A stretch of 64,000 bases of DNA from Cenococcum geophilum (Eukaryota). Numbering within the stretch: position 1 is the stretch's first letter; each line of letters starts with the position of its first letter. Of this stretch, positions 1 to 64,000 are shown one piece after another. The stretch covers positions 15,686,001 to 15,750,000 of the forward strand of contig CP158635.1 in assembly GCA_050273025.1 (NCBI GenBank), read 5' to 3'. The notes beneath the pieces are model-generated. The model worked only from the letters and a program-made list of their open reading frames with translations. It was not told the DNA's origin and made no database searches. Position numbers and translations under genes: made by a program.

Positions 1-129
1 CCTATCTTCTCTTCTCCCGCTAGACCTGCCTGTTCTACTTACCGTCTACCTCGCTCGTCTTTAAGCATTTATTAATAGCAGCATTACACTAACCCTCCTT
101 TCTTTAATAGATTCGCCGATAATAATATA

Positions 130-2596
130 ATATATAACAATACCTATTAGACAAATACTCTTTATCTAAGGAGAGTAAATACACAGATTTAAAAACTAAC
201 GAAGCTAGTTCTAGTATAGACTTAACCGACGTTAATACCGGTAGTAATAATAACAATAATAATCGGGCATAGCTCCTCGCTAACGAAGACTACCCGCCCA
301 AGTACTACCTTAAATAGCTTAATACGTTTAACAAAGTAAAATATACAAAGGAGGATTATAAACCTAGCAGTACCTATCTACTTAACTGCATTAAAGAGCA
401 GTAATGCCAGTAAGCAGCCCATCTCTTTCCGTTTCCCTGCTATATTATACCACCCTAATAGCCCTAACATATGGCATAGATTCTAGGCGTACTTAGAAAA
501 GGACCCTTAAAAGGCCTATATAACCGTCTCTCTTTACAGTCTCCATAGCTTTTTTAACTAACTGCTTAATTAACGCTAAGGGAAAGGAGGAAGAAGGCGC
601 CGCGGGACTAAGGTATTGAGCTCCCTTAGGATATACTAGAAGGTCTACCACCTTATATATAAAAGAGCGACTAGTGCGAAGCTTAATAGTCAGTTAAATA
701 GGAATATATATAAGGTAAGCGCATCCTAGCTGCTTTAAGATGTTGTATACCCTAGGCTTCGGACGTAACTAATTTTAGGGGTTAGGTGCTTAGAAAGCTG
801 GCTAAGAAGTATAACTTAAAAAAGACGGGGCTAGAGAAGCCCTATATATATATAGAGGACCTTATAGAAGTGCTGCGGACAAACCTAATAACGACTAAAA
901 AGAGGTACTCCTATAGACGCTATAGGATACTACTCCAGCTATATCTATAACTGGGTGGTTTTACTATAAATCGGCCCCAAGCCCTCCTTAATCTCTACTA
1001 TCGGCATATTAGGGTCACGCTACTCCAGGACCTAGAGGGTGGGCCCCACCGTATTTTACTAGAATTTATATTTAAATTTATAAAGGAGTACCTTAGTATA
1101 AAAGATATATAGGTTCTTAAAGTTTTATCCTTTCCTTTTAGTTGCTACTATTTATAACGTTATAAAATAAGTACTAATACTTACCTGCTAACTAGAAATA
1201 CCTTCCCTATTCCTAAAATTATCTACAACCTATCCCTTAGCTTTAGCCCCCATATCTTCCTTCTTAGTCTCCTTTTCGCTAATTAGGCGTTCATAGTATA
1301 TAACCTTACATCTCCTAAGAAGCTAAGCAAGTTTTATATTAAGCCAGGTCGTAATAAGCTACCATTACGGCTAAATCAGAAACTAGATAATATTCCTATG
1401 TTCCGCCGGTTAGTAAGGACTCTAAATAGCTAGACCATTTCTTGTAATAAACCTCTTCTATACTTTACCCTTGCACCCTAGATTAAAGGGCTTAGGAAGA
1501 TTACTGGCTTTACTCAGGTCTCTTACCTATATTCGCTTAGATATAGTACTAAAAAGGCATTTAATAAAAATAGTAAGCTCTGTTATAACCGGCCTTTCTA
1601 TTAAAAGCACTAAAGAGAAATATAGGTAACGTTAGCAAGACTATACAAAACCTAATAATGCAGTATGCCGATATACGAACGTTCTTAAGGCACTACCTAT
1701 CGCGACGTATTATAGTAGACACATAGGCAATTATCTAAGGCCTTTAGCCCTAAGATGTATTAATATGGGCCGCTTATACTATAAGCCGTTTAATTAATCC
1801 TTAATAACCGCGGCGGCTTATAATAGAACAATCTTTATTAGTTAACGATTATCCTACTATCCGTTCTCTGCTTAAGTAAAGAGAGTAACTTAAATGCCGT
1901 TTTAAAGGTAAAGCTATAAAACATCCAAAGTATAAGGCGCTTAATGGCGAAATTAATAGGGAAAGGTAATGCTAGCGGTATGTACTTTTTAAAGATATTA
2001 AGGAGACCTAGGAATAGGAGCAACTAGTATATAATATTAAACTACAGCTTACTAGCGTTTAAGTTAATATAGAGGCTAGGGTAATAACGGATCTCTATAA
2101 GGGCATATTATTAAAATAAAAGGAATTAGTTAATGCGGTCGTTAGCCTGCTAGGTACTATATTTAAAGAGGAGATTTATTAATACAATAGGGCCATTTAT
2201 ACGGTTATGCAATACTATAAGGTTGAGGAAGGTAGAATATACCTTGCTGCTTCCAAACTTTATAAACAATCTAGCGGTTATATAATACTAGTTAAGATAA
2301 TAAATAAGGCTAAGATTAACTCTTAAGTTAAAGCCTTAGAAGTAGCTAAAGTGTTAGTATATAGTAAGAAGAGGCCAAAGATATATTTCCTTTATTTAGG
2401 TAACAAAAACCTATTAATTAAACAGCGTATATATTCGTTTTATACCCTAGGTAATTTTAATAAATACTTTAAGCGGAAGCACCTTGCGAATATTAGGGAA
2501 GGGGAAAAGATCTAATATAACCTCTGTTAGGTTGTTTTAGCGCATAAGATGCACCTATAACGACATACCGATAATATACACGGTACGGTCTTATAG
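130..2596 (+). pseudogene. DUF3435 tyrosine recombinase (Starship captain-like) with C-terminal C2H2-type zinc finger; RIP-inactivated, about 4 introns
   Basis: RIP-reversed translation gives EDHPPEYYLEQL, SLGTYWKVY, LQLGGFTxNRPQALL (Arg codon near 972), EFTFEFTKEYLG, FPIPEIIYDPSL, PYSLRYG (~1527-1546), QNLMMQHADIRTFLRHYL (~1650-1699), RPKICFLCLG and CNLC..HLQRH..VHG, ending TAG at 2594-2596. GT..AG introns start near 411, 715, ~1110 and 1573. Start approximate. Confidence 0.9.
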
Positions 2597-3339
2597 AGTG
2601 CTGCAACTGTTTAGAACATGGATTTACTCTATAAATGGTGCAATTTTAGTTTTAACACTAAGGATTAATTACGGCAAGTAGTCTTAGAAATTTTCTTTCG
2701 TATTTTATAAGATAGGCTGTTTTATACAAACGCTAAGAAACTTAGGAACTATATAGGTGGCGTACGTTAGGTGTTCTACCAGTCTTAATTAAGCAATATC
2801 CCTTACATTAATAGTGTACTTAGAGAAGTGGCCCGTGCACGCGACTAAAGAATATTAAACTTCCTTACGTCAAGCAGAGAATAGATAACTTTATCAATTA
2901 ATTACACCACCATCCCTCTATAAGATGGGGCCGTGTTAATAGGAGTATATAGATCGACTTAACACTATAGAATAAAGCTCTATATATAATATATATGCGA
3001 AATTTAACATATTTATGGCCATATCTACGAGGTCTTCGTTATCCGGCAGAACGATCGACCGCCTGCATGTGCAGCTTCCTAATTGGTGCGCACGGAGCAC
3101 AGCTTTGAGGACGCGTTTATCAATACAAGGGATAGCGTTGAATTCCCCTTTTCACTACTATTAACATTAAGTAATAACATACCATCACTTTTATACCTAT
3201 TCCCCACTATCCATCCAGTAAAAGTAATATCCGCGCTTTTTATCGATTATTTACTGTAATAGTAACTTAGACTGCAAAAAGCGCTAAAACCTTCGCTAAA
3301 ACCTTAGTAATACTAATACTAAAAAGGGCCTTTCTTAAC

Positions 3340-5420
3340 CTAGGGAAAGAGCGCAAAAATATATTGGGAATCCCCCCACAGTAACCATCTACCAGCCCGT
3401 GAAAAATGTGTATCCTTTTCAGAATGACTTTGACGTTTAATTCATTGCACCATATTTAATAGCGCTAGCTCCTAACCCACTACGCAATAAGACCTACGCC
3501 TATAAAAATTAAAAAGTGCTTGGCAGCGTTAACACCTATTTAAACCTTCTCCGCCATCTACTTTAGACGTTTAAACTCCTTTATCTAATCTTTAGAAACT
3601 ATGGTATAGCAGGTTTTAGAGTTAAGAGTTAATTCAATTGCGATACGGTTAGTAGGCTAGCGGGTAGGAAGTTAAAATTTAGTACTAGGAAGAGGTAATA
3701 TAAGGCTGTGCTAGCATAGCTAGAGGCCTACCAACGATTCTATTCTATATAATTGTCCTATACGTAATATTAAAACCTAACTAAGATAAGTATAAAATCT
3801 TTAATAATTACAACCACTATAAACTTATACCCGCCTTTAAGTAATATATTCTCAGTCCTACCTATATAGCGCTGCTTGCTTCTATTTATTGCTTTATAGG
3901 GAAATATATCCATATAATGCTACGCGTATAACTATCGCGTTCTTCCGGGTAACTATCTTAAGATATCCCGCCATTCCATGCCTCCCTCACGTAGGCTCGT
4001 AAGGAGTGTCTCTTTATTAGCTATCTATTGTTCCACCGCTTTAGGCCTTAGACTATTATATTAGTGCTTATATTACTATAGTATTTTATATAGAAAATAC
4101 TTTACGATTTCCTTTTATGGCTTTTTTTTTTATATAGGGTTAGGAGGAGAGCCTTATCCTTCTCTAACTACTTATCCTGCTTCTTAGAAGCGGTTAGGTT
4201 TTAGAGGGTTTTATTTATAACTATAATCTTTATAACATATTAGTAAAAGAAAGGATAAGACTATAGACTTATTTAAAACGGGAACTAACTAGTAATAGCT
4301 GCCAAACCTCTATTAAACGCAAGTCTAGTATACCGGGTTTTTTACTATTCTATTAAGACCTAAGATATAAGCAAGATTAAGAGAATAAATATAAGATGTA
4401 TATATCTAGCTCCTAAATATAAGCTGGCGAATATAGTACCTATTTAGTAATATACACGTATTAGCAACTAAGTAACCTTAAATAGCATATAATTGAATAT
4501 TCTTTATCTATCTATTCTTTACGTGCTTTAATAGTAAGAAAAATTTAGTTATATTTATTCTAATAAGCCCATACGCTTTTTTTAAGGTTAAAAGCAACCT
4601 TATCCCAACTATCGCCGCCCTTAAAAGTTATATTTATTAATTATAATCGGTCTCCGACAGTCCAATTCGCCTAATTATTCGCTAAATAATGCGTAAAAGG
4701 CTTTCTATTAGCTGCTAGCAATAGGTATAGTTTCTAGATAGTTTAATATGGTGAGTTAATTAATATCGTTAATGCTAAACTAGAAGACGCCGAACTAGGT
4801 AATATTATTAGCGCTAAGCGGGTTAATACTAATAATAGTAAATCGCACTACCAGAGCAATTAATAGTTAAAATAGCCCTCCATCTATATAGAATTGTTAA
4901 GAGGGAAGGAGGAAGTATTAATTAGGGGTATAAGGATATTTAACGGAACGCACCCTTTAATGGAGCACTATGCAGCTAATAAAGATAATAACGCCACCGT
5001 TACGGGTTTCTTCTACTATATATATTGTGATTTTAAGGGTCTTATACGCGTGGATGCAAATTTATATTATAGTGTAAATGGGCCCAAAGATATAGGGACT
5101 TTAAATTTAATTGTATACCAAAATCTTAATACCCTCTAATCTAGATATAAATAACTACTGTTAAGACTCCATACTAGGTAGACACGGCCTCTAAAAAATA
5201 ACTCTCTCTACGCCTTCCTCCTTAATATACCACTCTAAGTTTTCAAGAATGTCTTATATTAGAGTCTATAATTTAATTAGAATAGATACTATAGGAGATA
5301 TTAAACGTACCTGGAATATAATTGCGTTAGGGTAATCCCATAAATATTTAAACAATAAAGCTAAATAGATAGTATCCTATATTTAATGTCCTTTAGTTCT
5401 TTCTTAAAGAAGATAAAGAA
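3340..5420 (+). pseudogene. Unassigned RIP-degraded coding relic(s)
   Basis: Protein-like reading frames after RIP reversal (KKYIGNPPTVTIYQPVKNVYPFQNDF at ~3355; FNGTHPLMEHYAA..TVTGFF in ORF 4894-5139). No family recognised. Confidence 0.3.
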
Positions 5421-6699
5421 TCTCCTTTTTAGTCTTAGGGAAAAGATTAATTAAGTTAAAGAAGAGGTTACGCGTAGTTCTCCTATTTAGGTAAATATAA
5501 AGAATTTTATACTATATAGCCTCTACTAGTTTAATAGGGCGCTAGTATTACAGGCCTATAGAAAATTCCTTTAGATATGCTTTTTACTAGCCTTTTAGGC
5601 CTATAGTAATTTATTTATGCGATGAAATAGTGCTTTAACACAAAGTAGTTAAGCTAGGATGCCTTTCTAATATTATTAAAGGCGCTCTTTCTAGATCTAT
5701 ACTAATAGGTTATAAGGCGCTATATCTAGAATCTTAATCCCTACTATAGGCTATAAAAGCCATAAGAGGCTGCTAAATATACCACTCTAAGACTAGTAGG
5801 ATCTAGCGAATTGCGGCTTAAAAGGGCGAGCTAATTATCTAAGAAGCAGCATCTATATTAAAGAGTAAAGTGGCCGTAAATAGCTAATAGAAATAAGATA
5901 GACCAGGGAATGGTTTAAGAGGAGCGGTAAAAATAGTGAAGTTAGGGTAGTAATGAATAAGACCTATAAAAGAAAGCGATAAGGTAACTAGTGTAGTAGA
6001 TAGTAAAGGCAATTATACATCCCTAGCGTAATAGGGCGAAATCAGCTTTATATATTACTTATTCCTACCTTATACCCTTAAGATCCAAAGCATTCTTAGG
6101 TTTATTAAGGCGTTTTAGCCTATAATTCTTATGGGACGCATTATTATATTATTAAAAAGAAAATTAATAAAAGCTTCTAGACTTTATAGCAGGTAAGCTA
6201 TATTTAATTAGCTAGGGAAATAGCTGCATATTCTTACTTTAATTAGCTATTTAGTTTTTTATCTTAGATCTTTAGAGAAGCATAAGTTATAGTAGTAGGT
6301 TTGGAATAAAGTAGCGTCTTAGGGATAATAAGGCGAGGGGGCTAATGTACGCCAAGCTAATATTACAGGGGGGTTTCGTTGCAATTATAATAAAACCCCC
6401 CTATACCGTTTCCTACTTCTTCCACTCTCACGCTTAGCTGCCTTTTTTTATTAGGTTAAACAACCTAATAGGCTTATAATACTTATGTCTTAGTAGCAGG
6501 GTAATAAGACGCTTATTAGCGCTATAGTAATTCTATTCTATAGTCCTTTCTTACCTAAAGCTAATTATTCTTTACTATAAAAGGGAGAAGTAGTCCTTCC
6601 TAATGCGTTCTTACAGCTAGCTCACACCGTTAATTCTTATTCTTCTATAGGTTTACCTTCTAATACTTCTTTCCTAAGGTATTACTTATATATAATAGT

Positions 6700-8170
6700 T
6701 ATTATTAAATAAGCTTAAGCGGGTTATATAATACCTACGCTTTATTAGCGAAACTAAAGGAATTAAAGTTCTTAATAGAGTAGTAGAGAATTTCCTAAAA
6801 GCTTTCTTTATCGGATATACCAATTAAATAGAGGCGCTTAGCTTAAGTAATACTTTGGCGATTTTAGGGGTTCGGAAGACTCTAGTAATCTTAACAGCCC
6901 CAATAGCTCTAGTAGCTTTAGCGACTTTAATAACTCTAGAGACTTAGAAAGGTCTATATAACTTTTTTTTATCATTCCTAGTTCCTAAGGAAATCCTACT
7001 TCCTAACAAACGCTTTGCCCTACTTTGCGGAGGAAATTTAGTCTATAAGGGAGTAGGAACCCCACTTTATAAAGGTAGAGAAGTAAAACTAGAGACCTTA
7101 CCACAAATAGCCGTACAGCAACTTATTACTATTAGCGTAAAAATTCTATTCCTAAACCTAAATAACTTGGATACTTTTCGTTTACTCTATAATCTAGCTA
7201 AGGGCGGATTAACTAAAGCCCTATAGGAACTATATACTAGACTAGTAGGAGATAATAATAAGCTTATAATTTGTAACCTAATTAATGTTTTTAAAAATAA
7301 TAAAAATCTAGTTAGCTGCAGGTTAATAAAGTCTATCCTGTCTAAGAGAATAGATATTATAGTGAAGTAATTAAAAAAGGCAAAATAGAAGCTTAAAAAT
7401 GGTAAAAGCCTTAGGAGTATAGTAAGGAAGTTAGTCTATTCTTTAGGAGGAGAAGCATTAAAATATAACGATATTGCTAGCTAGAAATGGAATCTTTTTA
7501 AACCTAAGGTGCGTATTGGTCTCAGCAATATAGACTATAGCACAATATTAGTTCTTCCTTAGGCCTTTACTATATTAGTAATTAACTCTTAATAGTATTA
7601 AGAGGCATATAACCTTAGGAGAATTTTTTATCTTAAATGCTTAGTTATAGACCTAACCGTAATACCTAGAATAGATAAAGTTAGCTTCTTTAGAGAAGCA
7701 ACTAAAGGATATATATCTTGGTTGCGCTAATACTAACTTAATAAGTTAACCCAAAGCTTAGAACGCCCCTTAGAGCTCTAATAGAGTAAAAAGGCTAGCG
7801 GAAATTAAGCACTCCTAAAAAAAGCGCCCTAGATTAGACAGTTCCTCGCCACTTAGTATAGAGGAGGAAAGTACGCCTGTTAAAATCTCTTAGGATTATC
7901 CCGACGTATATTAGGATCTTCCATTAATTCCCCCTAGGCTCCTTTAGTATTATCCCGATATGTATTAAGAGCTTTCATTAATTTCCCCTAAGTTCCCTTA
8001 GGACGATCTTAATATATATTTAGACCTTCCGCTAATCCATTTTAGGGACTATCTTAATATTTATTAGGACCTTCCTAAGTTCTTTAACCCTCTTAATATA
8101 TATTAAAACCTTCCGCCAATTTAATATAAATTTATTTAGGACTATTTTAATATATACCTAGGCCCTCTAT
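6700..8170 (+). pseudogene. Orphan protein relic with KKRPRL basic motif and degenerate C-terminal D(H/Y)PDxYQDLP repeats
   Basis: Long frame broken only by RIP-type stops (PKEILLPNKRFALLCGGNLV.. from ~6980). KKRPRLDSSSP at ~7818-7850. Several ~45-55 bp degenerate repeats at 7890-8160. Confidence 0.4.
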
Positions 8171-10130
8171 AAATTCCCACCTGCATAAACAGCACGGTAA
8201 TAAATAATATAGTTAATTGCTATACTACAGTCCCCTACGCATAGTATAATAGCCATTATAGCCCATAAGATCTATTACATTCCACCGTTTTTAACGGGGG
8301 ACCTCCTATATATTTAGAATACTAATTTAACCCTTAAACTATAACGGCTACTATAAGGCAGTAACTTTGCGAACCTATACAGATATATAAGCGGTTCCAC
8401 CTCTATACCCTTTAAAAATCTACGGCGTGTTATATAAAGCACCTAATATCTTACTACTCTTTAGCTAAAAGGATTTATAGTCTGCCAAAACCTTAAATTT
8501 TAGTAGTCTATTACTTAAACCTAACGGCCCAACGGCTAATATTACTATAGCCTTATTTACACTCTATGCGGGCATATATAGACGGGGAGTCTATAGATTG
8601 TTATATTATACTAGAGTTAACTTTTTAAGTAAAACGGCGTTAGGGGTTATAGTTAGGATTATTATAGCGATAGTTCTAGCTTTCTACTTTATATTTATTA
8701 GTATACTATTATACCTTTTCTAGCGTTAGTACTAACCTCTAAGTATAGATTAATATATTTATCTATTATAGTTACGGCGGGTATAATGCGGAAAAGAGTA
8801 TTAGATATCCTTAAAGAGGAATTCTCTTAGTTTTATGTCGCTATATAGGCTATTAAATTATCTATATCTTTACTATCGATGCTAGAAGCTATCTATAGCC
8901 TAGATATTGCTAAGTTAAAGGTATAAGTAGCGGACATAAGTAAATAAAAGCTATTTAGTAGGGCTGATTTCTGGTTAAGCAGGGCCTATATAACACCGCC
9001 TGTTCTTAAGAAACGTTATCACACCAATACGCGCCTAAGCATTAACGCACCTTACAGAAGAGATATAGGCAACTTATAGAAATTATCTCAATATTTATAG
9101 GTAAAGGGAATGTGCTATAGACTGTATATAAATATATATCCTCTAGTCCTATATAAAGAGGCCACTAGACCTCTACTCCTATTATTATTACTTTAACCTT
9201 ACCTAGCGCTTTTACCCCCTAAGAATAACATTGTAATAAAGCTGCTAGAAATTACAAAGGACAATTTAATTTTCAGACTAGATTGTTCTCCCATTTCTCC
9301 TTAAGATTTCCTATAGGGCTTTTATAAACCTAATACTAATTATAACAGTATTAAGGTAAAAGATACTATATACCCTTTATATTAGTCTAATAGTTCTATA
9401 GGTTAAAGATATTTTTACCCTCTGCTATATACAGCAGTACTAGCACTATAGCTTACACCTATATTATAGTAAACGTATTTTTTTAGGGATATTTAATTCT
9501 AATAGTTTGGTAGTTAAACGCATGGTATTCTTAGGTAATCTCATACTTATAAAAGGCGGGCTAGAAATAATTAAATAGGTAGAATATAAGGTAGAGGATG
9601 GGAATAATTGGCTTTAGATAAAAAATGCCCCTTCTTCTTAAAAATTCTTTAAATAGGTCTCTGTTAATAACGAACTTAAGTAAGCTAAGGTAAATATTAT
9701 AAATAATATAGATTTTTATAAGTTAACAGTTTTATAGGTCTTAGATATAATTAGTTTCCGCCCTACTTTAAGCGTTTCCCCCCTATACAGGAGACGGTTT
9801 ACCCTACTTAGGATTTTTCTTTTAAATGGGTCGTAGAAGCTAGGTAAAATGCTATTAAATATAGTTAAAAAGATAGAAAATAGAGAGGAAATTATAGAAT
9901 AGGTAAAGCATAAGCTGTAGCGTTATAAGGACGAAGACTTAGCCGGGTAGATATTATCTTTAAGTTTTACTTAGCTAATATAAGAGCTACCTTTATAAGG
10001 AGGATGTCTCTCTATTAATTTTACTCCTGTAATAATAAAGCCTATACAGTAGGCTATAGCGCGGGTAAATTACTTATAAATCTAGGAATAGGAGAACGGA
10101 AGCTATAGGATATTGGTTCCTATAGGGGAG

Positions 10131-10290
10131 TTTAATAAAGCGTTAAGAATTCGCGTTGTTTAGAGCTTTAATAACCTCATTTTGAAGTTCGTCGCGATAT
10201 ATAGTGCCCGAAATTCCCTAGCCAATAAGATTCTTACAGCTACAGCTAGGGGGTGGCACTATAATAAGGTCTATAAGTGTTAAAGTAGTA
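10131..10290 (-). pseudogene. Protein-kinase N-lobe-like fragment
   Basis: Reads LIG(W)GISGTIYRDELQNEVIKA, i.e. a GxGxSG loop plus VIK, and then breaks off. Confidence 0.4.
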
Positions 10291-10989
10291 GTTAATATTA
10301 AATATATAAGGGCTTTAAAGGGGCGGCAAAATCCTAGTGTCTAACTAACTAATCTATTATTTACCCTAGATTTTAGACGCTATTCTTAGACAAGATTAGT
10401 CTTTATAGTAGATATACTAACCTTATAGCCGCTGTTATAGAAAAGCAGGGGGAGGAGTAGAAGGTTAGCGATTTGGCGCGTTAGAATAGGTGGGGGTTAT
10501 ATTTAGGATTAGTACCATAATATAATTTCTTAGCTTAGCAATACGCCGTAAGGATCTAAAATATTAGGTATAGCGATTAACTTAACTAAAGAGTAGATAT
10601 TACTAGGTCCGCTAAATTAAAAGTATTTTTTATTAAACCTATTATTTTATTACTTATCGTATATTAAGATAGGGTATAACTTGCTAGATTTACCGCGTTA
10701 AGCTATATATATAAAGCACGCTCTTATCTTTAGTTATTATATTATTTAGGCTAAACTACCGTAAGAATAAGTTATACTAGATATAGAGATAGTAAGTATA
10801 GGAGCTACAAGAATAGCTAGCGGGGTTAAGTAGGGTTATAGTATAGATCCGTAGGAGCTAGGGGCTCGTAGAAGCTAGGGGATCCTATAAGGTAGGTAAT
10901 TATACAAGTAGGGTAGTTCTAACCTAGCGCCCTCTAATTAATACCTAGCGTGTAAATAGGGTATTAATAGGTTTAATAACTTCGGCTTT

Positions 10990-11655
10990 AATCGTGCGAG
11001 CTAGATACTCATAGGAGCTAGCTAATCCTACGAGCTAGGTAACCGTGCGAGCATAGTGCTCGTGGAAGCTAGGCAATCCTACGAGCTAGGCGATCGTGCG
11101 AGCTAAGCGATCGTGCGAACTAGGTAATCGTGCGAGCTGGATGCTCGTGGGAGCTGGCCGATCCTACGAGCTAGGTAACCGTACAAGCATGGTGCTTGTG
11201 GGAGCTAGGCAATCCTGCGAGCTAGGTGATCGTGCGAGCTGGGCGATCGTGCGAACTGGATGATCGTGCAAGCTAGGTGATCGTGCGAGCTGGGTGATCG
11301 TGCAAGCTGGGTGATCGTGCGAGCTAGGTGATCGTGCGAGCTAGGTGATCGTGCGAACTAGGTGATCGTGCAAGCTAGGTAATTGTGCGAACTAGGTAAT
11401 CGTGCGAGCTAAGTAATTGTGCGAACTAGGTGATCGTGCAAGCTGGGTAATTGTGCGAACTAGGTGATCGTGCGAGCTGGGTAATCGTGCGAACTAGGTA
11501 ATCGTGCGAGCTAGGTGATCGTGCAAACTAGGTAATCGTGCGAGCTAAGTAATCGTGCGAACTAGGTGATCGTGCGAGCTAGGTGATCGTGCGAGCTAGG
11601 CGATCGTGCGAGTAGAGTGATCGTGTAAGCAGGGTGATTATATAAGCAGGGTGAT
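10990..11655. repeat. 17-bp minisatellite (GCTAGGTGATCGTGCGA)n bracketed by a ~43-bp direct repeat
   Basis: More than 30 tandem units are visible. TCTAACCTAGCGCCCTCTA..CCTAGC.TGTAAATAGG occurs at ~10918 and ~11656. Confidence 0.95.
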
Positions 11656-11849
11656 CTAACCTAGCGCCCTCTATTAACGCCTAGCTTGTAAATAGGAAGC
11701 AAACATTAGGAAAATACTAGAACTATAAAAAAAGGAAATATATAAGTCCTAGATCTAGAAATATTAAAGAAGTTCCTATATAAAGACTCCTATAAACTTT
11801 ATAACGACTTAAAGCCCCCTTATATATACTTGGAGAAGTTTATATATAA

Positions 11850-11942
11850 ACAGCCCTATAAGCGTAGCTATAAGTTTAAGCCCCCTTACGTAACCTAACT
11901 ACCCTTCCCTACTATACCGAAATAGATAAATAACCGCTATAT
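11850..11942 (+). repeat. ~95-bp dispersed direct repeat, copy 1 (copy 2 at ~14945-15038)
   Basis: AGCCCTATAAGCGTAGCTATAAG..AAATAACCGCTATAT is present at both loci with transition differences. Confidence 0.9.
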
Positions 11943-12732
11943 TTTATAAGTAGAGAAATAATTTAAATAAAAGGAAAACACTATAAAAGAATATATTTAT
12001 ATCCTTAAGATATAAATCTATAAGTACCGTAGTCTTAAATATGACTAATAGTTGCTAGTATAGCATACATCCTAGGTCTATAAGAAAATTAAAAAATCCT
12101 AGGTTATTATTATAGACTTACTTACTTACTTATCGCTTTTAAGGTAGTAAATAAATTCTTCTAAGTAAAAGCATAGATTATTATAAATACTTTATAGCTC
12201 GCTATAAGTTAAGCGGGCAGAGACTTTAGTAGAAATAGTAAAATATTATTTTATTTCACAATAGGCTAAATAAAGAAAGGCTAAAGTTTTAACCCTTTTA
12301 CCAGCTTTTATTAGAACTCTTCTTTATATTTTTATTCTTTACTTACAGATTTAAGACTATAAAGTCAAGGCTACTGTATTTAACCGTCGCCTATATAGCC
12401 TTATCGCTTAATATCTCTTTATTGCTGTCTACCCCTATTTCTTAATCTTTAGTACTAAAACTATTTTCTCTGTTATATAATGTCTCTGCGTCCCATTCTA
12501 AGTTACTTTCCTAACTAACTAACGCCTCTACGTTGCCGTTGTTATCTCTAAAGTCGGTTTCTCTATTTATAAACGCCTCTTTACTAGCTAACAATTTAGG
12601 GACGCTATACTTATAGGTACTTAGGGTTACGGGATACCACTTAAGGAGAAATCGTGGTTAATATTATTAGGATATAGAACAAGCCTATAGACCTCTAAGT
12701 ACTAGCTGCTTAATACCTTAAGTAAAAAATCT

Positions 12733-13045
12733 CTCCTAACGCAAGGCAGATTAATAGGAGTTAATTACCGCCTATATAAGGCGGAGCGCTTATAAAGGGC
12801 TTAGCCAGAATGCTAATTAAACTACCCTATAGGCACTAATAGCTCCTTTGCTATAAATAGGGGGTTAATATATAAGATTAACTAGCTAGGATAAGTCTAC
12901 TACTTAGGTAGTGTCTTGCCCTAAAAAGAATAGGCGTTAAAAATAAATTATATAATGCTATTCCTACTAAGAGAGGCGTTATTAGGGGTTATTATTAACT
13001 TCTAGTTCTAGTTTATAACTTCATACAAACGCTTCTAAACCCTAC
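12733..13045 (+). repeat. ~315-bp dispersed direct repeat, copy 1 (copy 2 at ~15053-15370)
   Basis: AACGCAAGG..TATATAAGGCGGAGCGCTTATAAAGGGCTTAGC..CTAAACCCTAC is shared by both loci. Confidence 0.9.
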
Positions 13046-13289
13046 TAAGGCATGCGGCGTCTATTGGGGATTGTTAGCTATTTAAATTCAGCAATAGCTT
13101 AGCTAATAACTACTCCTAATAATGCCTTACTTATAGATCACTCTAGGCGCCTATAGTCTTAGGCGCAGATAATACGTAAGCTAAGAGTAATTATAGCCGC
13201 TAAATATTGTACCATAGATACTATATAGGTGGAAAAGGGCGGCTAGTATACTTTACCTTTCCCTTCTACTTTCTGTTCTAACTCTACCT

Positions 13290-14437
13290 TAAGAGAAAAA
13301 TGGAATATAAACGTCATACTCCTAGTTCTTATATACTATTAAATTAACTTACCTTTAAACCTAACCTCTTAATTATATACCCCTTACGATCTTTATAGGA
13401 ATACCAGATATTATATATATTACCTTAACTAAGCTTAGATACGTTGCTAATATAACCTATAGGTCCTTAATTAGTACTTATAGAAACATTACTATATGCT
13501 ACTACCCTAAGGGTAATATACCTAATTAACCTACTAAAAACCTTAAATTATCCTAGAATTGCATTAACGACAAAGATATAGCATCTAGTAGCGGGGAGGA
13601 GAAATAATTATAGCTTTCTAACCCTATACAGAAATAGATACCTTATATATCTACTTAAATACCTAATAAAGACAATCCTTATAAAAACAAAGATAATATA
13701 AAGGGCGATATATAAGAGGACATGGTTTGGGGAGGTGTATAAAAAATATACCTTAATTACTTTAGGGACTTAGAAGGTAATGGCGAAGCTAAAATAGGCT
13801 TATATAAGCTAATAAAGGACTATAGCGAGGCTAAGATGGACTTACCTTAACTAGTAGATACAGTTGCGGTTTCTAAACACGTTTTGCCAATAACTTAAGG
13901 TATATTTATAAGACCCCTATATTTATTTAGCAATACTAATAAATAAGTAGAGAATAGCTTAGCTAATCTTACGACGTTTTTTGGAGTTGCGTCTCCCCCA
14001 TCTAAAGTATTAACGATTTCCGATGCTATAATTTCGCGTAGATAACTAAAGTATCTTATCTTGTAGTTGCCTTCTTATTATATAAAAAAGGACTTAAGAC
14101 ATCTCCAAAGCCCTAGTTATAAATCATTCGTATTTACGTTTAGCCCTATCACAGTAATATACTAGTATTCTACCTAGGTTTTAGCCATAGACATACTACT
14201 AAAGAGACTTATATTATACTATACTAAAAACCCCCGTCTCTTTCGCCGTTATACTAAAATATATAAACTACTTAAAGATATTATAATAGAGATAGCTAAA
14301 AGGAGCAAACCGTATAAACAAGGAGATCAATTAGGAAAGGCATTAGAGGATTTATTAAAAGAGATATTAAGAAGAAAAGTATATAAGAGAAAGGTGGATC
14401 CTACTATAGATAGAGATCCTAAGAGGTTTAAGGTATA
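13290..14437 (+). pseudogene. Orphan protein relic ending in a basic KRKV..KRFKV motif
   Basis: RIP-reversed frame DMVWGGVQKIYLDHF..(intron)..LTTFFGVASPPS..NPRLFRR..PKRFKV*. Start approximate. Confidence 0.5.
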
Positions 14438-14727
14438 AGAGATTTCTTATAAGGAAAGATATTTATAATTATAATTTTATCTTTTAGCATTTATTAAGAA
14501 TTAAGGCGTTAATTAGGATTTCTTTAGCTTAGTATTTTGTTTCTATCTAGTTACTTCTATATTAAGAATATCTCGTTATTATTTACGTATAAAGGAACAA
14601 GTTTTTACATATTAGATTAAAGTTAGAGAGACTTACTTATAATACAGAGGTGCGTTTTAAAAGTCTTTGCCGCCAAGAAATTGACTACCTTAGCTTACCG
14701 CCTTCTAAATCTAGATATCCTCCCATT

Positions 14728-14910
14728 CTAGGGTGCAAGTTAACTCTAAATTTTATATTAATAGGGTGGGAATATTAAGAATAAATATAGGATCTACCCC
14801 TTAATATTAGCCTAAGTTTTAACTAAAAATAAGATCTTGTTTTAAGAACTAGATCCAATTCTAAAAACCATATTTTAATTTTAAAGACTATATTCCAATT
14901 CTAGGTTCTA
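14728..14910 (+). repeat. ~185-bp dispersed repeat; second copy at ~36461-36645, where it is followed by an imperfect inverted arm at ~36770-36815 (MITE-like)
   Basis: CTAGGGTGCAAGTT..GGTGGGAATATTAAGAATAAATATAG..GATCCAATTCTAAAAACC is shared by both loci. Confidence 0.85.
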
Positions 14911-15899
14911 GCTTAAATTATAATCCTAAAAACCAGATCCGGTAAATAGCCCTATAAGCGTAGCTATAAGTCTAAGCCCCCTCACGTAACTTAACTACCC
15001 TACCCCACTACACTAAAATAGACAAATAACCGCTATATATAATACGCAGAGTTCTCCCTTAACGCAAGGTAGATTAATAAAAGTTATTATACCACCTATA
15101 TAAGGCGGAGCGCTTATAAAGGGCTTAGCTAAAATGCTAATTAAACCACCCTATAACATACTAATAGCTCCTTTACTATAGATGGGGAGTAAATATATAA
15201 GGTTAACTAGCTAAGATAAGTCTACTGCTTAAGCAGTGTCCGGCTCTATAAAGGGTGGGCGTTAGAAGTGGATTATATAATACTATTCCTACTAGGTAAG
15301 GCGTTATTAGGGGGTCATTATTGGCTTCTAGTTCTAGTTTATAACTTCATATAAACGCCTCTAAACCCTACACTATTAGGGCTATCTAAAAGCTAAGTTA
15401 CCTATTTACCTTATCTTAACCTTAGGCTAGACTTATTAGCTATTAATTTGTTAAGGCGATAGGAAGTTACATTAAGGCGTATAATAGGGCTTAAGTAAAG
15501 CTATATAACTAGATAGGCATTACTATACAAAGTAACGCTTAACCAGCTGCCTCTATATCGCCGTCTTGAAATAATTAAAAGAAAGGGGTTAATATTAGCC
15601 CTTACCGTTTAATATAACCCTCCTATAAAGGCATAGCAAAGTAGGGTATAGATAGGGAAGGATTATGCTCCTATCGTGGCTATATTATAATATATTTATA
15701 ATACTATACTAGTATCCCTAAGTTAGTAAATCGGCTCAACTTTTAAGGTATAGTTAAAGCAGAGCCTACCGTCAGCTTTTCTATTAGCTAAGTAGTAGAG
15801 AGGAGTAGGATATAAAAGGCCTTTATATCCTTTAACTAAACCTATATTAAGTATAGTATCATTTAAGGAAATCCCTCCTTACTTTCTTATAAAGACACT

Positions 15900-16800
15900 C
15901 CATAACCTTACCGGCACTAGCCACTCTAAAATACTTCCAGTCTTAGCCCTAAGAGTTTAAATAAGCCTCAGTTTTAAGTCCTTAAGTTAAGCGAATAGTC
16001 CTTATAGTGGGAGTAATGCCTTTTTATTAACTAGCTAGTTATCTTAGCCATAGTTATAATCTCTACAGCTATATACTGCTAAGGTAAGTAATAGTAACTT
16101 ATACCTTACTTAACCGCTTCTAGTCCTTCTGCCATACTATATTAGGTATAGCATCTTCTATAGCGGCGGAGACTTCTTAGGCAAAGCTGACGTACTTTTT
16201 AGCGGGGCGCTCTTTCTCCTCCTTATCTTCCCCGGATATTCTCTACCACTTCCTCCTATATAGTATAGTTAGAGGGCTTTTAGTAAATAGCGGTAGTATT
16301 AGGAGCTAGTCTACTTAGCGTGGCCTTTATAGCCTCTAGGGCTGGTCTAGTGCTACTACTAGTTTCCCTAAACCAATTCTAGCGTTAGTATTATTACCGC
16401 CTTTATCTTTATTATTGTTATTATTATCGCTACCATCATTAGAAGTGGCCCCCTCAAACTCTTCCTGCGCCTTTAATTTGGCCTTACGCTTCTCTTTAAC
16501 CTCTAGTGGCGTGTGCCCTATAGGCTATTTATTAGCGGCGCTATAATATATAATACTTCTATATATCTATTTAGTAATAACCGTATTAAGGTGCTATTTA
16601 AGTACAGTAGTAAATTAGTTATTATAGGCTTTCTAGGATACCGGTATACCCGCGTAAGAAATAAGGTAGGCACCTTAAGTAGCAACAATGTTAAGGCAGT
16701 CCTACAAGTTCGCACTATTATTATTTTAATAGGCCGTAATGCAAAACTAAATCAAAAGGATATAGGCTTACGATAAGCAGATCTTAGCTGGCCGTGGTAA
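15900..16800 (-). pseudogene. Orphan acidic protein relic with introns
   Basis: Minus-strand frame GHTPLEVKEKRKAKLKAQEEFEGATSNDGSD.. (16400-16520), preceded by GT..AG-bounded segments. Boundaries approximate. Confidence 0.4.
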
Positions 16801-17200
16801 TAGGTGGGCTATCTAGCCGCGATATTATAGCCAGTAATAGCTATGCAGGATATTACAAGTTGGGCTATTTTAAGTAGAGGTTAGGAAGGTAAGCCTTTAA
16901 ATAAGGTTAGAAATCCATAAGTCAGCACAGGCGCGGCGAAAAGGCGTTATTACGTGATCTAATATATAGGGTATAATAAGGGGGTAGCACGAATCCCTAA
17001 CTAGTTGTGGCCATTTTCCTTATAAACCCAGGCCTAAGTATAGTTAGAAGCGATAGAATATAGGGCAGCGGCATTATTGTTAAGAGAAATGGGAATTTAA
17101 TTACTATAGGCACTAAATACGGTATATATACTAGTGCTACTAGTCTCTCTCTTATATAACTATAATATACTAGCCAAGCGGCCTTTTAAATAACACTTAC

Positions 17201-19032
17201 TTATACCTCCCTATCTTTAAGGCTATACTCTAACCGTTATCTCTTTACCTACGGAGATTTAGGTAGTAGTGGGCCCTAAGCTAGGTGCTAGAGAACCTTA
17301 TTAATATTAGGGCGCTACGTATAGTTATTTACTACCTATTAGTATCTTACTATCTTAATAAAGAGACCGCCGACTATAAGTTTAGATTAGCCTATTTGCT
17401 ACTAAAAGCCATTAAAGCTCTATAATGTGGAACACTTATAATATATATAGCCTCTAGCCGGCGACGCGTACGCACTCTTATAATCCCTAGCTATTTTATC
17501 AATAATATTTTAATAACTCTTCTAGAAGGAAGGGCGTAGCTTCTTATTATTTTTACTATCGCGCTATAGGTTAATAGAGAACTTCTATAGGTAATAGTTA
17601 TACATTAGCTTAAATAAGATAATGCCTATAGACCAAATATTAATAGAGTAGTTATAATCCTCTAGCTTAAGCTCGGGAGCGAAATAGCTAATTATACTAA
17701 CTATGCCTAGCTTAGGTCGTAATAACCCACCTACCTAAATATGCCTGGATATGCCAATATCTAGCAGGACGGAACGGAGCGGCTTGCCAATAAGGCTAAT
17801 ATTAGTCAGCTTTAGGTCGCGGTACAGCTAGCGTCCATTATATATAACTTTAATACCTAGTAATACAGCGCGGAATACAGTTACCGCCTCTATTATTATA
17901 CCCTTATACCCTCTATCAAGCTTATACATTAGCTATATTCTCTTAAATTATAATTTTAAGAATATAAGAGGCTTACCCCTTACTCTAAGTCCCTACTAAG
18001 TCGCTAAAGGTCTGGGGTGTTATTAGCTTTAGGATAATAGCAATATTATTAAAGGCCATCTTAGAGGAGAACTCTATACCGTTAGAGTAGATCACCTCTA
18101 CTATACACAGAATTCGCTTACCATCATCTAACTTTTATATAAGATTAGTCACTTCCCAAAGTATCTTAATCTCTTTATCCACACTATAACAATTTTAGAA
18201 AGTCCACTTTACTACTTTAATAGCGGCCACATTGGCTAACTAATCTAAGGTAAAGAATACTCTTCTATAACCGCCCGTACCTAAAACATCTCCTAGTGTC
18301 TACCTACCCATTATTTTCTTATTAGGGAGTAGGGTTAGCATCTTAATATTAATACTAGTAGCCGCCGGCCCGCTAAGAGCGCGAGCTATATAGCGTCTAC
18401 GCGCTTCCTTAAAGTTATCTTTAGTAGCAAATTCCGTTTACTAAAAGTAGTATTTAAGCTTATTAAGCAGTATCTTTATACTATACTAGTTTAAGTAATA
18501 CGGCTACCACGTAGCTATATTACTATTAACTATTAGCTACACCAATAGAGACCTAGAACAGCCTATAATATAAAGGCCCTTACTTTTAGGAAAGAAGTTA
18601 AACCGCATATAGGGGTTCTGGAGGTTAATATTATACGACTTTATAAAAGACCTAGTACAGAGGAGTAAGTTAATGGGCATATTTTCTAAGGGGCTCTTTC
18701 CTACCACCTATCCCCTCTCTAGTATAGCCGGCAGAGACTATAGCCCTAGCAGATAATAGCTAACCCAGACTATACCGAGCTTTTAAAGCTACTTCTTAGT
18801 ATTAATATCTAGCTCCGTAAGGGTTTCGCTCGCTTTACTATTAATATTATACTTAGTGCGTTCTATCTTACATTAAAGGCGAACTATCTTATTATTATAT
18901 ATCTACTTAGGCTTAAGCGCTATCTACCTAGTTGTTCTAGCGCCAAGACATAAGGGCGTTATAAACATTGCTAAATACTAGCTTAGTAAGGGCATTCATA
19001 AGTATAAGGGACGTAAAGGCGTGGTCTAATAT
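17201..19032 (-). pseudogene. Ser/Thr protein kinase with an N-terminal extension (possibly degenerate FHA-like); RIP-inactivated
   Basis: LGDVLGTGG(Y)GRVF, AAIKVV, L(H)RDLK(P)TNI (~17800-17830), VLLDIG, YFAPEL, (D)IWSMGII. The N-terminal part has GWVVGK..IDLLLC. Putative start ATA (from ATG) at 19032. Confidence 0.88.
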
Positions 19033-19477
19033 TTAATAATAGATAGGGTGCTTATAGCAGACTCTAATAAGGGATATAAGCTTTAGAATGCCGTGGGAAA
19101 TATACACCTTTTTAAATATAACTACTAATTATAGAACCCCTTCCTAGCGGTTCCGTAACATAGAGACAGCCAGACTATAACTACTTAATCTTACTTCCTT
19201 TAGTAGGTATAAGATATAAAACGTCTATATATAGCATCTTTAGCGTATTGCGGTTATCTTACCTTCTACTAAAGTAAGGTAAGCTAATACTAGGGACATA
19301 CCCTGCCCTAGGTACTATAAAAGGTAGGGTTTAAGCTTAATAAGTTAGAATCTACCTAGTAGAAAAGGATCTTTAAATCCTTAGGGCCTTTACTAGCTAG
19401 CTTCTTAGCCTATTATTATAGCCGGAACATATAAGGCTAAAGCCGGACATCACTAATTCGTTAATAATATAGGTCCC

Positions 19478-19635
19478 CACCTTACTTTACTTTTGCTCTA
19501 CTTTACTTTACTTTACGTACTTATACTTTACTTTACTTCTCCTATCCCCTATAGTACGGCATATGCCCCTCCCCCCTACACTACTACTTTCCTTCTCCTA
19601 TACTCTACTTTACTCTACTTTACTTTACTTTACCT
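19478..19635 (+). repeat. (TTTAC)n low-complexity tract; inverted counterpart at ~21152-21243
   Basis: GCTCTACTTTACTTTACTTTACGTAC is present here and as the exact reverse complement near 21208-21233. Confidence 0.85.
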
Positions 19636-20384
19636 AACCGACCTAATTATACCTTTAATATCGCGCCTATCTAGTATATATATCGCCCTACTTAGCAAAG
19701 TAAAAGTTTACTATAGGTAGCTATATAAGTGGTTGCCTTTCTATTAGGACTTTTTAAAAAGTGCCCGTTTTACTAGTAAAACCGTGTCTAAAACTTCCAA
19801 TCTTTACGGGTTGTAGTCGCTTTAGGGTTTAGCTCTATATATAAAATACTACTAACTAACTAAGTTACTTTAGGGCCACAGACCTATAGCGGCGGCTATT
19901 AAGACTCTATTAATAAGATTCGCTTCTACGTCCTAGTATAGATAGAAAGACGCTAGTCGCGAATAACGTTATACAGAATAATACGGCACTTTAGTAGCTA
20001 ATCTAAAATAAGGTAAGTCTTATCTTAAACCCCTATTCCCTATATACCCCTCCCCCTTAAAGAGCACCAATAATTAGTACGTTAGTTCCCATCTACTAAC
20101 CCTATAATACTTAGAGACTAAGAGGTTAGAATAGGTTAGTTTTCCTCTCTTTAAAAGGGCCTTCCGCAGGGGCGAAAGCTTTACGGCGTAGTAGTTAGGG
20201 TACATAGCGAGAACGGCGCGGTATAGGTAGGCGGTAAGATATACAGCAACGTTAAAACGGAAAATATAGAGATAGGGCGGTATCTTAAGGACGAGTATTT
20301 CCTTATTGTTATAGACGCTAGCAACTAGTATATAACACTAGGTAGGCCAACGTATTATCTTATATTAATGTAATAAAACATACT

Positions 20385-21114
20385 ACTAGCTTTATTCCGC
20401 TGGCTAAATATAAGTAGCCTCCCTCTATATACCGTGCTCTATAACTACCTTTATAATGCCTAGGCCGAACTTCATCCTTATACCCTATTCCGCCAGTCTA
20501 AACTTAATAGAGGGTAAAAAGCACTTATTAAATAAGCAGTTAATCTACACTAGTGCGTCTATATATTTGTCCTTTAAAAAATCTAGTAAATCATATAGGG
20601 GCATTATTAGAGACATCCCTCCCTACGGCATCGCCCTATAGGGTAGATTGTCGTAGCGTTCTATCTCTTAGTCTAGGCTCTCTAGCCAGTTTAGCGGTAT
20701 AGGGAGCCAAGCGGCGTAGTACTTAATCGCCCAAGCCAGGCCCTCTAGCTTAGCCACAGTACGCCACTAATTAGAGATAGCATTAGCGTAGATATCAGTA
20801 GTTATAGCGCGTGCCCGTTTACCGCGTAGGTTTTAGCATAATTTACTAAGCGCATTTAGGGTAGTACTAATAGCGCATAGGAAGAAGACTTTAAAGGAAA
20901 TAGATAAGAGCTTAACAAGGATCGTCCTAGCTTTTTTATAGTAATTATTGCCAATAATCATATCTAGGTCCTCCCTAATAACAGCTACTACCTTTAATAG
21001 CCTATTTTCCTTAAGATCTTCTAGGGGGGAGAATCCGCTTAAAACCCTCCAAATCCCGTTGTCGAGCACGGCAATAAGGCTAGTGTAGTCTATAAGCGTA
21101 GGGGTAGAAGCCAT
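20385..21114 (-). pseudogene. Orphan protein relic (MASTPTLIDYTSLIAVLDNGIW...)
   Basis: ORF 20833-21114 starts at an intact ATG and continues in frame through RIP-type stops to ~20385. Confidence 0.5.
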
Positions 21115-24100
21115 AAAGCCATCTATAGAAAGGCTTAAATAGTAGGGAGAAGAAAAGTAAGTAAAGTAAAGTGAAGTAAGGTAGATAAAGTGAGGTAAAG
21201 TAGGTAGGTACGTAAAGTAAAGTAAAGTAGAGCGAAGTAGAGTGATAATATAACGCTATATAGTAGCTATATATTAGTCTATACCCCCTATTAAGAGGGC
21301 TAATATAGCTAAACCAGCTATAAGTTTTAAAGGAACCACCCCGTCTAAAAGAGATTAGAATTCTAAGTTTTTTATTATATAATTGCTTGCGAATCAGGCT
21401 CCGATTTTTATACATACTATAGTAGATTTTTGCACTTTGCGCTAACGACTAATATAGGGTCCTAGAAGAGATTGTGTAAAAGTATAATACGAAGTTTTAT
21501 AAGGCTTACTAAGAACTGCGAGAACTATATAGCGCTAACCATTTATAATAGGGCGGGCAGTGCAAGTACCGGAAACGCCGACAAGCTATTACCTTTAATT
21601 GTAATAAAGGGCAAGTTTACTTAAGACTTAGGGGCCAGAACCTAGAGCCTAGTCCTATTACGGTAAATTACTAATAGATATTTAATTGGCCCTTTTCTTA
21701 AGCTAGTCTAGTTTTCACTTAGCCCTCTAGAGAGGGTATATCTATACACCCTTAGCTGCTAATATAAGTAGCTGTATAGGAGGGTCTAAGATCTACAAAG
21801 GTAGATAATTCTAATTCGCACTTAATAGGAGGCCTTAATATCCGCTTAGCGGATATATTTACTAGTATTAACGCGGGCGTCTAAGGGTCGATTAGCGTTA
21901 TATTTATGCTAGGAGTAGGCAGTTTAATTGCAGACTTTTATAAGGTTCTCTATAGTTAATCTAAGCTTATATATAGTAAGGGCTAGGAGAAGAGAGCGGT
22001 AGAGAAAAGGGATTAATTTTAGGGGGATGTGATTTTTAATAGTGGTTATTTTTAGTGGTCTCTAAAAGGGTTCTATTTAGAATGTTTTTAACCTTACGAC
22101 AAAATTAGGTACTCTATTTTTAGTCTCCTAAAAGCCTTAAGCTCCTAGGATTAATTCTTTAAGGAGCCTCTAAGTCTAAGTAGCTAAGTCCTAGTAATAG
22201 TCTCCTAGTAGTCCTAAACCTAAAATTAAGCTCTTAGGAACCTAAGGCTCCTAGGAGAATTAGTCTTTTAGGAGCCTTAAGTTCCTAGGGAATATATTCT
22301 TAGGAGTTCCACAGCACCTTATAACGGAATAATTATTTCTCCTAGGATTACATCCCTTCTAGAATTGGCCCTCTTAGACCGAGAGCCCTCCCAAGATTAA
22401 ATCTCTTAGACATTAAGCCCTTTTAAAAGCTTTACCCAGATAACTAGGAGCCGAGTGCTAGTAATAGCAGCCTATAAAAATTATACAGCTAAAGAAATAT
22501 ACTACCTATAGAAAGTATACGGCCACTACGCCTAAGAGCAACTTATGGCCTAGGAGCATTACCCTAAGAGTAATTTATTTCTAATAGCCTTTCCTATTAT
22601 ATAGCCCTATTATTTTTAGCAAAATATTTAATAACATTTAAGCTCTTGGCCGGGGCATCTAGAGGGGAAATATCCTCTTAGGATGCTTACTAACTAAACC
22701 CATAGTGGAATAGCCTGCTTAGCGCTATGCCCTATTATTTATAGCGGATAAGACAGTATCCCAGTATACATTTGGATTTAAGGTCGCTTATATATATCTA
22801 TATACCCCCTAATAATATAAGTATTCTATTTATTTATATTATACTAAAGCTATATAACACAAATTTATTAGAATATATATATATTACTAGCTAATAGACA
22901 GTAGACTAGTTAGCACTGGACAAAGCTACGTATCGTATTTGTTCAATCCATCTCCGGCACTTTACACGGGTAAGCCTTATAATGCAGAACCCTTTAGCGA
23001 AACCTAAGTTATACCCGCAACTCCCATAGGCCCTCCTAAGTCAAGAAAGAGAAAGGCTCTAACATTATATGCCGACACTTGGGAGCCGTACAAAGCTTAA
23101 ATTATAGAGCTTTATATTACGCAAGGGCTACCGCTTCGGGAAGTTAAGAAGACGATTGAGAGGGACTTTGGATTTACCGCTGAGTATATTACTCTTTTTA
23201 AGATAGAGTAAGACAGGCTTATATGCTGATACGATTGTGCTCTAAAGGCTACAATAATATTGAACGCGCATAAGCCAATGGGACCTGGACAAGAATATTA
23301 AGCCAGAGGAGATGAAAGCAATTGTTAGGAAAAGATAGCGAAGGACACTCGTTAAGGACGACAAAAGGGAGCTGGTCTTCACAGTTAGGGACAGTATAGT
23401 GGATCCGCAGAAGATCAACCGATGGATAAAGAGGAACGACGTTCCTGGAAGCTTCTTGTATGCCCCTAGCCCCGCCGTATGTAAGTTAACGTGTGACGGA
23501 TATTGCCTATATACAACTACTGACATACTAAAGCCACCCCTTCAGCTGTATGTTGTCGAACTGTTTCCGAACGCGGTTCTCCGGTTCTAAGTCCCACATA
23601 TTCAGCCCCAATCTTCCCACCAGGAGGCATTCTTTCTGCTATACAGAGTCCTCAACCTTTCTCTCCTACCCTTTTAGTGTCCAGCATAGTTCGGCCTCAA
23701 GGCAGCACTTTCACTAGGCAGAGTCCAGCTCCTATCCATCGATCTCTTCCAAGCTTGCTTCCAGGCTCTCTAGACGCTTTCCCAGGCCAATTAGCATTAG
23801 TACAGCCGTACCTCCCTAGATCTATGCTACCGCTAGAAATAGGATATATTATAACAGATTCTATATGGTATTGGTATAAACAAATAGACGAAGAGTGTCT
23901 ACGAGAAGAACTACCTAGAATGGAAATTTTGTATAGAACTAACCACTCTGAAACCTTAGGCATATTATCTAAATTAGGTAATATGCTTATAGACCAAGGA
24001 AGATGCAAGTCCGTAGAGGAAGTGATTTGTAGATTAGTAGAAGGTCGCCGAAATGTAGACGGAAATGATAATATCAATACACTTAATGCCTTAAAGCTCC

Positions 24101-24179
24101 TTAGAGAAGTATTAGGCCATTAAAGACGCTATGCTAAAGCTAAGAAACTATACTAAAGAACATTTAAGTCCAGAAAGGC

Positions 24180-25600
24180 TATACTAGGAGAGGTGTATCT
24201 AGATACGCTCACTAGTGTTAATAACCTTAGGTTAGTACTAGAGAGCTAGGGGAAGTATAAAGAGGCGGAAGCGATATACCGGCGAGCACTAGAAAGAAGG
24301 GAGAAGGTACTTAGGCTAGAGCACCTATATACGCTTACTAGCGTCAGCTACCTTAGGTCGGTATTAAAGAGCTAGGGTAAGTATAAAGAGGCGGAAGCGA
24401 TATACTAGCGAGCACTAAAAGGCGAGGAGAAGGTACTTAGGCTAGAGCACCTAGATACGCTTACTAGCGTCTATAACCTTAGGTTAGTATTATTAAGCTA
24501 GGGCAAGTATAAAGAGGTAGAAGCGATGCACTAGCGAGCACTAAAAGGATATAAGAAGGTACTTAGGCCAGAGCACCTATATACGCTCACTAGCGTTAGT
24601 AACCTTAGGTTAGTGTTATTAAGGTAGGGCAAGTATAAAGAGGCGGGAGTAATGCACTGGCGAGCACTAAAAGGATATAAGAAGGTACTTAGGCTAGAGC
24701 ACCCATATACGCTCACCAGTGTCAGTAACCTTAGGTCAGTATTATTAAAGTAGGGCAAGTATAAAGAGGTAGAAGGGATGCACTAGCGAGCACTAAAAGA
24801 TAGGGAGAAGGCACTTAGGCCAGAGCACCTATATACGCTCACTAGCGTCGGTAACCTTGGGTTAGTATTGTCGAGGTAAGGCAAGTATAAAGAGGCGGAA
24901 GCGATGCACTAGCGAGCACTAAAAGGTAGGGAGAAGGCACTTGGGCCAGAGCACCTATATACGCTTACCAGCGTTAGCTACCTTAAGTCAGTATTAAAGA
25001 GCTAAGGTAAGTATAAAGAGGTAGAAGCGATATACTAGTAAGATCTAGAAGGATCTAAGAAGGTATTTAGGCTAAAGTACCTAAACACGCTTACTAGCGT
25101 TAGTAACCTTAAGTCGGTATTAGAGAACTAGGGCAAGTATAAAGAGGCGGAAGCGATATACTAGCGAGCACTAAAAGGATATAAGAAGGTACTTAGGCTA
25201 GAGTACCTATATACGCTCACTAGCGTCAGCTACCTTAGGTTAGTATTATTAAGATAGGGTAAGTATAAAGAGGCGGAAGTAATGCACTAGCGAGCACTAA
25301 AAGGCGGGGAGAAGGTACTTAGGCTAGAGCACCTAGATACGCTTACTAGCGTTAGCTACCTTAGGTCGGTATTATTAAGGCAGGGTAAGTATAAAGAGGC
25401 AAAAAAGATGCACTAGCGAGCACTAAAAGGTAGGGAGAAGGTACTTAGGCCAGAGCACCTATATACGCTCACTAGCGTTAGTAAGCTTAGGTCAATATTA
25501 TTAATCTAGAGTAAGTATAAAGAGGCGGAAGTGATGTATAAGCACTAGGATGGGAGAAGATACTTAGGCTAGAGTACCTATATACGCTTACCAGCGTATA
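24180..25600 (+). repeat. 11 tandem 126-bp TPR-coding repeats with high internal identity
   Basis: GxAAGTATAAAGAGG recurs at 24250, 24376, 24502, 24628, 24754, 24880, 25006, 25132, 25258, 25384 and 25510, an exact 126-bp period. Confidence 0.95.
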
Positions 25601-25713
25601 TTATCTAGCTTTTCTCTTTTATTACTAGGAGTAGCGTAAATCTATATTTAAATTTTACTAGAGAGTATATAATAGCTATAACAGAACTCTTAGATTACAA
25701 TATCCTATTACTA

Positions 25714-26001
25714 TCCCTTAACCCGCTAGAATGCGTTCTACTATTATTAATAAGAACTAGCTAATTAGATTAACCAAATTGAATTATTATAGGAGTAAAA
25801 TCGGGCAGCGGCCATGGCTTTGGTGGTGGCTTTTTAGTATATTAATTCGGCTAAACGTTATATTAAGTTGGTTAAATAAGGTTTATATTATTAAAAGTAT
25901 AATTAGAAAGCATTATTAGTAGTAATTAGCCATATATATTATTTTTATTTTAGCGTTTAAGCACGGACTAGCTTCTGGTAGGACGCTAGTAGGTTAAGAA
26001 A
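25714..26001. mobile_element. ~290-bp MITE-like insertion in the TPR gene 3' end
   Basis: Imperfect TIRs TCCCTTAACCCGCTAG / CTAGTAGGTTAAGAAA with an AT/TA dinucleotide junction. Removing it rejoins YPIT-I-VCFS. The same TIR family forms the hairpin at 34443-34565. Confidence 0.75.
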
Positions 26002-26284
26002 TAGTATGCTTTAGCTATTACTCGTTAATAGTAGAGGAGATAAAGTCTTAGTAACTGTTAAGCCTATTTAGATACAAGGAATAACGTATAGAGTTATTTT
26101 ATTTTTATTTCCCTATCTCCCAAATTTTCCCTTTTAAAGCTTATATTTAATAGATATAATATATAGAATTTATATATTATAAAGTATAACGGCTATATAC
26201 GATAATATATACCAGGTACTTAACCTATTACGTTATAGACTTTAATTTACTAATTTTAGGTAGGGTTACGTAGCGTATCTCTAG

Positions 26285-26326
26285 TACTAGTAAGGAGGGC
26301 GGCCGAACCGCTCCGGCTATACTCTT
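26285..26326 (+). repeat. ~45-bp GC-rich dispersed motif, copy 1 of 7 (retro-target motif)
   Basis: Consensus CTAG(C/T)AGGGAGGGTGGCCGACCCGCTCTGGCCACACCCTTG. Other copies: 27626-27672(-), 34918-34965(+), 41596-41643(-), 50868-50915(+), 55404-55447(-), 61260-61303(-). Confidence 0.9.
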
Positions 26327-26338
26327 AAGGATATAGCC

Positions 26339-27625
26339 GATATATATACGTTTTTGTAGTATAAATAGTAGCAGCAGCAGCATTAAACCGCTTCGCACCA
26401 TTATTATCGCCTAGGTCATCACTAGCAGTAAGCTAAAATAACTTACTATTGCGTTCTAACGCGTTCTAACGATTGCGAAGCGCGTTATAACTACCGTCTA
26501 ATACCTCTACATTATCTTAAAACCTTATAAAACGCCTAGAAAACTATCTGTTAATATAGATATATATAAATCTACCTCCACAGCAGCTAGCAATATACGG
26601 CTTTTCCTACTCTATAAAATCTAGGAAAAATACTTACTTTTGTTATATCTATAATAAAGTAATAAGCGTATAATAGATGGTTACTTTAGGAGAATAGAGC
26701 AATAATAACCTCCTTAAATTTTATAAGGAGGATTGCCTCCTAGCAGATATAATATTCGATATAATTAATAATATTCTAATATTGTCGCCACTATTACCAC
26801 CACCCTCTATAAGCCCGCTTTAAGAACGCCTATTAGAATACGCTGCTGCTACTTCTCCCCCTCTTACCTTAACCAATACACCTACTTAGCCGTTGCCCTC
26901 CTCCCCTCGCCTAGTTTCTCCTATCCGTCCCTTATACGCCGTTATTACGTCTTGCCCTTACCTAACGTTACCATTACCGCTAGCAAAGCCTTGTTAATCT
27001 TTAGCCTCTATACTACTAGCACTAATAACTACACTGCGTACTTCTAGAGCCTCCCCGCCGGTATTAGCAACTACTCTATTACGGCGCCGCTTATTATATA
27101 TATTGTCGCCTATCCTCTCTATATATAACCTAGAACGCCAATTCTAAAATAAGTTAAGCCCCTTTTATAACTAGCACCTATATTACTCTATACGAAATCC
27201 CCCTAATACTAGTCTTATATAACTTTTATACGCTATTACAGACCTTATTGGATCTTATAATATAAGCTATATTATTAAATACAATTATTATCCTCCTATA
27301 TAGGATTAGCGAAGCACGAACCGTATATATAGTTTTTGTTTATTTAGGCTTATAGGAGATTATATTAAGATCTAAAAGAACTAAGATAGAGCAAAATGGT
27401 ACTCTGACTTACTATACTTTAACGGTATTATATTACTTTCCTTTATTTCCTATATTAATTATAGCGCCAAAGGAAGGAGAAATAGCTCTTATAGTTGGCT
27501 ACTAAATTGGAGCCGGTATAATTCGTGTCAGTTTACTCTAGTTAGCGCTTAGTAACGGCCTATACTCAAGTTAGACGGTGTATAGCTATAATAGAATATA
27601 TATATATACATATATATATATATAC
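26339..27625 (+). mobile_element. Non-autonomous retroposon element A, copy 1 (BIR-like ORF + LINE-type 3' tail)
   Basis: Colinear with 50929-52206. Ends GCTATAATAGAA-(TA/TACA)n. TSD AAGGATATAGCC (26327-26338) vs AAGGGTGTGGCC (27626-27637) differ only by G>A. RIP-broken ORF ~26365-27384. Confidence 0.85.
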
Positions 27626-27811
27626 AAGGGTGTGGCCAGAGCGGGTTGGCTAACCTCCCTACTAGTAGTGGCAACATCAAGTGCCAAATCATCTCTATTA
27701 CTGTCCGATATTACTTTATAAGCACGCTAACTCGGCTACGTAATGTCTAAGCTTAGCTACTTTTGCACTGCCTTATCTTATAAATCAGACCCTTAGTAGA
27801 CTATTAGTATA

Positions 27812-28560
27812 TATACTACGCGTACGGGCGGGTATACTGCTCCTTATTAACCAACAAATTCTTTACCGAGGGTCAGAGCTTATAGGCGTCGTTTTGGTAT
27901 AAACTAGATTGTTTTAAAATCGATTTTTGTATATTTCTACGAGCTACGTCTAACTACGAGGGTTATTATATATTTTGTTGATGTATTAGATTCTTTAGGT
28001 AATTATATCTTTATAAATATATACTATAGCCCTATATCTAGAATATTAAGGGGCGAGATATATTATTATGGAATGTGAGTTAGATTTTAAAACGTAGCTT
28101 TGTTTAAATCAACTAACTGCCTATATCTAACTTCTCGTAGAATAGAGCTACGATATCGCTATAACGTAGAGGCGATAGAGAAGATAAAGAGCTTTTAGCT
28201 TATAGTATTTTAGAGATAATTAGACGTAGAGAAGTATATAAGGTATGGCAGTGAGGCAAGATTGTAATAAAAACTAGCTAATGAGTTTTGGATAAATTTT
28301 TGATTAAATGCGACTGACTGCCTATATCTAATATTTTATATAATACAGCTATAACGTCGTTATTTGATGCAATAGATAGAGAAGCTAAAGAGCTCCTACC
28401 TTGTAGTATTTTTGTAATAACTAGACGTTATAAAAGGGTCGAGATACGGCAGTGAAAAATGTGATTTTTGGTGTATTTTGACGCCTCGTTACTCCTAGAC
28501 CCTTAGTGGAGAATTCGTTGGTTAATAAGGAGCAGTATGCCCGCCTATGCGCGTAGTCTA
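27812..28560. mobile_element. Non-autonomous DNA transposon with ~65-bp TIRs and internal ~140-bp direct repeats
   Basis: ACTACGCGTACGGGCGGGTATACTGCTCCTTATTAACCAAC.. is mirrored by ..GTTGGTTAATAAGGAGCAGTATGCCCGCCTATGCGCGTAGT. Internal repeats at ~28110-28255 and ~28312-28455. No clear TSD. Confidence 0.8.
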
Positions 28561-28742
28561 ATTTATAAGATAGGCACTGCCCCCTACCATTATTTGTAAC
28601 TCGCTCCTTTAAGGTGTTCTTTTATGAATCTACTAGCTAGCTAGCACAGTCCGCAGTTCTTTAACTGCTTGACCTGTGTATATCTTGCCTACATCTATTC
28701 TAATAATTTCCTTAGCTAGACCTCTCTAATAATTCTCTCCTT

Positions 28743-28858
28743 ATGCGTCTTTTGCGGCTTAAAGATGACGGTGAATTCAGCCTAGTCGAATTTGTTGGTA
28801 AGAACGCTATGCTGTTCTTTTATATACTTAGGGAGCGGATAATAAAGAGGTTACCTTT
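28743..28858 (+). pseudogene. N-terminal fragment of a HET-domain (heterokaryon incompatibility) protein
   Basis: MRLLRLKDDGEFSLVEFVGKN, then after a small frameshift YAVL(S)(H)T(W)GADN(E)EVTF, the canonical start of HET-domain NLRs. Truncated by unrelated sequence. Confidence 0.8.
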
Positions 28859-29313
28859 TTCTGCGCGTCGAAGTTGTGGCTATTCATTATCCTCGCCATC
28901 TTCTTCCTCGCCGCTTGACGAGCCGTTAAGCTCCGTCAGTATTGGTAGGATTGAGGTGGCAATCGCGGTGGCAGTGGTAGAAGTTTAGCGAGGATGGCTC
29001 CAGTAGCTGCATTAAATTCGGCGTTGTTATCGTCGTCGTCGTTAAAATCCATAATAATAAGATAGGTAGGTAGGAGCGATATAAGGTTATTTGGTAGAGC
29101 TCTGCAGGTCTGCAGAATTTGTAGGATTGCTTACTACTAAGCCGTATATAGAACGCCTCCTTACCAACGGTTACAAAATGTCAAATTTGACAAGGCTTTG
29201 CATACTGCGCCGAGCCTTCTATATAGGGCCTAGCTGATTACAAAAGAATGCTATAATATTGAGGTGTAAGAAACTAGGAGGCGACCCCTATACCGACTGC
29301 GCAAGTTATCTAA

Positions 29314-29715
29314 GGGTGCGTTTAGTTGCAAGTTTAGATTAAAATAAGGGCTTTAGAATAGAGTTAATCTAGAGCTCCAATCTGATTCTAAGGCGACCGT
29401 TTAGTTGAATTCCAGTTCAACTTAACTTTAGCTATAAATTTTTGATGTTCCTTTAACCGCCTAAAAAACACGCTAAAAGTTACTAAAAAGTTGGCAACTT
29501 TACTGTATACGGCTTCTAAACTGAAGGTCTTAGCGTTAGTTTAATCTAGAGGTCTAAGTTCTAGACCCTATTTAGTTTCAATCTAAAGTCTCTAGATTAT
29601 ATATGCCTATGCTTTTATAAAGCCACAAACGCGTACTAAATGAGGAAGGAACGCGTCCTTTTCTACTAGACCTTTAGTTTAGATCTAATCTGAAATTTTG
29701 CAACCAAACACAGCC
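29314..29715. mobile_element. PIF/Harbinger-like MITE
   Basis: TIRs GGGTGCGTTTAGTTGCAA / TTGCAACCAAACACAGCC, with TAA on both sides (29311-29313, 29716-29718). A truncated left-end copy lies at ~45414-45512. Confidence 0.85.
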
Positions 29716-30009
29716 TAATTAAACCGTATTATATTGAAGTGTTATGATGTAAATAGATATTCCTTTTATTTTAAATAAAATCTTCTTCAGTAACTATAAA
29801 CTTAGAGTCCGTGCATAAAGAGCAGAAGTGTAGCCGGCGCCTTATAACGCGTCCCATGCGCTACCCTGTAGGCGTTAGGACCTAAAGCTAGATATAGAGC
29901 TAAGAGAGGAGTAACTAGTCCACTATAACGTAGCTTTATGCCCTTAGCCGCTATAAACCTAGCCTTCTCTCTAGTATTTGCTTAGCTCTTACACTCTCCC
30001 AAAAAACGC

Positions 30010-33000
30010 ATGTCTACCTAGACGGCGAACGTGGCGATGGAGTAAGCGCTGGCACTAACGCTAGCTAAAGAGCAGGGCGGAGAGCCAAATCTAGTCGACA
30101 TAACCGGCCTCTGCTTATTATCGCTCAATAGCGGCGGAGTTTAAGGTTTATCGACGCTCTATATCTTAAAGGGCCTTATAGCCTAACTAAACTAGGCACG
30201 TTAAGCTGCTAACCTTCCTTTAGTAAAGCTATGCGAAGTCTTTGACCTTATCGGAGGCACTAGCATAGGAGGGTATGTATAGTACTCTTTTTCGACGGTT
30301 TTATCTAATATAAGTAGGCTTATCGCTATTATGCTCGGCCGGCTTAAGATGGATATAGATAAATGCATTCTAGTATATAACAAACTTTTAAAGGCCGTGT
30401 TTAAGGAGAAGTTAAGCTGGCTTCTAGTTAGTTGGATAGGTAGAATAACGGCATAGTTCAATTTAAATAGGCTAAAAAGCGTAATTGAAGAAGTAATAGG
30501 CAGCAAAGGCGCCTCTACGGTGGATGTCTTTAATGATGGGAAGCTTCGTGGGTATCGAACGTAGGTATACCATAGCTACGACACGCGCACCGCTTATAGA
30601 CCAGCAGCTTCGTATGCACCGTTGCAAAAGAAACTGTTGGTATCACACGCCTAAGGAGCTATACCTTACCCGACGAGCGCGATATTCCTGCTACTATCTG
30701 CGAAGCAGCTCTTGCGACGTCCGCGGCGACCGGTTTCTTCGACGCTGTTTCTATCGGAGCGCGCCAGTTCGTGGACGGTGCCCTAGGTGCAAATAATCCT
30801 ATTAATGAGGTTAAAGGAGAGGCTACGAATATCTGGTGCTCTAGGACTGGCGACTTAAAGCCTTTAGTAAAGTGTTTTATCTTAATTAGGACAGGAAACC
30901 CTGGAAAGAAAGCGATTAAGGATAATATGCTTAAGTTTCTCTCTAAGACGCTAGTTAGGATCGTGACCGAGACAGAGGATACAGAAAGGAAATTCGTAGC
31001 TAGATAGGCTAAGCATTTTAACAAAAATCGCTATTTCCGCTTTAATGTTAATTAAGGACTTTAGTAAGTTGGCCTAGCTAAGTATAAGGAATAGGGTAGG
31101 ATTGAGGCAGTAATGGACAAATGCCTTAGATATTAAGCTCAGAAATTCCAAGTACGGGATTATATTTAGAACCTACGACAGAAGTAAAGTATATATATTA
31201 AGGTAGCAGATTAGTTGCCATTATTCTTAGGCTAATGTCGTTTAGGTAGAACAGATGCAAACTTTGCTGCTATTATATATATAAGGCAAGATAAAGACTA
31301 TATCAGTTCGGAGCTCACTCTATATAGGAATATAGTATTCGTATTATATAGCTTTATATAAGTATAGCGCCTTTCTCTTTTAAGTTACCCTTGTTAATTT
31401 CCATCTAGCCGCCCGTAAGGCTTGCTAGACCGTTCCTTTCGCAAGGAATCAGCGATTTATGGGCCGCCATTCTTAGCTTAATCAACTTAAAAACACCCTT
31501 TTCGCTAAAAACCAATCGCTAAAGTTTGCAATTACCGGCCTTGGAGGCGTAGGCAAGACCCAGATCGTGCTTAAGCTAGCCTACTAAATAAGAGAAAAAT
31601 ATCCAGAATGCTCTATTTTCTAGATACTAGCCACTAACACTAAAAGCCTTTAACAAGCGTACCTTAACGTTGGTTGGCAACTTAGAATACCCGGACTATA
31701 GGAGGAGTAGGCTAATGTAAAGAAGCTAGTATAACGTTACTTAAGTCAGGAGAGTACGGGCCAGTGGCTGCTTATATTTAATAATGCTGATAATATAGAT
31801 ATATGGATTAATAAAGGCGGGAATAAGAATGATTTCTATAGTTTAAAGGACTACCTACTAAGGAGCCGTCAAGGGTATGTTATTCTTATAACGCGAAGTA
31901 GGAAAATTGCCGTTAAGCTCGTATAGTCTAATATAATTAAAGTCTTAAAGATAGACAAAAAGGTGGCCACGTAGTTGCTAAGCAAATCCTTAATTAATTA
32001 GGAGCTCTTAAGCAACCACTAGGAGGATACTCTAAAGCTACTCCAATAACTTACTTTCCTCCCCCTTACAATTATATAGGCAGCTATATATATTAACGAG
32101 AACGGAATAACGCTATCGGACTATCTATTGCTCCTAGAGGAGTAAGAGTAAGACATTATCGATCTCCTTAGCGAAGACTTTGAAGACGAAGGGAGATACT
32201 AGGACGTTAAGAATCCCATAGCAACTACATAGCTAATCTCATTTAAACACATCCGGCGGCTTGACCCCCTTACGGCCGAGTATTTGTTATTTATATCGTG
32301 CGTAAACCCGAAGAACATCCTGCAGTCGCTTCTTCCGCCGGCACAATCTCGGAAGAAGGAGACGGACGCGATCGGGACGCTAGACGCTTATTCTTTTGTT
32401 AGTAGGCGACCTAGGGATCACGCTCTCGACGTCCATTGACTGGTGCATCTCGCAATACGGAACTGGCTTAGGAGAGAAGAGTCGCTAATACGGTGGGCTG
32501 CGAAGGCGATAAAGCGATTAGAAGAAGTGTTTTTAAACCACGACTATAAGAACAGGAGCGTATAGAGAGCATACTTGGCGCATGCGCGTTATATGCTTAA
32601 ATCTAATAATATAAAGGATGGTATGCAAGAGAGAATAGAACTCCTTTAGAAGTTCGCCATGTGCCTTTATAGTGATGGGAGGTATAATAAAGTAGAGAAA
32701 CTATTTTTATAAGTAATGGAGACAAAACAGAGGGTGTTAGGGGTAAAGTATCCTTCCACGCTGACTAGCATGGCTAACCTGGCGTTAACGTACATAAATT
32801 AAGGGCGGTGGAAGGAGGCTAAAGAGCTGGAGGTACAAGTAATGGAGACAAGTTTAAGGGTGCTTAGGGCGAAGCATCCTTTCACGCTAAGCAGCATGGG
32901 TAACCTAGCGTCGATATACAGTGATCAAGGGCGGTGGAAGGAGGCCAAAGAGCTGGACGTGCAAGTAATGGAGGTAAGAAAGAGGGTGCTTGGGGCGGAG

Positions 33001-33576
33001 TATCCTTCCACGCTAAGCAGCATGGCTAACCTAGCGTCAACGTATAGGGATTAAGGGCGGTGGAACGAGGCCGAAGAGCTAGACGTGCAAGTAATGGAGA
33101 CAAGAAAGAGGGTACTTAGGGCAGAGCATCCTTTTACGCTAACCAGTATGGCCAACCTGGCGTTAACGTATAGGAATTAAGGGCGGTAGAAGGAGGCCGA
33201 AGAGCTAGAGGTATAAGTAATGGAGACGTTTAAGAGGGTACTTAGGGCGGAGTATCCTTTTACGCTGACTAGCATGGGTAACCTGGCGTTGATGTATAGG
33301 AATTAAGGGCGGTGGAAGGAGGCCGAAGAGCTGTCTATGTAAGTAATGGAGACGAGTTTAAGGGTGCTTGGGGCGGAGTATTTAGATACGCTAACTAGTA
33401 TAAACAATCTCGCATTTATGTTTAAAGCCTAAGGCTGTAACGTTAAGGCTATTTTACTAATGGAAAAATGCTTTTAGCTACGGAAATAGGTCCTTGGCCC
33501 TTAGCATCTATATACTATATTATTGCTTATAGCTCTAAATAAGTGGTAGCTAAAGAATATAGAGATTGGAGTTTAA
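30010..33576 (+). pseudogene. Fungal NLR: patatin-like phospholipase - NB-ARC - TPR; RIP-inactivated
   Basis: LCLLSL(DG)GGV(R)GLS, FDLIGGTS(T)GG and FVDGALGANNP (patatin). AITGLGGVGKTQI Walker A (~31528-31566), WLLIF(D)NADD Walker B, FLPL, VHxLVH. TPRs HPSTLTSMANLASTYxxQGRWKEAEEL with a 126-bp period (32803, 32929, 33055, 33181, 33307). Stop at 33574-33576. Confidence 0.93.
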
Positions 33577-33640
33577 AGAGACTTTATTTTATATTATATA
33601 CTTATAAGTATCCTAGGCATAGTATAAAAGAGGTTATTTA

Positions 33641-33899
33641 GGGGCTGTTTAGTTGCCACTTTATATTTAATATAAGGTGGTTATTTGGTAAATCTAACGA
33701 CTTTTAAATATGAAGCTCCTCTATATTAGTAAGCGCGTCAAATTTGCAAGCTATACTCTATACGGTAGTTAAAATGAGGTTCTTGGCACTGTTTTAATAT
33801 ATTGCTTTCGAGCCTCCGTTCTATATTCTATACCAATCTAGAGGTCTTATATATGCGCTAAAGTAATGACTTCTTATAATATGGCGACTCCAAACACCC
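33641..33899. mobile_element. PIF/Harbinger-like MITE
   Basis: GGGGCTGTTTAGTTGCCA .. TGGCGACTCCAAACACCC, flanked by TTA / TAA. Confidence 0.6.
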
Positions 33900-34442
33900 T
33901 AATTGTGATACTGTTGTTGCATTTACATGCCTTATATAATATTATTATTCTAACCTTTGTGATCGCGATAAGCTTGTTTCTAGGGCGTCGTAGGCATTGC
34001 TGTAGCTCTACTACGGCTTATACGGGAGGTGGGTAAAGGTGTAGAAAGCGTTAATTGCAGAGAGGGCGTTGGCTGAGGAGGAGGCTTATTACTATACTAA
34101 AGTAGGGAGTCGCGATAGAGGCCTGGTGGCAGAGAGGAGCTCACTTAAATCGCTCGCTGACGTTAATCACGTATTATGCGAAGCCAAATCTGGAGCCTTA
34201 TATGGAAGCTTACCAAATAATTGACTTAATTATAGATTTAAACAAGCTATAGTAGTAGCCGCTACTAATTATAGAACGGGCGATATTAAAATACGTATAA
34301 ATTGAACAAATATAATATAGAGCCGATTTGCAACTAAATATACCTTTAGTTAATAGAGCTCGCATAGGCCCTATATATCTTATTTATAGTAGTAACCTAA
34401 AGCTAGTGCAAACGCGGAATGGGTTAAGCTACGTAAGTATGC

Positions 34443-34565
34443 TTATCCCTTAACCCGCTAGTTCTGGCTCCTAGTTATTAATAAGACTTTAGCTAATCTA
34501 GGGCTCTTTATTGGCTAAAGTTTTATTAATAACTAAGAGCTAGAACTGGTAGGTTAAGAGATAAG
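34443..34565. mobile_element. Fold-back MITE, ~55-bp arms
   Basis: TTATCCCCTTAACCCGCTAGTTCTGGCTCCTAGTTATTAATAAGACTTT.. is mirrored by ..AAAGTTTTATTAATAACTAAGAGCTAGAACTGGTAGGTTAAGAGATAA. Confidence 0.8.
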
Positions 34566-34567
34566 TA

Positions 34568-34876
34568 CGGAGGTCCCTAATAAAAGTTCTTGTACCTTCC
34601 TAATTAGGAAGTTTTAGACTGACGTACGCGCAAGTATAGGTGCGTATTTTACAGTCTACGTAGCGTATACTAGAGTCTATATAGCGTATATTAAGGTACG
34701 CAAACTTTAAATATTAATTTACTAGCCTAATACTATATATAATAAAAATTCCCTATTATATTTTTAATTTATACTTAGTAAGATAATATATAAAAATATA
34801 GAAAGCCGTAATAAGTATTATTATTCTTAAAACTTCCTAATTAGAAAGGTGTAAGAACTTTTATTAGGGACCTCTG
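34568..34876. mobile_element. Tc1/mariner-like MITE
   Basis: ~50-bp TIRs C(G/A)GAGGTCCCTAATAAAAGTTCTT..CTTCCTAATTAGGAAGTTTTA, with TA on both sides. Confidence 0.85.
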
Positions 34877-34978
34877 TAATGTCTAACGGTAATAAAAGTG
34901 ATTTGGTACTAAATGTTGCCACTATAAGTAGGGAGGGTGGCCGACCCGCATAGGCTATACCCTTGTTTTCGTGGCGTA

Positions 34979-35194
34979 TGTATGGCTATAATAGAATATA
35001 CACCACCCTGGTATATCCGGTTGAAAGCGTATATTAATCTTAGTAGTTAAACGGCAGATTTTATACCTTTTAAAGTAATACGCACGGCCACTTTAATATA
35101 TTTTTACCTTTTTTAGGTATAAATCTAGGCATTTTAATTAGCGTGATTAATACGCGCTTTTAACCGGATGCGCCAAGGTGGTGTATATATATAC
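34979..35194 (+). mobile_element. Extremely 5'-truncated LINE-tail insertion containing a nested MITE
   Basis: TGTATGGCTATAATAGAATA-(TA)n-C is flanked by a perfect 14-bp TSD GTTTTCGTGGCGTA (34965-34978 and 35195-35208). Confidence 0.85.
35001..35183. mobile_element. Tc1/mariner-like MITE inserted in the (TA)n retro-tail
   Basis: TIRs CACCACCCTGGTATATCCGGTTGAAAGCG / CGCTTTTAACCGGATGCGCCAAGGTGGTG, with TA flanks. Confidence 0.85.
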
Positions 35195-35374
35195 GTTTTC
35201 GTGGCGTACACTTTAAAAGTCTTTTAAAAAGGACACGTTGTTAATAAGTAAGGCTAGTTTGGGTGCCCGTAATGGGGCACCTAACACTTAATTAAATTTA
35301 GTTTAGCGGATAATAAACCCTAGTCTAAAGCGAATAGCTGTAAAAAGCCAGTACTTGGTATACTTACGATATTG

Positions 35375-35766
35375 ATAAGTACCTATAAGTAGGAGTACCT
35401 ATAATTACGGGGAACACCTATAATAGAAGGGAGTATTTATAATAGGGAGTACTCCTAATAGTAAGGAGTACCTATAACAATAAGGAGTACCTACGACAAT
35501 GAGGAGTACCTACAACAATAAGGAGTATCTATAATGGGGAGTACTCCTAATAGTGAGGAGTACCTACGATAATGAGGAGTACTTACGACAATGAGGAGTA
35601 CCTACGACAATGAGGAGTACCTACGATAATGAGGAGTACCTATAACAATGAGGAGTACCCGCGATAAAGGGGAGTGCCTATGGTAACGGGGAGTACCTAT
35701 AATGTTAGGGAGTACCTATAATGGTGGGTACCTATAATAGTTGGGAGTAACGGGGAGTGCCTATAG
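35375..35766. repeat. 19-bp minisatellite (GAGGAGTACCTACGACAAT)n
   Basis: About 20 tandem units, degenerate at the edges. Confidence 0.92.
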
Positions 35767-37481
35767 CGATATGCCTTTGGCCGGTTTTCATTAGCTGTCT
35801 CTAAATAGTTGGCGTTTAGCTTACGTATTTTACTTACGGATTTCGTAAAAAAGCATGCTATTTAATTAGTATTTATATCGCTTTATTTTTATAAATTAGA
35901 AAATAGATACTTTAATTATAATGTAACTCTTAGCTAAGTTATAGTAATTACTAGAGATCTCTATAAGAGTCTTTACTATAGTTAATTTTAGGCCATCCTA
36001 AGGAGAAATATCCCTTGGGATGCCCTACCTAAACCTATATTATACTAGTTTAGTCTTAATAAATTACCTCGGTTATATAATCACCTTAGTTATACAATTT
36101 TCTAGCTTATTAAAATGTGCTGGCGTTTTCTTAACTGGTATAGGATAGAACTTTTCCTTTAAAGTAGTTAGTAGTCCGTATAGTAATAGAGAGAAGAGGG
36201 CCTACTAGATCTTGTAGGTTTAAAGGCTATAAAGGTTAATCTATAGACGTATAGGTATAAAATCGACCGTTGCGCTATATTAGGATATAGCAATCTACGT
36301 TATAGTCTCGCTTTAATCTATTAGCCTTTTATAAAAAGGTCTCCTTTTACTTTTAAAAATTCTCGTTTATGGCTCGCTTTGACCTTAGTAGTAACCTTTA
36401 CTTTAAACATATTACCGTAGTAGTAGATAATTAATAGCCTATTGGCGTTTTGTAGGGTAACTAGGGTGCAAGTTGGCTCTAAATTGTATATTAATAAGGT
36501 GGGAATATTAAGAATAAATATAGAATCTACCCCTTAATATTAGCCTAAGTTTTAACTGAAAACAAGATCTCGTTCTAAGAACTGGATCCAATTCTAAAAA
36601 CCGTATTTTAATTCTAAAGGCTATATCCTAATTCTGGGTCCTAGACGTACTAAGTGTGACTAAAAAGATATAGTATTGAGCTAATCGGATTATTTTTAGT
36701 TCTGGCTTAAATTGCGATCTTAATTCTGGTTTTGGGGCATAGGCCAATTAACTACTATAAAAAGGGTGTAATTTTAAAGACTGGATCTAGTTCTGGGAAC
36801 GGGATCCAGTTTTCGGAAAACAGGTCAATTAACTGCTGTAAAAAGAGGTTGCCTATATCTATATTTAGCATGTTAGGTTTAGCTCGTTTTAAGATTAGCT
36901 ACGTAATCGATTATAGGCGCGTGCACGACCAACCCAATAATCAACCTACTCTCGCAGCTGCACCTTGCCTGGCGCCTTTAGCATTACTGCATTAGAGCCT
37001 CGCTCTATTTAAGCCTTACGTATTATAAAACAAACTAAAGCTGATAATTATAATTAGTTATAGACTAATAAATGCTACCTGTAGCTTTCTAATAATACTG
37101 GAATCCTATATACGTACTATGTTTTAGCCTATACAACCAAAGACTATAAATGGTGTCCCTGTACTTTAGGTCATTGTAGCTTAATATTTAACTAAGCCCC
37201 GCGAAGCCTTAGTCTAAGCCACATTGGATTAGCTTAACTTTTCCGCGCCTAATCTACAATCCTTATGTTCTGCTTATACTCTGCTTCCTTCCTTATACTT
37301 TTCTTCCTTATTATATCCTTATTTTAAGACATGTGACGTATCCTTAACCTCCTTGCACTTATTTACTTCTCTACCATTATACCATTCGTTATATCCTAGC
37401 CTCTTTAATATCCCCTCCTCGCCTGCCTACCTGCCTGCCACGCTAGCCCTCCCAATATAGCTCTTAGCGCATTCGCCCGCA

Positions 37482-39858
37482 ATAGCGAATCTCTTTAAAT
37501 TAAAGATAATTAAAACGAAGCCTATTAGGGAAGGATTAAATGACTTTTGCGATTTATTTAACTTAATATATTAGGATCTGGGTATTCCTAGCTCTTTAGA
37601 CTCGTTATACTAGATACGTAATAAAGGTAACTGTTAATATACCTGTTATAAATTTTCGTTTAACGCCTATAGGACTAAAGGATATTTTGCTTAATTTAAT
37701 ACTTACTTTACAGAGCCTTCCTACTTTTTGTTTATTGCCGTCTAACAGCGGCAATAAAAACCTCCTTGGTGATCTGTTAAGACTTAATTTAGTAGTTAAT
37801 TCTAACGACTTTGATATTAAGCAGTTCCTGCCTCTTCTAAATGCGATCCTTTAAATTAAACCTAATGAGGTTATCTAGGAAAAGGTGTACGCTACTATTA
37901 TAGAGTTTACGCCTCCCCCCCAACCGCTACTATTCTACGTTTAAACCCTATATTAATGTAATATAAGTAGCTTTGCCAACTCGTCTAAATACAGGAAATA
38001 CGTAGATAATGTTCTAAAGGAGGAGCTAGGCCCTCTTTATGTGGGGATTCCTGGCTTATATAAAGCATTCTTTAGGGGAGTTAAAGGTTTTAAAGAGGTA
38101 AGCGCCGCCGTTTTTAAGAAATATAAGGAAGGGGACAATCTATTATACGCTGAGGGCGGCTAGCATAACTGGCCTAAAGGCGCGAAAGAATGTGGAGTCC
38201 TAAAGTGGTTTAATAAGCTAATTATATTATTTTTAGACTTTATAAAGGAGCATGGGTTTGTTCTAAAGGTATAATAAAGACTAGTAGAGTATACTTAGCA
38301 GCCCTTATAAGGATCTACGGCCGACTAAAAGCTAGATATTGGCTTTGTGGATAATCTAATAACCGGCGAAAGCTCCTAATGCTATTAGTTGTATATACTT
38401 GTATTAGGAGAGCTAAAGAGTAATTTAAATACTAATATAGCCTTGAAAGTATGGTTTGATTTAGGGAAATATATAAGGGAAGTATTTGCCGCTTAGGATA
38501 GTTGTTACTTTATTCTAGGCTTTACCCTCTATGGATCTATTATGCGGTTATAGGAGTATAACTAGGTAAGAGGCGTTGCATTATTATTATTTGATATTAA
38601 TAAAGACGGACTATAATTTACCTTAGCGATGTTAGGATTTCTCTAAATAAATAAGGAGCAGCTTAGGTTTAACCCTACTATTCTAACATTAGATGGTAAA
38701 TAATATATTAAGGTTATATATAATGATTAAACCGAGCGTTTTATCCTTAATAAACTTATAAAGCGGGTACCCTGTGTCGCTGGTTAAGCGATTACTTGCT
38801 GGAAAGTATACCGCGAGGGCGACACCTTTAAGATACCCTTTGTTATTAAAGACTTGTAGTAGTACCTAGAGCGTAAGGAAGAAGGTAAACTGCTGCGTAA
38901 AGTGATGGGGAAAGAAGTGGTTAATGTGGCTAGGTACTATCACTATGAGACAGTTTATATAGGTGGATAAGATGATGATATCTATAATATCTATAAGGGG
39001 CTGGATATTATAAAAGTGATAAACTATAAGCTAGAAGGCTTAATAAAGCCTCTAAGATTAACTAGAGTATAAATTAGTATAAGGAAAGGTAGAAGTTCTA
39101 GTAAAAAGAGATCTTTTAGCTATACTAAGCTACCGCCTAGTAAGCGTACGTGTTTAAGCTCTCCGAATAAGCTCCCTATATAGAATTGAGTATATTAACG
39201 CGTTATTACTTATAACTATAGGAAGGCTCTTTATAAGGTAAGCTCTTAGGCTGTAATGCTTGCTATACTAGAGGGTATTATTGAAGGATATGAGTCTTTA
39301 TATACGTAGGCCGGCATCCTTTAATACGACGTTTTAATAGGCAACCTCTTAATGAACGAGGAAGACGATAATCCCTTCTAGAAGTTATTCTTAATTAATC
39401 TTAATCTTGCGATTAAAGAGAAGCGGGAAGGACCTTTGGGAGTATAGGGCAAGACTAGTATAAGAGCGTTTATGGCTATAGGAGTGCTTCTTGGCGAGAA
39501 ATATTCCTTTAGGTATAATCTGGAGTTGTTCTTTTAGGTACTTTTCTGGATATACGTACACTATAATAGGTTAGGTAAAGATATCGGTCTAACTAAGTTT
39601 AAGTATTAGAATTATAAGAATACTATAAAGCTAGCTAAGTTAAAATTGGGCCTAGTAAGCAGAGAAGGCTATTTTCTTAACTATATAGCTGAGGTATTTA
39701 TACCCTATTACTAACCGCTAAAGCCGTAGGTTAATAGGCTGTAGAAGGTGGTTTTCCTAATAGATAGTAGGTAGGAGAAGGAAGATAGGGCGCTTTATTT
39801 TTAGATAAAAGATATTCTCTAGTAAGTACAGAAGGATTTAGAGGTGTTAGTAGAGTAG
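37482..39858 (+). pseudogene. Fungal-specific protein kinase (FunK1 / Pkinase_fungal); RIP-inactivated
   Basis: SSFANSS(E)YRKYVDDVLKEEL, GSTAD(R)KLDIGFV, GELKSN, GFTL(C)GSIMRL, CVAG(R)AITCWK, VIKD(SW)QY, AGIL(Q)xDVSIGNLL, FLI(D)L(D)LAI, (G)TRAFMAIGVL, (HD)LE(S)FF(W)VL. Stop at 39856-39858. Confidence 0.92.
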
Positions 39859-40149
39859 ATAAAATAACATTTTATTGTCCTATAGTCTTCTACTATATAA
39901 GTTAAAGTTTTATAGAGATTTGGGCGGCTAAGGCTAGGTAGCAGCCTTAGTTAAAACGTATGTAAAATAGCGTAGGGCGAGTTGCCTGGGCTAAATAAAC
40001 CCGGGAAAGCGGATAACCTAATCTTCCGCCAAATTATTAGATCTCTATACCCTACTATCCTATATAGGCTTTATGTTTCTATAAAATATGTAATCCACTT
40101 TCTAGCCTATTAGAAGCCGCCTTGTGCCGCCTAAATAGAGGCCGTAGGA

Positions 40150-40850
40150 GAATTAATCCCTTCTTTTAACTAATCCCCTACTTAAATAAGTCCCCTACTT
40201 AAACAAATCCCCTACGGGAGCTATTGCCTACGTGTTTCGCCGCCCTATAGGAACTAATCCCCTACTCCTAATAATCCCCTACGGGATATGATCCCCTACT
40301 TTAACAAATTCTCTACGGGATCCACTCCCCTACGGGATCTACTCCCTTGCGGTAATAAATCCCCTGCGGTAATAAATCCCCTGCGGTAATAAATCCCCTG
40401 CGGCAATAAATCCCCTATGGTAATAAATCCCCTGCGGTAACAAATCCCCTACGGTAACGAATCCCCTGTGGGTGCTAATGCCTATGTATTCTACCGCCCT
40501 ATAGGAACTAATCCCCTGCGGCTTGTATTCCTGTACAGCTTTTGCTTTCCTATAAGAGATTGCCCTAGAGGTAGCTCCGCGAAGCCTAGAGGAACTCTGC
40601 TCCAACAGCTATAAATAAAAGGGTTAGTCTGAAATACGTTAATGGCGCCGAATTTAAAAGTGTAGGTGTGATTAAGAGCCCTAGGGTTAAAAAGCCCTGA
40701 GGGAAAAATCCCCTAGGGGAAAAAAGCCTTGGGGGAAAAATCCCCTAGGGGAATAATCCCGTAGGGGAATAAACCCCTAGGGGAATAAAGCCCTAGGGGA
40801 ATGGAACCCTAGGGGAATGGAACTGTAAGGGAATGGTACCGCAAGGGCTT
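40150..40850. repeat. 17-bp minisatellite (AAATCCCCTGCGGTAAT)n plus a related palindromic (AATCCCCTAGGGGAA)n block
   Basis: Tandem units at ~40170-40520; CCCTAGGGG units at ~40680-40830. Confidence 0.88.
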
Positions 40851-41595
40851 CTATAAATGGGCGAATCGCTAGGATTTATTTTTGTCCTCAGCTTCTCGGC
40901 TTTTAATTGGTTGGTACGCTTTGCTAAGCCTTACTGGCTTATGCTTTAATAAGTTGCCCTGTGCTGTTTTATGTAAGTTATATCTAAGGCTGCTGCCTGG
41001 ACTTGGAGAGAAAGAAAGAGGGGGATTAAGTAAGCTCTGAGAATTGAGTATTTAGTTTTAGGTATAAATGAAGGGCTATTTTTAGCTTCTAAGAGGGTCT
41101 TAATTTTGGATGTTTCGAGCGCCTAAAATTAGGTACTCTATTTTTAGGGTTTACTTAATCCCCCGAACCCTCCTCGCTCCTATCTTTAACCTTTACTTTT
41201 CCTTTTAAGTAAATGGCGTAAAAAATCCCAATCTAGCGATAAAATTTCCGTATAGCTTTCCTATCTACTAGCAAAGTTAAGAAAACGCCAAGCATCTATA
41301 TAATGCATCTCTTAGCTAAGACGAGACGCCACGCCGAATTTATGGGGCTAGTGCTAATCCCTATGGAAGACCCGCCTACGGGAGCGCCTATACCTTTAAT
41401 GTGTATCCGTTGATGAGGATATAGGTTGGGGGTTTTGGTATAGTTTAGTTGACTTAGTAACCGCGCTAAGCTAAACGCCGAGCAGCGGAGGTAGTGCATT
41501 ACCGCCATAACGCTATACTTAAGACCGTTTATTCTAACACCAACTACAGTTCCCCTATTTCCTCTATTCTTTAATCCTAGGAAGTAGACCCTTAA

Positions 41596-44500
41596 TAAAG
41601 GTGTAGTCAGAATAGGTTGGCTACCCTCCCTACTAGTAGTGGCGATGTGTAACCTAAACTAATGCTGAACTAACGCCTTTTATATACTTTAAGGACGCTT
41701 ATACGCTAATAGATAAAAGCCGGTCTATAATATATTTAAGAACCTTACTAGTATACTACTTATTGCTATACGCTAACTAGGGCATATAAATAATAGAGGA
41801 TTATGCTAACTTTATACGCGCCTTATAAACTATCTTATAGGAATAAATAGCCTTTAGCTATACTGCGTTTCTTAAACTAGAGATAAATAGTACTTAAAGC
41901 AAGTAATAGTAGTAGAATGCTCCGGGCTAAGTGCACGTTTATATCCACTGCTTACCCTTTAATATAGTACTAAAGCAGCTTTATATTGTTACTATTAATA
42001 AAATAGAAAAGCTAGGTAGTATATACTAGTTAATATATTAGGGTGCTCCTTTCCTAGTGCCTTTTCTCTTCCCTTTAGCGCCTGCCAGTTTATCTCCTCT
42101 ATTACTTTATACTTTCCCTAATACTGTAGTACCGACGCTATAATGCTAGTGCTTACTAGGGTATAAAGATTATTACCCCCTACCATCCTCTCCCTAAGTC
42201 GTCATTACTTTTATTACTATACTCTCAGCTATTTATAGCTCCCCTTCGTCTATATATACTATATAGCGTTACTTAACAATTACGCCTAGTTCCCTAGTAA
42301 TTCTTTATTAGCTAGTTTGCCCTTTAATATAGACTTAATATAGGGAAACAACTTCTAGCACTTCGTCCGGTTCTTAAATCTCCTATTAAGGAATCCTCTT
42401 GCTATTAACATAAAAGGCTTCTATCTCCATCGCTCTACCTTATTAAATGACAATAGCTAGACCCTTATGCAGAACCGCATTAACTAGTACATCTTATACA
42501 CATCGCTCTTCGTAGCTGCTGTTATTAGCAAATAGGCACGTAAATATATCTAGGTCGTCGTTAAACTCGCCATTGTTATTATTATCCTTATCCTTATCCT
42601 TATTATTACTTTTTTCTCTTAAGTAATACCTGCCAGGTAGTTGTATGTCAGGTGGTTTTTATATCCTAGTTTCCCTTAATAGCCTCCCTAGATAGATAAT
42701 CGCATCGCCTAAGCAAAGGCAGTAAGTAATATAGTTATAGTATAGTTAGTGCGTTAATGAAAATTTTTTATTACACTGACTTTGCGCCTTAGTGAGTATT
42801 AGGTAGTTTGTTAATGTTTATCCAATACTACTCTTAAAGGTAACCTGCCTTATTAGGAGAAGGTATTAGAGTAAAAGTGCCGCCAATAGGTCGATAATTG
42901 GCGCGCTTTCTTTTTGCTTTAACAAGATAGCACTTAATATAAGATAGCTCGTTCTTAATAGGTATATAGTAAAAAACCAGCTTCGTAAGTTGCGTTAGGG
43001 AGACTTCTATATAGGTCTAGCTTTTTAAATAACTAATAGCGTGCTACGATTGTTAAAGAGGTAAAAGAGGTAATTTAAGATAGTAGAGGTAACGGCTATA
43101 GCTAAGGTAGAGGGCGTAATAATAATATAGGTTTTAAGGCGATATAAAGTGTTAACAGCGGATTAAGCTAATTAGAACTTGGCCTTAAAAAGACAGATAT
43201 GAAATTCTAGCGGTGATCTCTATACTTCTATACTCTAGGTAGAAGCACTATTTAGCTCTTATTAATAGTAAGGATCTAGCTATAGCCCTTATTTTTATAA
43301 CTAAGCCAACTATATAGTTTGCCAGCTTAGCGTTTTAGTGCTACGTAAAAAGGCTGTTACCTATCTACTCCTTAAAATGTCTCTTCCCTTTAACACACAT
43401 CCTTTTAACTATTTAGCTCCTAATCTGGTACCTAGGTTTATTATAGTTTTTATACTATGCCATTCCCTATATACTAGGGATATGCGTTTAACCTCTCTAG
43501 TAATATGTTTTAAAACTCCGATGCCGTTTTACTAACGGCCAATCTATCTAATATTAACGTTACCGCGCCAAAATACAACACTATACCAATATTAGTTAAC
43601 TATATAGACCTAGCTAAATTTATCACAAGCGATGTAGAGCTTACTATTTATCGCAGATTCAACAGCAGTATAGCTTAAATTCTTCTCTCTTTATAGAGCG
43701 AGATATAGCAAAAATAAAATCTTTTTAATAATGAGACTAATAAGTCTAAAAAGAAAGAACTCCTCTTAAGTATAAAAATATAAATAAAAGATTACTATAA
43801 GTAAATGCAGTATTCTAGCACGGCTTTAAAGATAATAAGACTAATAAATGTTATAGATAAGATATTAATCCTCTAAAGCCAAGTTCTAAAACTTTAGCCG
43901 CTAGTTAAACGTGTTATATAAACTTTCTTCTATTAGCTAGACTATAAATGCCCTTCCTTACGGCATAAAACTGAAGTGTTCACTAAGTATAATAAGGCAG
44001 ATATAATAGCATTAAGACCAGCGGAGGGTAATAATCCGTTTTTACGTTTCTTAAGGGATAACTTTAGTAGGGTACTAAGGGTAAGGCTACAGTACCCATA
44101 TATAGTTAATGGCTAATACGCTAACTAAAAGGTAATATAATAGAGAAAGAATAATAACTCCTTAAAAGAACCTGAGCTAGGTAGAGAACTTTACTATATC
44201 CCAGAATCTTATATTATAAAGGTTATAACGGTAATAAGCATCGCCATTACAGCTATTATACTAGTGGCTATAATTATATTATTATACTATATAAGCTCGC
44301 CGGGAGCTAGGCTAGGCATAGTTACCGCCTATATATTAGTCTTTGTAGTTAGCATCGCTCTATTCTCCGCATAAAGAGTAGAGGTTTTTATAGCTACTAT
44401 AGCGTAAGTTAAGACTTTGATTTAAGTATAAATATCTCTTCTAAAGTAATTTACTAATTATATATCGGACTTACGCAGATTTAGAGCAATCTTAGTAGTT

Positions 44501-44790
44501 TTTATAAGTGGGGATTTAGCAAAACCAAGATAGTAATAAACATTAGTATGGGCTTGTAAACTTAGTTAGACAGGATATAATCTATTTAGTAATTAATTTA
44601 ATATGTTTTCTCCCTAAGATATATAGAAGAATTAAGGTACTCTATATAAATGTATCTAAACACTAAAGAAAATGCATTAGGCACTCTATGCAAATATATT
44701 TAAATACCTAAGAAAATATATTAGGTTCTCTATATAAATACATCCAAACACCTAAGAAAATGTATTAGGTACTCTATATAAATGAAAATA
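41596..44790 (-). repeat. Left arm of a ~3.2-kb inverted duplication (right arm ~46300-50915, with extra inserts)
   Basis: Reverse-complement identity throughout. ORF 43338-43535(+) and ORF 48832-49095(-) both contain RKKAVT..LAPNLVPRFII. A ~43-bp tandem repeat at 44638-44785 is mirrored at 46300-46440. Confidence 0.93.
41850..42645 (-). pseudogene. C-terminal half of an NB-ARC-TPR NLR (mirror copy, with an internal deletion)
   Basis: Reverse complement of 49775-50665; lacks ~110 bp equivalent to 49800-49910. Confidence 0.8.
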
Positions 44791-46960
44791 AACACACCCT
44801 TAGTATCTGTAGAGAGCGATTACTATATCCTAAGGAAAAGTCGTTAAAGGCCTAGATTGTGGGTGGGACCCTAAAATGGCTTCATGCAGGATCTAATGTG
44901 CGGGGTAGGCTGAGGTAACTAGGCGAATGCTATTGGGCGCCAGGACGTAGTGCAGGAATATTATAACCCTCGGCAGTTAATTGTTCGCTAGAAATAATAG
45001 ATAGTTCAATCTTTAGTCCCAATTTCGCTAGATTATATTATAAGTTTAAGTTAGATTGCTCTAGGGTAGATTTTAAGACCTTTAGATATAGAGAAGCAAA
45101 AAAAGCGGCCGAGCTTTTCCTAATAGGGGTAATAACTCGTCTCCTCCTTTATAAAGTACACCACTATATTAAAGATATGCGGGTAGGCTAGGCAAATAAA
45201 CTAGAGGAGGATAGTAAGAAAAGGTAGAGAAGCTAGTAAGGCATACTTAATTTAAATCTTTTGCGATAGAGAAACGGGTAAGTTTTAAATATTTTGTAAT
45301 AGAGAAATGGGTAAGTTATCTCTATCTAGCCTAAGTAGGCCAAGAAACAATAAAAAAGTCTAGGGAGGATAGTGAGAGAAGGTAGAGAAGCTAGTAAGGC
45401 ATAGTTGATTTAAGGGTATATTTAGTTATAAGTTTAGATTAAAATAAGGGCTTTAAAATGGAGTCGATCTAAAGCTCCAATCTAATTCTAAGGCGACTAT
45501 TTGGTTGAATTCTAACGTAGGTTACTAGGTTATAACGGTCCACCTAGTGGGTTAGGGTTGTAGGTCGGTGGCCGCTATAATGGAGGCCCATTTAGGACGC
45601 TGCCCGCTTATACCTATCGTGAGTTCGAGACGGATTTAGGCGTGGACTACCCTAGATTCATAGAGGTGCAACGGTTGATCGGGGAAAACGGCAAAGTTTT
45701 AGCCGCCGGTTTGTCGTGGCAGCTCGTTAATTGACTCTCCGCGTCGCTTCCGGGACAAGGGTTTAATTATACGCAGCGTATTGCCGCCCAGTTCGGCTTC
45801 GACGGGTTACCACTAACGTACATGCTCCGCATGACAGAAATTTCTTTCTATAGCGTCGCAGGACGTGTTATAGCCATTAATGGCTTAATAATACCGACAC
45901 CTACATTCCTAGAACGCCCTAATGTAAGGGCCTAGGAAGATCTAAGATGTATAACAGAACACTAAAATACTGCCAAATGACCGCCTTTCTAATTAGGAAA
46001 AGCGGTTTCCTATTGCAAATTCCAGTACCCTGCTAATTTTTCATTTTAACCCCCCTATAGGAGGCTGGGCCTAGGGTGTTATATTTGCTATAAAACCCTA
46101 CTCTTTGCCAGATGGCTATGCAAAGATCTATTGTACCTTAACGGCGAAGTTTATGTCACTTTTTAGGCATATATTGCGTAACTAATCACACTAGCCAACT
46201 ATATATACTCGCACGACTGCTCCCTTATTGTGTATACTTATATACCGTCCTTAGTAAGTAAAACTACGCCTTAATAAGGAAGAAATACAACAGATTCCTT
46301 AATATATTTTCTTAGGTGTTTAGATATATTTACATAGAGTACCTAATGCATTTCTTAGGCGTTTAGATACATTTGCATAGAGTACCTAATGCATTTCTTA
46401 GGCGTTTAGATATATTTATATAGAGTACCTAATATATTACGGACCTTATAACGGCAGTAATGGAACTACTAAGAAGAGACTTAGATAACTTAGTTATTAC
46501 AATATAGGAAGCGCTTAAAGCGATTAATAAGGGCTAAGTAAGTTATATAGGACATTATATATTTATATACCCAACGTACTAAACGTAGCAAATATACTTA
46601 TATAGCGAACGTACCTAATGTACTAAACGTAGCGAATATACTTATGTAGCGAACGTACCTAACGTACCAACATACTAAGTGCATTTCTTAGGAGATAGGA
46701 TGTGTATTTAAAGGACCACAGTCCCTACCTAGATAGTTCTCTTCTTTGTAGTAAATCTTAAAATATAATTAGAGTTAATCTATTAGGCAACCACTCTACC
46801 AATTATATTATATTCTTGTTAATTGTTTAATTACCTATATACCTAGCCTATTAACAAGTCCACCGTAGTATTTCCTATAAGGCTTTGTTATATAATGCAT
46901 TTTCTTAAGTATTAGATACATTTAGGCTGGATACCTTAATTCTTCTATATATCTTAGGGA

Positions 46961-47724
46961 TAGGGGTACGCGTTATATAGTAATAGCGATTTAATACGTA
47001 TTATTATATATAAAATCGGTATTTCCCACTTTATTACATTTACATTATATATTATAGAATTTAAATTCAATAGAGATTTAGTATTAAGTAATTATAGCAA
47101 GAAGGTTAAATCTGGTTACGTAATGCTAAGTTTGGCCCATATATTTACAAACCGTTTAACTAGGGGTAGTATAACGGGCTTATATAAATGCTTCTAAACC
47201 GAAGCTTGTAGATTACTACTATATAAGAATACTAAGCTAAGGAGAAGAAGGAGAAGAAGACTGTCGAAGACTAATAAGATATAAGGGGTTACTAAGGCGC
47301 TAGTGGTAAGTAAGCTAATGGCGATTTTCCATACTGGGCATGGAAAATCCTAATTGGTTAGCTCTATAAGTAGTGCTAACAGATTGCCCAGAAATGCGGC
47401 AAATTGCCCTAAAACGGCAATATAGCAGGTAACGCGCCCTAGCACCGTCACAGGCAGCTTACCGATTAAGAAAGGCTTAACTAGGAGGCTGTAATTATTA
47501 CTAAAGATTACATTAAGTTAAAAAAGCGCCAGCTAATAAACCTACTATTTAATTTACTATATAATTGGATCTCTTTTATTACTACTAAACTTAACATTAA
47601 AAGCCTGTCTAGAACGTCTATTTTATATATTAAATTAGTACGTGTTATAAAATCGATTAATAATACGTAAAATATAAAATAAAAGTGTTATATATATATT
47701 ATAATTACCCAGTCCGCACCCCTA
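46961..47724. mobile_element. hAT-like non-autonomous element
   Basis: TIRs TAGGGGTACG / CGCACCCCTA with an exact 8-bp TSD CTTAGGGA (46953-46960, 47725-47732). The empty site is visible in the left arm of the duplication (~44611-44618). Confidence 0.9.
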
Positions 47725-49774
47725 CTTAGGGAGAAAGCATATTAAATTAATTACTAAATAGATTACATTCTGTCCAACTAAGTTTGCAAGCCCATACTAA
47801 TGCTTACTACTATTTTAGATTTACAAAATTCCCGCTTATAAAAACTACTAAGATTGCTCCAAATCTGCGTAAGTCCGATATATAATTAGTAAATCACTTT
47901 AGGAGAGATATTTATACTTAAATTAAAGTCTTAACTTACGCTGCGGTGGCCGCGAAAACCTTTACTCTTTATATAGTTAAGAATAGAGCGATACTGACCG
48001 CAAATACCAACGTATAGGCGGTAACTATACCTAGCCTAGCTCCCGGTAAGCTTACATAGTATAATAATATAATCGCAGCCACTAGTATAATAGCTGTAAT
48101 AGCGATGCTTATTACCGTCACAACCTTTATAATATGAGATTCTGGAATATAGTAAAGTTCTCTATCTAGCTTAGTGTCTTTTTAAGAGTTGTTATTCTTT
48201 CTCTATTATATTGCCTTTCGGTTAGCGTATTAACCATTAACTATATATAGGTACTGTAGCCTTACCCTTAGTACCCTACTAAAGTTATCCCTCAAGAAAC
48301 ATAAAAACGGATTATCACCCTCCGCTAGTCTTAATGCTATTATATCTGCCTTATTATGCTTAGTGAACACTTTAGTTCTATACCGTAAGGAAGCGCATTT
48401 ACAGTCTAGCTATTAGAAGAAAGTTTATATAGCGCGTTTAACTAGCGGCTAAAATTTTAGAACTTAGCTCTGGAGGATTAATATCTCATCTATAATATTT
48501 ATTAGTCTTATTATCTTTAAAGCCGTACTAGAATGCTGCATTTACTTACAGTAATCTTTTATTAGTATCTTTATACTTAGGAGAAGTGCTTTCTTTTTAG
48601 ACTCGATAGTCTTATTATTATTATTCATATTTCCCCAATAACTTACTAGCAATGCCGCGGATTTCCCCCCTATATTATACCGATTGAGCTTATTTAAAAG
48701 ATCTTAGTTTTACTATATCTCGCTCTGTAAATAGAGAAGAATTTAAGCTATGCTGCTATTAAATCTACGATAAATAGTAAGCTCCGCGTTACTTGCGATA
48801 AATCCGGCTAGGGCTATATAGTTAACTAATATTAGTATGGTGTTATATTCCAGCGCGGTGACGTTAATATTAGATAGATTGACCGTTGGCAAAACGGTAT
48901 TGGAGTTTTAAGATATATCGCTAGAAAGGCTAAGCGCTTATCCCCGGCATATAGGGAATGGCGTAGTATAATAAACCTAGGTACTAGATTGGGAGCTAAA
49001 CGGTTAAGAGGACGCCTGTTAAAGGGAAGAGACGCTTTAAGTAGACGGGTAACAGCCTTTTTGCGTGGCACTGAAACGCCAAGCCAGTAAACCACGTAGC
49101 TGGCTTAGTTATAGAAATAAGGGCTATAGCTAGATCCTTACTATTAATTAAGAGCCAAATAGTGCTTCCACGCAGCCAGAGTATGGAAGCACAGAGATCA
49201 CCGCTAGAATTTCGTATCTATCTTTTTAAGGCCAAGTTCTAATCAATTTGATCCGCTGTTAATACTTTATATCGCCTTAAAACCTATACCATCGTTACGC
49301 CCTCCGCCTTAGCTATAGTCGTCACCTCTACTATTTTAAATCGCCTCCTTTACCTTTTTAACGATTACAGCACGCTATTAGACGTTTAAAAAACTAGATC
49401 TATATAAAAGTCTCCTTAATACAACTCGCAAAAGCTGGTTTTTTACTACATACCTATTAAAAACAAGCTATCTTATATTAAGTGCTATCGTATTAAAGTA
49501 AAAAGAAAGCGCGCCAGATTATCGACCTAATGGCGGCACTCTCACTCCAGTGCCTTCTCCTAGTAAGGCAGGTCACCTTTAAGAGTACTATTAAATAAAT
49601 ATTAATAAACTACTTAATACTCGCTAGGGTGCGAAGTTAGCGTAATAAAAAAATTTCATTAATACGCCGGCTATATTATAACTACATTACCTACTACCTT
49701 CGCTTAGGCAATACGATTATCTATTTAGGGAGGCCATTAAGGGAAACTGGGATACGAAAACTACCTGACGTATA

Positions 49775-50665
49775 ACTACCCGGCAGATATTACTTAAGCA
49801 CATTTATAAGGAGAGGCGTTTTACTGCTAACCTATTGTCACTAATAAGCTTCTTTAACCCGCAAGGGATTCTAGAGTTAGTACTGCACAGCTATTTAACT
49901 AATGTAATAGAAAGGAGTAAGGACGAGGACAAGGACAATAATAATAATAGCGAGTTTAATAACGACCTAGATACATTACGTGCCTATTTGCTGGTAATAG
50001 CAGCTTTAGAAAGCGATGCGTGCGAAATACACTAGTTAGTGCAGTTCTGCACAAGGGTCTAGCTATTGTCATTTAATAAGGTAGAGTAATAGAGATAGAA
50101 GTTTTTTATATTAATAGTAAGAGAATTCCCTAACGGGAGATTTAAGAACTAGACGAAGTGCTAGAAGCTACTTCCCCACATTAAGTCTATATTGGAGGGC
50201 GAACTAGCTAATAAAGAATTACTAGGAAACTAGGCGTAATTACTAAGTAAACGCTATATAGTATATATAGATAAAGGGGAGCTATAAACAGCTAAGAGTA
50301 TGGCAATGAAAGCGATAACAACCAGGGAGAGAATAGTAGAAAGTAATAATCTTTATACCCTAATAAGCACTAGCATTGTGGCGTCAGTGCTATAATATTA
50401 GGGAAAGCGTAAAGCGGTAGAGGAGATAAACTAGTAGGCGCTAAAGGGAAGAGAGAAGGCGCTAGGAAAGGAGCACCCCAATATACTAACCAGCGTATAC
50501 TACCTAGCTTTTCCTTTTTATTAACAGCAATAATACAAAGCTGCTTTAGTACTATATTAAAGGGCAAGTAGCGGATATAAATATACACTTAGCCTAGAGT
50601 ATCCTACTACTATTACTTGCTTTAAGCACTATTCGTCTCTAATTTAGGAAACGCAGTATAGCTAA
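49775..50665 (+). pseudogene. C-terminal half (winged-helix + TPR) of an NB-ARC-TPR NLR
   Basis: LLSL(M)SFFNPQGI, DLDTLRAYLLV, CE(M)HxLVQFCTRV(W)L, KC(Q)KLLPH, GREKALGKEHPxTLTSVYxLA, E(H)PTTIxC. No P-loop is seen upstream. Confidence 0.82.
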
Positions 50666-50928
50666 AGGCTATTTATTCCTATAAGATGCGCGCGTATAAG
50701 GTTAGTATAATACTCTATTATTTATATATCCTAGTTAGCGTATAGTAGTAAACAGTATATAGGTAAGGTACTTTAATAGGTTATAGATTAGCTTTTATCT
50801 ATTAGTATATAAGCGCCCTTAGAGTATATAGAAGGTATTAGTTTAAGGTTAGTTTAGGTTATATATTGCCACTACTAGTAGGGAGGGTAGCCGACCCACT
50901 CTGGCTATACTTTTGTTAAGATAGAGGG

Positions 50929-52206
50929 TAATATATACGTTTTTATAGTATAAATGGCAGCAGCAGTAGCATTAAACCGCTTCGCACCGTTATTATCGCC
51001 TAGGTTATCACCAGCAGCAAGCTAAAGCAACTCACTATCACGTTCTAATGCGTCCTAACGATTGTGAAGCGCGTTATAACTACTATCTAATACCTCTATA
51101 TTATCTCGAAACCTTATAAGACGCTTAGAAAACTATCTGTTAATATAGATATATATAAATCTACCTCTACAGCAGCTAGCGATATACGGCTTTTCCTACT
51201 CTATAAAATCTGGGAAAAACACTTACTTTTATTATGTCTATAATAAAGTAATAAGTATATAATAGATAGTTACTTTAGGAGAATAGAGCAACAATAACCT
51301 CCTTAAATTTTATAAGGAGAATTGCCTCCTAGTAGATACAATATTCAATATAATTAATAATATTCCAATATTATCGCCACTATTACTACTACCCTTTATA
51401 AGCCCGCTCTAAGAACGCCCATTAAAATACGCTACTACTACTCCTTCCCCTCTTACCTTAACCGATACACCTACCTAGCTATCGCCCTTCTTCCCTCGCC
51501 TAGTTTCTCCTGTCCGTCCCTTATACGCTACTATTACGTCTTGCTCTTACCTAATATTACTATTACCGCTAGCGAAGCCTCGTCAATCTTTAGCCTCTAC
51601 ACTACTAGCACTAATAACTATACTATATACTTCTAGAGCCTCCCTACTAGTACCAGTGACTACTCTATTACAGCGCCGCTTACCACATATATTATTACTT
51701 ATCCTCTCTATATATAACCTAGAACGCCAATTCTAAAATAAGTTAAGCCCCTTTTATAACTAGCACCTATATTACTCTACACGAAATCCCCCTAACACTA
51801 GTCTTATACGACTTTTGCACACTATTGTAAACCTTATTAGATCTTATAATATAAGCTATATTATTAAATATAATTATTATCCTTCTATATAGGATTAGCG
51901 AAGTATAAACTATACACGCAGTTTTCGTTTATTTAGGCTTATAGGAGATTATATTAAGATCTAGAAGAACTAAAATAGAGTAAAATAGTACTCTAACTTA
52001 CTATACTTTAACGGTATTATATTACTTTCCTTTATTTCCTATATTAATTACAGCGCTAAAGGAAGGAGAAATAGCTCTTATAGTTAGCTACTAAATTAAA
52101 GCCGGTATAATTCATATTAGTTTACTCTAGTTAGCGCTTAGTAACGGCCTATACCTAAGTTAGACGGTATATAGCTATAATAGAACATATATATATATAT
52201 ATATAC
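50929..52206 (+). mobile_element. Non-autonomous retroposon element A, copy 2
   Basis: ATG at 50954 (MAAAVALNRFAPL..), LINE-type tail and (TA)n. TSD GTTAAGATAGAGGG (50915-50928) vs GTCGAGATAGAGGG (52207-52220). Confidence 0.88.
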
Positions 52207-52220
52207 GTCGAGATAGAGGG

Positions 52221-53582
52221 CCAGGACAGGTTAATATATATATTAATACATCGGTTCATAATAGTAGGGCAGGGGTTGGCGTGTATACTACGCTATCTAA
52301 AGTAATGCTTTTGAAAACGGTAGCAAGCTCCAATTAGGCCGACGCCTACCTTATAAAGCTTCTAGCAATTAGCGAGGCAGCTAACTAGCTATAGAACCCT
52401 ACGTGCACGGCTGTCAACTAAATAGGTTTTCCAATACCTGCTTCTAGTATAAGAATATTCTCCAACTTGTAATTAGCGTTGCTATTAGTATAGAGCTAGA
52501 GGGCTAGAGTATGCTAGGAAGTAATCGCAGAGATCTTAAAGAAGCTTTAGCTAAACAATATCACGCTATACTAGATTCTAGACCACTCGGGATTTGTAGG
52601 AAATAAAAAGGCCGACAAGCTTACTAAAGCAGCGATAAGACTAGAGAGTAAGGAGCCACTACAAAGGGACGGCCTCCTATAGTACCTTGTAACGCAAGCC
52701 TTAAAAAGAGCCGAGATAATAACAGGACCGCTTCTATTAGAAAGATCTAATACTAGCAAATTTATAAGGAAGATTGACGCAGTACTCCACCTTAGAAGGG
52801 CGGTAGGATTATACTAGCAGCTAATCAGCTCCGAAGTAGCCATCCTTACGCAGCTATAGACCGGCAAGTCATTTCTAAAGAAATATCTCTATAAAATTAA
52901 TGTATTAGAGACGGCGTTATACAACTACGGGCTTATAGAATTAATACAGCACTTCCTTTTCTCCTATAGGAGGTGGGCGCAGTAGAGAATTAAACTAAGA
53001 GAGCAGTATAGAGACCGATTTGGGGATCTATTATATATATTAGGAGGCTACTTAAGCAGATGAGAAGGAGGCAGGAATATTAACGGCCCAATTAAACGCT
53101 GGAAGCCAGATATTAGCGTAGTTAAAGCTACAATCGAATTCACAAAGGAGACTAGACGTTTATACCTAAGTATATAAGACGCAGAAAGTATAGAAGCTAA
53201 CATTAATAAGTAAAGACTCTTAAGAATCCCTCCTCCAATTATCTAACCAAATATACCGCGAGCCTTATCTACACATACCTCCACTAGTGCGTTACCGATT
53301 AAGAAGCGCATAACGCTAGAATAGCCCTGCGGATATAAGGCGTCGAAAACTACTTACCTGGGCTCGCCTCTAAACTTTAACTTTCTTTTAATAGTAACGT
53401 ATTACTTTCCTTTATTTCCTTAGTTAAGTATAATATTAGGTAATAGATATATAGTTCTTATAGTTGGCTTCTAAACTAGAGCATACATATTAATAGCAGG
53501 AAGTATTTAGTTAGCGCTCTATAACGGCCTATACCCTAAATAGTATATGGCTATAATAAAATATATATATATATATACATAT
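52221..53582 (+). mobile_element. 5'-truncated Tad1-like LINE: RNase H domain + C-terminal Cys/His finger + 3' UTR/tail
   Basis: IY(TD)xSV, (E)LLAI, IFS(DSQ)SAL, (W)I(PG)HSGFVGN(E)KADKL, ILTQLRTG, (C)x(C)G..(ES)IQHFLFS(C). Stop ~53246. A third target copy GTCGAGATGGAGG follows at 53583-53595. Confidence 0.92.
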
Positions 53583-53880
53583 GTCGAGATGGAGGAAGTG
53601 GGAATAAAGTGTAGGTGAAAAGTTTTAGTAAGTGCTGACCGATCTAAGCGGCAATTAAGCCCCAGCCACGTGTAGCGGAGTTAGTGTTTTGGGTACCCCA
53701 CAATACGCCGCTTCGGAAGCGGATTAAACTCCTTGCTCCGCAGCTAAGCGGGGTTACGAAACCTTACTACCAAATGATTCGATATTATAATAATTAAGGG
53801 GGAATCTGTGCTAAAGTCTCTTATCTAATGCTAAGGTGTCTAATATGATTGTTACGAATTACGAGTGAAAACTTATGTTT

Positions 53881-55119
53881 TTATTCTGACGAAGAGCTTC
53901 TTATTAATGTATTTTTATACTCTAGGTCATTATCTACTATACGCTTCAATGCTCTCTCCTCTTGATTAATATACCTCGCTTTATTGCTAGAAGCGATATA
54001 ATCTAGAGGTATCTCTAATCTTTTCCGCTTCTTAAGTCTAGGAGCCATTAAATGCTTGCTAAGTAATCCCAGCTATCGTACCTTAGTCTCCGCCGTGGTA
54101 AGGTACTGGTAGAGTTATTGGGCAGAGATTACTAATCCTAGATCCTAATCTCCAATCTTACCCTGTATAAGTTCTTTATAAGCAAAGTCTATAAGTTTAA
54201 GTTAAAGGCCTAGATAATTAGTAGGATTTCCTTAGTTGTTGCGGAACGCCTATAAAGAATATCAGATATTAGATAAAAGAGCGTCGTTTTAAAATAGAGT
54301 ATACCTTATCTATAACTTCTTAAACTACTTTTAATTTATCTCTATTAGTAGTATAGAATATACAAGTTTACTATACCAATAACATCGCCTTGCGCGACTA
54401 CTTCCTGCCGTATTTAATGTCTAAGCCAATAATAACCTATACGCTCGCATCTAAATCTAGAAGATAGTCTTCGGCTAGCCTACCTAACCTCTTCCTCTTT
54501 TGTAAATATATAACTTTAATTATAACGCTAGGATATTATACATTATCGTGCTAGAAAGAGGCGTCCGGCTTATATTTTAACTTTATGCTAGGCGAAGCGC
54601 CGTTAACTAGAAAATAAATCTCGGTAGAACGGGCTGGCCGCACCTTCTGCGCGAAAAGGGCTGCCTTGTCTGACCCGTTGCGAATTACCTTTAGCTAACT
54701 TTAAATTGTGTCCTTAATACTATTAATAAAGAGCTTATATATACTAGTCGGCATACAGATAACAAGTCGGTGGCTTCTTACGTTATAGTTATACCTGTCC
54801 GATTTCCATCATCAGCTACGCCTGTATTATTCTTTAAGGCTATGTACCGTATCTTATCCTTAGCATACCTAAATAGCGCCTCGTCTCGCCTAAGCTGACG
54901 CTTTATATTATTATACTCTCCTTATAAAAGCTGAAATTCTGTCTATGGGTGTTCCTTAATATGTCTTCCAGCTTTAATATCTTTAAAAAGCGCAATAAGT
55001 CGGGGAGCTTAGGTAAAGGCTTTCTTGTTAATTGGCGGAGGCGTTAAAGGCGCGCTTACGAAGCTTAAAGGCGGTGTAATATGCCGATTATCTTTTATAG
55101 GAGTCTGCGACGTAGACAT
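53881..55119 (-). pseudogene. PD-(D/E)xK / Uma2-like restriction-endonuclease-fold protein relic (2 introns)
   Basis: MSTSQTP..PLTPPP..KDKIR / YDY..LVICMPTxxHELF..KYKPDASF(W)HDNxxYPSVII(E)VxY(S)QKRKRL..LAEDYLL. Intact ATG at 55119 and TAA at 53881-53883. The family assignment comes from recalled motifs. Confidence 0.65.
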
Positions 55120-58100
55120 AGCCGTATGTTATGCTATAAGTTAGGCCGCATTGCGAAGTTAAACGGTGACCGTCGCGAAAACTGGTTGGGGTTTGGCGGT
55201 TCCTTACGCTTCAAGTTAACTCAGCAACCGTGCCACTAAACAGCCGAGCAGCACACAAAAGCGTTGGTGGGGACTGTGGCGTGTGGATGCGGCAGTGCTT
55301 TACCGCTATAACGCCACGCCCAAAACACTTGGTTCCAACGCCAACTACTTTTTAAGGTTGAAAAATAGAGAATATAGAGGAAATGGGCAACTATAGACCC
55401 TTATAAGGGTGTAGCCAGAGCGGGTCGGCACCCTCCCTACTAGCGCCGGCATAACGTTAAAGTAAATTCACACAGCATCGGAACCCTCAACAAAGGGCAA
55501 GACGGTTTTCAAGTCACTTGCAAAAGGGATTAGCAGACATGTTTTTTAAGCCCTAATTCAAAAAGCTTCTTTGAAGGAAAAGGGTAGTGATTATAGGCAT
55601 AAAGCAGGTGCTAAGAAAGTACTAATAGTAGATATATGAAAATGAAAATAACTTTAACACTATAAAGAAGAAGCTGTTTCTGTATAAAGAGCCCTATAGA
55701 CCTAGTATGCCGGACAAGTTCCTATATAATAGATCCTATAGGCTTAAAGAACTAAAGAAATTCCTATAAGAGAAGCCTAATGAATTTGGTGACAAGTAGA
55801 AGTCCTATTATACTTCCTCCTAACCCTTTCCTATTATATTAATAGAGGTATATAATCCCACTTAGTAGATTGCAATAGATGGAATAAGCGCTAAAGAGTA
55901 TACACTAGATATTATTCTTTAACTCTTTAATATATAAATCTATAAGCCCACTAACCTTAAACACGACTGGTACTTACTTAGGATGTAAGTGTTTAAGCTT
56001 AGAAAGAAACTTATAGAGTTTAGGGTTATTATTATATATTAGTTGTCCTTTATTGGTAATACAGTGAATAAAATCTTCTGCCCGTATTAAGAGACTTAAG
56101 AGATTATTATAAATTATATAGAGCTCGGAAGAGGTCAAGCTAAAAGAGACGAAAGTGTAGGTTTTAGAACATAGACAGACCACTAGGCGTTTTACAGGCA
56201 TTCTATAATTTCTTATTAAATTTCTACTTTATTCTTCCGTATAGTATTACACTTATAGAGTCTTACCTATTAAATTACGCCAAATCCTAAGTTCTCTATT
56301 ATCACTCGATAATCCATTATCGTCACTCCGGCTTAGTTTATCAATATTGGTAGTATTAATTCGCCCTTCTACTAGGTCACTTTAGCGTAATCTGTTAATA
56401 GAGTGGCTAGAAGTCTGTAGCTTATTACTATCATTTAAAACTACCGTCTCTTTATTACTATCTTTATTACTATCCTCTTTTTATCCTTAATTATAAGGTG
56501 TGAAATATATAACGCTAGGGTAGTATATATAGATCGTTTCCTAAGCTCTTCCTGCAGACCTATGAGAATTATTAGCAATCTAATTTAGGTTTGTCTGAGG
56601 CATATATATAATAGGACTTATTTAACGAGCACAGAAAAGAACTATATTTTAGTAAGGCTTAGTATTTAGGGAAAAGCTAGCTTGATCTGAGGACATTTTA
56701 AGGTAAGGTGAATGCTACCTTTATAATATTTCCTCTACTGCTTAGCTAAGCTAAGACTAAGTTTAGAAAGAGAGATTAATATTACCTAAATAAGGCGAAG
56801 TATATTAGCGGCCCCTTTACCCTAAAGCTGGCGTATAATATCCGTTGGCTATAATTACTTCTTACTTGGTGTACTGTTTATGCCTAAAAGCGTAGGCTGC
56901 TAGACTAAATCTAACGGTAGCTGTTTAAATTAAAGGAGGCATTGCTAGGGGTAATTATTGGCTAAGCTGTTACTAAATATAAATACCTAACTAAAATATA
57001 TTATATTAGTGCGGAAGAACTAACGCACTAGTCTCTAGCTTTGTAAGCAGTGCTTAGCTGTTATTATTTATTAGATTATAAGTAGTCTTAATGCTCTAGC
57101 TCTTGTTAGTATTAATATAAAGAAGCTTATATAAACACCGCATACTTTAACGGCTGGAGAAGTTTATATGAATTTGTTAACTAGGATTGTGTAAGTTACT
57201 CTAAGATTGATATTTCTGCCTAAATCCATATGACGTGGGTGAAAGTAATGCCGCCTTCTAAGCGCTGTACTATGTTTTTAAGGCATGTAGTATAAGTAAG
57301 GAGTTAGGAGATAAAGCTGCGGCGTATTTAGCCACCTTTGACGTAACTGAGAAGAAGTTTAGGAATATAGTTTCTACTCTATTTGGAACCGGATAAGGGC
57401 TTCTGTATACTAGTGTTTAGGGGTAGCCCTAATAGTTGATTATTGTTTAAAGTTGATGATCCGGCCAAGCTAAGTTTTACGCTTAGAATTAAATAGGGGA
57501 TTTATTTGATATTATAAGAAGAAGCTTAGATACTGGATGCTAGTAGAGGTATTAGCCCCCTAAATACCTAGAAGCTATAGGTAGTAAAGAGATTATCCTA
57601 TAACTATTAATATGACTTAGTATTGCGGCGAAGCAGCTTGCGTAATTTAATATTTTTAGATTAGAGCTGTGCTTCTAGCGTTAGTCCTACGAGGGCATAA
57701 AGGGCGCTATTGCGTAGTTTTTTTTGCTTTATAGTACTTATAATTCCTAATTCTTTTATACTAGCCCTAAGCTCTTACCAGCTATGCTTTCTCTAGTTAA
57801 GGACCACTCGCAGCCGTCTAATTTTAGATAGGTGGGAATACTATCTTTACCTGCCCTAATATCCGGAATGGAAATTTCGTATCCTTACGACACCTAAGAG
57901 TATAAGGATGTGTATATCTTGGGAATAGACTATACGGAAAGCCATAGTAAGGCCAGCCCTATATTTTAAGTTTGGCTTATTAATCTTCTTACCTAATAAT
58001 AGGCTCGTCTGACCCCGCGAATATAGTCGCTAATGTTGAGTACGTTTTTTTAATACCTTCTAGTAAGATAGCCGGATAATTATAGATCTTTCAATTACAC

Positions 58101-59533
58101 TAATAGCTAAGTAGGTGACGATAAAGCCCACTTTATGGATGTTTCTAATAATAGCTTAGATTATAAAAGCGAAGATAAACAGCCTATTAGATTCCTAAGA
58201 AGACCAAACTAAATTTTAGAAGGCGTAATTAAAAACGGTGCACTTAAATACTGGGTAGAGTGGAAGCCTAGGCTGACGAGCATTAGAGCCACGGAGAGAA
58301 ATAAGAATTTAAGGTATTGCTCGGTTTATATTATGGATGGAGTAGTAGTTTTATGCTAGAAGCCTATTAAAGAGCCTATAACTAACCTAATGTCCTATAA
58401 ACTTTAATCTTATTATAAAAAGAATCTTAGTAAGTTTATTAAGTATATTATAAGGTTCCGAGAGCTTAGAGAGGCGCTTAAAAAGAAAGACAGAAAAACA
58501 CTTATGGCTTTAGTAGATAAGAGTGGAATATAGAAGGGACTTAGATTAACCTCACGAAACGCCATTAATAAAAGTAGTAAAAAAGAGATTAACGGCAAAT
58601 CTTTAAAAGCGAAAGAGAAGTAGAGATTACCCCTAAATATATGGCGTGTAGTGGGCTTAGGCCTAAATAATTTGGGAATAGAACTTTCTCCTATAGTACT
58701 TTAATAGTTTTTAAATAATTATTAAGTATTTCTAGTTACTGTTAAGCAATTTAATTATTTCCTATATATAATACGTTTTAGTCTTATTTATCCTACTATT
58801 TCTTAGGAATATCCTAATATAAGTGGGAATAGCTGGAGGTTCTAAGGGCTCTTAAGCAAGGCTTATAAAGCAGAATAATATATACTATATATGCTATATA
58901 ACTATAGAAAAGAGTTTATTAAAAGGCGGAACATTAGATAGTTAGACAAAGGTTAAGCTTAGGTCTACGTCCTTACTGCTAGTGAATTCCGCCTGCTAAG
59001 ACCACCTGGACTAGACGAGGTCTCTAAACTAGGTTAGGCATATTTATTCTTAAATATAAAAATCAAAAGCACTTAATAAATGTTATAGGCTTTTATAGCA
59101 GAAGCAGTTGTTCTAGTACGTTTGATAGCACTGCCTAAGATAACAACTTTCTTGCTAATGCTTTCTAAAATATTTAAGTTAGGACTAGGACTAGATAGTT
59201 AGTACAAGCTCTATTAATTTCCTTATATTAGTGCTATTTGCGTTGTCTTATCTGCTATAATGGATAAGTAAACGCACCTACTTACTTATAACGGATCTTA
59301 ACTATAGTCCCTTAAGCTAGCTGGTCTACAAAGAGCGCGCCACGCGTTTACGGATCATAAAACAAATTTTCTACTCTGAGTTCCCTTACGGAGATCCTAT
59401 CTAGTACTAGCTAGCATTTACCCCGCCATTAGAAACTCTTAGCATCTACCCCATATACTATCCTGTAGCGAAAGTACGTTTAAACACTAACCTCTCCCTT
59501 TATTCGCGTTTAAAAATTAAACGCCTCTTAAAC

Positions 59534-61246
59534 GTATGTATGTATATATGTATAATCTATTATAGCCATATACTATCTAGGGTATAGGCCGTTACTAAGC
59601 GCTAACTAGAGTAAACTAATACAAATTATACCTGCTTTAATTTAGTAGCTAACTATAAGGGCTATTTCTCCTTCCTTTTACGCTGTAATTAATATAGGAA
59701 ATAAAGAGAGAGTATATAAACCTAAGAGATAAAGAGCGTATATATATGTTGAAATTCCATCCTATAACCTACCCGTATCCGCCTATACCCTTAAGGAGCG
59801 CCTCCCTAGCCTCTATTACCGATAACTGCAATAGCTGCTTCCCTTAGTAGCAGTTTACTAAGTTATATTATTCTTAAACGGCCTAATACTAATAAGCAGG
59901 TTAAGAGGGCGGCGGCAATTACGTATTAAGGCGAGATCTAAAACAAAATTTAATAGAGAATAAGAATAGGGACCCGGTTACCTATGCTACTAAATTATAA
60001 GAATCCTGTCCTTCTCTTTCCTATATACTGGGCATTTACGGTATAAGGCTTAGTGTGGGCCTTAGCAGTTTACGTAGCGCAGGTTTACTGTCTTATACTA
60101 GAGATAACCTTCCTAGCCACACATATCGTATATATTGGGTCATATATAGTCTCTAGCTCTATATCTAAACCTTTTACATTTAAAACATGCCACTAGAGTG
60201 CGTCGCTCTTTAAATAGCGATACTACAATCGTACCTCCACTAAACGACACACTATCTATCCTAAGAAGCTTCTCCGTGTCCTCCTTTGTTGCTACCTTAA
60301 TAACCACTAACACATGCTAGCTACTAGGCCTTAGTCTTCCGAGCCATCTCATTATATATACCTCCACCCCATTCTCCTCCCTAAACCGCTCTATAGCTAA
60401 TTTACTTACTTTCCCACTATTAATATTTATTGCTAGAGCCACTTTAACCTAGTCCGCTTTAACTGTATACTACTTAGGTCCGATAAGCCTCGCCCTAGGG
60501 ATATACGGTTTAAGCTACTATATAGTTATCTACCGGAACGCGGCCTCTTTATCCTTTTCCACTAAGAATTTAATAACGCTTATATTATCATTCGCTCGCT
60601 ATACGCGGAAGTCCTTAACTATAGCCCCCGTAAGTCTCTTAACATCACTTATACCCTACATAATAGTTTATTTTACCACCTCTATATTCACTATCTTCTC
60701 TATCACTCCCTATCCCGCTTAGCTAATATTAATCACTAGCTAACCGTTGGGCTCCTTATAAGGGTCCCCAGCGCTTATTATTCGCAAAAGTTATCCCTAA
60801 TCCTGCTACGCCTCTACTAGCCGCTACTGACGCCCATAATTATATTAATGGAGGCGATACTAAAAAATTATTAAACTGCGTTCGGAGAGAACGGATCTCC
60901 TCCTAAAGTTCGGCGTATTGGCTCTTAAGGCTCTGCTGTTCTAAGTAGATCTCTACAAGGTCGTCTTAGACGCTTTTGATAATGCTGTTCTAGTTCATAA
61001 TAACGCTACTCTGCTATGTTATAATCTCTTTCAGATTTGTGATAAGCCTCGCGATTTCCTCTAAGTTAGTGCTTCTTCCCTCGCGTTTAGGTGAGACGGA
61101 GACGCTTGCGGTAGGGAATGGGGGTAGTCCATTCTGCGTTGATCGTGGCGCGATTGTTTGTGTTTTTAGCGACTGCTAGGCCTCTAGCGCCTTCGCGCTC
61201 GGTTTCCTTGTACGTCCTCTTATTGGAGCTGCTGGCGTGGCCAGAG
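59534..61246 (-). mobile_element. Gag/ORF1-only non-autonomous retroelement with LINE-type 3' tail
   Basis: RIP-broken ORF ~61223-59978 (RGRTRKPSAKALEA, coiled coil, SWASVAA, three Cys/His knuckles CFKCKRF(GH)xxRD(C) .. CGxEG(H) .. NCxGPH). No EN/RT. Tail ends CATACATAC. Perfect 14-bp TSD AACGCCTCTTAAAC (59520-59533, 61247-61260). Confidence 0.92.
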
Positions 61247-62398
61247 AACGCCTCTTAAACAAGGGTGTGGCCAGAGCGGGTCGGCACCCTCCCTGCTAGC
61301 GCCTGTAGATGGCAGCATCGTGACGATGGTTCTGGAAGAGTCCTCTACATTCTTTCCTGCTTACATAAGCAGATTCCCTTTATTTCCATCTTACCTCAGC
61401 GAGCTCAGACGTGAATTTAATTGGAGCGGATGTTCCTTCGGCCCGTCAGCAAGCTAACTAACATCCACCAAAATCACGTCTAAGGCACTTTGGCGAGATT
61501 TGTTAAAATTATAACCAAAATCTTAATTTTGGCGATTTTATAAGGGGATTTCCTCCACGATATAATAAAATAAAGTCTTCAGAAGTTCATAGATGAATTT
61601 TAGGAGGCTACTTTACATATTAAATATTTTAGAATTATATTGTTCCCTTCCAAATCTAAGATTAATTTCGTTAAAGTTGAAATTCCCGTTGTTAAAACTA
61701 TGAGCTTCTTTTGTATAGGCCTATATGGGCCTATATAAAGGTATAAAAAGCCTAAAATCTTATAATTTATAGAGCTAGATCTCCTGAGTAATTTAATATA
61801 ATTTTTACCTTAAAAGACGCTGTAGGGATGTTGATCAATTTTGTTGGGGTTTATGAGTTTTCCTTACTAAAAAAGCTCGTGCTTCTATACAAATCTCGCC
61901 AAAGCGCCTCAGACTAAGAAATCGATCAAATATCCGAAGGAGATTAGCGCGCCAGCGTAATCGATTTCTTAGTCTAAGCTTCTGAGGTAAGTTTCCATCT
62001 TGGTCGACATCCATAAGCAATTGCTTATGACTTATAGGTATAGGCCTATATAAAGGCCTATATTTGTTGTAGATAGATTCTATATATAGATTCATTCATT
62101 CCAATATTATCTAGTTTATTACATCGAAATGCGTTCTAGTAATATGGCAAACAGGAGCTTGCTATACCCTAACTTTTAGCGTGAAAAAGGCATTGCCTTA
62201 TTCCTGTCCTTCGTTCTTCACTAGTAAATAAGATCTATATGCTATATGCGATAAAGACCGTTCCAAGCTGGTAATCTCAAGCCGATCTATATTACTCAAA
62301 TGCCTAGGTCTTTAGCGCCCTTTATTGTCGGTGTGTCTTAAAGACAGTATATACTGCTTAGGAGGCACGCTTTATATAGCGTATTCCGCTAGATATAG

Positions 62399-62552
62399 TT
62401 ATACCTACTGTAAGTAGTAGGCTAGCGCCTGTTCGCATACAATCCGATCTGGGTAATCCTCGGCCAGCGTGCTTTCTTCAATCTTAACCACCTGCTCTAG
62501 CAGCTTTACAGCCTCCTTAACTTGCCCATTCGCCCCGTAAGTAATAGCAATT
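62399..62552 (-). pseudogene. Isolated terminal TPR unit of an NLR-type protein
   Basis: AITYGANGQVKEAVKLLEQVVKIEESTLAED(H)PDR. Confidence 0.7.
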
Positions 62553-63437
62553 GGCTAGTATAGCGTATATAGATGGAGATAATGCAGAAACAGGTAATTC
62601 TTTACCTGGTCGCCCTTGGAGATAAATGCAACTCCTATAGAGGTTTAGAGAGGACTAAATTATTATAAAATAAATCGCAAGCATTGAAAATAGGTTATAC
62701 TAATATTTAGAGTTTTTAAATCGCTGTGTGGATTTTAATTAATTAATTAGTATTGTACGTTATAAAGGTTTAAAGGTATACGTGGGTGGAGGCACTCCTA
62801 GCATAAACAACCTTGCCTTTACTTGGAGAGGACTTAGACGAAATATAGAGACTCTTAAATTAACGGAAGAATCTATAAACCCGGATCTTAGGCCCTGCTT
62901 ATCCTAGTACTATTCCTTCCTCTATAATATTGACTAGGTAGCAGGCGGAGAAGGTAAAGGTTAGTGCCTTAGGCATTAGGGATATACGTTAAAGACTTTC
63001 GCAGTTATAAACATCATGTAGATAAAAGCGTTTATTAGTTTTGGGCGCCTTAATATCTAAGGCAATAATACCACTTGCAACCAGCTGAAAGCCCCTTACC
63101 GTTCTCCACGAAAGTGCGCATTAAATAACAACTGCATTACGGTTATTAACGGGAAATCTTGCTGTAACACCATTCTCTTAGTATAAAAGCTCTATATAAT
63201 CTAACTTTATAGAGATAAGCTTCTTTCTACCCCAACCTTAATAGCAGATCTAACTTAGTTATACTACATCGCAAAATAACCGTCGACCTTTCGTCCCTAC
63301 CATCTAATGTATAAAAAAGTCAAAGTGAGGCTAGGAGCCTACGATGTCTACACGTTAAGATATATAAGTGCTAGGAGATCTGACCCTCTAACCTCCAACC
63401 CTCTAACCTACTTCCTTATAATTACCCGCTTGTTAAA

Positions 63438-64000
63438 CTAGGCACCTAAATAAATATATGGTGCCTACTTAAGGGGATCTCTAACAAAGCTTGAGCGAAC
63501 CTGTAATAGAGCCTCGCGTAATACTTCTACCACCGTTTGGTTTGAATCCTCCATATCGCTGTATTTGACAAGATACTTATAGAAGTGCCTCGCCACTCGG
63601 ATGTACACTTCATCGTCAGCCGACTATAATGATCCTATAACATGTCCAAATCCGGCCACCTGGAAGGCACTCACGAGATAGAGTGCCTTATCAGTAAAGC
63701 GCGCAGCCTTTACTTCTGCGGTCGAGCATGCTAACAGATAGGCAATCCATGCTCGCCCGAGGCTTTATTCGTTTGAAATCTGTGAAATAGTTAGCTCGTC
63801 GATAGAGAGCCCTAAGGCGTCCCTCTTCTAGAGCAGTAGGTGGCTATTAGAAGGGTTCGCCTGATCTAATAACCCGTAACACGCAAAATAAGTAATGTTA
63901 AATCGCTTTATATCTTTCAGCACGCGGTCCGTAGTGGGGCATTCTAGAGTCTCCACCATATAAATATTTCGAATAGTTTCTTGGATAGCCTCCTTCTCGC
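63438..64000 (-). pseudogene. CHAT (caspase HetF associated with TPRs) domain protein, 3' end; 5' part outside the window
   Basis: (H)FAC(H)G, AYL(S)ACSTAE, (DE)ALxLVSAFQVAGFGHVIGSL(W)SADD, (W)APYI(H)xGA*. Stop at 63438-63440. Confidence 0.88.

Follow-up and report, generated by a model that had tools for sequence, protein, structure and literature searches.

Tx1L of Xenopus sits inside the Tx1D DNA transposon, R1 elements leave target-site duplications (TSDs) of about 14 bp, and MoTeRs are telomere-targeting fungal non-LTR elements with restriction-like endonucleases. Among LINEs with an apurinic-type endonuclease, target specificity is reported for the Tx1 and R1 clades (PMC4640811), and the Tx group is stated to be target-specific (PMC3747384, PMC4640811). 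The classification passages of the latter source give the early-branched groups, Tx1 and R1 as target-specific, R1 despite its apurinic-type endonuclease; the Tad1 clade is not among the groups named in those passages, and R1 and Tad1 are both placed in the RNase H-bearing I group (PMC4640811). Tad1 is described, in an extract on a RIP-rich Dothideomycete, as the dominant LINE superfamily (PMC12910237). Our literature search returned no mention of target specificity in a Tad1-like element, nor of the hairpin motif described below.

We consider it highly likely that a LINE of Tad1-like architecture and its non-autonomous derivatives, present in a 64-kb stretch of fungal DNA (the whole stretch analysed, hereafter the window), are target-specific, and that their machinery recognises an imperfect hairpin of about 50 bp. 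Like Tx1L and the Tx1 group (L1 clade), this LINE would combine an apurinic-type endonuclease with a single site in another repeat and a single orientation. Unlike that group, its host is a fungus, its ORF2 carries an RNase H and appears Tad1-like rather than L1-like in architecture, and its target is a hairpin ending units with NLR/HET genes. The R1 clade is likewise target-specific with an apurinic-type endonuclease, but R1 inserts in arthropods, into 28S rDNA or other host multicopy genes, whereas the target here is a dispersed-repeat terminus in a fungus. With Tad1 of Neurospora and the Tad1-clade LINEs of Pezizomycotina, the element would share the endonuclease, reverse transcriptase (RT) and RNase H of ORF2 (seen here through a relative, P0008), putative CCHC knuckles in ORF1 (by eye) and a host with RIP; it differs from them in inserting at a single nucleotide position. 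The telomere-targeting FoTeRs are also reported to be fungal non-LTR elements confined to one kind of repeat. FoTeRs and MoTeRs use telomere repeats; the target here is an interstitial hairpin motif, and the putative endonuclease is apurinic-type. If a fungal lineage of Tad1-like architecture does hit one nucleotide beside a hairpin, specificity would have arisen independently for a third time.

The motif is about 50 bp long and ends in ...CACCCTT (consensus end ...GCTAGCAGGGAGGGYGGCCGACCCGCTCYGGCCACACCCTT|GT). An imperfect hairpin is predicted for it, stopping some 6 nt before the CCCTT end; an extended hairpin, with positions -62 to -36 pairing with +0 to +16 of each locus, was rejected when real pairs behaved as permuted ones (z = -0.1). 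A strict pattern allowing up to three mismatches recovers only two copies in the window, with none expected from shuffles, and a RIP-tolerant search of the 64 kb recovers seven, the number given by the initial annotation. Three are on the plus strand: s1L (26279..26326; RIP-tolerant match 26292-26327), which is RIP-mutated and ends in ...CTCTT, s2 (34916..34964; match 34930-34965) and s3 (50866..50914; match 50880-50915). On the minus strand lie s1R (27625..27674; match 27625-27660), e41 (41596..41645; match 41596-41631), e55 (55404..55449; match 55404-55439) and s4 (61260..61303; match 61260-61295), the least RIP-mutated of the copies. In the metagenome loci listed, positions -49 to +1 have a high information content, which drops sharply to below 0.4 bit from +2 onward, and the GT is part of the conserved motif end (G in 102 and T in 112 of 121 loci among the matches listed). 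Rfam gave no match for eight motif loci, a tRNA scan of the window gave no genes, and comparison of the motif with the LINE 3' end and tail showed no similarity.

LINE tails with at most one mismatch lie at 27581, 34981, 52170 and 53546 on the plus strand and at 59555 on the minus strand. Four further candidates with three mismatches (209, 25671, 51233 and 58503) were dismissed, given a chance expectation of 5.2 and self-BLAST without LINE 3' homology. All five tails adjoin a motif end, and the five inserts share the orientation of their motif and start directly past ...CACCCTT; the TSDs are 12-14 bp long, every one starting right past CCCTT. Direct reading therefore bears out, in five of five cases, what had been proposed for the inserts, namely their place directly 3' of the motif, their orientation and duplications of this length at a fixed position. 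The 5' ends (truncation points) differ, and there are four different TSDs.

At site 1, a 1.3-kb non-autonomous LINE derivative (26341..27625, plus strand; 89% identity to 50930-52205) lies between TSD copies at 26327-26340 (plus strand; AAGGATATAGCCGA, a RIP-mutated AAGGGTGTGGCCAG) and 27626-27639 (AAGGGTGTGGCCAG), which are the same over the first 12 nt except for three G>A changes. The second copy is the first 14 nt of s1R; the TSD is thus the beginning of the inverted motif copy, and before insertion the site was a motif-to-motif palindrome. The 5' end of this insert is (TA)nTAC plus GTTTTTGTAGTATA, the latter read as an old TSD carried over in the transcript, and the insert shares its final ~190 bp and tail with the LINE. 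Insert 2 with both its TSDs spans 34965..35208 (plus strand), the duplication GTTTTCGTGGCGTA matching exactly between 34965-34978 and 35195-35208; it consists of only ~25 bp of LINE tail, broken by a ~180-bp MITE (about 35003-35183). Site 3 (50915..53595, plus strand) holds two stacked inserts, a 1.3-kb derivative (50929-52206, plus strand) and a 5'-truncated LINE with the RNase H C-terminus and 3' UTR (52221-53582, plus strand), followed by a family K flank from 53584. Three TSD copies, GTTAAGATAGAGGG, GTCGAGATAGAGGG and GTCGAGATGGAGG (50915-50928, 52207-52220 and 53583-53595), surround these two inserts and so record two insertions at one nucleotide. Insert 4 with its TSDs occupies 59520..61260 on the minus strand (GTTTAAGAGGCGTT at 61247-61260 and 59520-59533, an exact match) and joins an ORF1 region (coiled coil and CCHC knuckles by eye) to a ~190-bp LINE 3' end and tail.

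Two points of the initial annotation were right in part. The TSDs do differ, but they are not unrelated: all keep the GT start, many fit a loose GTnnAGrTGGCG pattern, and this pattern follows the motif in roughly a third of the listed metagenome loci (counted by eye). Recognition may therefore reach downstream of the nick or be aided by the sequence there. The motifs at 41596 and 55404 (e41 and e55), reported as empty, have no LINE, but both run into a recurrent repeat, family D (41595-41353 and 55403-55070). Reads of four DNA runs on 41401-61400, in contigs of 100-900 bp with partial coverage, contained no joint cleanly skipping an insert or unit.

Metagenome contigs were scanned for a 21-nt motif core, yielding at least 123 loci. 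Having been picked by motif, these loci do not show what fraction of all LINE copies lies at it; the 64-kb window alone offers a sample free of that bias (5/5). LINE-derived DNA is present in 24 of 123 loci among the matches listed. In 20 of these 24 it starts +3 to +49 past the motif end on the same strand, and in a 21st (L063) it adjoins a second, degenerate motif; the LINE pieces at three others (L004, L062 and L069) have no recognisable motif at the junction. The TSD recurs past the tail in six loci among the matches listed, at 12/12 nt in L028 and L085 and at about 10/12 in L006, L036, L060 and L066. Five independent events in the window thus hit the same nucleotide beside the motif, as do at least 20 more spread over unrelated metagenome contigs. 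Along with the different TSDs and the empty junctions, they support the target-specific family first proposed from the window.

Empty junctions were found at L011, L037, L064, L074, L076 and L089, where the motif is followed directly by family C with no insert. On the contig with L076, 11411-11466 and 11453-15609 align to window positions 61302-61247 and 59533-55399, and this contig is the uninterrupted form of site 4, a precise empty site. Uninterrupted junctions of the motif with both family C and family K exist, and these are the flank families seen at filled sites. Such junctions speak against the motif and LINE being one composite, spread by duplication or unit transposition, in which adjacency is inherited rather than targeted. 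That reading has in its favour that motif-bearing units are multi-copy and that 26285-27616 and 50873-52205 align at 89% across motif, TSD region and insert. However, a TSD sits between motif and LINE, sites 1 and 3 have different TSDs (AAGGGTGTGGCCAG vs GTCGAGATGGAGGG), and the sites vary in truncation point, in upstream arm and in downstream flank, so that we regard it as extremely improbable.

The identity of the LINE was approached through its coding remnants. An RNase H and zinc-finger C-terminus was read in the copies at L006 and L028, and this is the only part of ORF2 shown by LINE copies at the motif. The RNase H part of the L006 copy, a 123-aa query, has 72% identity to P0008, whose Pfam domains are Exo_endo_phos_2 (107-241), RVT_1 (517-771) and RNase_H (961-1096). 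In two long but degenerate copies, L055 and L062, Pfam found no domains, neither RVT_1 nor an endonuclease, so both of these are known only from this 72%-identical relative. The window and the metagenome loci contained no intact full-length LINE. The X-read translation of 59537-61246 (ORF1) has CFKC...C and C..C motifs and a coiled coil by eye, with no Pfam hit. By domain architecture only (endonuclease, RT and RNase H of the relative), the LINE would be Tad1-like, consistent with its first assignment.

Under target-specific insertion, a protein of the element would recognise the motif, reading either its sequence or a cruciform. The bottom strand would be nicked first, across from CCCTT^GT, with reverse transcription primed at the nick from the (TACA/TA)n tail, and a top-strand cut 12-14 nt downstream would produce the TSD. 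Since the motif that is recognised stays intact, upstream of the nick, the site should be reusable, each new insert stacking between the motif and its predecessor. The TSD-like leader with which full-length and 1.3-kb copies open suggests that transcription of source copies starts at the motif boundary. Alternatively, the LINE may have no specificity of its own and may use a nick or break made at the motif by a unit transposase or recombinase, or by cruciform cleavage, the 3'-OH at the unit terminus priming reverse transcription. The nick would lie 2 nt inside a sharp unit end, where a transposase cut would be expected, and the motif is predicted to fold into an imperfect hairpin. Yet LINE insertions made independently of the endonuclease usually lack TSDs, whereas every case seen here has an intact tail and a TSD in a regular range of 12-14 bp, which is the canonical endonuclease-dependent pattern. 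Heavily RIP-mutated, presumably immobile units were targeted repeatedly, and Pfam found no transposase in unit interiors; we therefore think a foreign nick unlikely. Insertion confined to the motif would also explain how a LINE persists in a RIP-active genome without gene disruption, and the compact target (about 50 bp plus 14 bp) would serve the study of how an endonuclease reads sequence or DNA structure.

The motif was said to belong to another repeat, and it proves to be the sharp end of multi-copy units of 1.3-9 kb: homology reaches at least 2.7 kb upstream, and flanks differ. The non-LINE repeat families B, C, D, K and others always begin exactly at the motif end. A LINE-mobilised origin of these families was rejected, as they have no LINE homology, tail or TSD recurrence. 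Their shared starting point, and the semi-conserved sequence past the motif, could be taken to mean that causality is reversed and that motif-bearing units insert beside LINE 5' ends or TSD-like sequences. LINE 5' ends, however, result from variable truncation and present nothing constant to insert beside, the duplicated 14 nt open a downstream unit that is found uninterrupted elsewhere, and stacked inserts have one TSD in common, all of which leaves reversed causality with hardly any probability.

The units themselves do not fit familiar classes. Helitrons encode Rep/helicase, begin with TC, end with CTRR, carry a GC-rich hairpin a few nt short of that 3' end, and land between an A and a T; the units end in CCCTTGT rather than CTRR, form inverted pairs, and yielded no Rep/helicase. 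As a SINE partner of the LINE they would lack a shared 3' end, a TSD and any tRNA or Rfam match. A palindromic MITE with inward-facing motif pairs fits L043, L061 and L012 but not the homology over at least 2.7 kb upstream with differing flanks. Compared with a TIR DNA transposon, inverted termini are present in multi-copy paired units with differing flanks, although the 4.15-kb unit described below has unlike ends. No direct repeat upstream and, by eye, no 2-9 bp TSD in pair flanks was found that would give the units a TSD of fixed length. A permissive, noisy search upstream of the motif for a third TSD copy, as if the motif were a retroposed insert, gave none that was convincing. Pfam of unit interiors gave NLR, HET or DUF6594 domains or nothing (nothing at L064), and DDE_1 in two loci only (L020 and L069). 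A single 8-bp repeat surrounds the L043 palindrome and was not replicated.

Tentatively, the motif may form the ends of undescribed mobile gene cassettes, widespread in Pezizomycotina, that move single NLR/HET-type allorecognition genes and abut end to end without TSD, a Tad1-like LINE lineage having co-evolved with them so that their termini serve as its sole landing site and perhaps also its promoter. Movement without TSD would fit a hairpin-recognising nuclease or recombinase. Hairpin-ended units surround NLR/HET genes in many fungal contigs and may bear on the duplication or movement of these fast-evolving self/non-self recognition genes.

The 4.15-kb repeat unit of the window (55404..59533, minus strand), with family C at its 5' end and motif e55 at its 3' end, has 90.9% identity over 4157 bp to a metagenome contig, on which it stands directly past another motif with no LINE in between. 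Units often occur as inverted pairs around single NLR/HET genes. The pair L048/L018 spans 3.06 kb with one HET gene, the arms of L011/L006 are about 98% identical over 97 nt, and L099/L100 form a further pair. In the window, e41 and s3 are partners in a 3-kb inverted repeat, with e41 at its outer end, and the pair s1R/s2 brackets a Patatin-NB-ARC-TPR gene remnant.

The initial annotation described seven copies of a GC-rich motif in the window, and a search tolerant of RIP-type transitions recovered exactly the same seven. It also placed five LINE-tailed inserts immediately 3' of the motif, in its orientation and with target site duplications (TSDs) of 12-14 bp. These claims hold: 5/5 inserts begin directly after ...CCCTT in the motif's orientation, and duplications of 12-14 bp flank all five. 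The LINE tail signature occurs five times in the window with 0-1 mismatch, and in a self-comparison the ~190-bp LINE 3' region has its sole window copies at 27418-27617, 52017-52208, 53387-53584, and 59719-59532; in the fifth insert (insert 2), the LINE portion is ~25 bp of tail only. Each of the five inserts represents a separate event. Two belong to a 1.3-kb non-autonomous element and are 89% alike, with differing TSDs; another is a LINE truncated at its 5' end that retains an RNase H C-terminus (weak Pfam match). A further insert joins an ORF1 region, with a coiled coil and CCHC knuckles recognized by eye, to the LINE 3' end, and the last is a tail only, carrying a MITE. This MITE-like element of ~180 bp has inverted ends (CACCACCCTGG...CCAAGGTGGTG) and lies at 35003-35183 within the TA-rich tail of insert 2; a relative is located 3 nt past the motif end in the metagenome locus L092.

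The window also records the history of individual sites. At 50915-53595, two inserts are stacked and one TSD is present in three copies, which indicates that the same nucleotide was struck twice. Before insertion, site 1 was a perfect junction of two facing motif copies (...CACCCTT/AAGGGTG...); the TSD there consists of the opening 14 nt of the inverted copy. At site 4, the insert lies between the motif and family C, one of the repeat sequences that follow the motif, and at six loci among the matches listed, the motif is followed directly by family C. One metagenome contig matches window 61302-61247, the motif plus the TSD, at 96% over its positions 11411-11466, and window 59533-55399 at 90.9% over 4157 bp (contig 11453-15609). 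By alignment, this contig is the uninterrupted form of site 4; compared with it, the window has an extra LINE and one 14-bp duplication. Family K, which flanks site 3, likewise follows the motif without interruption in L071 and L114 and comes with a tail-only insert in L070.

Scanning metagenome contigs with a 21-nt motif core yielded at least 123 loci, and 121 of the 123 listed are non-identical. Among these 121, positions from about -49 to +1 relative to the motif end are strongly conserved, CCCTT is followed by G in 102 and then by T in 112, and information is below 0.4 bit beyond the conserved GT. This drop gives the motif a sharp 3' end, to which the LINE nick is internal by 2 nt. LINE-derived DNA was detected in 24 of the 123 listed loci by BLAST searches with parts of the LINE. 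Among those matches, the LINE is on the same strand as the motif and starts +3 to +49 past the motif's indexed end in 20 of the 24, a figure that shows positional precision and not the genome-wide share of LINE copies, as all loci were motif-selected. The 20 include 5'-truncated LINEs (L006, L028), short LINE 3' ends (L035, L085, L122, L060), full-length LINE 5' UTRs (L029, L055, L080, L084, L097, L113), the 1.3-kb element (L015), and the LINE-derived family A (L005, L017, L018, L040, L066, L101, L116). Family A always begins at one internal LINE position, and its L066 copy is ~320 bp with a tail. Where loci contain both ends, the post-motif 12-mer is repeated after the tail, exactly in L028 and L085 and with about two differences in L006, L036, L060, and L066. 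In L063, a reverse-strand LINE 3' end adjoins a second, degenerate motif. Counting against targeting, L004, L062, and L069 contain LINE pieces with no motif detectable at the junction. L069 has a tail-only LINE insert at +470 to +640, between GYTTTCGTGGCG repeats and beside a 5'-truncated LINE; no recognizable motif was found upstream of this insert, and a pogo-like DDE_1 ORF lies nearby.

Comparison of the loci shows that the motif is the end of longer repeats, here called units. Four loci (L021, L031, L037, L064) have at least 2.7 kb upstream in common at 88-92% identity, with three different downstream flanks, and L022 and L065 have 2.7 kb in common at 97%, with flanks unlike. Outward-facing inverted motif pairs are frequent, with arms matching each other. 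Examples are L011/L006 (arms about 98% identical over 97 nt), L099/L100 (arms matching), L048/L018 (3.06 kb, enclosing one 530-aa HET gene), and, in the window, motif copies s1R/s2 (7.3 kb, enclosing a Patatin-NB-ARC-TPR remnant) and e41/s3. The last pair marks the outer ends of an ~3-kb inverted duplication (41591-44795 versus 50920-46292, 84-89% identity); one strand carries a DUF7779/TPR remnant and the opposite strand that of a DUF6594 gene (E = 6e-28). Arms of the commonest family span ~170 nt and have a fairly sharp inner start. About ten non-LINE families (B, C, D, E, F, G, H, I, K), taken from the first ~250 nt past the motif in L001-L123, start exactly at the motif end wherever seen, as do 4/4 of their window matches (41353-41595, 55070-55403, 53584-53743, 59302-59533); tail and TSD are absent from all of these families. 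Since these families always begin there, the units seem to abut end to end. The upstream and downstream sides of the motif combine independently among the loci listed.

Neither a search for direct repeats upstream nor comparing flanks by eye revealed a TSD around the units, and Pfam scans of unit interiors found no transposase; the units are not simple TIR transposons. The 4.15-kb unit (59533..55404, minus strand) has two unlike ends. Features of Helitrons, SINEs, and MITEs were looked for in turn and were likewise lacking. These units may be more novel than the LINE itself. A domain scan of 30 long ORFs from 26 loci, each no more than 3 kb from a motif, placed NLR- or HET-type domains near the motif at 13 of the 26; HET, NB-ARC/NACHT-TPR, and Clr5 were detected across Pfam scans of the window and motif loci. 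In the window, two NLR-like genes are represented by a Clr5...TPR remnant upstream of motif copy s1L and by the Patatin-NB-ARC-TPR remnant between s1R and s2. TPR_10/TPR_12 repeats with a period of 126 bp (42 aa) at 24199-25597 and 32677-33434 are parts of these two RIP-degraded genes.

Across sites, the junction, orientation, and TSD length are fixed, sites are re-used, and empty sites exist. Under the accepted model of target-primed reverse transcription, the first nick would fall on the bottom strand, between the bases that pair with T(-1) and G(0), and the second 12-14 nt farther downstream on the top strand. The element recognized would lie upstream of the nick and survive insertion, which would explain how inserts come to stack. 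Candidate cues for the endonuclease are the sequence, a hairpin or cruciform, or also the semi-conserved downstream GTnnAGrTGGCG; the motif core is predicted to fold into an imperfect hairpin, GTGGCCG-ACCCGCTC-CGGCCAC, lengthened by ACAAGCAGGG/CCCTTGT. The main rival explanation is that the nick is provided by whatever mobilizes the units and not by the LINE, against which both the regular TSDs and the intact LINE tails argue. The 1.3-kb elements of the window open with (TA)nTAC and then GTTTTTGTAGTATA, a RIP-mutated form of GTTTTCGTGGCGTA, which ranks among the commonest post-motif 14-mers in the matches listed. The inserted copy in L015 has 22 nt of motif at its 5' end, and full-length LINE 5' ends begin with the TSD-like AAGTCGCCT. 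We infer that transcription of source copies may start at the motif boundary or slightly within the motif, which would carry the old TSD along in the RNA.

The L006 and L028 copies encode an RNase H end (IFSDSQSAL...HSGFVGNEKADKLAK) followed by a cysteine/histidine-rich tail. A protein search with 123 aa of this end returned 38 relatives, including ones named from Periconia, Paraphaeosphaeria, and Monosporascus; these genera and the HET, NB-ARC/NACHT-TPR, and Clr5 domains are in keeping with a filamentous ascomycete. One relative, P0008 (1299 aa), has Exo_endo_phos_2 at 107-241, RVT_1 at 517-771, and RNase_H at 961-1096, and another, P0013, has RVT_1 and RNase_H. This domain architecture is that of the RNase H-bearing I group, which includes Tad1 (PMC4640811), and on this architecture and the host, we call the LINE Tad1-like. 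A third relative is the Monosporascus gene model P0028, annotated as an NLR (PNP_UDP-NACHT-ankyrin). Its last ~200 residues pass from ankyrin repeats through a motif-like peptide (...GPSRLPHTL) to the RNase H segment of the LINE; CACACCCTT encodes the peptide HTL. The annotation probably merges a gene with a LINE insert lying downstream of it, a weak, protein-level hint of the same motif-LINE arrangement in a Sordariomycete. Target specificity is known from Tx1 elements (PMC3747384). A full-text literature search found neither a target-specific Tad1-like element nor the motif around NLR/HET genes. Tad1 elements are described as abundant in a RIP-rich Dothideomycete in a 2026 paper (PMC12910237), whose passages on them give no insertion sites; its supplements might list contexts.

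The window is AT-rich (GC about 31-45% per kb), with only 8 stop-to-stop frames of at least 100 aa and no intact long ORFs. C>T and G>A predominate among differences between its repeat copies, a transition-dominated pattern consistent with expectation for a RIP-degraded fungal repeat block. Self-comparison also revealed short-period tandem arrays at 10989-11656, 35361-35764, and 40134-40552. Four DNA runs compared with window 41401-61400 gave short contigs only, in which clean joints across inserts or units were not found. In these runs, summed contig depth at 46070-47403 was 2,000-30,000, versus single to double digits nearby; this segment matches something extremely abundant in those runs.

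Follow-up and report, generated by a model that had tools for sequence, protein, structure and literature searches.

A LINE family and its probable protein-coding dependants beside one target motif in a RIP-mutated region of Cenococcum geophilum

Introduction

The recognition of a shared tail in SINE/LINE pairs is termed "stringent". Among target-specific LINEs, R2 inserts in rDNA and Tx1L inside a DNA transposon. The target of Utopia is the U2 snRNA genes, and most such target-specific lineages encode a restriction-like endonuclease (cited excerpt of PMC4640811). In SINE/LINE pairs the passenger carries the 3′ end of its partner LINE and is thought to be recognized through this end (excerpts of PMC3747384 and PMC5786205). 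ORF1p is the sole protein encoded by HAL1, which has originated several times (excerpt of PMC5753468), and the Magnaporthe elements MINE and WEIRD-MGL combine an unrelated transcript at the 5′ side with a LINE end at the 3′ side, which is ascribed to template switching, one of them having 14-bp direct repeats (excerpt of PMC2104539). In Cenococcum geophilum Tad1 is the dominant LINE superfamily with 8,295 copies, and RIP is widespread, as stated in the cited excerpt of PMC12910237.

The window analyzed here is a stretch of 64,000 nucleotides of the Cenococcum geophilum genome (GCA_050273025.1 CP158635.1:15686001-15750000). A preliminary description had noticed that three different bodies, a pol fragment, a gag-only element, and an element A with two copies (A1 and A2), end in one 3′ tail, and had left the choice between protein-coding non-autonomous parasites of one LINE and a segmented system with one mobile RNA each for gag, pol, and an accessory gene.

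Results

Full-length relatives and the pol fragment

Un-mutated relatives were found in metagenome contigs, and they showed that the full-length form of the family is an ordinary bicistronic element. Four of them (L001–L004) carry both ORFs. ORF1, with its coiled coil and CCHC knuckle, overlaps ORF2, which has the domain order APE, RT, RNase H. In L002 ORF1 extends from 296 to 1633 and the ATG of ORF2 is at 1626, while in L001 ORF1 ends at 982 and ORF2 covers 975–4874. Pfam profiles identified RVT_1 (E 6.5e-25), Exo_endo_phos_2 (E 8e-19), and RNase_H (E 5.6e-9) in P0001 (1299 aa), and a zf-CCHC match in the L002 ORF1 (E 5.4e-4, 20.4 bits), which was just under the cut-off of 20.8. More Cys/His spacings were noted by eye in ORF1. 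The full-length relatives have a non-LTR-type RT and an endonuclease in ORF2, and further LINE hallmarks of the family are 13–14-nt target duplications, 5′ truncation to variable extents, and a simple repeat at a defined 3′ end. The truncation is situated at ORF2 residue ~916 in L004, L006/L009 (which are the same sequence), and L010. A further contig is truncated at pol position 53113. RNase H after the RT and an ORF1 with CCHC knuckles are Tad1-type features, and the domain architecture together with the cited excerpt of PMC12910237 suggests naming the family Tad1-type.

The pol fragment (52221–53582, plus strand) contains ORF2 residues ~956–1288, i.e., RNase H and the C-terminal part (52212–53210), followed by the 3′ UTR, the tail, and a microsatellite. 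Its X-masked translation matched P0001 with an E value of 7e-108, a tblastn comparison yielded 55% identity (E 5e-101), and its positions 1–949 were 72% identical to L002 4504–5452 at the nucleotide level. The reading frame has 16 stops in 333 codons, and endonuclease and RT are missing. The "pol" piece was thus shown to be a 5′-truncated copy of the LINE. In a tblastn search of the window only ORF1 residues 16–439 and ORF2 residues 956–1288 were detected, aside from a weak ORF2-like remnant.

The gag-only element

The preliminary description had asked whether full-length pol copies carry an ORF1 of their own and whether it is homologous to the gag-only ORF. Both is the case, because positions 11–1247 of the gag-only element could be aligned with L002 346–1611 with 72% nucleotide identity. 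The element (59534–61246, minus strand, bounds exact to the base) lacks a 5′ UTR and the ORF1 start codon. The L002 match and tblastn revealed that its part 59962–61246 comprises ORF1 from about codon 14–16 to the stop, plus the first eight codons of ORF2 (59985–59962). ORF1 residues 16–177 and 176–439 were matched by tblastn (E 5e-134) on both sides of one frameshift near 60785, and 23 stops are present in 417 codons. The homology to four full-length loci ends at ORF2 codon 8, and from this codon to the 3′ end only 428 nt follow, so that ORF1 residues 16–439 have been kept while ORF2 is gone between ORF1 and the 3′ UTR. For the ~240 nt that separate the deletion scar from the tail (59720–59961), scores against the ORF2 N-terminus were no higher than those of shuffles, and the alignment with the 3′ UTR block conserved in L001, L008, and the pol fragment was poor; the last ORF2 codons and the stop may fall in the 3′ part of these ~240 nt.

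Among the records listed, the junction at 59962 recurs in diverged contigs, showing that the deleted form has multiplied. At least four contigs from three runs (X1 record 7, X13 records 14 and 15, X5 record 21), which are 12–16% diverged, bridge it by 40–174 nt, none of them reaching the tail. Judged from these alignments, the gag-only element was shown to be an ORF2-deleted, ORF1-keeping derivative of the LINE, a putative "half-LINE", which is known here from a RIP-broken copy and whose junction is recurrent in other copies. Taken together, all three bodies belong to one non-LTR (LINE) family, whose ORF2 is of the APE-RT-RNase H type and whose ORF1 is of the coiled-coil/CCHC type.

The shared tail

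An alignment of the 3′ ends and self-BLAST verified that a tail of ~150–190 nt and a (TA/TACA)n run are indeed common to the 3′ ends of the four elements. The bounds given in the preliminary description were also reproduced, exactly for A2 (50929–52206), the pol fragment, and the gag-only element, and A1 was placed at 26340–27625. The tails of A1 (27418–27617) and A2 (51990–52219) matched that of the pol fragment (53374–53595) with 72%, and that of the gag-only element (59532–59719, minus strand) with 86–89% in self-BLAST. In 152 aligned nt only 2 transversions separate the tails of A and gag-only, while the pol tail differs from either of them by 22, in agreement with the earlier impression that the former two are closer to each other. 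The tail alignment, self-BLAST, and the transversion counts assigned the gag-only tail with its microsatellite (59534–59719, minus strand) to the A-type subfamily. The small distance between these two tails and their equal distance from the pol tail point to another LINE subfamily as the driver; element A and the gag-only element would share one tail subtype and depend on a subfamily other than the source of the pol fragment. This tail type was seen on no full-length LINE among the relatives examined, and therefore the driver of both elements is one that we infer.

RIP signatures were present across the whole window (TA/AT 1.35–1.87; (CA+TG)/(AC+GT) 0.41–0.83), and the LINE family has been inactivated by RIP in this genome. 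The un-mutated tails of L001 and L008 end in (CA)n, and the microsatellite of the window tails is (CA)n mutated by RIP. The covariation in the tail hairpin was small, with double changes in 4 of 28 pairs.

One tail and one target motif across three bodies, one of which encodes a real conserved protein, would fit a multipartite retroelement, whose separate RNAs for gag, for pol, and for an accessory gene have a packaging or priming tail in common and insert into the same target. However, ORF1 and ORF2 of the relatives lie together on a single element and overlap at stop and start, the supposed pol segment starts in the middle of its ORF at residue ~956, the gag-only element still contains its scar of eight ORF2 codons without a start codon of its own, and the pol tail is of a different subtype. 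A segmented retroelement, in which gag and pol never share one RNA and all segments are complete, was therefore rejected on the basis of the bicistronic L001–L004 and the incomplete pieces, and this proposal of the preliminary description is barely credible. Its opposing case, a unique internal deletion with an identical tail, was half right: The internal deletion of a two-ORF LINE is real, but the junction recurs and the tail differs from that of the pol fragment.

Target duplications and site choice

Each element had been credited with its own target duplication. The duplications are real, but A2 and the pol fragment are arranged in tandem and share the middle copy. The three 14-mers of this tandem (50915–50928, 52207–52220, and 53583–53596) differ by transitions only, with 12 of 14 matches for the A2 and pol fragment duplications. 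The gag-only duplications at the 3′ side (59520–59533) and the 5′ side (61247–61260) are identical in 14 of 14 positions. The duplication of A1 has 13 nt, and its left copy (26327–26339) differs from the right copy (27626–27638) only by G-to-A changes.

A motif of ~50 nt, T, is conserved in seven copies in the window and at the loci L002–L004, L006, L009, and L010. One copy in reverse-complement orientation is located directly upstream of A1 (26272–26326, plus strand), and a second one faces the opposite way (27626–27683, minus strand). The insertion site of A1 was this palindromic T/T junction, and the left as well as the right duplication of A1 corresponds to the 13 nt with which the facing T begins. 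Further copies precede the A2/pol tandem (50863–50914, plus strand) and abut the gag-only insertion (61261–61310, minus strand). At 34915–35003 (plus strand) T extends to 34964 and is followed by a 15-nt target segment (34965–34979) and a 24-nt remnant of the LINE-tail end (34980–35003), after which no clean duplication was found. The copy at 55405–55447 (minus strand) is without insertion, and no tail-bearing insertion abuts the copy at 41591–41650 (minus strand). The weak ORF2-like remnant (41343–41420, residues 640–665, E 0.006) is situated ~170 nt from the latter in the expected orientation. A comparison of T with Rfam yielded 0 matches.

All five tail-bearing pieces in the window are preceded by T, and in the relatives T is found right before the LINE 5′ end at four of five visible 5′ junctions (L002, L003, L004, L006/L009), the first fragment of L010 being the exception. 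This indicated that the integration is site-specific. In one more contig T is joined to pol position 53113. L001 and L008, whose 5′ junctions are beyond the contigs, have 3′ flanks unlike the usual 14-mer, and thus the specificity may not be absolute.

Element A and its BIR-domain protein

Element A was shown to be a unit of ~1.28 kb, in which a BIR-domain ORF is fused to the final ~200 nt of a LINE. A1 (plus strand) consists of a leader of ~24 nt, the ORF (26368–27309), and a 3′ UTR of ~315 nt ending in the LINE tail and microsatellite. Its ORF is broken by RIP, the ATG having become ATA and 16 stops being present in 314 codons, and residues 7–326 of the intact protein P0137 were mapped to 26386–27306 (tblastn, E 5e-96). 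A2 (plus strand) has a leader, the ORF (50954–51898) with 14 stops in 315 codons, and a 3′ UTR with the LINE tail from ~51990; its X-masked translation matched P0137 (E 6e-97) and P0138 (E 3e-54).

The differences between the two copies amount to 129 transitions, 0 transversions, and 1 gap; prior to RIP, their sequences were virtually the same throughout the 1.28 kb, with the tail included. It might be argued that A and the gag-only element are one-off accidents of reverse transcription and owe their extra copies to segmental duplication that preceded RIP. Chimeric or deleted LINE products are common by-products (excerpt of PMC2104539), the window holds only two copies of A and one gag-only copy, and duplicated blocks are abundant in the region. 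In contrast, the target duplications of A1 and A2 differ, as do the flanks beyond the ~55-nt T, the similarity stops at the element borders and T (26285–27616 versus 50873–52205, self-BLAST), and the gag-only junction is present in diverged contigs of several runs, which makes such accidents quite unlikely. Element A was shown to have inserted at least twice independently, with its own duplication each time, and it is a real protein-coding retroposon.

The A ORF matched intact proteins of ~326 aa, the closest named source being Cenococcum geophilum itself. At E ≤ 1e-3, 13 relatives of P0137 were found, among which the Cys/His ligands and two C-terminal motifs are conserved; the family reaches Pleosporales, and in other Dothideomycetes its members are 35–50% identical and annotated as ordinary hypothetical genes. 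The PF00653 profile matched three of the four proteins scanned below the cut-off of 22.9 bits (18.8–18.9 bits, E 0.0022–0.0024) and over profile positions 1–46 of 70 only, and two relatives carry a precomputed PF00653 match. An AlphaFold2 model, which was based on a 14-sequence alignment, had a pLDDT of 64–82 at residues ~51–130. In a structure search of 48,161 PDB chains ranks 1–14 were all BIR domains (Z 8.0–5.2), with 7qgj_B as best match (Z 8.0, rmsd 2.4, 77 aligned), rank 15 was a BIR-like zinc finger (Z 5.1), and the following row had a Z of 2.5. The best Foldseek E value was 3.4e-3, and all rows listed were BIR or survivin. Residues ~42–135 are thus predicted by the model to adopt a BIR fold. 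Of the Cys-Cys-His-Cys zinc ligands of the family, C122 occurs in all 14 sequences, and C92, C95, and H119 in 90% or more of them, while P0137 itself has a Tyr at position 119; the ligand spacing departs from the canonical one.

The motif conservation suggests that the protein may have a function, and this, together with the annotation of its Dothideomycetes relatives, could also be expected if A were an ordinary, immobile host gene that has a LINE fragment in its 3′ UTR by chance. However, the end of the unit coincides exactly with the LINE microsatellite, duplications flank the unit at two loci, both copies reside at the specific target of the LINE, and their virtual identity before RIP included the tail, so that an immobile host gene is very improbable.

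Discussion

The results are best explained by one LINE family, represented by a truncated pol copy, an ORF2-deleted derivative, and the BIR-ORF passenger A, all with a common tail and target; we assign this reading a probability of roughly 80%. The three bodies share a tail because one is a broken copy of a two-gene LINE and the two others are shorter elements that borrow the LINE tail for copying. Of the two options of the preliminary description, protein-coding non-autonomous parasites of one LINE is the one supported, with gag-only as an ORF2-deleted two-ORF LINE and with intact homologs of the A ORF. The idea of a multipartite retroelement gives way to a single LINE family with its dependent elements, in a fungal genome very rich in repeats.

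Mechanistically, the reverse transcriptase would recognize its own ~190-nt 3′ tail, with the terminal hairpin and (CA)n, in cis or in trans, and any RNA ending in this tail could then be copied by target-primed reverse transcription. A nick by the endonuclease directly after T would generate the 13–14-nt duplications, the fixed orientation, and the tandem arrays. Element A most likely originated as a chimera, when template switching or read-through combined the transcript of a BIR gene, cellular or foreign, with a LINE 3′ end, and may have spread afterwards as a non-autonomous passenger. It is tempting to speculate that A is a stable lineage of protein-coding non-autonomous retroposons, in which a BIR gene conserved in Dothideomycetes rides on the LINE tail and target and its product acts for the element, e.g., as an alternative partner that binds nucleic acids or chromatin, or by modulating cell-death/NLR pathways of the host, but we regard this as unlikely. 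If true, this lineage and the ORF1-only form would place the LINE at the center of a small group of coding parasites that all use one landing pad of ~50 nt.

The family resembles Tad1-type LINEs (I/Tad1 group) in its ORF2 with APE, RT, and RNase H, its ORF1 with a coiled coil and CCHC knuckle, its 5′ truncation, and its short target duplications. Unlike these, it has (CA)n after a conserved tail of ~190 nt and integrates beside one ~50-nt motif, and neither feature is mentioned in the cited excerpt of PMC12910237. An APE-type LINE with such a strict target choice would aid TE annotation of RIP-mutated AT-rich regions, where pieces of this kind would otherwise be classed as "unclassified". In common with target-specific LINEs such as R2, Utopia, and Tx1L, the family forms tandem arrays and keeps a fixed position and orientation with respect to a repeated target; however, the endonuclease of the family is of the APE type and not restriction-like, and T, in contrast to the targets of R2 and Utopia, is no known RNA gene.

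The gag-only element is a counterpart of mammalian HAL1 ("half-L1") in a fungus, being non-autonomous, retaining ORF1 after the loss of ORF2, and existing in more than one copy. It differs in belonging to another clade and kingdom, in its visible scar of eight ORF2 codons, and in that the window copy is 5′-truncated and RIP-broken. Like SINEs with their partner LINEs, A and the gag-only element carry the 3′ end of a LINE, but they have 1.3–1.7 kb, are protein-coding, and are devoid of a head derived from a small RNA. Element A joins an unrelated 5′ part to a LINE 3′ end, as MINE and WEIRD-MGL do. In contrast to these, whose 5′ partner is a non-coding RNA according to the excerpt of PMC2104539, A contains a complete, conserved BIR-domain ORF and has been re-mobilized as a unit, and this complete foreign ORF riding on a LINE tail bears on the spread of genes by LINEs and on the origin of non-autonomous coding elements.

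Reading a RIP-mutated region

The window is AT-rich (GC 31-42%), and strong RIP signatures extend over its entire length (TA/AT 1.35-1.87; (CA+TG)/(AC+GT) 0.41-0.83). Because stop codons interrupt all reading frames of the region, the frames were translated through with X at the stops, and un-mutated relatives from elsewhere were used for comparison. A Pfam search with the X-masked translations gave only a weak RNase_H match for the pol fragment (52221-53582, plus strand; E 0.14), and no family was found in six frames for the gag-only element (59534-61246, minus strand) or for element A, which is present in the copies A1 (26340-27625) and A2 (50929-52206). The window also contains 126-bp tandem repeats (24073-25632 and 32711-33514) and three minisatellite arrays at 10940-11732, 35349-35768 and 40647-40838, with periods of 17, 19 and 16 bp, respectively.

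A shared tail in two subtypes

The 3′ ends of the four elements could be aligned, as had been noticed in the preliminary description, and the element borders given there were matched to the base. In a self-BLAST the pol tail (53374-53595) matched A1 (27418-27617) and A2 (51990-52219) with 72% identity, and the gag-only tail (59532-59719, minus strand) matched A1 and A2 with 86-89%. It had been proposed that the gag-only and A tails are closer to each other than to the pol tail, and the transversions at 152-156 aligned positions verified these two subtypes: there were none between A1 and A2, 2 between A and gag-only, and 22 between either of them and pol. Each window tail differed by 17-24 transversions from the metagenome relatives L001 and L008.

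A target duplication of its own had been claimed for every element. This is true for the gag-only element, which is flanked by identical 14-mers (59520-59533 and 61247-61260), and for A1, which is flanked by a pair of 13-mers with G/A changes only, but it is not true for A2 and the pol fragment. The latter two lie head to tail and have three 14-mers in common (at 50915, 52207 and 53583) that differ by transitions only; they are tandem insertions at one site, not at two sites. The un-mutated elements of L001 and L008 terminate in (CA)6-8, and the (TA)n/(TACA)n ends in the window are the RIP product of (CA)n. RNAalifold analysis of six tails retained a terminal hairpin just 5′ of the repeat, with double changes in only 4 of the 28 pairs, and such a predicted structure of the tail is plausible, albeit not proven. 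A scan of the metagenome contigs with the tail motif yielded no match.

The gag and pol pieces belong to an ordinary two-ORF LINE

The X-masked pol translation matched a protein of 1299 aa (P0001; E 7e-108, 55% identity, 85% of the query), which contains the Pfam domains Exo_endo_phos_2 (107-241), RVT_1 (517-771) and RNase_H (961-1096). Searching the metagenome contigs with P0001 led to ten loci (L001-L010), the majority of which are free of RIP mutation. In L002, ORF1 (296-1633, 445 aa) overlaps the start of ORF2 at 1626, and the arrangement is the same in L001 (ORF1 end at 982; ORF2 at 975-4874). A coiled-coil region was recognised in the L002 ORF1, together with a CCHC knuckle for which the zf-CCHC match (E 5e-4) fell just short of the cut-off. 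At the nucleotide level, positions 11-1247 of the gag-only element matched L002 346-1611 and positions 1-949 of the pol fragment matched L002 4504-5452, both with 72% identity, and a HMMER search with 251 residues of the X-masked central and C-terminal gag frame revealed 133 relatives. When the entire window was searched by tblastn with the L002 ORF1 and the L001 ORF2, only three pieces were found, i.e., ORF1 residues 16-439 at 61241-59999 with one frameshift near 60785, ORF2 residues 956-1288 at 52212-53210, and, at 41343-41420, a third piece with faint similarity to ORF2.

The bicistronic relatives and the matches to both ORFs therefore characterize the family as an ordinary two-ORF LINE. 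The gag body is the ORF1 of the same LINE family as the pol piece, and the latter is a 5′-truncated copy. This bears on the two readings that had been put forward. A segmented system, in which gag, pol and an accessory gene move as separate RNAs, had to be given up, because L001 and L002 carry overlapping ORFs 1 and 2, including an ORF1 homologous to that of the gag-only element, and because the pol piece contains neither endonuclease nor RT. The alternative, protein-coding non-autonomous parasites of one LINE, describes both remaining elements, the gag-only element as an ORF2-deleted derivative and A as a BIR-domain ORF with a LINE tail.

In sequencing run X1, the summed contig depth was about 100 for single-copy pieces, 520-670 for the A body, 2,500-12,300 for ORF1 and 18,800-28,700 for the pol fragment, whereby depth was not equated with copy number and bins of low cover were given no meaning. 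Contigs with a listed alternative base at single positions numbered 48 for pol, 29 for ORF1 and 4 for A. A high 3′ end and a lower 5′ region are the depth profile given by 5′ truncation. The LINE family killed by RIP and its truncated copies are the ordinary part of the picture. A genome study reports 8,295 copies of Tad1-type LINEs in C. geophilum and widespread RIP (PMC12910237). The pol fragment also matched P0003 (E 3e-47), a 1636-aa protein model of Monosporascus ibericus with ankyrin, nucleoside-phosphorylase and NLR-type domains, which is probably a gene model that extends into a LINE fragment.

The gag-only element derives from an amplified deletion form

The homology of the gag-only element to L001-L004 passes the ORF1 stop and ends after 8 codons of ORF2 (59985-59962), and the remainder scored no higher than shuffled sequences against the ORF2 N-terminus. 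From ORF2 codon 8 to the 3′ end there are 428 nt, which comprise about 240 nt and the shared tail. A conserved LINE 3′ UTR block was considered for the 240 nt, but the hint from pairwise comparison was contradicted by the multiple alignment, which gave no confident placement. The element begins about 40 nt within ORF1 and is devoid of a start codon and a 5′ UTR. With the 5′ part missing and ORF2 lost, it is thus a 5′-truncated copy of an ORF2-deleted derivative. The possibility that the deletion is unique, which would have made it a singular accident in a normal LINE, did not hold: at least four other contig pieces (record 7 of run X1, records 14 and 15 of run X13 and record 21 of run X5) extend across position 59962 by 40-174 nt and differ by 12-16% (80% likeness among the pieces listed).

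Element A encodes a putative BIR protein

A1 and A2 differ by one gap and 129 exchanges, all of them RIP-type transitions. Judged from this comparison, the two copies were virtually identical before RIP, though they reside at different places with different duplications. De-RIPed consensus sequences had been proposed as a check, but for A the two-copy consensus left all frames closed, with at least 21 stops in each. The A2 frame starting at 50954 matched P0137 (326 aa; E 6e-97, 60% identity, 87% coverage) as well as P0138, an annotated protein of Cenococcum geophilum 1.58 (E 3e-54). The P0137 cluster has intact members of 326-327 aa on contigs of 1.1-1.35 kb, approximately the length of A. With the intact P0137 as query, 13 proteins were retrieved at E <= 1e-3 (35-50% identity over 85-98% of the length), including annotated proteins of Periconia macrospinosa and Paraphaeosphaeria sporulosa. 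In the family alignment the N-terminus is conserved and two motifs at the C-terminus strongly so; there is also a Cys/Cys/His/Cys block, and a linker rich in Pro and Ser is variable. Such a pattern would be expected under constraint, but is not equivalent to a dN/dS test.

The Pfam BIR match was just under the cut-off (E 0.002), and 12 of the 14 weak matches in a sequence search of the PDB were BIR proteins, so that the sequences gave weak but consistent indications of a BIR domain. An AlphaFold2 model based on an alignment of 14 sequences was confident for residues 51-130 (approximately) only, with pLDDT values of 64-82. In an unbiased comparison of this part with 48,161 chains, the first 14 ranks were all taken by BIR domains (Z 8.0-5.2), followed by a BIR-like zinc finger (Z 5.1) and then a fall to Z 2.5. 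Every Foldseek match listed was a BIR or survivin entry (best E 3.4e-3), and a look-up in the ESM Atlas returned only scores below 0.9 and TM values below 0.4. The structural evidence for a BIR domain is clear at the level of the model.

The ORF spans 50954-51898 in A2 and 26368-27309 in A1, and the terminal 200 nt (approximately) of the 310-nt 3′ UTR are the LINE tail. Taking ORF matches, BIR evidence and tail together, A is therefore built of a leader, a BIR-domain ORF and a 3′ UTR of about 310 nt. None of the loci L001-L010 contains an A-like ORF, nor does A resemble either ORF of the LINE. Its 5′ region did not exceed shuffles when compared with LINE 5′ UTRs, and its similarity to the gag-only element upstream of the tail was not significant (alignment score 82; shuffled mean 66, sd 6.5, maximum 84).

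Integration beside one target motif

A target motif of about 50 nt, designated T, occurs seven times in the window (26326, 27626, 34964, 41591, 50914, 55405, 61261). All four elements adjoin T; in each of them the duplication starts with the base next to the same T end, and the element is directed away from T. As a fifth case, a 24-nt remnant of the extreme tail end lies 15 nt past the copy at 34964. All five tail-bearing pieces are thus found at T, and four of the seven T ends are occupied. In the metagenome, T is located immediately 5′ of full-length elements (L002, L003) and of truncated ones (L004, and L006/L009 as one identical sequence), and in one further contig 18 nt connect T with pol position 53113. 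The first fragment of L010 is not preceded by T, and vacant copies are present in L010 and L009. The C. geophilum gene model of the A protein, P0139, has an N-terminal extension that is translated T (11/11 residues versus L002 113-145), and T therefore also precedes an A copy in that assembly. Conservation of the 14 nt past T is only loose, and recognition during integration would thus probably reside in T itself. The three truncated relatives L004, L006/L009 and L010 all start near ORF2 residue 916-919, where the element sequence resembles the post-T 14-mer by eye, suggesting that their 5′ joining may be guided by microhomology.

In both A copies the first 24 nt (26340-26363 and 50929-50952) comprise a (TA)n-like leader of 10 nt and a 14-nt segment, and the latter is the same, except for transitions, as the 14-mer at 34965, directly after T. 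The master A RNA may have begun inside a tandem array, for which the 14-nt match is only suggestive; its purine/pyrimidine pattern occurs 11 times in the window.

A search of Rfam at the gathering threshold gave no RNA family for the window, seven loci searched at E <= 0.1 gave none either, and ARAGORN found no tRNA; therefore T is not a recognisable small-RNA gene. Another candidate, a DNA transposon delimited by T pairs as its terminal inverted repeats, was dropped, because the pairs enclose host-like genes. One example is a RIP-affected tyrosinase gene between two outward T motifs (L009 2181-6570; Pfam Tyrosinase E 1e-14, Tyrosinase_C E 4e-16). At 26326/27626 two T copies end to end form a palindrome, which points to a short element of palindromic or inverted-repeat type whose inner edge carries the LINE site, and flanks downstream of T are alike only within pairs. 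A palindromic T unit, opposite in polarity, fits better than the transposon reading, but is unproven.

Further features adjoin T copies. One frame of 27617-34975, the other host-like region enclosed by an inverted T pair, resembles, when read by eye, a RIP-broken NLR-like gene. It has a patatin-like motif as well as a P-loop, and its TPR-like repeats of 42 aa correspond to the 126-bp period. A repeat of about 3.5 kb starts at T (55402-58941) and has a summed contig depth 33-58 times that of single-copy pieces; Pfam found no family in six frames of 55405-58941. Inverted arms of about 3 kb (41591-44618 and 47725-50920; 84-90% identity, 3.1 kb between them) have T outward at the end of each, and represent either two head-to-head copies of an element or a single element whose inverted repeats are very long.

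Comparison with known systems

The strict integration beside a single 50-nt motif is one of three less ordinary features. The second is the amplification of an ORF1-only form in a fungal LINE; the gag-only element follows the same pattern as mammalian HAL1 (PMC5753468). The third is a complete BIR-domain gene that spreads on a LINE tail. In a literature search on BIR domains in fungal non-autonomous retrotransposons, none of the papers listed contained the phrase 'BIR domain'. The closest precedent found for A is the WEIRD-MGL chimeras of Magnaporthe, which are reported to stem from template switching in the course of LINE reverse transcription and to have a non-coding 5′ partner, in contrast to the BIR-domain ORF of A (PMC2104539).
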